A DNA stretch of 37,691 nucleotides from Chiloscyllium plagiosum (GCF_004010195.1 NC_057753.1:328223-365913); one strand, 5' to 3'; counted from the first letter of the stretch, positions 1-37,691 are shown. Program-made: numbers and translations. The notes: generated from the sequence alone by a model not told the origin.

Positions 1-512
1 TTGGTGGGGTGGTAGGTGAGGACCAGTGGGGTTCTGTCCTGGTGGCAATTGGAGGGTCGGTGTTCAAGGGCGGAGGAGCGGGAAGTGGAGGAGATGCGGT
101 GGAGGGCACCCTCGACCATGTCTGAGGGGAAATTGGGGTTTTTGAAGACGGAGGCCATCTGGGTGGTTCGGTATTGGAACTGGTCCTCCTGGGAGCAGAT
201 GTGGCGGAGACGAAGGAATTGGGAATACGGAATGGCGTTTTTACAGGGGGCAGGGTGGGAGGTGGTGTAATCTAGGTAGCTGTGGGAGTCGGTCGGTTTG
301 TACTAAATGTCTGTGTTGAGTCAGTTGCCCAAAATAGAAATGGAGAGGATTAGGAAGGGGAGGGAGGAGTCTGAGATGGTCCAGGTAAATTTGAGTTCGG
401 GGTGGAAGGTGTTAGTAAAGTGGATGAACTGTTCAACCTCCTCGTGGGAGCACGAGGTAGCGCCAATACAATCATCGATGTAGCGGAGGAAAAGATGGGG
501 GGTGGTGCCAGT
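1..512 (-). mobile_element. Penelope-like element, RT fragment (runs off window start)
   Basis: Minus-strand translation LFLRYIDDCIGATSCSHEEVEQFIHFTNTFHPELKFTWTISDSSLPFL has the PLE RT YIDD motif and downstream 'F.W.....LPFL' signature; disrupted by stops. Confidence 0.85.
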
Positions 513-519
513 TTCCGCA

Positions 520-900
520 GCTACACAAATGCCACTCCGCCTCCTCTCTTGCCCCCCCTTTCTATCCCCTAATGTGATCTTTTGGAACCCGATGTACCCC
601 TCATTGCTTAAAGCCACTCTCAATACCAGAAAGTTGGCTGTTTGTGCTACGTTCCCCTGAGAATGCATCACCCCCTACATTTTCCAAAACAGCCACAGAA
701 GACTCATGTACTAACTGCCTATCTCCCTTACCTATCCTGGAGTTAACCCATCTATGTGCCTGTATCTGCAAATTTCCCCCTTCATATAACTGCCATCCAT
801 CACATCCCCTTGCTCTTGTGAATTCCTCAATGCCTCTGTCTCTCCAACTGATCCATTCGATCTGATAGGATCCGCAACCAACGGCATTTATTGTAGATAT
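520..900 (-). mobile_element. CR1 LINE 5'/ORF1-region fragment
   Basis: gatcttttggaacccgatgtacccctcattg (576-606) matches gatctcttggaacccgacgtacccctcattg at the 5' end of the CR1 copy at ~9683-9713. Confidence 0.55.
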
Positions 901-1229
901 AATCCTCAGTAACACATAAACTCTCCCTAAAATTTGCAGCACCCACACTCTCAGACATAAACTTCATCACAGTCACACTTTACCAAGCTTTCACTCACTC
1001 AAACACACACTCTCTCACGCACACTCACAGTCTCATGGACACACATGCATATAAGTTTATGGGGTGAATTTGTATCTGTAGAATTATATTTGACAACACA
1101 TTCAATTTTGCTCAATAAATGCACAGCTTGCACTCAATTATTACATGTAATATTTTATAAATTCCACTTTGGAAACAGAATAGTCTGACTCAAGACTAGG
1201 ACAAAGACAGACTCTCACCTCACACCTTT

Positions 1230-1475
1230 AGAGATTAGATTAGATTTCCTACAGTATGGAAACAGGCCCTTCAGCCCAACAGGTCTATAACCGACCCTCC
1301 AAAGAGTAACCCACCCAGACCCATTCCCCAAACCTCTATTTACCCCTGACTAATGCACCTAACACTATGGACAATTTACCCTAACCTGCGCATCTTTGGA
1401 TTGTGGGAGGAAACCGGAGCACTCGGAGGAAACACACGCAAACATGGGGAGAATATGCAAACTCCACACAGACAG
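1230..1475 (-). mobile_element. HE1-type V-SINE, 5'-truncated
   Basis: (agatt)n tail, CR1-type 3' end and V-domain (ggaggaaaccggagcac...gcaaactccacacagac) in reverse orientation. Confidence 0.85.
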
Positions 1476-1641
1476 ACAGCATTTAATGCATTGTCTGAGA
1501 TGAGATGTCACCTTTTGTTATAAAACCTTGTTATGTCGGGAATGTGTCATAAAAGAAGTTCTGGAATTTACACATGAATGAAACAAAACTTGAAAACCAT
1601 TCTAAAAGATGAAAGACTTCACAATCCAGGTTTGGTCAATA

Positions 1642-1756
1642 CAGAGAAACCTTGACTATCCAGGCGACACGGGTGGGGAGCATTTTGATGGGATAATTGA
1701 ATGCGAGCCAAGCATTAGGACCTCGCAATCTTGCTCAGATAACCGAGGTTCTTCTG
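1642..1756. mobile_element. 115-bp Tc1/mariner (Tigger-like) MITE
   Basis: Imperfect TIRs cagagaaaccttgactatc / gataaccgaggttcttctg (14/19 match); flanked by TA at 1640-1641 and 1757-1758. Confidence 0.65.
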
Positions 1757-1823
1757 TATACCACTGCATGACCCTGTAATCTTCTGCTATAAGTTCTGCG
1801 TCTTATGATCTTAACCTCCATAA

Positions 1824-2129
1824 CGGCAGCACAGTGGTTAGCACTGCTGCCTCACAGCGCCAGAGACCCAGGTTCAATTCCTGACTCAGGCGACTGACTG
1901 TGTGGAGTTTGCACGTTCTCCCCGTGACTGCGTGGGTTTCCTCCGGGTGCCCCGGTTTCCTCCCACAGTCCAAAGATGTGCAGGTCAGGTGAATTGGCCA
2001 TGCTAAATTGCCCGTAGTGTTAGGTAAAGGGGTAAATGTAGGGGAATGGGTGGGTTGCGCTTCGGCGGGTCGGTGTGGACTTGTTGGGCTGAAGGGCCTG
2101 TTTCCACACTGTAAAGTAATCTAATCTAA
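1824..2129 (+). mobile_element. HE1-type tRNA-derived V-SINE, near full length
   Basis: tRNA head with A/B-box-like motifs (agtggttagcac, ggttcaattcc), V-domain gtgtggagtttgcacgttctccccgtg...cctcccacagtccaaagatgtgcagg, and (taatc)n tail. Confidence 0.92.
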
Positions 2130-2339
2130 ACCACTTGATGGAAGCAGCAGCGCTCTGAAAGCTAGTGCTTCCAAATAAGCCTGTCGGACTGTAACCTGGG
2201 GTTGGATGATCTTTTTACTTTGCAAAATGCTGGCACCTCCACATCATGAAGATCCCAAGGAAGAGTTGGGCGTTTTGTGATGAATGATGTTACTTCCAGC
2301 AGTCGGTGAGCCAGGAGCCAGCCCCACACTCTGGACCCT

Positions 2340-3080
2340 GACCTGCAGCCTCTGCAGCGCTCACTTCCGCCTGGTAAAACCACGAGCCAGCGGCTGGGGC
2401 AGGGGGGGGGTGGGGTGCACGACTGCGCAGACGCCGGCTCGGTCACGTGCCCAGCGCCGGCCGCCGGCCGCGTTACCCCGGCAACCCGCCGCCATCTTGC
2501 GGGCGGCCCCCTGGACCAGCGCGCGCCTGCGCCGCCATCTCGCTCCCCGGGCCCCCGCCGGCGGCGAGAGACGCCTGTCACGGTCAGCTTTCGGCGCTCA
2601 GAGGCCGCGGGGGAGGGGCCGCCCTCGTCTCAACACACAGACCACAGACGGACAGAGAGGTTTTCCGAGGAGGAGGAGGACAGGATCGCGCTCGGGCCGC
2701 AAGATGGCGGCCGGTTGCCACGGCAACGGGGCCGATTTCTTTTTTCGCATCGTTCGCGTCGCGGAAGGAAAAGCCACCCATTGCCGTTTACCTCGGAGGA
2801 GCTCCCCTCCCTCCCACAGACGTCCGCTGACCCGCCGGGGTTTTTGTTTTTAATTTCCGTTTTCCCCGCCGGTCCCTCTGCGTCTCTCCAAACCGTCGCC
2901 GGCTCCGCGAGGCGGCCGGAAGAGGCGGGGACTCCACCCGCTGTGGGCGGGGGCGGGGGCTGGAGAGTGACAGCCGCCTGCGCCAATGGGACACCCGGGT
3001 ACCGTCCCGCCTGTCACAATGGGAGCTGCGACCAATCAGGGAGCGTCCTCCGCGGGGCGGGACAGCGGCCGGAAAGACTC
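2340..3080. promoter_or_regulatory. CpG island promoter 1 (probably bidirectional)
   Basis: Very GC/CpG rich. E-box gtcacgtg 2442, RFX 2472-2485 and 2714-2727, YY1 2490-2499(-) and 2700-2709(+), NRF1 2523-2532, ETS-like ccggaag ~2916, GC boxes ~2945 and ~3053, CCAAT ~2983 and ~3032; minus-strand donors at 2364 (GAA|GTGAGC) and ~2791 (GAG|GTAAAC). Confidence 0.85.
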
Positions 3081-3089
3081 AGGGTTGTT

Positions 3090-4135
3090 GTTGTATCATA
3101 GCATCCCCACAGTCTGGGAACAAGCCATTTGACCCAACAGGATCTGGATGAGAGCGGGGCTGGAAAAGCACAGCAGGTCAGGCTGCATCCGTGGAGCAGG
3201 AAAATTGACGTTTCGGGCAAAAGGAATAGAAGCAGGGTACCTGCACGGTGGAGAGATAAATGAGAGGGGGAAGTGGTGAAGGTAGTATAGAGTACAATGG
3301 GTGAATGGGGGTGGGGATAGAGGTGATAGGTCAGAGGGGAGGATGGAGTGGATAGGTGGAAAGGAAGATAGGCAGTGGGGCAGGTCATGGGGACAGTGCC
3401 GAGCTGGAAACCTTCGCATAAACCAAATCATCCGCCGACATTTCCGTCACCTCCAAACGGACCCCACCACCAGGGATATATTTCCCTCCCCATCCCTTTC
3501 CACCTTCCGCAAAGGCCATTCCCTCAGTGACTACCTGGTCAGGTCTATGCCACCCTCCCATCCTGGCACCTTCCCCTGTCACTGCAGGAATTGCAAAACC
3601 TGCGCCCACACCTCCTCCCTCACCTCCGTCCAAGGCCCCAAAAGAGCCTTCCACATCCATCAAAATTTTACCTGCACATCCACCAATATCACTTATTGCA
3701 TCCATTGCTCCCGATGCAATCTCTTACACTGGGAGACTGGATGCCTCCTAACAGAGCGCTTTAGTGAACATCTCTGGGACACCCACACCAATCTACCACA
3801 CCGGTCTGTGGCCCAACATTTCAACCCCCCTCCCATGGAGGTCCTGGGCCTCCTTCACCATCGCTTCCTCACCACCCGACGCCTGGAGAAAGAACGCCTC
3901 ATCTTCCGCCTCAGAACACTTCAACCCCAGGGCATCAATGTGGACTTCACCAGTTTCCTCATTTCCCCTTCCCCCACCTCACCCCAGTTCCAAACCAGCC
4001 ACATTTGACCCAACAAGTCGAAACTGACCCTATGAAGAGTATCCCACCCAAACTCGTTCACCTGCCCTGTTTCTCTGCATTTACCCCTGACCAACACACC
4101 TCTGAGCACATGGCCAATTCACCCTAAACTGCACT
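3090..4135 (-). mobile_element. HE1-type SINE 3' part, interrupted by a Penelope insertion
   Basis: 3095-3139 and 4002-4135 join into a SINE tail (cccacagtctgggaacaagccatttgacccaaca|agtcg...catggccaattcaccctaa). Confidence 0.65.
3140..4001 (+). mobile_element. Penelope-like element: inverted terminal segment (3140-~3405) plus GIY-YIG endonuclease region
   Basis: Translation ...FPCHCRNCKTCAHT...FTCTSTNITYCIHCSRCNLLH(W)ETG...ERFSEH...LGLLH...RRLEKERLIFRLRTLQPQGIN is a PLE GIY-YIG domain; perfect 14-bp TSD catttgacccaaca at 3126-3139 and 4002-4015. Confidence 0.9.
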
Positions 4136-4667
4136 GTTAACTCAAAGAAAATCTCGGAGCACATAAAGTAAGTTTTAATATTAAAATTTTTATTTCGATT
4201 AAGCCAGCTAGAGATCAATAGTCTATAGTCCAGAGTTTCAATCAAGATATCCCTGTTTGGGTTAAAGAGAGATCTCGGATTTTTAGCAGCATATTTTATA
4301 GCCCTTATGTGCATAACAATTTTATGTTTTTTCATTTCCCACAATATAATGTTTCCACCTCTAATTAATAGTCCCATAATTAAAATTAGATGATTAATAT
4401 ATTTTAGTCTTGTTCTCACAGATCAAAGGCAAGGCTATTGTTTTAAAATGTTTCTTCATCTTTTTGCGTCAAAGCAGATAAAGCTAAACATTTATCAGTA
4501 TTGTATTCCTTTGCTTTGTCTGGGAAAGCAGACCTACAAAGTTATGCCAAGAGTCTCACATTCTTTATTTCAATCTCATGGTCACTGACTTCCATTTTAA
4601 ACTCGTCAGACAAATTATTATTGCGAGATGCAGATTTAAAATGGAGGCTTTCAATCGTTGATTCCCC

Positions 4668-4770
4668 AATCTTTGGATTGAGAGTGGAAACTGGAGCACC
4701 CAGAGGAAACCCCACACAGACATGGGGGTGGAGAATGTGCAAATTCCATACAGGCAGTCACCCAAGAGCA
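4668..4770 (-). mobile_element. HE1-type SINE V-domain fragment
   Basis: ggaaactggagcacccagaggaaaccccacacagacatggg...gaatgtgcaaattccataca. Confidence 0.75.
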
Positions 4771-4984
4771 GAATTGATCACTGTCCTGAATATTTCATAT
4801 TTTAAGGTAGCATATGTACAGGGCCCGAGTATCAGAGCTGTGTGGAAGAGTCAGAGGGATGACTGCCTTACACACGAGAATCTCTAGATTCCGTGGGGAG
4901 CCAACCAGAAATGGGCTGCATCTGAGTTTAACCAGTTGTCTGCAAGCAAAATGCAAACTATTTGGAGAATCTCAATTGTGATTT

Positions 4985-5216
4985 GAACCAAACCATCTAC
5001 AAGATTCAAGAGCAGCTTTTCCCCCCCGTTTATCAGAGTTTTGAACGGACCTCTGTAACGTTAATGTTGATCTCTCTCACTGCACCTTCTCGGCGGCTGT
5101 AACACTGTTTCCTGATGCCCATTCTTACCCTGTTTAAAGTATGATCTACCTGTAACAGCACATAAGGCAACAGGTTTCTCTGAACCTCATATGCATGACA
5201 GGGAGTAAATCAAATC
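4985..5216 (+). mobile_element. Rex1/Babar LINE 3' end
   Basis: agattcaagagcagctttt...ttatcagagttttgaacggacc corresponds to the RFK.SFFP..IR.LN C-terminus, followed by UTR and (aaatc) tail. Confidence 0.6.
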
Positions 5217-5520
5217 CTGAAATCTATACAGTGTGGAAGGAGGGCATTTGGCCTATCAAGTCCATACAGCCCCTCTGAAGAGCACCCCATCCCTATAACC
5301 CTGCATTTCCCATGGCTAAACCACTAAGCCTTCACACCCTTCTACATAACGTGCACTTTTAGAATGGCCAAGCCACCTGACCTGCACATCTTTGGACTGT
5401 GGGAGAAAACCAGAGCAGCTGGTGGGAATCTACACAGTTGCTCAAGGCTGGAATCAAACCCAGGTCCTTGGTGCCGTGAGGCAGCAGTCAGTGCTGACAA
5501 CTGAGCATGGTAGCTCAGTG
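5215..5520 (-). mobile_element. HE1-type SINE (degenerate)
   Basis: cacatctttggactgtgggag...ggctggaatcaaacccaggtcc...gtgaggcagcagt. Confidence 0.75.
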
Positions 5521-6370
5521 GTAAGGCCTTATTGTCTGCTGACTTTGATGTGTAGCCGTTTGAAGTAAAGATGGTGTTGGAGAATGGGAGCACACACCTT
5601 CATGTCTGTGGTGTTGGAAATGTGCATCAGGAAAGAAATGGTGAGCAATGTCCTCACCTGGAAAGGATTGAGCAGGTCCCCAAATAGAGGCAAGAACACA
5701 CACCCAGAGAGGGCCTCAGGGCTGGATAGGGTCTCAAGGAGGGTGTGGGGAAGGATTTCAGAGTAAATACTATGGCGACAAGAGCAGGTCAGAGGCTGGG
5801 AATCCTGCAGCAAGTAGCTCACCTCCTGACTCTCCCCTAGTAACTGGTCTCAGCATTAAACTAGAATTCAGCAGTGTGATGGAATACTCCCCAATCGCTT
5901 GGATGGGTGCAGCTCCAACAACAGCTCGACACCATCTTTGTCAGTGCAGACCACCCCCCCATCCCAAACTTGATTAGCACACAACACTCAGTCCCTCTAC
6001 CACTGACACACAGTGGCAGCAGCATTTGGCATCTGCAAAAACTCCAGCAGCAATTCTCCAAAGTTCCTACCACAGTACCTGCTACCCTTACCATCTTGGA
6101 AGGATGAGGGGCAGCAGATGCAAGGGGGAACACCATCTCCTGCAAGTTCCCCTCTGAGCCCCCCAACACACAGACATGGCATCCCAGTCGGGAATGAAAT
6201 GAGCCATTCCTTCAGTGTTGCTGGGGTCAGAATCCTGGGACTGCCTCTCTAGCAGAACACTTTGGGGTGTCCAGACATAAAATTGGAGTGGGGGTGAGTG
6301 CAGTGGTTGTAGAAGGCAGCTCACCACCATATGCCCGACAGGGTGGCACACTGGCTCACAGCGTCAGGGA
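5355..6370 (+). repeat. Local segmental duplication, copy 1 (SINE piece + unique core + LINE piece)
   Basis: Colinear with 10333-11140; core 5534-5769 vs 10526-10747 differs by 5 substitutions and one 14-bp indel. Confidence 0.9.
5765..6335 (+). mobile_element. Non-LTR LINE 3' fragment (CR1/L2 group, Zenon-like; same family as 17098-19440)
   Basis: Encodes RAGQRLGILQQVAHLL / MEYSP.AWMGAAPT; ends in aaggcagctcaccacc like 19347-19362. Clade name tentative. Confidence 0.65.
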
Positions 6371-6465
6371 CCCTCGTTTGATTCCAGTCACAGGCGACTG
6401 TCCGTGTGGAGTTTGCACATTCTCAGTGCGTCCCCGTGGTTTTCTCCGGGTGCTTTGGTTCCAAG
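6340..6465 (+). mobile_element. HE1-type SINE 5' fragment
   Basis: ctcacagcgtcagggaccc..ttgattcc...gtgtggagtttgcacattctc. Confidence 0.75.
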
Positions 6466-6889
6466 TCTAACAAAAGATTAGGGTATTAGTCAGCCCTTAC
6501 CAATCATCTCTCGGACCTGAACAGGATGCAGAATATCAAACATTGTCCCCAGTTAGAATGTACTTGTTAACTATCTTTTAACTGGGCCATTATCTCTTTA
6601 AGAAACTAACAGACAAAACACCACTTATGTGAAGTTGCATGAATGAAACTCACACGGTCAAATAGTAAACAAATCTCACAATCCAGCTGCAGTAATCAGT
6701 AAAACATCCTTTATTTTTTTTATTAAGTGCAGATATAATTTCTAACTTATTTAGAGCATGTTGACTTTCCATTTTTTAACTAACATTTCCCAACTTAAAA
6801 GACAATAGGACTGACACCTCTTAATGATGAAAACAGTCCAGACAGACACTTATAATCTGACCAGGAGTAGCACCCAGCATTAAACACAT

Positions 6890-9715
6890 ACAGTCACAGA
6901 GACAGAGATGTACAGCATGGAAACAGACCCTTCGGTCCAACCCGTCCATGCCGACCAGGTTCCCAACCCAAACTAGTCCCACCTGCCAGCACCCGGCCCA
7001 TATCCCTCCAAACCCTTCCTATTCATATACCCATCCAAATGCCTCTTAAATGTTGCAATTGTACCAGCCTCCACCACATCCTCTGAAAGCTCATTCCATA
7101 CACATACCACCCTCTGNNNNNNNNNNNNNNNNNNNNNNNNNNNNNNNNNNNNNNNNNNNNNNNNNNNNNNNNNNNNNNNNNNNNNNNNNNNNNNNNNNNN
7201 NNNNNNNNNNNNNNNNNNNNNNNNNNNNNNNNNNNNNNNNNNNNNNNNNNNNNNNNNNNNNNNNNNNNNNNNNNNNNNNNNNNNNNNNNNNNNNNNNNNN
7301 NNNNNNNNNNNNNNNNNNNNNNNNNNNNNNNNNNNNNNNNNNNNNNNNNNNNNNNNNNNNNNNNNNNNNNNNNNNNNNNNNNNNNNNNNNNNNNNNNNNN
7401 NNNNNNNNNNNNNNNNNNNNNNNNNNNNNNNNTTACCATTAAGTGTGTAAGTCCTGCTAAGATTTGCTTTCCCAAAATGCAACACCTCGCATTTATCTGA
7501 ATTAAACTCCATCTGCCACTTCTCAGCCCACTAGCCTATCTGATCAAATTCTGTTGTAATCTGAGGTAACCCTCTTCGCTGTCCACTACACATCAAATTT
7601 TGGTGTCATCTGTAAACTTACTAACTGTACCTCTTATGCTTACATCCAAATCATTTATATAAACGATTAAAAGTAGTGGACCCAGCATCGATCCTTGTGG
7701 CACTCCACTGGTCACAGGCCTCCAGTCTGAAAAACAACCCTCCACCACCACCCTCTGTCTTCTATCTTTGAGCCAGTTCTGTATACAAATGGCTAGTTCT
7801 CCCTGTATTCCATGAGATCTAACCTTGCTAATCAGTCTCTCATGGGGAACCTTGTCAAAAGCATTACTGAAGTTCATATAGATCACATCTACCGCTCTGC
7901 CCTCATCAATCCTCTTCGTTACTTCATCAAAAACTCAATCAAGTTTGTGAGACATGATTTCCCACGCACAAAGCCATGTTGACTATCCCAAATCAAACCT
8001 TGCCTTTCCAAATACCCCTACATCCTGTCCCTCAGGATTCTCTCCAACAACTTGCCCACGACCGATGTCAGGCTCACTGGTCTATAGTTCGCTGGCTTGT
8101 CCTTACCACCCTTCTTAAACAGTGGCACCATGTTTGCCAACCTCCAGTCTTCCGGCACCTCACCTGTGACTATCGATGATAAAAATATCTCAGCAAGAGG
8201 CCCAGCAATCACGACTTTAGCTTCCCACAGAGTTCTAGGGTACACCCAATCAGGTCCTGGGGATATGTCCACTTTTATATGTTTCAAGACATCCAGCACT
8301 TCCTCCTCTGTAATATGGACATTTTGCGAGATGTCACCATCTATTTCCTTAGAGTCTGTATCTTCCATGTCCTTTTCCACATCTGCTCCCAATCAGCTTT
8401 TGAAAGTTCTTACATAATACCTTCAAAATTGGCCTTTCTCCAATTTAGAATTTTAATTTTTAGATCTGGTCTATCCTTATCCATCACTATTTTAAATCTA
8501 ATAGAATTATGGTCGCTGGCCCCAAAGTGCTCCCCCACTGACACCTCAGTCACCTGCCCTGCCTTATTTCCCACTGAAACAGAAAATTATCTTGTTCACA
8601 CTTAACAAATTCCTCTCCATCTAAACCTTTAACAGCATGGCAGTCCCAGTCTATGTTTGGAAAGTTAAAATCCCCTACCATAACCACGCTATCATTCTTA
8701 CAGATAGCGGAGATTGCCTTACAAATTTGTTTCTTAATTTCCCTCTGACTATTAGGGGGTCTATAATACAATTCCAATAAGGTGATCATCTTTCTTACTT
8801 CTCAGTTCCACCCAAATAACTTCACCAGATGTATTTCCGGGAATATCCTCCCTCAGCACAGCTGTAATGCTATCCTTTATCAAAAATGCCACTCCCCCTC
8901 CTCTCTTGCCTCCCTTTCTGTCCTTCCTGTAGCATTTGTATCCTGGAACATTAAGCTGCCAGTCCTGCCCATCCCTGTGCCGTGTTTCTGNNNNNNNNNN
9001 NNNNNNNNNNNNNNNNNNNNNNNNNNNNNNNNNNNNNNNNNNNNNNNNNNNNNNNNNNNNNNNTCCTACTTTGTCCCTGCCTGCCCTGACTGTTTGACTC
9101 ACTTCTGTTCTCAACTGTACCAGTCTCAGATTGATCTCTTTCCTCACAATCTCCCTGGGTCCCACTCCCCCACCTTACTAGTTTAAATCCTTCCAAGCAG
9201 GTCCAGCAAATTTCCCTGCTAGTATATTAGTCACTTTCCAATTCAGGTGCAATCCGCCCTTCTTGTCCAGGTCACTTCTTCCCCAGAAGAGATTCCAATG
9301 ATCCAAAAATGTGAATCCTTCTCCCATACACCAGCTCCTCAGCCATGCATTCATCTGCTCTATCCTCCTATTCCTGCCCTCGCTAGCTCGTAGCACTGGG
9401 AGTAATCCAGATATTACTACTCTCGAGGACCTCCTTTTAAAATTCCTGTCTAACTCTCTGTAATCTACCTTTAGACTCTCAATCTTTTCCCTTCCTATGT
9501 CGTTGATTCCAATGTGGACAATGACCTCCTGCTGGCCCCTCTCCCCAGTGAGAGCATTCTGCACCCTCTCGGAGATATCCTTGATCCTGGCACTGGAAAA
9601 GCATCATACCATTCTGATTTATCGCTGCTGGCCACAGAAACGTCTGTCTGTACTTCAGACCGGAGAGTCCCCTAATGCAATTGATCTCTTGGAACCCGAC
9701 GTACCCCTCATTGAA
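6890..9715 (-). mobile_element. CR1 LINE with ORF1 esterase, APE endonuclease, RT and 3' UTR; internally deleted and frameshifted
   Basis: ORF1 SGNH esterase (VHIGINDI...VVISGLLPV...GLHLN, 9178-9564); APE (RKDRKGGKRGGGVA, YYRPPNS, MVGDFNFPNIDW); RT (NYRPVSLTSVVGK, FDKVPH, GVPQGS, KFTDDTKI); 3' UTR at 6890-7115; two N-gaps inside. Confidence 0.95.
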
Positions 9716-10099
9716 ATGTTTTAACCCATCTCCTGACTCCCAGGACAGAAGCCCCTTAAACCTTTGTGTACTGTAGTTAAAACAATGTAACACCATAGTA
9801 ATGGAATTTTAATGCTTATAACAACTGTGTATCAAAAGGGGAGTGTAAGAACTGCATTTCAGGATTTATTGCCACTTCAAACTTGTGCTACTTGCAGTTT
9901 CTGAATAAAGAGATCAATTTTACCACTCACCAATTTTGGTCGTTATTTGAACACAATCCCACAGGCTGTTGAATGATTTTATTCATCTGAACTGAAATAC
10001 AGAGACTCCAGAAGAGGAGGAATCATCCAGGTAATACTGTGTTAAAGAAACAGAATAAAAACAGTTTTGTTGCCAAGTTACCACGGTATTGACAGATTT

Positions 10100-10225
10100 T
10101 TAGGGTTAAGGAGAGCAGACAGGAACATGGCATGGAGTCTGAGGGGAGGTCAGTTGTGATTGAATCAAATGGCGGAGCAGGCTTGAGGGGCTGAATGGTC
10201 TCCTCCTGTTTCTAGTTCTAATGTA
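10100..10225 (+). mobile_element. CR1 3' UTR remnant
   Basis: aatggcggagcaggcttgaggggctgaatgg.ctcctcctg tail. Confidence 0.6.
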
Positions 10226-10332
10226 ATATAGAAGGTGAGGTATTTGAGTGTGATTGTGATATTAAATCAGACTCCATGGGCAGAGGGAGAGGGCATATAA
10301 AAGCTAGCCTACCTATCCTTGGACATACTGGG

Positions 10333-11140
10333 CAATTTTAGAATGGCCTATCCACCTAACATGCATGTCTTTGGACTGTGGGAGGAAACCAGAGCAGCTG
10401 GAGGGATAACACGCAAAATCCACACAGATAGTCGCTCGAGGCTGGAATTGAACCCGGGTCCCTAGTGCCGTAAGGCAGCAGTACTAACTACTGAGCTACC
10501 ATGCTCAGTTAAGTGAGGGCTCCTGGTCTGCTGACTTTGATGTGTAGCCGTTTGAAGTAACGATGGTGTTGGAGAATGGGAGCACACACCTTCATGTCTG
10601 TGGTGTTGGAAAGAAATGGTGAGCAATGTCCTCACCTGGAAGGGATTGAGCAGGTCCCCAAATAGAGGGAAGAACACACACCCAGATGGGGCCTCAGGGC
10701 TGGATAGGGTCTCAAGGAGGGTGTGGGGAAGGATTTCAGAGTAAATATTAAGGCTGCAAGAGCAGGTCAGAGGCTGGGAATCCTTCAGCAAGTAGCTCAC
10801 CTCCTGACTCTTCCCCCAGTAGCCTGTCTCATCATGGACAAACTACAATTCAGGAGTGCGATGGAATACTCCCCACTTGCGTGGATGGGTGCAGCTCCAA
10901 CAACACTCAAGAAAATTGACACCATCTGTCTCAAAGCAGCTCTCCCCCACCATCCCAATCCCAAACTTGATGTGAGCCATTCCTTCAGTATTGCAGGGGT
11001 CAAAATCCTTGGACTCCCTCCCTAGCAGGACACTGTGTGGGGTGTCCCTCCACCAAATTGGAGGGGACAGTGGTAGCAGTGCAGTGGTTCAAGAAGTGGT
11101 TCAAGAGCACCACCGCATGCTCAACAGGCCGGCATAGTGG
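10333..11140 (+). repeat. Local segmental duplication, copy 2
   Basis: See 5355-6370; both SINE pieces share the variant aaaccagagcagctgg; copy 2 lacks ~5975-6200. Confidence 0.9.
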
Positions 11141-11144
11141 GTCA

Positions 11145-11912
11145 GCATGGACGAGTTAGACCTTTTGGTCTAACTCATTTGTGCTGACCAGATATCCTCA
11201 ATTAATCTAGTCCCATTTGCCAGCATTTGGCCCATACCCATCAAGATACCTTTTAAAATGTTCTAATCGTACCACCTCCTCTGGCAGCTCAATCCAAACA
11301 CGCACCACCCTCTGTGTGAAAAAGTTGATCCTCAGGTCCCTTTTAAACCTTTCCCCGCTCACCTTAAACCTAAGCCCTCTAGTTCTGGCAGCCTGGCGTG
11401 CAGTCAGCCTGAGCCCCCCAGCCTCGAGGTGATTCCAGAGTGGTGAATCCCAGCACCATCTGGAGTCACATGGGGTGGACTGGGTTTGAAGGAATGCTGT
11501 TCTGATCTTTTTATATCTCTATATTTTAATTTAGTCTATAATGTTAGACTTTTTATTTCTTTATTTGTCTAAAATTTTTTCTTAAGAATTTGTACTGAAG
11601 AATCTGCACTTGGGTGCCGTAAGTGGCAACTTTTAAACTCGTGCGAGTACGTGTGACAATAAAGCTAATTCTAATTTTCCTTTCCCTTTCATCCTCAACT
11701 TAGGTGCTGCAGCTTTAGGCTCCCCCAGCCTGGGAAAAAGACAGTGGCTATTCACCCTATTCATGCCCCTCGTGATTTTATAAACCTCTATCAGGTCATC
11801 CCTCAGCCTCTGACATTTCAGGGAAAAACAGCCCCAGCCTGTTCAGCCTCTCCCTTTAGCTCAAACCCTCCAACCCTGGCAACATCCTTGAAAATCTTTT
11901 CTGCACCTTGCC
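11145..11912 (-). mobile_element. CR1 3' fragment, interrupted at ~11388-11717
   Basis: gtcccatttgccagcatttggccc...caccctctgtgtgaaaaagttg...ttataaacctcta...ggcaacatccttg. Confidence 0.85.
11388..11717 (+). mobile_element. Unclassified repeat ending in gtgacaataaagctaattctaatt
   Basis: Interrupts the CR1 copy; its tail resembles 26920-27053 (gtacacgtgagaataaaatctcaatctaa). Family not identified. Confidence 0.45.
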
Positions 11913-11948
11913 AAAGCCAACTTTTTTTTTATTAATGGCACTAAGTAA

Positions 11949-12092
11949 TGGCAGCACAGTGGCTCATTGGTTAGCATGGGAGTCTTACCATTCCAGGGAT
12001 CTGGGTTCGATTCCAGCCTCAGGCGACTATCCAAGTGGAGTTTGCACTTTCTCCCGAGTCTGAATGAGTTTCCACCTGGTGCTCCAGTTTCT
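11949..12092 (+). mobile_element. HE1-type SINE 5' half
   Basis: ggcagcacagtggctcattggttagca...gggttcgattcc...gtggagtttgcac. Confidence 0.8.
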
Positions 12093-12094
12093 TC

Positions 12095-12860
12095 AGATTT
12101 GCTTTCTGAAGATGCAGCACCTCATATTTAGCTAAATGAAACTGCATCTGCCACTTCTCAGCCCATTGGTCCATCTGATCAAGATCCCCTTGTAATCTGA
12201 GGTAACCCTCTTCGCTATCCACTACACCTCCAATTTTGGTGTCATCAGCAAACTTACTAACTGTACATAAATGACAAAAAGTAGTGGATCCAGCACCAAT
12301 CCTTGTGGCACTCCGCTGGTTACAACCCTAATGGTAAGGTCCCAGGGAGAGTTGCTGAACAAAGAGACCTTGGTGTGCAGGTTCATAGCTCCTTGAAAGT
12401 GGAGTCACAGGTAGATAGGATAGTGAAGGAGGCGTTTTGGATGCTTTCCTTTATTGGTCAGAGTATTGAGTACAGGAGTCGGGAGGTCATGTTGCGGTCG
12501 TACAAGGCATTGGGCGAAAGTGGGTTCTGCAGATGCTGGAGAGGAGAGTCAACAGTGGAGTGGTTTGGGAAAAGCACAGTCATCATTCTTCCTGATGAAG
12601 GGCTTTTGCCCAAAATGTCAATTTTCCTGCTCCTCAGATGCTGCCTGACCTGCTGTGCTTTTCCAGCACCACTCTAATCTGTACAGGACATTGGTTAGGC
12701 TACTTTTGGAGTATTGCTTGCAATTCTGGTCTCCTTCCTATCGGAAGGACGTTGTGAAACTTGAAAGGGTTCAGAAAATGTTTACAAGGATGTTGCCAGG
12801 GTCAGAGGATTTGACTTATAGGGTGAGGCTGAACAGGCTGGGGCTGTTTTCCCTGGAGGA
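12095..12860. mobile_element. CR1 RT fragment with inverted 5' part (12095-12325 minus; 12328-12860 plus)
   Basis: Minus part encodes VTSGVPQG...KFADDTK...EVLHLQKANL; plus part starts NGKV.G.VAEQRDLGVQVH, the next segment of the same ORF2. Confidence 0.85.
12514..12680. mobile_element. Short Penelope terminal insertion with inverted structure
   Basis: Contains cctgatgaagggcttttgcccaaaatgtc; flanked by gtacaaggcattgg (12500-12513) and gtacaggacattgg (12681-12694). Confidence 0.75.
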
Positions 12861-14945
12861 ACTTTCAAAAGTTGATCGGAGTAGACTGTTTGCAGGTAAA
12901 GGGACGACTGCCAAGTGGGAGGCTTTCAAAGGTGAGACAAAGAAAGTTTAAAGGCATTACATTCCTGTTAGAGTGTGAAGGTAAGAGTCAGGAACAAAGA
13001 ATGAATAAAGATATAGGGGCTCTGGTGAAGAATAGGGAGTTTGTATATTAGGTATAGACAACTGGGATCAAGTGAATCTCCAAAAGACTATAAAGGGGAC
13101 TAGTGTCATTCTTAAGAGGGAAATCAAGAGGCCAAAAATGGGATATGAAATAGCTTTGGCAGATGAAGTTAAGGATAATCCAAAGATATTCTACATTGTG
13201 GAGGATGAGATTTCTGAATACTTGGAAGTGTGTAGCAAAATAGGGCATGGATTCATCAAGGGGAGGTCATGCCTGACAAAGCTGCTAGAATTCTTTGAGG
13301 AAGTAACGAGTAGGTTAGAACAAGATAACAATGGATGTTATCTACCTGGACTTCAAGGCGGCCTTTGACAAGGTGCTGCACAGGAGGCTGCTGAGTAAGA
13401 GAAGGTGTCAGAGGCAAGGTGCTAGCATGGATAGAAGCTTGGCTGTCTGGCAGAAGGCAGAGAGTGGGGAGGAAACGGTCCCTAGAGGATGGCAGCTGGT
13501 CACAAGTGGTGTTCCGCAAGGCTCAGTGTTAGGGCCACAATTTTTCACTCTATACATTAACAATCCAGATGAAGGAACTGAGGGCATTCGGGCTAAGTTT
13601 GCAGATGATACAAAGATATGTTGAGGGGCAGGTAGCATTGAGGAGGCAGGGAGGCTGCAGAAGGATTTGGACAGGTTAGGGAAGTGGACAAAGAAGTGGC
13701 AGATGGAGTACAATGTGGGAAAGTGTGAAGTGATGCATTTCGTTAGGAAGAATAGAGGCGTGGACCATATTCTAAATGGGGAGAAAATGTAGAAATCTGA
13801 AATGCAAAGAGACTTTGGTGTTCGAGTCCAGGATTCTCTCAAGGTAAACTTGCAGGTTGAGTCAATAGTTAGGAAGGCAAATACAATGATGGGATTTATT
13901 TTGAGAGGACTTGAATATAAAAGCAGGGATGTCCTTCTGAGGCTCAATAATGCTCTGGTCAGGCCACATTTGGAGTAGTGTGTGCAGTTTTGGGCCCCAT
14001 ATCTCAGGAAGGATGGACTGGCCCTGGAGTGTGTTCAGAGAAAGTTCATGAGAATGGATCCAGGAAAAAAAACAGCTTAACATATGAGGAACATTTGAGG
14101 ACTCTGGGTCTAGACTTGATGAAGTTTAGATGGATGAGGGGGGATCTAATTGAAACATACAGAATACTCAAATGGCCTGGACAGCGTAGATGTTGAGAAG
14201 ATGTTTCCATTAGTAGGAGAGACCAGGACCCGAGGGTGAAGCCTTAGAATAAAGGGAAGGCCTTTTAGAATGGAGATGGGGGAAACTTCTTCAGACAGAG
14301 AGTGGTGAATCTATGGAATTAATTGCCACGGAAGGCTGTGGAGGCCAGGGCACTGAGGATATTTAAGACCGAGATAGATAGGTTCTTGTGTATCAAGGGT
14401 TACAGGGAGAAAGCGGAGGAAGGGGATTGAGAAACTTATCAGCCATGATTAAATGGCAGAGCAGATTCGATGGGCTGAATGGCCTAATTTCTGCTCCTGT
14501 GTTTTATGGTCATACAAGTACATCAGTAGCAAAAGAGTGACTCGGAAGAGAAAAGGCCACCTTAAAAATTAGTGAGGACATCAATGTGTAGAATCACAGG
14601 AGATGGGAGAGATACTAAACAAATAATTCACGTCAATGTTTACTGTGGAGAAAGAAATGGAGGCTAGGGAACTTCTGGAAATAAATATTGATGTCTTGAA
14701 AACAGTACACTGCAGAAGGTGCTGGAGGTCGTTAAAAAAACTCATAAAAGTGGATAAATTGTCCTGGAAATTTATCTCCAGGATCAAGTTTTTCCTAGGA
14801 CGTCAAGGAAACTTAGGGAAGCAGAAATAGATAAATATCTCTCACTAGCAGAGATAATTTGTATTAGCTACTGACAGGGGGGAGGTGCTGGAGGACTGGA
14901 GGGTGGCTAATGTTGTGCCTTTATTTAAGAAAGGTTGTAAAGAAT
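12860..14945 (+). mobile_element. Old CR1 ORF2 fragment (host of the nested CR1 at 13196-14512)
   Basis: WEAFKGE...EIALADEVKDNPK.FY|KYI.SKRVT...EDWRVANVVPLFKKG continues across the insert; 'taca' duplicated at the junctions. Confidence 0.75.
13196..14512 (+). mobile_element. CR1 3' portion (RT to 3' UTR), nested
   Basis: HGFIKGRSCLT, YLDFKAAFDKV, GVPQGSVLGP, KFADDTK; tail gatgggctgaatggcctaatttctgctcctgtgttttatggtc. Confidence 0.92.
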
Positions 14946-16413
14946 AAATATTGACTGGGAACACTATAGTATGAGTATAATAGATGGATCAATTTTTGTC
15001 CAGTGTGTGCAGGAGGGCTTCCTGACACAATATGTAGACAGGCTGACAAGGGGCGAAGCCACATTAGATTGGGTACACTGGGTAATGAGCCCGGCCAGGT
15101 GTTAGACTTGGAAATTGGTGAACACTTTGGTGATAGCGATCACAATTCTGTTATGTTTACTTTAGTGATAGAAAGGGGTAGGTGTATACCACTGGACAAG
15201 AATTATAGCTGGGGGAAAGGCAAATACGATGTGATTAGGCAAGATTTAGGAAGTACAGGATGGGGAAGGAAACTGCAGGGGATGGGCACATTAGAAATGT
15301 GGAGCTTATTCAAGGAAAAGCTCCCGAGTGTCCTAGATAAGTATGTACCTGTCAGGCAGGGAGGAAGCTGTAGAGCACGGGAGCCGTGGTTTACGAATGA
15401 AGTGGAATCTCTGGTGAAGAGGAAGAAGGAGACTTGTGATAGGATGAGATGTGAAGGCTCAGTTAGGGCGCTTGAGGGTTACAAGGTAGCCAGGAAAGAC
15501 CTAAAGAGAGAGCTCAGAAGAGCCAGGAGGAGACATGAGAAGTTGTTGGCGGATAGGATCAGGGTAAACCCTAAGGATTTCTGTAGGTATTTAAGGGATA
15601 AAAGAATGACGCGAGTAAGATTAGGCACAATCAAGGATAGTAGTGGGAAGTTGTGTGTGGAGTCAGAGGAGATAGGGGAAGCACTAAATGAATATTTTTC
15701 ATCTGTATTCACTCTAGAAAATGACAATGTTGTCGAGGAGAGTACTGAGATACAGGCTACTAGACGGGGTGGGATTGAGGTTCACAAGGAAGAGGTATTA
15801 GACATCCTGCAGAGCATGAAAATAGATAAGTCCCCTGGGCCAGATGGGATTTATCCTAGGATCCTCTGGGAAGCCAGGGAGGAGATTGCCGAGCCTTTGA
15901 CATTGATTTTTAAATTGTCATTGTCTACAGGTATAGTGCCAGAAGACTGGAGGATAGCAAATGTGGTTCCCCTGTTCAAGAAGGGGAGTAGAGACAACCC
16001 TGGTAATTATAGACCAGTAAGCCTTACTTCTGTTGTTGGTAAAGTGTTGGAAAAGGTTATAAGAGATAGGATTTATAATCATCTAGAAAAGAATAATTTG
16101 ATTAGGGATAGTCAGCACGGTTTTGTGAAAGGTAAGTCGTGCCTCACAAACCTTATTGAGTTCTTTGAGAAGGTGACCAAACAGGTAGATGAGAGTAAAC
16201 TGGTGGTTGTAGTGTACATGGATTTCAGCAAAGCGTTCGATAAGGTTCCCCACAGTAGGCTATTGTACAAAATGCGGAGGAATGGGATTGTGGGAGATAT
16301 AGCAGTTTGGATCAGCAATTGGCTTGCTGAAAGGAGACAGAGGGTGGTGGTTGATGAGAAATGTTCATCCTGGAGTCCAGTTACCAGTGGTGTACCGCAA
16401 GGGTCGGTGTTGG
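14946..16413 (+). mobile_element. Relatively young CR1 ORF2 (end of APE, linker, RT to GVPQGSVL), cut by an N-gap
   Basis: Frame open from ~15060 to the gap: GEHFGDSDHN, KSPGPDGIYPR, NYRPVSLTSVVGK, QHGFVKGKSCLTNLIEFF, YMDFSKAFDKVPH. Confidence 0.95.
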
Positions 16414-17123
16414 NNNNNNNNNNNNNNNNNNNNNNNNNNNNNNNNNNNNNNNNNNNNNNNNNNNNNNNNNNNNNNNNNNNNNNNNNNNNNNNNNNNNNNN
16501 NNNNNNNNNNNNNNNNNNNNNNNNNNNNNNNNNNNNNNNNNNNNNNNNNNNNNNNNNNNNNNNNNNNNNNNNNNNNNNNNNNNNNNNNNNNNNNNNNNNN
16601 NNNNNNNNNNNNNNNNNNNNNNNNNNNNNNNNNNNNNNNNNNNNNNNNNNNNNNNNNNNNNNNNNNNNNNNNNNNNNNNNNNNNNNNNNNNNNNNNNNNN
16701 NNNNNNNNNNNNNNNNNNNNNNNNNNNNNNNNNNNNNNNNNNNNNNNNNNNNNNNNNNNNNNNNNNNNNNNNNNNNNNNNNNNNNNNNNNNNNNNNNNNN
16801 NNNNNNNNNNNNNNNNNNNNNNNNNNNNNNNNNNNNNNNNNNNNNNNNNNNNNNNNNNNNNNNNNNNNNNNNNNNNNNNNNNNNNNNNNNNNNNNNNNNN
16901 NNNNNNAAACACGTGGATTTTCAGAAAAAATGTTGATAAATCTCCCAGCCTAGTTTGCAAAAATCAAATCTTAGTGGATTGGGGCGAATATATGGCCATG
17001 TTTCTAGAATGGGACAGCTGGCAGGAAACAGTGCAGTGAATTAAAAAAAGCAGACACGTGAAGCAACAGCCTGACCTGGTATTTAAGGTCTGATTCTGTG
17101 AGTATGACTATGTCCCAGACACC

Positions 17124-17376
17124 CCATCACCTTCCCCGGATATCTACTGTTTCACCAGCAGGACAGACAAAGCAGACGTGGTGGCACAGTGGGGATACAG
17201 TTGGAAGGGAATTGCTCTGGGAGTCCTCAACAGTGAACTGTATCCCAGGACCATCACCTTCCCCGGATATCTACTGTTTCACCAGCAGGACAGACAAAGC
17301 AGACGTGGTGGCACAGTGGGATCCAGTTGGAAGGGAATTGCTCTGGGAGTCCTCAACAGTGAACTGTATCCCAGGA
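17124..17376 (+). repeat. Tandem duplication, 127 + 126 bp
   Basis: 17124-17250 and 17251-17376 differ by one indel and one substitution. Confidence 0.95.
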
Positions 17377-17933
17377 AGACTCATGGCATTAGTTTACACA
17401 TGAGAAAGGAAACCTCCTACTAATTACTATGTACCAGCCTCTCCCAACTGATGAGTCAGTACTCCTCCAAGCTGACCAACACTGGAGGAAGCACTAAGGG
17501 TGGCAAAGGCACAAAATGTACTCTGGGTTGGGGATGTCAATGTCCACAAAAAGAGTGGTTCAGCAGCAGAATTACTGCTTGAGCTGGCCGAGTCCTAAAG
17601 GATATACCGGATAGACTGGGTCTACGACAGGTGGTGAAGGAACCCACAAGACGGAAAAGCCATATTTGACCACAGCCTTACTAATCTGCCAGTTGCAGAA
17701 GTATCTGTCCATGACATTATCGTTAAGAGTGACCACTGCATAGTCATTGTGGAGATAAAGCATACCTGCACATTGAGAATAACCTCCACCAGCATAGGTG
17801 GCACTATCACCGTGCTAATTGGGACAGACTTGGAACAGATCTATCTGGGTGTCCATAAGGTGTTGCAAGTCATCAATAGCAGCAGAATTGTACTCCAGCA
17901 CAACCTCATGTCCTGGCATATCCCCCTCACAAC

Positions 17934-18011
17934 AATTACCATCAATCCAGAGGATCAACATTGGTTCAATGGAATTACCATCAATCCAGAGGATCAACAT
18001 TGGTTCAATGG
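17934..18011 (+). repeat. Perfect 39-bp tandem duplication
   Basis: aattaccatcaatccagaggatcaacattggttcaatgg x2. Confidence 0.95.
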
Positions 18012-18916
18012 AGTGTGCAGTATGGCAGGAGCAGCACCAGGCATACCTGACAATGAGGTGTCAGCCTGGTGAAGCCACCAAACAGGACTACTTGTGCGCC
18101 AAACAGCATAAGCACTAAGTGATAGACAGAGCTAAGTGATCCCACAAGCAACGGATCAGATCTAAGCTCTGCAGTCCTTCTAGTTCTAGATGAGAATAGT
18201 TATGGACAATTAAACAAGTCATTGGAGGAGGAGATTCCACGAGTATCCCAATCCTTACTGACGGAAAAGCCCAGCACTTCAGTGTATAAGATTAGGCTGG
18301 TGCATTCACAACAATCTTCAGTCAGAAGTGCTGAGTGGATGATGCACCTCAGCCTCCTCCAGTGGTCCTCAACAATCCAGTTACCAGCCAGCAGCCAATT
18401 TGATTCACACCACGCGATATCCAGATTCAGTTGGAGATACTGGATACACCAGAGGATACATACTCTGACAACATTCTGTCAATAGTACTGAAAAGTTGTT
18501 CTCCAGACCTTGTCACTGCCCTCACCAAGCTGTTCCAATACCGTTACAATTACATTTCCCCGATTACGTGGGAAATTACCCCAAGTATCTCCTGTATATA
18601 AAAAGTAGAACAAATCCAATCCGGCCAATTACCACTCCATCAGTCTACTCTCGATCATCAGTGAAGTGGTGGAATGTCTCAGTGTTTTCAAGCTGCACCT
18701 GCTCAGCAATAACCTGGTCAATAACGCCCAGTTTGGGCTGCCCCAGGGCCACTCAGCTCCTGACCTCATTACCTTGGTTAAACATGGACAAAAGAGCTGA
18801 ATTCCAGAGGTGGGGTGAGAGTGACAGTCCTTTAAAACAAGGTTGCCTTCGACCAAGTGTGGCATCAAGGGGCGTAAACAAAACTGGAATCAATGGGTAT
18901 CAGGGGCAAACTCATA

Positions 18917-18964
18917 CCTACGCGTCAGGTATGATTCAGGTTAGAATCATACCTGACGCGTAGG
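18917..18964. repeat. Perfect 21-bp inverted repeat with 6-nt spacer
   Basis: cctacgcgtcaggtatgattc-aggtta-gaatcatacctgacgcgtagg. Confidence 0.95.
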
Positions 18965-19815
18965 AAGATGGTCATGGTTGATAAAGGCCAGTCAACTCAG
19001 CTCCAGGGCAAGTCTGTTGGAGTCCCTCGGGCAGTGGCCTAGGCCCAAACATCTTCAGGGCTGCTTGATCAATGACATTGCCTCTATTCTAAGGTCATAA
19101 GTGGGGATGTTTGCCAATGATTGCACAATATTCAGCAACATTTGTGGCTCCTAAGATACTGAAGCAGTCCATGTCCAAATGCAACAAGATCTGGACAGTA
19201 TCCAGGCTGAAAAGAGGCAAGTAATATTCACGTAACACAATTGTCACATCGTGACCATCGCCACTAAAATACAATCTAACCGCTGTCTCTTGGCATTCAA
19301 TGGTGTTACTATCACTGAATCCACAGTGGGCTGCAGCAGTTCAACAAGGCAGCTCACCACCACCTTCTCAAGGGGCAACCAGGGACAGGCAATAAATGCT
19401 GTCCCAGCCAGTCACACCCAGATTCACGAAATAAATAAATTGAAAAAACAGACTTTTTTTAACAGAGGAAGGTTGCTGAGGTATCATAGGGATCGGTGCT
19501 CGGGTACCAGCTGTTCACAATATCCATTAAAAATGTGGTTGTGGGAATCAAATACAACATATCATAACCTGCTGAGAAAACTAAAGGATATTGCATTGCG
19601 AGTGGGTGAGGAGGTTGTAAAAAAATTTTAAGGTGACTAAGGCAAGTGGAGTGAATGGGCAAATATGTGGCAGATGGAGAGCAATATGGGTAGAGGTGAT
19701 GGTGTGCCCTTTGGTGGGAACAAGAGATTGGCAGCTTTTCATTTTAAAAGGGATTGTTTGAAACATGTTGATCTAAAAAGCGACATATGGGCCTTTTTGT
19801 NNNNNNNNNNNNNNN

Positions 19816-20106
19816 GTGGACAGAGAGAGCCTTTTTCCAAGTATGGTGACGGTGAGCACGAGGGGCATAGCTTTAAATTGAGGGGTGATAGATATAGGAC
19901 AGATGTCAGGTGTAGTTTCTTTACTCAGAGAGTAGTAATGCTTTGCCTGCAACGGTAGTAGATTCGCCTACTTTAAGTCGTCATTGGACAAGCATATGGA
20001 TGTACATGGAATAGTGTAGGTTAGATGGGCTTCAGATTGGTATGACAGGTCGGTGCAACATCGAAGGCCGAAGGGCCTGTACTGTGCTCTAATGTTCTAT
20101 ATTCTA
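19816..20106 (+). mobile_element. CR1 3' end
   Basis: GHSFKLRGDRYRTDVR..FFTQRVV, followed by UTR gccgaagggcctgtactgtgct and (ttcta) tail. Confidence 0.85.
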
Positions 20107-20566
20107 AAACTGAGAATTACAGACCTGTCTGACATCAGTTGGTGGGAGTAAGTTGATGGTGGGGATTGAGAGATAGGATTTACATGATTTTAAGAGGCAA
20201 GATCTGATTAGGGACAGTCAGCATGACTTTGTGTGTGGGAAATAGTGTCGCACAAACTTGACTGAGTTTTTTTTGAGGACTTAAGCCAAAAGATTAATAA
20301 GAGCAGAATGGTAGATGTTGTTTTCATGTTTAACAACATTCTGCATTGTGGACACATTACGAAAGTTAGATCACATGGGTTTCAGGGAGAGCTTAACAAT
20401 TGGATACAAAATTGGCTTGACGGTAGGAGACAGAGTGTGATCGAGCCTTATTTTTAGAACTGGAAGCCTGTGACCAGTGATGTTCCAAAGGGATCGCGGC
20501 TGGGTCCGCTTTAGTTTGTCAGGGAAATAAATGATTTGGATGAGAATTGAGGAGACATTTGTTTTT

Positions 20567-20879
20567 AAGATTAGATTAGATTCCCTACAGTATGGAAACA
20601 GGTCCTTCGGCCCGACAAGTCCACACTGACCCTCCGAACAGTAACCCACCCAGACCCATTCCCATATTCACCCCCGACTACGGGCAATTTAGCATGGCCA
20701 ATCCAACCGAACCTGCACTTCTTTGGACTGTGGGAGGAAACCGGAGCACCCGGAGGAAGCCCACGCAGACACAGGGGAGAATGTGCAAACTCCACACAGT
20801 CACCCAAGTCAGGAATCAAACCTGGGTCCCTGGCACTGTGAGGCAGCAGTGCTAACCACTGAGCCACCACACTGCCCCA
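20567..20879 (-). mobile_element. HE1-type V-SINE, full length
   Basis: (agatt)n tail, V-domain and tRNA head (gtgaggcagcagtgctaaccactgagccacc) in reverse orientation. Confidence 0.92.
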
Positions 20880-21206
20880 TGGTTAGTAAGTCTACAGATG
20901 ACACCAAGATTGGTGGTGTAGTTGACAGTGGAGCAAGTTCTCAAAGGGATCTTGATCAAATGGCAGTGGGCTGAGGAGTGGCATATGGAGTTTAATTTGG
21001 ATAAATGTGAGGTACTGCATTTTGGGAAAACAAACTGGGGAAGGACTTGTACAATTAATGGTAGGGTCCTGAGTAGTGTTGTTGAACAGAGAGACCAATG
21101 GAGTCAGGTACATAGTACTTTTGAAAATTGTGTCACAGGTAGACAGGGTGGTTAAGAAGGCACACTCACCTTCATTGCTTAGACCATTGAGTATAGGGAG
21201 TTAGGA

Positions 21207-21295
21207 CTGTGTTGCTGGAAAAGCGCAGCAGGTGCTCTTTTCCAGCAACACATTTTCAGCTCTGATCTCCAGCATCTGCAGTCCTCACTTTCTCC
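21207..21295. mobile_element. 89-bp Penelope terminal insertion with fold-back 5' end
   Basis: tgtgttgctggaaaag...cttttccagcaacaca hairpin plus the PLE terminus also seen at 36308-36365; TSD tatag(g)gagttagga at 21192-21206 and 21296-21309. Confidence 0.8.
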
Positions 21296-22343
21296 TATAG
21301 GAGTTAGGATGTCTTGTTGAGGTTATACAGGATGTTGGGGAGGCCACTTTTGGAATACTATGTACAGTTCTGGTCGCTCTGCTATTGTAAGTCTCCTTCC
21401 AAACACCAAACCCAGTGAAGATTCACCATTACCTCCACAGTAAAGTTTCTTGCTCAGGCTGACTTAGCTGCAACCAGTTTCCTTCCAGTGAATTCCTGCA
21501 TTGGTGAGGGCTTCTTCTGGAGTACTGTGTCCAGTTCCAGTCACCCTGTTATAGGAAGGATATTGTTAAATTGGAGAAGGTTCAGAAAAGATTTATCATG
21601 ATGTTGTGGGACTTTAAGTTGTGAGGAGAGACTTGGGACTTTTTTAACTGGAACGTAGGAGAGGGGGGGGGGGGGGGGTGACCTTATAGAGCTTTATAAA
21701 ATCACGAGGGGCAGAGATAAGGTGAATCGCAGGGATTTTTTTCTCCCTGAGTTAGGGGAATTAAAAACAAGGGGCATCTTATTAAAGTGAGAGGAGAAAG
21801 ATTTGAAAGGGTCAGAGGGGCAACTTTTTCACATGCTTTCTGTGTGGAATGAACTGCCAGAGGAAGTGGTAAATGCAGGTACAGTTACAACATTTAAAAG
21901 ACATTTAGATAGATGCATCAATAGGAAAGTTTTGGAGGGATATGGGACAGGAGCAGGCAGGTGGGACTAGTTTAGTTTGGGAAACTTTGTCGGGTTGGAC
22001 TAATGGGTTTGTTTCCATGCTGTATGACCACAGACTCTACAAGGGGTAATGTCCTCGCTGAATCCAACCTATCGGGTCTGCTCAGGGTCATATATGTTTC
22101 AAACAGGATTAGCTCTCGTTCTTCTGAACTTCAATAGTTAAAGGCACAACCTGTCCAACCTTTCCTCATCAAATGACCCCTTCATCTCAGAAATTAGTCC
22201 AGTGAACCTGCTTTGAATGCAATTATATCTTTTTTTCCAAATAAGCAAACCAAAGTTGTGTGCGCTATTCCAGAAACGCAAAGGCAAGATGTAGCCAAAC
22301 AACTTGTACTTTTCTCTCCTTCCCGTATTCAGCATTATGCTTA

Positions 22344-23154
22344 TGTGATGAAGTCGAAAGAGTGTATCGTCACTTTAAGAGAGAGAGGTGCCTTTTTGGA
22401 GCTGAGAGGTTGCAGCAGCGCATGTATCTGTGACAAGCTGAAAGGTGCAGAGAGAATGCTGAGAATTGATAATATGTGACCTTCAGCATGGGGTTGTGTT
22501 TTGATGTTAAGGCAAGTGGATTTGAATTGAAGCAATTCATTCAAATTGTGCCCTTACCAAATATCAATTGGATTTGAATTCGATTGGTCCAATGTTGCCA
22601 ATACAATGGGAGGGTACAAGTCGTTGGGGTGTTAAAAAGGGCATTTTGAAAATTGGTCAGAGCTAACTACCCACTGAACATGAGAATACATGTCATCTGA
22701 AAGGGCTCTCAACGATCTCAAAGAAACTCCACTATTAAAGGGACCAAAGCAATTTATCGCTGAAAATACTCGCAGTAAAAAGACGACAGCCCGGAAAGCC
22801 AAGACAGCAGAATCAGACAGAAGGAAGGAAGACACAGCATAAGAAATGGTACGGACTTTGAGAGATTAAATTTATTTAATGTTTGGTCATTGTGTTACTG
22901 GAGCAGCATTCTAATAGAGTTGGGGTCAGATAGTGATTGGTTAAGAAAAAGGGGGCTCGGGTTTGTTAATAGTTTTTATTTAGTGTTCACCGTTAGAGCT
23001 AGGAAAATAAATTGTTATTTTTTTTTCTTTAAGGAGCGGAAATCAGGGGTTTTCTTTCATTCAGTCACGCTTTTAGCAGATTGTGAGGGGAGGCTAGCTT
23101 TTCTGGGTGCTTTAGTTTTAATTAGCAGAGGGATTCCACCTCTGCGCCATAACA
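22344..23154 (+). mobile_element. Solo LTR (811 bp; Gypsy- or ERV-type)
   Basis: TGTGATG...CATAACA termini (imperfect inverted repeat), 4-bp TSD CTTA at 22340-22343 and 23155-23158, AATAAA at ~23006. Confidence 0.8.
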
Positions 23155-23209
23155 CTTACCTGGGTTTAAAAGTTGCAGTTAAGAAACCAGAAAGTTTCAC
23201 CATGCTCTC

Positions 23210-25585
23210 GAAAATGCAGATACAGCTGCAGCATTTTGAAGACAGGTACGTGAATAGGAAAGATTTAGAGGGATATATGCCAAATGCAGGCAAGGACGAG
23301 GTTAGCTTGGGAAACTTACTCAGCAAGGATGTGTTGGACCAAAGGGTCTGTTTTCCACGATGTATGAATCTACGTGATCTCACCAATGTCCTTGACAGCT
23401 GCAATGAAACTTCTTTATCGCCATGTTCCACTGCCCTTGCAATAAATGCCAAAATCCTGTTTGCTATCCTTATCACTTATTACACCTGCGCGCTAACCTT
23501 TCGTGATTCATGAACCAGGATGCCCAGATCCTGTTGTACCACAGTATACTGCAAATCTCTCCCTTCAAGTAGCATACTGAGTTTCTATTCTTTCTGCCAA
23601 AGTTCAACAAGCTCATTTTATATAGTTAACTCCTTGTTAATGGGCACACAACCAACCCAGAGTGCTTTGCCAACCAGAATCTCTGATATGCTCCTGATAC
23701 ACCACTGTGGCCACATAATATATCGATGTTGTCAGTATTGTGGGAAAAAAAGTAACGTATTGTTGAAGGTTTTCATCTTATGCAAGGACAAGAAAAAGAC
23801 TGATTCCTGGGATGGCAGCACAGATGTTCGAAGAGAGACTGGACTGGTTAAGACTGCATGCTCTGGAGTTAAGTAGAATGGGGGGGGGTGGGGTCTCAGA
23901 AACCTCTACAATTCTAACGTGACACAGTAATTGCAGGATGTTCTGGATGACTGGGATGGCCAGAACCAGTCGAAGGACATTAGGTAGGTCATTTGGGACT
24001 GTGATGAGGAGAGATTTCTTCACCCAGAGACTGGGTGAGGCCATAGGTTTCTATGCCTCAGAAAACAGTTAAGGCCAAAACATTGTATGTCTTCAAGAAG
24101 GTGTTAGATATAGACCTTGGGGCTAAAAGGATCAAGGAGTATGGGGTGAAAACAATCAAAAGGGTACGGAGTTGAATTGTCAGCCATGGTCACATTGAAT
24201 GGTAGATGTGAGGTCTTGCATTTTGAAAAGTCAAATCAAGGGAGGAGTTTCAAGGTGAATGGTGGGGCCTTAAGGGGTGTAGTGGAACAAAGGGACCTTG
24301 GCGTTCAGGAGCAGCATTCTCTGAAAGTGGAGACACAGGTAGACAGGGCAGTGAAGGCTTTAGGCCCACTGGCCTTCATCAGTCAGGGCACTGAGTATAG
24401 AAGTTGGGAAGTTATGTTGCAGTTATACAGGACATTGGTGAAGCTGCACTTCGAGTATTGTGTTTGGTTTCGGTCACCTTGTTATAGGAGGGATATTATT
24501 AAACTGGACAGAGTCCAGAAGAAATTTCCAAGGATGTTGCCAGGGCTCGATGGTCTGAGTCATAGGGTGAGGTTGGACAAGCGAGGACTTTTCTCTTTAG
24601 AGTGTAGGAGACTGNNNNNNNNNNNNNNNNNNNNNNNNNNNNNNNNNNNNNNNNNNNNNNNNNNNNNNNNNNNNNNNNNNNNNNNNNNNNNNNNNNNNNN
24701 NNNNNNNNNNNNNNNNNNNNNNNNNNNNNNNNNNNNNNNNNNNNNNNNNNNNNNNNNNNNNNNNNNNNNNNNNNNNNNNNNNNNNNNNNNNNNNNNNNNN
24801 NNNNNNNNNNNNNNNNNNNNNNNNNNNNNNNNNNNNNNNNNNNNNNNNNNNNNNNNNNNNNNNNNNNNNNNNNNNNNNNNNNNNNNNNNNNNNNNNNNNN
24901 NNNNNNNNNNNNNNNNNNNNNNNNNNNNNNNNNNNNNNNNNNNNNNNNNNNNNNNNNNNNNNNNNNNNNNNNNNNNNNNNNNNNNNNNNNNNNNNNNNNN
25001 NNNNNNNNNNNNNNNNNNNNNNNNNNNNNNNNNNNNNNNNNNNNNNNNNNNNNNNNNNNNNNNNNNNNNNNNNNNNNNNNNNNNNNNNNNNNNNNNNNNN
25101 NNNNNNNNNNNNNNGGTACACCTGATCAGGTTGTGGGGATTTATCCACTTTCAAGACATCCAGCACTTCCTCCTCTGTCATTTAGACATGTTTCAAGATG
25201 TCACTATCTATTTCGCTGCATTTTATATCTTACATGTTCTTCTCCACAGTAAACACTGATGCAAATTACTTGTTTTGTATCTGCCCCATCTCCTGCAGCT
25301 CCACACAAAGGGCGCCTTGCTGATCTTTGAGGGGCCCGATTCTCTCCAGAGTTACCCTCTTGTCTTTAGTATATTTGCAAAACCCCTTTGGATTTTCCTC
25401 ATCCCTTTTTTTCCAAGAGCTATCTCACGTCCCCTTTGTTGCCCTCCTGATTTCCCTCTTAAGTATACTCCTACTGCCTTTATACTCTTCACTTGATCTA
25501 TCCTGTCTATACCTGACATATGCTTCCTTCCTTTTCTTAACCAAACCCTCAATTTCTCTAGTCACCCAGCATTCCCTCTACCGAA
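23210..25585. mobile_element. Mosaic of CR1 fragments (23210-23375 +, 23378-23600 -, 23790-24614 +, 25115-25585 -)
   Basis: CEVLHFEKSNQ...QRDLGVQ...EYRSWEVMLQLYRTLV (+); EEEVLDVLKVDKSP (-); CR1 UTR pieces; N-gap 24615-25114. Confidence 0.8.
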
Positions 25586-25599
25586 CGACATTTCCTGTA

Positions 25600-25940
25600 A
25601 ATTCAGGATGGTAGCAGTATCACCACTGATATGTGTGGATGACTGGTAGTTAATTGCTGAGTTTTGTTTAGATTTAAACCAGGCAGGTTGCGTGTGATTA
25701 GTCATGACATTGCGCTGTGGAATAAACCAGGGAATGGCTTATATACAGACTTTGTCCTGTTGAAACAGGTGCAGTGTGTGTAAGCGCTGTTTCTGCCTGT
25801 TGAGAACAGGGTCCTGCGGATTAACACATGCAAGTGTGCCAAATTGCCAGCCCAAGTGACAATCTTAAATTGGTAGTTGGCATAACCTGTAGCACAATCA
25901 GGAGTAACCAGCAAATAGTACAACCACAGGATCACAACTG
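25600..25940 (-). mobile_element. Penelope-like GIY-YIG C-terminal fragment (third family)
   Basis: Translation LLVTPDCATGYANYQFKIVTWAGNLAHLHVL resembles the PLE 'HLL.NP.CA..Y...FKI......HL..LE' end motif (recognition only). Confidence 0.5.
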
Positions 25941-25990
25941 GGAAAAAAATGTAGGTGATAAACATTACTCTTTCTTCTCAATAAACCACA

Positions 25991-26130
25991 CCATTGCCAT
26001 AGGAACAGGTCACCATCATGTAGGCCAGAGGCTTCAGTCAGGACACATGCCCCACCATGTTGATTGATGGGCGGGGCTTCAGGGTCAGCAGTTCCCAACT
26101 TTGGTCATGAACCCTGGGAGGCACTCCTCA
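25991..26130 (-). promoter_or_regulatory. CpG-decayed paralog of the promoter module
   Basis: Reverse complement gaccaaag...gctgaccctgaagccccgccca...gggcatgtgt...acatgatggtgacctgttcctatggcaatgg aligns with 36692-36826 and with 2694-2729 (25/36 in the YY1-RFX part). Confidence 0.65.
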
Positions 26131-26184
26131 TTTCCAATTCAGTACATTCCTCACTCTGCTCCTTGACACAGATACATACAATAG

Positions 26185-26660
26185 GCAGTTAGAGTTGTAC
26201 GGCATGGAATCTCAGTCCAACTCGTCCATGCCAACCAGATATCCTAAATTAATTGAGTTCCATTTGCCAGCACCTTGGCCCATATCCCTCTAAACTCTTC
26301 CAATTCACGCCTTCCCATCCAGATACCTTTTAAATATTGTAATTGCACCAGACTCCACCACTTCCTCTGACAATTCATTCCATACACGCACCATCCTCTG
26401 CGTGAAAAAGTTGCCCCATTGTTCCCTTTTATATGTTTTCCCCTCTCACCTTAAACTTATGCCTTCTAGTTTTGGACAGACCTACTCTGGGGAAAAGACC
26501 TTTGCTATTCATGCTATTTATGCCCCTCGTGATTTTATACATAAGGTCACCTCTAAGCTTCCAGCGCTCCAGGGAAATTAACCCCAGCCTTCTCAGCCTC
26601 TCTATAGCTCAAACCCCGCATTCTTGGCAACATCCTTGTAAGTCTTTTCTGCACCCTTTA
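26185..26660 (-). mobile_element. CR1 3' fragment
   Basis: gtccaactcgtccatgcc...cccatttgccagca...ggcaacatccttgtaa. Confidence 0.85.
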
Positions 26661-27221
26661 CTTTCTGTAAAAGGACATCGCATAGTTAAGATAGGGTGCA
26701 ATGGGGAATGACGAATGCAGTTAAAGCACAGGCCAGTCCTGATCCCACTAAGAGGACAAGAGAGGGCCTTAATGGTTTCCCCTCCATGTGCTTGTTGAAC
26801 TTTTTAATTCATTCCTTTATTTTCCTAGTTTTAACTAGGAAAGACTTTAATGCAAACCATTACCTATTTCTTTACTTATCTATTATTCTGAAAAGCAATG
26901 CTTAACTTGTTAACTCTTGTTTCTTAGTACCTTGTACCTAAGCATTAGATACCTGAGATAGCACCATGTGTGGCGACACTGTACACTTTTCAATGCACTC
27001 CCATACTTCTGCTCTTGTGTACACGTGAGAATAAAATCTCAATCTAAAATCTATGGCCTGGTTCACATGCAGCAAATGGCATTTGAATGGCCAGGGTTTG
27101 CTGTCCCATTAAATTGTCACTTCATTGCCATCGCTTTTGGCACAGTATGGAATGAAAAGAATGAGAAAACTGGGGTGTGTGTGTGTGCCCGCGTGTGTGT
27201 GAAAGTGAACCCAGGTTGACA

Positions 27222-27372
27222 TAAAGATGTTCCTTCCTGGGCTCTGGCACCAGCATTGGAGGACAGCTGACCCTGAAGCCCAGCCCACCAATTGTCCCTG
27301 GAATACTGGCGGAGGTGCATGCGACCCAGGCCCCCCACAGCCGCAATGACTGAACCAGAAGAGGCGGGAACA
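27222..27372 (+). promoter_or_regulatory. CpG-decayed paralog of the promoter module, upstream of the ZNF pseudogene
   Basis: agatgttccttcctggg...gaccctgaagcccagcccaccaattgtccctggaa...ggtgcatgcg...ccgcaa vs 36666-36800 agatgctccctcctggg...gaccatgaagccccgcccacccattgtccctggaa...ggcgcatgcg...ccgcaa. Confidence 0.7.
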
Positions 27373-27556
27373 ACTGCAAGGGGTTTATTTATGGTGGGAT
27401 GTCCAGGCAAAGAGGGTGGTGGAAAATGCATCAATTCTGTGATGGACCAAGGGTGAAGATAGTTTGGGTTGGATGGGATGTGGCTGATTTAAAATCAAGC
27501 AAACCTCACGAATTGGTTGGTTGGGGGAGGATGGCACATCCAGTGATGAGGGGGCC

Positions 27557-28045
27557 AGTCATAGAGATGTACAGCACAGAAACAGTCTCTTCGGTCCATG
27601 CTGACCAGATATCCGAAATTAATCCAATCCCATTTGCCAGCATTTGGCCCATATCCCTCTAAACCCTTCCTATTCATATACCCATCCAGGTGCCATTTAA
27701 ATGTTGTCATTGTACCAGCCTCCACCACTTCCTCTGGCAACTCATTCCATACACGTACCACCCTCTGTGTGAAAAAGCTGCCCCCAGGTCTCTTTTATAT
27801 CTTTCCCCTCTCACCCCAAACCTATGCCCTCTAGTTCTGGACTCCCCCCACCCCAGGGAAAAGACTTTGTCTGTTTACTTTATCCATGCCCCTCATGATT
27901 TTATAAACCTCCATGAGGTCACCCCTCAGTCCCCGACGCTCCAGGGAATTTAGCCCCCAGTGTATTCAGCCTCTCCCCACAGCTCAAACCCTCCAACCCT
28001 GGCAACATGTTTTTCTGAAGCCTTTCAAGTTTCACAACATCCTTC
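27557..28045 (-). mobile_element. CR1 3' fragment
   Basis: Translation RVWNELPEEVVEAGTMTTFKWHLDGYMN plus 3' UTR and (tctatgac) tail. Confidence 0.9.
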
Positions 28046-28162
28046 AGACTCCTGAGGAATGGGGCAAGGCAACACCCTCAATGAGGAGGGAGGTTGTCAG
28101 AGTGGGTTCATAAGGGTTGGGGGAAACTTCTGCAGGAACTCAACTTGTTTTTTTTAAAACAG

Positions 28163-28985
28163 GGTCAGAGAGGGGGAGAATTTCAGGTGGTAAGCTGAAA
28201 CAAACATTTGACTGACTCGATCCATCAGAACCTGCTCATCCAACCTCCTGACAAACCAAAACCACCACACCAATGAGAGAACCCTTGCTTCTAACGATCT
28301 GATGTACGAGTGGTAACTTTTAAAGGTTGAAAGAGCTGGGCAGCATGGTGGCTCACCGTGCCAGGGACCCGGGTTCGATTCCAGCCTCGGGTGACTGTGT
28401 GGAGTTTGCACATTCTGCCCATATCTGCGTGGATTTCCTATAGCTTCCTCCCACAGTCCAAAGATGTGCAGCTTAGGTGGATTACTGGTGCTAAATTGCC
28501 CGTAATGTCCAGGGATATGCAGGCTAGCTGGATTAGCCATGGGAAATATATAGTCATAGGGATATGGTGTGGGGGAGGTGGTCAGTGTGGAGTCGCTGGG
28601 CCAAAAGGCCGGTTTCCACCCTATAGGGATTCTAGGATTCTCTGACTTCACACTGAGGAGGTTGTCATTCAGGTTCTCTCGCTGTGTGACGAGATTTCAA
28701 CAGTTGTTCAACCTGCTGTGCCACGGGATTACACTCAGACAGAAGCTGTTCCCCTGCTCCCATTGTGGGAAGGGCTCAGTCAGTTCGCTGCTCCATGCAT
28801 ACACCAGCGGGTTCACAAGAACAGGATCTGCATCATGCTGTTGTTGAGTCCATTCGTCACATCCAGAGCAGAACCCTGCCTCATTCTGATAGCTGGCTCT
28901 GACTCTGCTTCTGTTAATGAGCTCAATAAGTGACCTGGAAATCAATAATCTGGCTCTGTTAAATAAATCAACTGTGTTTGACGAT
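28163..28985 (+). pseudogene. C2H2 zinc-finger pseudogene (terminal exon remnant, SINE inserted)
   Basis: Acceptor ttgttttttttaaaacag| ending at 28162. 28650-28820 reads with frameshifts as HT.E..FRFSRCVTRFQQLFNLLCH.....QKLFPCSHCGKG/SQFAAPCIHQRVH, i.e. two damaged C2H2 fingers with linker. AATAAA at 28962. Confidence 0.7.
28338..28640 (+). mobile_element. HE1-type V-SINE
   Basis: ccagggacccgggttcgattcc...gtgtggagtttgcacattc...cctcccacagtccaaagatgtgcag...gggattctaggattct. Confidence 0.88.
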
Positions 28986-29237
28986 GTATGTGCCAAATCC
29001 TTCTTGTCTCTCAGGTTAGTCGAGAGCTTTGCACGTGCCTGACTAGCTCTTTCGTGCACCTTTTCAGGCTGTTAGAAATCTTGTGGAATCCTTGGCTTTA
29101 TTAACAGAGACGACAAACAGAAAATCAAGGGAATCACTCTGAACCTTTGCAATGTTGTGGCTTCCTGTCAGCTGGGCATGTTCTGTCCAAATGCAGGTGC
29201 TACAGTTTCAGAAAGATATGAAGGCAGTAGAGAGTGT

Positions 29238-30038
29238 CCATAGAGAGACACAGCAGGGATACAGACCCTTCGGTCCAATCGGTTTGTGCTAACCAGACAT
29301 TCCAATCTGACCAGCTACCATTTGCCAACATTTGACCCATATCCCTCTAAACCATTCCTATTCATACACCCATCCACATGCCTTGTAATTGTACCAGCTT
29401 CCAACCACTTGCTCATGCCATACACACACCACCCTCAGTGAAAAAGGTACCCTTCAAGTCCTTTTCAAATCTTTCCCCTCTCACCTTAAAACTATGCCCT
29501 CGAATTTTGGACTCCCCTATCCTGGGAAAAAGACCTTGTCTGTTCACCCTATCCATGCCCTCCATGATTTTTATAAACCTCTATGAGGTCACCCCTTGGC
29601 CTCCGATCCTCCAGGGGCAAAAGGCCTTAGCTTAATCAGCCTCTCCCTATAGTTCAAACCCTCCAGTCCCGGCAACATCCTGGTTAATAATTTCTGAACC
29701 CTCTCCAATTTAATAATATCCTTCCTCGAGCAGCGTGACCAGAACTGTACACAGCACTCCAAAGGTGGCCTCACCAACATCCTGCACAAGTGCAACATGA
29801 CATCCCAACTTCTATACTCAATGGCCTGAGCAATGATGGCAAGCATGATAAATGCCTTCTTAACCACTATCTCCCTGTTGTGCAGATTTCAAAGAATGAA
29901 GTACCTGAACCCCAGGTCTCTTTGTTCAGCAACACTCCCTCGAGACCTACCACTAACTGTACAAGTCCTCCCCTGGTTTGCCTTAGCAACAGCATAATAC
30001 CTTCAATCGGTGTAAATTAAGCTCCATCTGCCACTCCT
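29238..30038 (-). mobile_element. CR1 3' fragment
   Basis: KKAFIMLAIIAQAIEYRSWDVMLHLCRMLVRPPLECCVQFWS plus 3' UTR. Confidence 0.9.
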
Positions 30039-30044
30039 GGGCGC

Positions 30045-30980
30045 ACCGGGTCCAGAAAACGAATCATGGGAACTCAGGGACGAGGAACTTCAGATATGTG
30101 GATGGATTGGAGAAGCTGGTGGGGATCGCCTTGGAGAAGATTTGGTTAAGGAGGTCTGGATGAAGCAGACGGAGAGAAACTGCTCCCAGCAGTGAAGCTG
30201 AGGGTAATGCTCCGAGGTGATTGACAAAAGGAGGCGGTGTGAGAGATAGCCGGGAATGGAATGCACGGTCAGGGAGGGTGTTCGAGGGCAATACAACCAT
30301 GGCTTTCCCAAGAGGACTGGAGAGGTATCTGAAGAAGATACATGCGCAGGACCCATGAGCTCAAGGCAGGGGAGTAGGGTTGCTCCAGGAGCGCCAGCAA
30401 TGAATACAATGGGCCAAACATTTGCTAGTACAATCTTAGGATGACGGGTGATGACATAATGGTTGAGTGACTAGGTTATTCTGCTATTGGCACGATATTG
30501 TGAAACTTGAAAGGGTTTATAAAAGATTTACAAGGATGTTGCCAGGGTTGTAGGGTTTGAGCTCTTGGGAGAAGGCTGAATAGACTAGAATTATTTTCTT
30601 TGCAGCGTCGGAGCCTGAGGTTTATAAAATCATGAGGGGCATAGATAGGGTGAACAGACAAGGTCTTTTTCCCCGCAGGGTGTGGGGGAGTCCAAAACTA
30701 GGGGGCATAGGTTTCAGGTGAGAGGAGCATGATTTAAAAGGGACAATGTTTTCATGCAGAAGGTAGAGTGTGTATGGAGTGAGCTGCCAGAGGAAGTGGT
30801 GGAGACAGGTACAAATACACCATTAAAGAGGCATCTGGATGGGTAGATGACTAGGAAGGGTTGGGAGGGATATGGGCCGGGTGCTGGCAAATGGGATGGG
30901 ATTAATTTGGGATATCTGGTCGGCATGAACGAGTTGAACCGAAGGTTCTATTTCCGTGCTGTGCATCTCTATGACTCTAG
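30045..30980 (+). mobile_element. Two CR1 3' fragments (old 30045-30440; younger 30495-30980)
   Basis: RYVDGLEKL-like remnant; ggatgttgccagggttg...WSELPEEVV...ctctatgactcta tail. Confidence 0.75.
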
Positions 30981-30989
30981 TTCTCCGGG

Positions 30990-31226
30990 AGCCCAGGTTA
31001 CTGTTCTGGGTTCACATCCCATGATGGTGAAATTGGAATTCAGTCTACATCTGGAACAAAAGGTTAGCATCAAGGCAACCATATAATTGCTGTTGACTGT
31101 CCTTTTGGGAAAGGAAATCTGTCATCCTTACCCCTGGTGGCCTACATGTGACCCCAGATTCTCAATCACCGCTGGACTCCGAACTGCTCTCCGAAATGGC
31201 CAAGCAAGTTCAAAGGCAATTAGGGA
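30990..31226 (+). mobile_element. Old SINE of a second family (tail shared with the Zenon-like LINE)
   Basis: B-box-like gggttcacatccc; body tccttttgggaaaggaaatctgtcatccttaccc..ggcctacatgtgac aligns with 32985-33045; ends caaaggcaattaggga (cf. 19368-19386). Confidence 0.6.
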
Positions 31227-31594
31227 GAAGATGTCATTAACCTTGAACTGGTCCAGTTAAGCGTGAAAAGTCCCTTTGACCTTGAACAGGTCCATTTGGC
31301 AGTGACCTTTTCCCATGAAGTAGTGTCAACCAAAATGAACACGGACATGTATGTGGGCTGCTGATGCTCAATGCATTTAACATCCAGTGTAAACTTGACC
31401 CAGTTAAGCATAGTTACAACATTCTGTGTGTTCACAATCAGCTCAGCACTGTCACCTTTGAACTGTCACTGGACTAATAATGATGAACCCCGGGCTAATT
31501 GTTCTGTGGACAACTTAGAAACTGCCTGAGAAATTCAGCAGGTGTGGCAGAATCTGTGGAGAGAAAGCAGTTAACTTTGCTTTGTCTCAATAGA

Positions 31595-31754
31595 GTCAAG
31601 ATTAGAGTGGTGCTGGAAAAGCACAGCAGGTCAGGCTTCCTGATGAAGGGCTTTTGTCCGAAACGTCAATTTTCCTGCTCCTTGGATGCTGCCTGACCTG
31701 CCGTGCTTTTCCAGCCCCACTCTAATCTCCAGCATCTGCAGTACCCACTCCCGC
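31595..31754. mobile_element. 160-bp Penelope terminal insertion (hairpin)
   Basis: 38-bp inverted arms 31599-31636 / 31691-31728 (2 mismatches); perfect 15-bp TSD ctttgtctcaataga at 31580-31594 and 31755-31769. Confidence 0.88.
31636..31672 (+). ncRNA. Minimal type I hammerhead ribozyme core (PLE-type)
   Basis: CUGAUGA-A-GGGC UUUU GUCC-GAAAC-GUC; stem I poorly paired. Confidence 0.55.
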
Positions 31755-31924
31755 CTTTGTCTCAATAGATGCTGCCAAACCTACCGAATTTTTCCAGCAA
31801 TTTGTGTTTTTCGTTTTAGATCTTCAGAACCTGCAGTTTTGTTTTATTTTAATGTTCTGTGGAAACAAATCCTGGCAGATGGTGAAATCTGAAATCAATA
31901 AAATCCGGGAACTAAAAAGCAAGC

Positions 31925-32585
31925 CTATTAAGACCATAAGAGAGAGGTGCAGAGTTAGGCTATTCTGCCCAAAGAGCAGAATTAGGCTATTCTGCTCCAC
32001 CATTCAATCATGACTGATTTGTTTCTCAACCCTATTCTCCTGTCTTCTCAGTGTAACCCTTAATCTCCTTACAAATCAAGAACCTATGTATCTGTCTTAA
32101 ATGCCCTCAAAGAGTTGGCCTCCACAGCCCTCTGCAGCAACGAGTTCTACAGAGTCACCACCCTCTGGCTGAAGAAATTCCTCCGTATCGGAGTTTTAAA
32201 GGGTTGTCCCTTCGCTCTGAGGTTGTGGCCAACTCCAGTTCTTGGTCTCTCCTAAGAGGGCATTCACATTCTTCGTGCCCACTCCATCCAGGCCTCTCAT
32301 CCTTCTAAACTCCAGCAAGTACAGACCCAGAGTCCTCAACTGCTCCTCCCTTCATTCCCAAGATCATTCTTGTAAACCTCCTCTGGACATCCTCCAATGT
32401 TAACCCATCCTCCCTTCGATACAGGGTCCAAAACTGCTCACAATTTTACCAAATGAGATCTGACCAGAGCCTTGTACTTGCTGAGGCTGTACATTCCTGC
32501 TGCTGTATTCTAGCCATCTTGAAATCTATGGTAACACTGCATTTGCAGTCCTAACTGCCAACTGAACCTGCATGTTAACCTTAAA
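31925..32585 (-). mobile_element. CR1 3' fragment (same type as 13196-14512)
   Basis: agaccataag tail, tcaccaccctctggctgaagaaatt, tgcatttgc..tcctaactgccaactgaacctgcatgttaacc. Confidence 0.85.
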
Positions 32586-32596
32586 AGGGACTAGTT

Positions 32597-32872
32597 TATT
32601 AGATTAGACAGCTTAGTGTGGAAACAAGCCCACACCGACCGTCTGAAGAGCAACCCACCCAGACCCATTCCCCTACATCTAACACTACGGGCAGTTTAGC
32701 ATGGCCAACTCACCTAAGCTGCACATTTTTGGGAGGAAACCGGAGCACCCGGAGGGAACCCACGCAGACACGGGAGAATGTGCAAACTCCACACAGACGG
32801 TTGCCCGAGGCTGGAATTGAACCCGGGTCTCTGGCGCTGTGAGGCAGCAGTGCTAACCACTGTGCCACCCAT
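32597..32872 (-). mobile_element. HE1-type V-SINE
   Basis: V-domain and tRNA head in reverse orientation. Confidence 0.9.
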
Positions 32873-32934
32873 AGTTTGGGTACATTGTTGGCGTGGACTG
32901 ATTGGACCAAAAGGTTAGTTTCTATGCTGTATGA

Positions 32935-33135
32935 TTCCATGTAACCACTGCTGATTATCATAAAGACACATCTGGTTCAGTGATGTCCTTTTGGGAAGTA
33001 GATTGACTGTCCTTACCCTGACTGGCCTAGCTGTGATTCCAGATCCACAGTGATGTGGTTGACTCTTAACTGCTCTTTGGGTAATAAGTACTGGCCCAAT
33101 GCGCGGCACCCACATCCCATGGATGAATTTAAAAA
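32935..33135 (+). mobile_element. Old SINE of the second family, 3' part
   Basis: catctggttcagtgatgtcctttt...ggttgactcttaactgc...aataagtactggccc...cacatcccatggatgaat. Confidence 0.6.
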
Positions 33136-33194
33136 GAACAGTGATCTTTGTTCTTAATTCAGACACTGGTAATTAATTCATTTTGCAAAAACAA

Positions 33195-34840
33195 ACTTTA
33201 GATCTTGCGGTACAGGTTCATACTCCCTTGAACGTGGAGTTGCAGTTAGACAGGTTGTGAAGGTGACATTGGGACGCTTGCCTGTATTGGTCAGTGCACC
33301 GAGTATAGGTGTTGGGAGGTCATGTTGCAGCTGAGAGGCCACTTTTGGAATAATGCATTCAGTTCTGGTCTCCCTGCTATAGGAAAGATGTTGTTAAACA
33401 TGAAAGGGTGCAGAAAGGATTTACAAGGATGTTGCTGGGGTTGGAGGGTTTGAGATATAGGGAGAGGATCATCAGAGGCTGAGGGGTGACCCAAAAGAGG
33501 TTTGTAAAATCACGAGGGGCATGGATAGGATGGACAGACAAGGTCTTTTCCCTGGGGTGTGAGAGCCCAGAACTAGAGGGCATAGGTTTAGGGTGAGAGG
33601 GCCAAGATTTAAAAGGGACCTAAGGGGCAACTTTTTCAGGCAGAGGGTGGTGCATGTTTGGAATGAGCTGCCAGATGAAGTGGCATCTGGATAGGGATAT
33701 GAATAGGAAGCATTTAGAGGGATATGGGCCAGGTGCTGGCAAATTGGGCCAACATCAGCCCTGTGCCTAAGAAGGCCCATGCAGCTTGTCTCAATGACTA
33801 CCACCCAGTGGCCCTAACTTCTGTGGTTAAGAAGTGCTTTGAAAGGATGGTCATGGCATTAATCAACTCCAGCCTCCCCACTGCTCTTGACCCATTCCAA
33901 TTTGCCTATCGGACTAACAGATCCATGTCAGATGCCATATCACTTGCCCTTCCCTCCTCCCTAGAACACCTTGACACCAAGAACAGCTATGTAAGAATCC
34001 TGCTCATTGACGACAGTTCAGCCTTCAACACTATTGTCTCCTCAACACTGATTACTAAACTCAGTGATCTTGGACAAAGCCCCACTCTCTGCAACTGGAT
34101 CCTCAGTTTCCTGATCCACAGGCCATAATCAGTAAAGACTGGGGACAATATTCCATCCTCATTAACACTCAACACTGGAGCCCCTCAGGGGTGCGTACTC
34201 AGCCCCCTACTGCGTATAACCAGACTAATACCGTCGGTGACATCACCATAGCCGGTTGAATCTCAGATGGCGACGAAACAGACTACAGACGGGAGGTGGA
34301 AAACCTGGAAAAATGGTGCACTGAGAACAACCTCGTTCTTAACGCCGGCAAAACCAAGGAACTCATTATTGACTTTCGGCGGCATGTTACTCATGCCCCC
34401 CACACACTAACAGCACAGAGGTGGAACAAGTGGACAGTGTCAAGCTCCTGGGAGTGGTCATCCACAACAAGCTTTCTTGGACTCTTCATGTGGACGTACT
34501 GGATACAAAGGCCCAACAATGTCTCTTCTTCCTCAGGCACCTGAGGAAATTTGGCACGGTGGCGAATATCCTTACCAACTTTTATAGATGCGCCATCGAG
34601 AGCATTCTGTCTGGATGTATCACTACCTGGTATGGCAACTGTACCACTCAAGATCAGAGACGGTTACAGAGAGTGGTGAACTTGGCCCGGACAATCACAA
34701 AGGCCAATCTCCCATCTATAGAATCCATCTACCAGGCCCGCTGTCAAGGAATTCATTCAATAATTTAGGCTATCTGGTCAGCATGGATGAGTTGGACCGA
34801 AGATTCTGTTTCCGTGCTGTACAACTCCATGACTCTATCT
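33195..34840 (+). mobile_element. CR1 3' fragment split in its 3' UTR by a Rex1 piece
   Basis: ...ggtgctggcaaattgg|...|taatttaggctatctggtcagcatggatgagttggaccga...gactctat. Confidence 0.85.
33748..34751 (+). mobile_element. Rex1/Babar LINE RT fragment
   Basis: [81 protein letters not shown] are Rex1 RT signatures. Confidence 0.92.
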
Positions 34841-35218
34841 ATCCTATATTCACCTTTAGGTCCAAAGTTTCCCATCTGTGGTCTCAAATGTACCACTTGT
34901 TAAAACCTCCACCTTGAAAAGTGCTAACTTATTCATCATCAGTTCGCACTGGCTTATGTGAGAGGTACAGTGAGAGCTCCATTGGCCACAGTGAACAAAG
35001 GACTCATGGTGGGGAATGAGAATCGGCATCATTCGGTTTTTACCCTCAATTTTTGTCCGAATGACTCTTGTACATTGGCAGTTGAGTATGACTGTTCCTG
35101 TCCACGTCCATGTGGCTAGCAAGTGACCACCCCCAAATGAAATTTTTCGATCTGTGGGCCTGAACATCTGTGGTGGGGAAATTGTTGGACTGTATCATCA
35201 AGGATGGAGGGCAACTGA

Positions 35219-35680
35219 TGTGTTGACGCTGTGGCTTTAAGAGGTTAGTTTGTCATGTTGTTTTTGAAGAGAGGTTTTCAGGCAGAGGTGAAGAGCAGTC
35301 TCCCAGACCGACTTCTGTAAACAGCTTGTGCAGCTTTGGTTTTTATTAAGAAGTTGGAACAATAGAAGCAGCCTCAACTCCCACTGAAGCAGGTTCTTTA
35401 GTCTAACTTTCAGCAGTTGCTGTTAAGGTCTTGAAGGAGTGAAAGCTTTTTTGTTCTCTCTCTTGGTGACAGCCAAAAGCTTGGGGGGAGGGGGGCTCTC
35501 TGCCTGCTACAGGAGTTGCAGGTGAGATAATCTATTTTCTGGATTTGCCTTTATCCAAGGGTTTATAGGCTGTTACTATATTAGAACAGTTAATTAGCAT
35601 TTGTTTCCAATAAAGGTAAGTTATTCCAATTCCTTCTTTGTTTTGTTGTACTTTAACTATAGCAGATGAATTTGTGGTGG
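35219..35680 (+). mobile_element. Probable LTR fragment, cut by the Penelope insertion
   Basis: Starts TGTGTTGACGCTGTGGCTTTAAGAG (cf. actttaagag near the start of the 22344 LTR); AATAAA at ~35609; no 3' CA or TSD visible. Confidence 0.45.
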
Positions 35681-36365
35681 AAAATTCACCTGCACCTCCA
35701 CACACATCATTTACTGCATCCGCTGCACCCGATGTGGCCTCCTCTATATTGGGGAGACAGGCNNNNNNNNNNNNNNNNNNNNNNNNNNNNNNNNNNNNNN
35801 NNNNNNNNNNNNNNNNNNNNNNNNNNNNNNNNNNNNNNNNNNNNNNNNNNNNNNNNNNNNNNNNNNNNNNNNNNNNNNNNNNNNNNNNNNNNNNNNNNNN
35901 NNNNNNNNNNNNNNNNNNNNNNNNNNNNNNNNNNNNNNNNNNNNNNNNNNNNNNNNNNNNNNNNNNNNNNNNNNNNNNNNNNNNNNNNNNNNNNNNNNNN
36001 NNNNNNNNNNNNNNNNNNNNNNNNNNNNNNNNNNNNNNNNNNNNNNNNNNNNNNNNNNNNNNNNNNNNNNNNNNNNNNNNNNNNNNNNNNNNNNNNNNNN
36101 NNNNNNNNNNNNNNNNNNNNNNNNNNNNNNNNNNNNNNNNNNNNNNNNNNNNNNNNNNNNNNNNNNNNNNNNNNNNNNNNNNNNNNNNNNNNNNNNNNNN
36201 NNNNNNNNNNNNNNNNNNNNNNNNNNNNNCCTCCTCATTCCTGAAGAAGGGCTTATGCCCGAAACGTCGATTCTCCTGCTCCTCGGATGCTGCCTGACCC
36301 GCTGCGCTTTTCCAGCAACACATTTTCAGCTCTGATCTCCGGCATCCGCAGCCCTCACTTTCTCC
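35681..36365 (+). mobile_element. Penelope-like element 3' part (GIY-YIG plus terminus), with N-gap
   Basis: KFTCTSTHIIYCIRCTRCGLLYIGETG; terminus ...cagctctgatctccggcatccgcagccctcactttctcc. Confidence 0.9.
36236..36273 (+). ncRNA. Minimal type I hammerhead ribozyme core (PLE-type)
   Basis: CUGAAGA-A-GGGC UUAU GCCC-GAAAC-GUC|GAUUC, with palindromic ACGU compatible with a dimeric stem III. Confidence 0.65.
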
Positions 36366-36369
36366 CAGA

Positions 36370-36650
36370 ATGCATTAAAAGTAGTTCTGGGATTTACGTA
36401 TTAATGAACCGAAACCTGCAACCCATTCTAAAAAGATGAAAGACTTAACAGCAATCTGTCCAGTATATGGTTTCAGTTGCAAGACACTGTGATCTTTTGC
36501 TAAAAATTCTGTGTGTTGTATGACCTTGCCCCAGCTGATGAAGGAGCAGCGCTCCGAAATCCAGTACTCCCAATAAACCTGTTGGACTATAACCTGATGC
36601 TGTGTGATTTCTAACTTTGCCCCCACCCCAGTCCAACACTTGCACCTCCA
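36370..36650 (+). mobile_element. Penelope-like terminus, second family
   Basis: Aligns with 1550-2245; hammerhead-like CUGAUGA-A-GGAGC AGC GCUCC-GAAA at 36535-36559. Confidence 0.65.
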
Positions 36651-36659
36651 CTGCCCTTA

Positions 36660-37365
36660 AAACAGAGATGCTCCCTCCTGGGGGACTCTGGGACCAAAGC
36701 TCCACCAGCAGACCATGAAGCCCCGCCCACCCATTGTCCCTGGAACGAGATGATGCCGGGGCTGGCGCATGCGCCCACACATCACCCACGCGTCCCGCAA
36801 GATGGCGGCCGGTTGCTGTAGCAACGAGAGCCGCCAGCCTCACCGCGCGTCGATAAAGCGAGAGCTGGATCTGTACTTGGAATCGGAGAAGCTCCTGCCG
36901 TGTCGTCCCGGTTGCTGCGTATTCCTTTCTTCGGAAATCCCACCCCACCCCTCCTCCACAAACACTGGGGCAAACAAGCGTGACGGCCAGGCGACGAAGC
37001 GGTACGATTAACGGCAGAGCTGGCCCGAACAGGAAGCGGATGTGTCGTCACGCCAATGCCCGCCCCTTCATTCCACCGGGCCGCACGTGACAGGGCTGTG
37101 ATGACGTTAAAGATAGTCAGGACAATCGGGGCGGACACACGGTCCTCCAACCAATAACAGATGCCCAACGGATTATAGACGGATAAATCGGCCAATCGCA
37201 GGTGGGCGCGCTTGTTTCACTCCGACCAATCACACAGCGCAGAGGCTGGAACCCCGCCTTCCCGCCGCCCAGGAGTTGTCGCGCCCTCCGACAATGATTG
37301 ACGGGACTGCCCGCCAATGGGCGGTGCTACAGGGCCGATAGTCTCCCTCCATCCAATCAGAGAAG
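36660..37365. promoter_or_regulatory. CpG island promoter 2
   Basis: GC box 36720, NRF1 36765-36774, YY1 36798-36807, RFX 36812-36825, ETS-like caggaag ~37030, E-box cacgtgac 37084, six CCAAT boxes (37053-37357), minus-strand donor GCG|GTGAGG at 36843. Confidence 0.85.
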
Positions 37366-37584
37366 GTGGGGTTCAGGGCATCCAGCGCCAAGCTGGATCA
37401 AACAAAGAACTGTGGATGCTGGAGAAACTCAAAACGTTAACATAGAACAGAGAACAACCCTGTCCACTCTCCAAGGAGAATGGGGTGCTGTGTTGTGCAG
37501 GGCCTTCCACGCTGAGGAGGTTAGATTTGATTGGGGCTGGAACAATTATTAATACAATGCATTTTATCCCCCCCCCCCCCCCAG

Positions 37585-37635
37585 AAAATTGTGTTTTGCA
37601 ATTTGTGACCTGGGTCAAACCTTTTGTTGCACTGA
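37585..37635 (+). other. Candidate plus-strand exon downstream of island 2
   Basis: Acceptor ttttat(c)nag| and donor GA|GTGAGC; splice signals only. Confidence 0.25.
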
Positions 37636-37691
37636 GTGAGCAAAATGAGGAGCAATACAGGAGGACCATTATTATTTTCAGAACTTTAAGG

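Follow-up and report, generated by a model that had tools for sequence, protein, structure and literature searches.

INTRODUCTION

In human cells, NF-Y, SP1, and NRF1 activate transcription from positions upstream of the start site and can repress it from downstream, and YY1 acts downstream (PMC11269187, PMC13017510). The consensus words given for two of these factors are the 12-bp CAAGATGGCGGC for YY1 and GCGCATGCGC for NRF1 (PMC13017510). Motif pairs held at a fixed spacing and orientation under 20 bp have been described as hard-syntax composite elements (PMC13216069). Here, we analyze a 37,691-nucleotide stretch of the genome of the shark Chiloscyllium plagiosum (GCF_004010195.1 NC_057753.1:328223-365913; the window), in a region where a short stretch of control DNA carrying such words is copied at least five times.

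RESULTS

An earlier note on this DNA had described a YY1 word, CAAGATGGCG, followed after 4 nt by a 14-bp X-box, at 2700-2727(+), 2472-2499(-), and 36798-36825(+) (copies A, B, and C, respectively). Word matching across the window located every word at exactly these coordinates, and the pattern occurred in none of 300 local dinucleotide shuffles. The RFX X-box consensus consists of inverted half-sites of the GTTGCY..RGYAAC type; of these half-site bases, A and C share 10/10 and B 9/10, with the middle free. The 4 bases between CAAGATGGCG and the X-box (GCCG, GCGG, and GCCG) are constant in number as claimed; however, since the first two are already part of the YY1 consensus CAAGATGGCGGC, matched 12/12 in all three copies, the free gap beyond it is 2 bp.

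Copy A (2697-2727, + strand; word match, alignment, and a contig from sequencing run X5) holds the core only, namely, CCG, the 12-bp YY1 word (2700-2711), 2 bp, and the X-box (2714-2727). Copy B (2472-2546, - strand), inverted relative to A, consists of a second YY1-like word (2532-2540), an NRF1-type word (2523-2532), 22 bp, YY1 (2488-2499), 2 bp, and the X-box (2472-2485). Copy C (36650-36831, + strand; sequence, alignment, and profile) is the full unit: GC box (36722-36728), NRF1 (36765-36774), 22 bp, YY1 (36798-36809), 2 bp, and X-box (36812-36825). A and C have 22 identical bases in common. The NRF1 consensus GCGCATGCGC is matched 10/10 in C and 9/10 in B, and each of these words (2523-2532(-) and 36765-36774) lies 22 bp ahead of the G of GCAAGATGG, in agreement with the distance reported earlier for the 2.5-kb and 36.8-kb copies; copy A has no NRF1 word, leaving NRF1 in 2/3 island copies.

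The accessory words reported alongside the module are present as well, but two of them stand at varying distances. GGA[G/A]CGAGATG precedes NRF1 by 3 bp in B and 12 bp in C, so its spacing is not fixed, and the E-box GTCACGTG, at 2442(+) and 37084(-), stands 23 bp away from the module in island 1 but ~260 bp away in island 2. Joint occurrence of the E-box in both islands was rare in shuffled sequence (6/5000); given its unequal distances and post hoc choice, we rejected it as evidence of homology. The 13-mer TCGGAG[G/A]AGCTCC lies at 2793 and 36883. A 12/13 match anywhere between both downstream regions is common by chance (53/200 shuffles), and a match of this type within 10 bp of equal offset from the X-box is rare (1/200).

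Two decayed units were found in addition to A, B, and C by alignment and profile: copy D (25976-26149, - strand), a full unit, and copy E (27203-27392, + strand). These two, together with a broken zinc-finger-like remnant described below, were absent from the earlier note. D is identical to C at 100/150 aligned bases and E at 113/159. C, D, and E can be aligned over ~180 bp, including nonmotif DNA, with scores reached by 0/1000 shuffles; upstream-only alignments (C-D, C-E, and D-E) were likewise reached by 0/1000 shuffles each. In leave-one-out searches with nhmmer, a profile built from two of these copies recovered the third (E values of 3e-12, 6e-16, and 2e-9). Thus, D and E establish copying for at least three units. 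In D, the NRF1-YY1 distance is 21 bp, and 17/22 motif positions are retained; in E, an NRF1 remnant lies 18 bp from a YY1 remnant, and the X-box is gone. Only 1/10 aligned CpGs is retained in D, with 5 changed to TG/CA, and CpG observed/expected ratios (o/e) are 1.02 (A), 1.05 (B), and 0.68 (C) versus 0.09 (D) and 0.26 (E). Such retention of CpGs is an indirect sign of open, unmethylated chromatin.

A possible sixth copy, F (11449-11510, - strand), is partial, very decayed, and weak: its nhmmer E value ranged from 0.026 to 1.4 by profile, the D+E profile missed it, and a targeted alignment to C was matched by 0/500 shuffles. F and D may be the 5' part of an AT-rich repeat tail (tails, P = 0.03), with inconsistent results for C and E. 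Among the downstream flanks of the five copies, 3/10 pairs reached P < 0.05, in short, low-complexity matches that we do not trust.

The claim that the copies are paralogous therefore stands for C, D, and E, whereas the sequences of A and B upstream of the motifs have no significant homology to C, D, or E (P = 0.06 to 0.9). Since islands 1 and 2 also fail to align overall in their downstream regions (P = 0.68), common descent of A and B with C is drawn from the core, a common order of parts, and a single 13-mer, features which suggest that A and B derive from the same unit as C, D, and E. It is highly improbable that A, B, and C acquired common housekeeping motifs independently, within GC-rich islands, or that they reflect an assembly artifact. 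Words for YY1, NRF1, and RFX are indeed common in vertebrate promoters, and the flanks of A and B lack homology to C, yet the three copies have 15/15 bases in common, including three ahead of the YY1 consensus, plus an equal gap, an arrangement not reproduced in the 300 shuffles. In addition, one independent X5 contig (99% identity) spans both A and B (2360-2820) with 3 differences in 461, arguing against an artifact, and independent gain is largely refuted for C, D, and E by the copying that D and E prove.

Bases common to A, B, and C are concentrated in the motifs (CCG plus YY1, 15/15; X-box half-sites, 9-10/10) and are fewer elsewhere (X-box middle, 0-2/4; spacer, 5-7/20; downstream, 7-11/33). 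In total, 21-22/22 motif positions agree among these live copies compared to ~30% in the flanks; on this good evidence, the YY1 and RFX motifs of the three island copies look to be under purifying selection. In contrast, D, with 17/22 motif positions versus 63% in its flank, is close to neutral. The YY1-2 bp-X-box arrangement of A, B, C, and D has the fixed spacing and orientation, within 20 bp, of a hard-syntax element. The 22-bp NRF1-YY1 distance is carried by one pair only (B and C, whose spacers have 7/20 bases in common). With an indel rate roughly estimated from the 9 gaps of two alignments, the probability of equal length by descent was 0.06-0.21 for the 22 bp and 0.48-0.77 (~0.5-0.8) for the short gap. 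The proposal that motifs and spacing, not spacer sequence, are selected is thus borne out for the motifs but not for the spacing, which is probably mostly inherited.

CpG islands are defined by GC > 0.55 and CpG o/e > 0.65 over ~500 bp or more. Islands 1 (2001-3000; GC 0.58-0.69, o/e 0.67-1.02) and 2 (36501-37500; GC 0.57-0.58, o/e 0.71-0.83) both qualify, and most other bins of the window have an o/e of 0.1-0.5. In island 1, a transcript-like contig (X1 record 2, 439 nt) matches only 2791-2924; the X1 run is RNA by guess only, and the contig comes from a relative, the comparison covering its matched letters. From this one contig we infer a leftward first exon of 133 nt (2792-2924, - strand) that contains the 13-mer, starts at the C of CTCTTCCGG, and ends at the donor GAG|GTAAAC (GT 2791-2790). 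We take the CTCTTCCGG start to be an ETS word with a TCT-like start; a match beginning on such a feature has a chance of ~1%. The donor is the sole AG|GTRA in 835 nt of island 1 on both strands (chance, ~0.4%). Upstream (2925-3075) lie GC boxes (2945, 2951, and 3055) and CCAAT boxes (2983 and 3032). An exon 1 in this position would put A and B in intron 1 and not at the start site, with A probably 64 nt into the intron and antisense to the transcript. Measured from the putative start, the YY1 words stand at +213 and +425, far beyond the usual human position just downstream, which counts against the intron-1 reading.

Island 2 has the same order of parts as island 1, with a nearly equal 13-mer offset (1/200 shuffles). 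A leftward first exon is predicted there from sequence only (36844-37040, - strand), with an ETS word at 37031-37036, the 13-mer at 36883-36895, and a donor G|GTGAG (GT 36843-36842) that precedes the X-box of C by 18 nt; upstream (37046-37360) lie six CCAAT boxes, four GC boxes, an E-box, and CRE half-sites. Part of island 1 was found in 8/20 sequencing runs listed, from 2 studies, with no RNA run among the matches listed. Of two single-cell polyA runs, X9 had zero depth in five island bins and X10 had no aligned reads; we take neither result as evidence on expression. Short open reading frames (ORFs) from the ATG inside the YY1 words diverge after a few codons and had no Pfam match.

The module had been called a promoter, and it does lie within promoter-type CpG islands; however, the sole transcript-like contig would place A and B within intron 1 of a transcript running leftward from a CCAAT/GC-box promoter. 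We consider it unlikely that the unit is a core promoter on its own strand, starting in or near the 22-bp spacer, with the GC box and NRF1 ahead of the start, YY1 and RFX right behind it, and distances fixed by selection as a ZNF-family grammar. Although the order GC box, NRF1, YY1 fits the human positional rule given in PMC11269187 (NRF1 upstream, YY1 downstream), A has no NRF1, and the CCAAT clusters are on the far side of A and C, where the transcript-like contig starts and from which it runs the opposite way. B runs in the direction of the putative leftward transcript, for which it could provide a second start. An NRF1-YY1 distance of exactly 22 bp is retained in B and C despite dissimilar spacers, compared to 21 bp in the dead D and 18 bp in E, but this is a single pair for which equal length is compatible with descent, as is the short gap. 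The orientation of E, toward the zinc-finger-like remnant 0.8 kb downstream, also fits a core promoter.

Copy number in island 1 was assessed from X5, whose DNA or RNA nature is not on record and which was used for copy number and assembly confirmation only. The bins with B and A have a depth of exactly one contig (6.12), so they belong to no family of at least 88% likeness; island bins at this likeness have a depth of 10 or less versus thousands on repeat bins. Island 1 is therefore not a young high-copy transposon but single-copy at 88% likeness, a test confined to island 1 to which copies at 70% are invisible. For the earlier note's own counter-hypothesis, that the module is part of a transposon consensus, this means that no such family appears for island 1 at 88% likeness or above, and the C-D and C-E divergence would fit an old transposon too. 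An ancient transposon fragment (LTR or LINE 5' promoter) that carried the sites, mostly decayed and kept in a few places where it landed in or seeded CpG islands, seems to us improbable, though short of remote. The copies are interspersed in both orientations; C-D and C-E identity (67-71%) is close to the median of 73.7% among 168 pairs of repeat copies in the window; human motif pairs at fixed distance are often derived from retrotransposons (PMC3431495); and L1 5' ends are marked by YY1 sites (PMC11602158). Apart from the one-contig depth, this origin is opposed by the ends of C, D, and E, where the longest direct or inverted word is 4-6 bases, and by the adjoining ORFs, which contain no reverse transcriptase or other Pfam domain; for old copies both tests are weak. 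The strict module pattern had 0 matches in metagenome contigs, a pattern scan of viral contigs gave 0, and Rfam gave 0 matches. Four matches to a loose pattern had nothing else in common with the unit and look like chance.

D and E lie just upstream of the remnant of a broken C2H2-zinc-finger-like exon (28149-28967, + strand; fingers at 28.65-28.82 kb), proposed from sequence signature, shuffles, and Atlas rows. Its parts are an acceptor-like AG (28161-28162), a repeat insertion (~28342-28639), a linker-like HTEE (28649), two degenerate fingers 81 nt apart (28668 and 28749), HQRVH in another frame (28802), and AATAAA (28962). The two fingers are the sole 5/8 signature matches in the window and have HTEE before and HQRVH after them; such a pair arose in 2/60 shuffles. 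All 7/7 named Atlas rows among those listed for the remnant are C2H2 clusters (0.91-0.92). The remnant had no zf-C2H2 match in Pfam and none in PDB, and a homologue search returned 0/113 candidates at an E value of 1 or better. Among stop-free ORFs in nonrepeated stretches, Pfam searches of 62/88 gave only 2 weak DUF matches below the cutoff. The suggestion that these are promoters of a shark C2H2-ZNF cluster is thus favored by a degenerate remnant but not by any intact neighboring ZNF gene in the window (1864 bases of which are N; both genes may extend beyond it) or by a Pfam zf-C2H2 match. A link of the unit to ZNF genes may be proposed on this basis.

DISCUSSION

We give even chances to an account in which a ~180-bp unit spread by old duplications, island copies were selected, outside copies decayed, and the live unit is a promoter-proximal intron-1 element. 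The unit, composed of a GC box, NRF1, YY1, 2 bp, and an RFX X-box, would have spread regionally, probably carried along with 5' ends of genes from a family including C2H2 zinc-finger genes. In the CpG-island copies A, B, and C, purifying selection would persist on the YY1 word and both RFX half-sites; D and E, outside islands, would have been methylated, the presumed cause, and then have decayed neutrally. The live unit would probably act close to the promoter, in the first intron of leftward CCAAT/GC-box/ETS promoters and regardless of orientation; there, if bound, YY1, an RFX dimer, and NRF1 may help to hold the island in an open state and to tune or focus initiation. The module is probably a working control element whose fixed spacing was mostly handed down.

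A stricter version, in which YY1 and an RFX dimer occupy a composite element with a fixed 2-bp gap, assisted by NRF1 22 bp away, and in which this element was long kept in first introns of a shark zinc-finger family and coordinates that family's expression, is doubtful. Our literature searches revealed no YY1-RFX composite of fixed spacing, although one may be listed in subscription papers or among the supplementary motif pairs of PMC3431495 and PMC13216069. Live and dead copies side by side constitute a natural experiment in which the YY1 word and RFX half-sites are kept and the rest drifts. Were the 2-bp arrangement essential, two universal vertebrate factors would form a composite not described before, and its sequence could serve as a tag for locating 5' ends in a shark gene family that is poorly annotated; otherwise, the unit would be ordinary duplicated housekeeping-type promoter DNA.

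Like the L1 5' untranslated region promoter with its YY1 site (PMC11602158), the shark locus has a YY1 word in a copied promoter unit; unlike in L1, the shark units are not followed by a LINE body, and at 88% likeness there is a single copy of island 1. The zebrafish FiNZ-ZNF clusters (PMC10547256, PMC5690287) likewise represent a fish C2H2-ZNF family in a repeat-rich region with a common promoter type. However, the promoters described there are either of a TATA-box type with a sharp peak or of a TATA-less type with a broad peak, with no YY1-RFX unit noted, and the shark unit is tied to ZNF genes by a broken finger remnant only. Invariant spacing through descent of one unit is also seen in NF-Y-USF pairs of MLT1 and NF-Y-NF-Y pairs of LTR12 (PMC3431495). 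In contrast to these pairs, no transposon is recognized for the shark unit, and the flanks of its live copies are no longer similar, which marks these copies as old and selected and not as recent ones. Finally, the islands resemble vertebrate TATA-less CpG-island promoters (PMC11269187, PMC13017510), with the same words and with CCAAT and GC boxes placed upstream, an ETS word close to the start, and YY1 downstream. The main text of PMC11269187 does not mention RFX; in the shark islands, unlike those promoters, a constant 2 bp separates YY1 from an RFX X-box, and this arrangement recurs in both orientations and is probably located 200-425 nt downstream.

Words of the module and their placement

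Every module word claimed in the earlier note was confirmed where stated, in three copies: A (2700 to 2727, plus strand) and B (2472 to 2499, minus strand) in island 1, and C (36798 to 36825, plus strand) in island 2. Each carries the YY1 word and an RFX-type X-box; the NRF1 word is present in B and C but absent from A. The module pattern had no match in 300 locally shuffled windows, and A, B, and C are confined to the window's only two CpG-rich stretches (observed/expected ratio [o/e] of 0.67 to 1.02 and 0.71 to 0.83 in 500-bp bins); outside these islands, much of the window consists of repeat debris and gaps. A and C have 22 identical bases in common. The exact 4-bp YY1-X-box spacing holds literally, as four bases lie between CAAGATGGCG and the X-box in all three copies (GCCG in A, GCGG in B, and GCCG in C); however, since the YY1 consensus CAAGATGGCGGC takes in the first two of them (available part of PMC13017510), the free gap is only 2 bp.

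Other shared words were found where claimed, but at less regular distances. GGA[G/A]CGAGATG precedes NRF1 by 3 bp in B versus 12 bp in C, and the E-boxes of the two islands stand at unrelated distances. For the shared 13-mer (2793 in island 1, 36883 in island 2), a 12/13 match between downstream regions was frequent at any offset (53/200 shuffles) but rare at the observed one (1/200). A second YY1-like word (2532 to 2540, minus strand) abuts the NRF1 word of B; the corresponding bases in C are GAGATGATG. At 2636, between the two copies of island 1, 7 bases are missing from a relative's contig (13 gap positions in 195 bases); the distance from A to B is therefore not constant.

Decayed homologues outside the islands

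A weight matrix built from A, B, and C located a fourth site at 26020 (minus strand), whose score of 16.8 bits lies between the 95th percentile (13.6) and the highest (22.2) of the best shuffled scores. Self-BLAST returned a further homologue at 27.2 to 27.3 kb (77% over 82 nt; E = 2e-9). These homologues, D (25976 to 26149, minus strand) and E (27203 to 27392, plus strand), are alignable to C across ~180 bp. With motifs excluded, C-D, C-E, and D-E homology persists (each score reached in 0/1000 shuffles), and a profile from any two of the three recovers the third (E = 3e-12, 6e-16, and 2e-9). CpG o/e is 0.09 in D and 0.26 in E; only 1/10 and 2/9 of C's aligned CpGs are kept, respectively, and 5 and 4 are now TG or CA, the pattern expected from methylation. 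D and E are dead copies of the unit. A sixth trace, at 11449 to 11510 (minus strand), is a weak match. Upstream-only alignments of A and B to other copies gave P values of 0.06 to 0.9, and these two have only the core in common with the remaining copies.

Alternatively, an ancient transposon could have supplied the unit as a fragment that was later exapted. Identity for C-D and C-E (67 to 71%) is similar to that seen among repeat copies in the window (median 73.7%), and human fixed-distance motif pairs often arise from transposons (PMC3431495, section 8); we consider this origin unlikely.

Selection on the motifs and the question of spacing

The CCG plus YY1 word is common to A, B, and C at 15/15 bases and the X-box half-sites at 9 to 10 of 10. 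Elsewhere, 0 to 2 of 4 bases are shared in the X-box middle, 5 to 7 of 20 in the spacer, and 7 to 11 of 33 downstream. Pairs of live copies keep 21 to 22 of 22 motif positions; dead D keeps 17/22, versus 63% in its flank. These sequence comparisons are good evidence of purifying selection on the motifs, upholding half of the claim that motifs and spacing are both selected.

The spacing half is suggestive at best, as lengths may be retained by descent. Using an indel rate from the C-D and C-E alignments that is rough because it derives from 9 gaps, an unselected 22-bp spacer would retain its length with P of 0.06 to 0.21 at saturating divergence, and an unselected short gap with P of 0.48 to 0.77. 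The 22-bp NRF1-YY1 distance occurs in B and C only (21 bp in D; 18 bp in E). That the unit is a core promoter with selected spacing is an unlikely alternative. Our verdict is that the module is real and inherited, with its motifs under selection; convergence or artefact is very improbable.

Possible transcript evidence and a proposed working

Four sequencing runs were aligned to 2110 to 7100, which contains island 1 only. One X5 contig covers 2360 to 2820 with 3 differences in 461 bases, confirming the assembly of A and B. Island bins had a read depth of at most 10 versus thousands in bins of repeat DNA; A and B therefore do not belong to a young element of high abundance. X1, a run from a relative that we guess to be RNA, contains a 439-nt contig whose only match is 2791 to 2924. 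Read on the minus strand, this match begins at the C of CTCTTCCGG (2924), an ETS word with a TCT-like start, and ends at the G (2791) of the sole AG/GTRA donor that the 835-bp island has on either strand. The chance of contig ends falling on such features is ~0.4% for the donor and ~1% for the start. Two CCAAT and three GC boxes lie upstream of the putative exon 1. The simplest reading of this one contig, the orientation of whose coordinates is not given, is a spliced, leftward first exon, 133 nt long. This would place A in antisense orientation 64 nt inside intron 1, with B deeper in it and in sense orientation.

Judged from sequence, the minus strand of island 2 has the same order of parts: six CCAAT boxes, an ETS word (37031 to 37036), the 13-mer, and a G/GTGAG candidate donor at 36843, with the X-box of C 18 nt into the predicted intron. 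No overall alignment was found between the downstream regions of the two islands (P = 0.68). To the left, each island is bordered by the end of a copy from one abundant repeat family (1500 to 2240; 36330 to 36650); the two copies have the same orientation and are 78 to 84% alike, through shared ancestry or chance.

The reading we prefer, at about even chances, is that an old regulatory unit was duplicated along with gene 5' ends. The island copies would retain YY1 and RFX sites, plus NRF1 in two of three, and, acting from the first intron, would maintain the island in an open state and adjust or sharpen initiation at a CCAAT/GC/ETS promoter. In human cells, an upstream position makes NF-Y, SP1, and NRF1 activating, and from downstream they can repress; YY1 activates from just downstream and may repress beyond +50 (PMC11269187 and PMC13017510), so the unit's effect here could have either sign.

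A possible zinc-finger neighbor

The earlier guess of a ZNF cluster meets no intact C2H2 gene in the window. An acceptor-like site (28161 to 28162), ~0.8 kb past E, is followed by a repeat insertion and then a C2H2-like remnant. It holds the window's only two C2H2 signature matches of 5/8, 81 nt apart, with HTEE before the pair and HQRVH after it in another frame; such a finger-like pair arose in 2/60 shuffles. The remnant had no match in Pfam zf-C2H2, PDB, or a homologue search. Among the rows listed by an Atlas search, 7/7 named ones were C2H2 clusters (0.91 to 0.92), under three unnamed rows at 0.93 to 0.94. Lying beside two dead units, the remnant is probably a ZNF pseudogene, which favors the guess but does not prove it.

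Other features of the window

At 6452 to 6785, depth was 288 and 146 in X1 versus 6.5 and 8 in X5, with a few reads from X9 (single-cell polyA) and an AATAAA near 6720 on the minus strand; a low-copy family that is expressed may have its 3' end here, or a repeat may have expanded in the relative. A local duplication (5327 to 5950 and 10306 to 10950, ~4979 bp apart; 95% over 208 nt, 82% over 101 nt) is younger than most repeat pairs in the window. Long LINE pieces, presumably CR1-like, lie at 7433 to 9720 (minus strand), with an esterase-type (GDSL/SGNH) open reading frame (ORF) at 9181 to 9603 (minus strand), and at 14970 to 16409 (plus strand), a reverse transcriptase ORF. Pieces of an abundant element that we assume to be Penelope-like occupy 3286 to 4008 (plus strand) and 1 to 600 (minus strand); depth reaches thousands at 3.3 to 4.1 kb, and the 3286 ORF had no Pfam match. 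By eye, a nonrepeated stretch (9975 to 10035, plus strand) contains what may be a 28-nt mini-exon, its ends resembling an acceptor and a donor.

Relation to known promoters

Both the words and the rules for their positions belong to standard vertebrate promoter biology. A YY1-RFX pair at fixed distance was not found in the open literature, including passages of PMC13216069, PMC5514134, PMC2292176, and PMC3431495; the accessible parts of PMC5690287 and PMC8455134 provide background only. That members of fish ZNF clusters share promoter types has already been described (PMC10547256).
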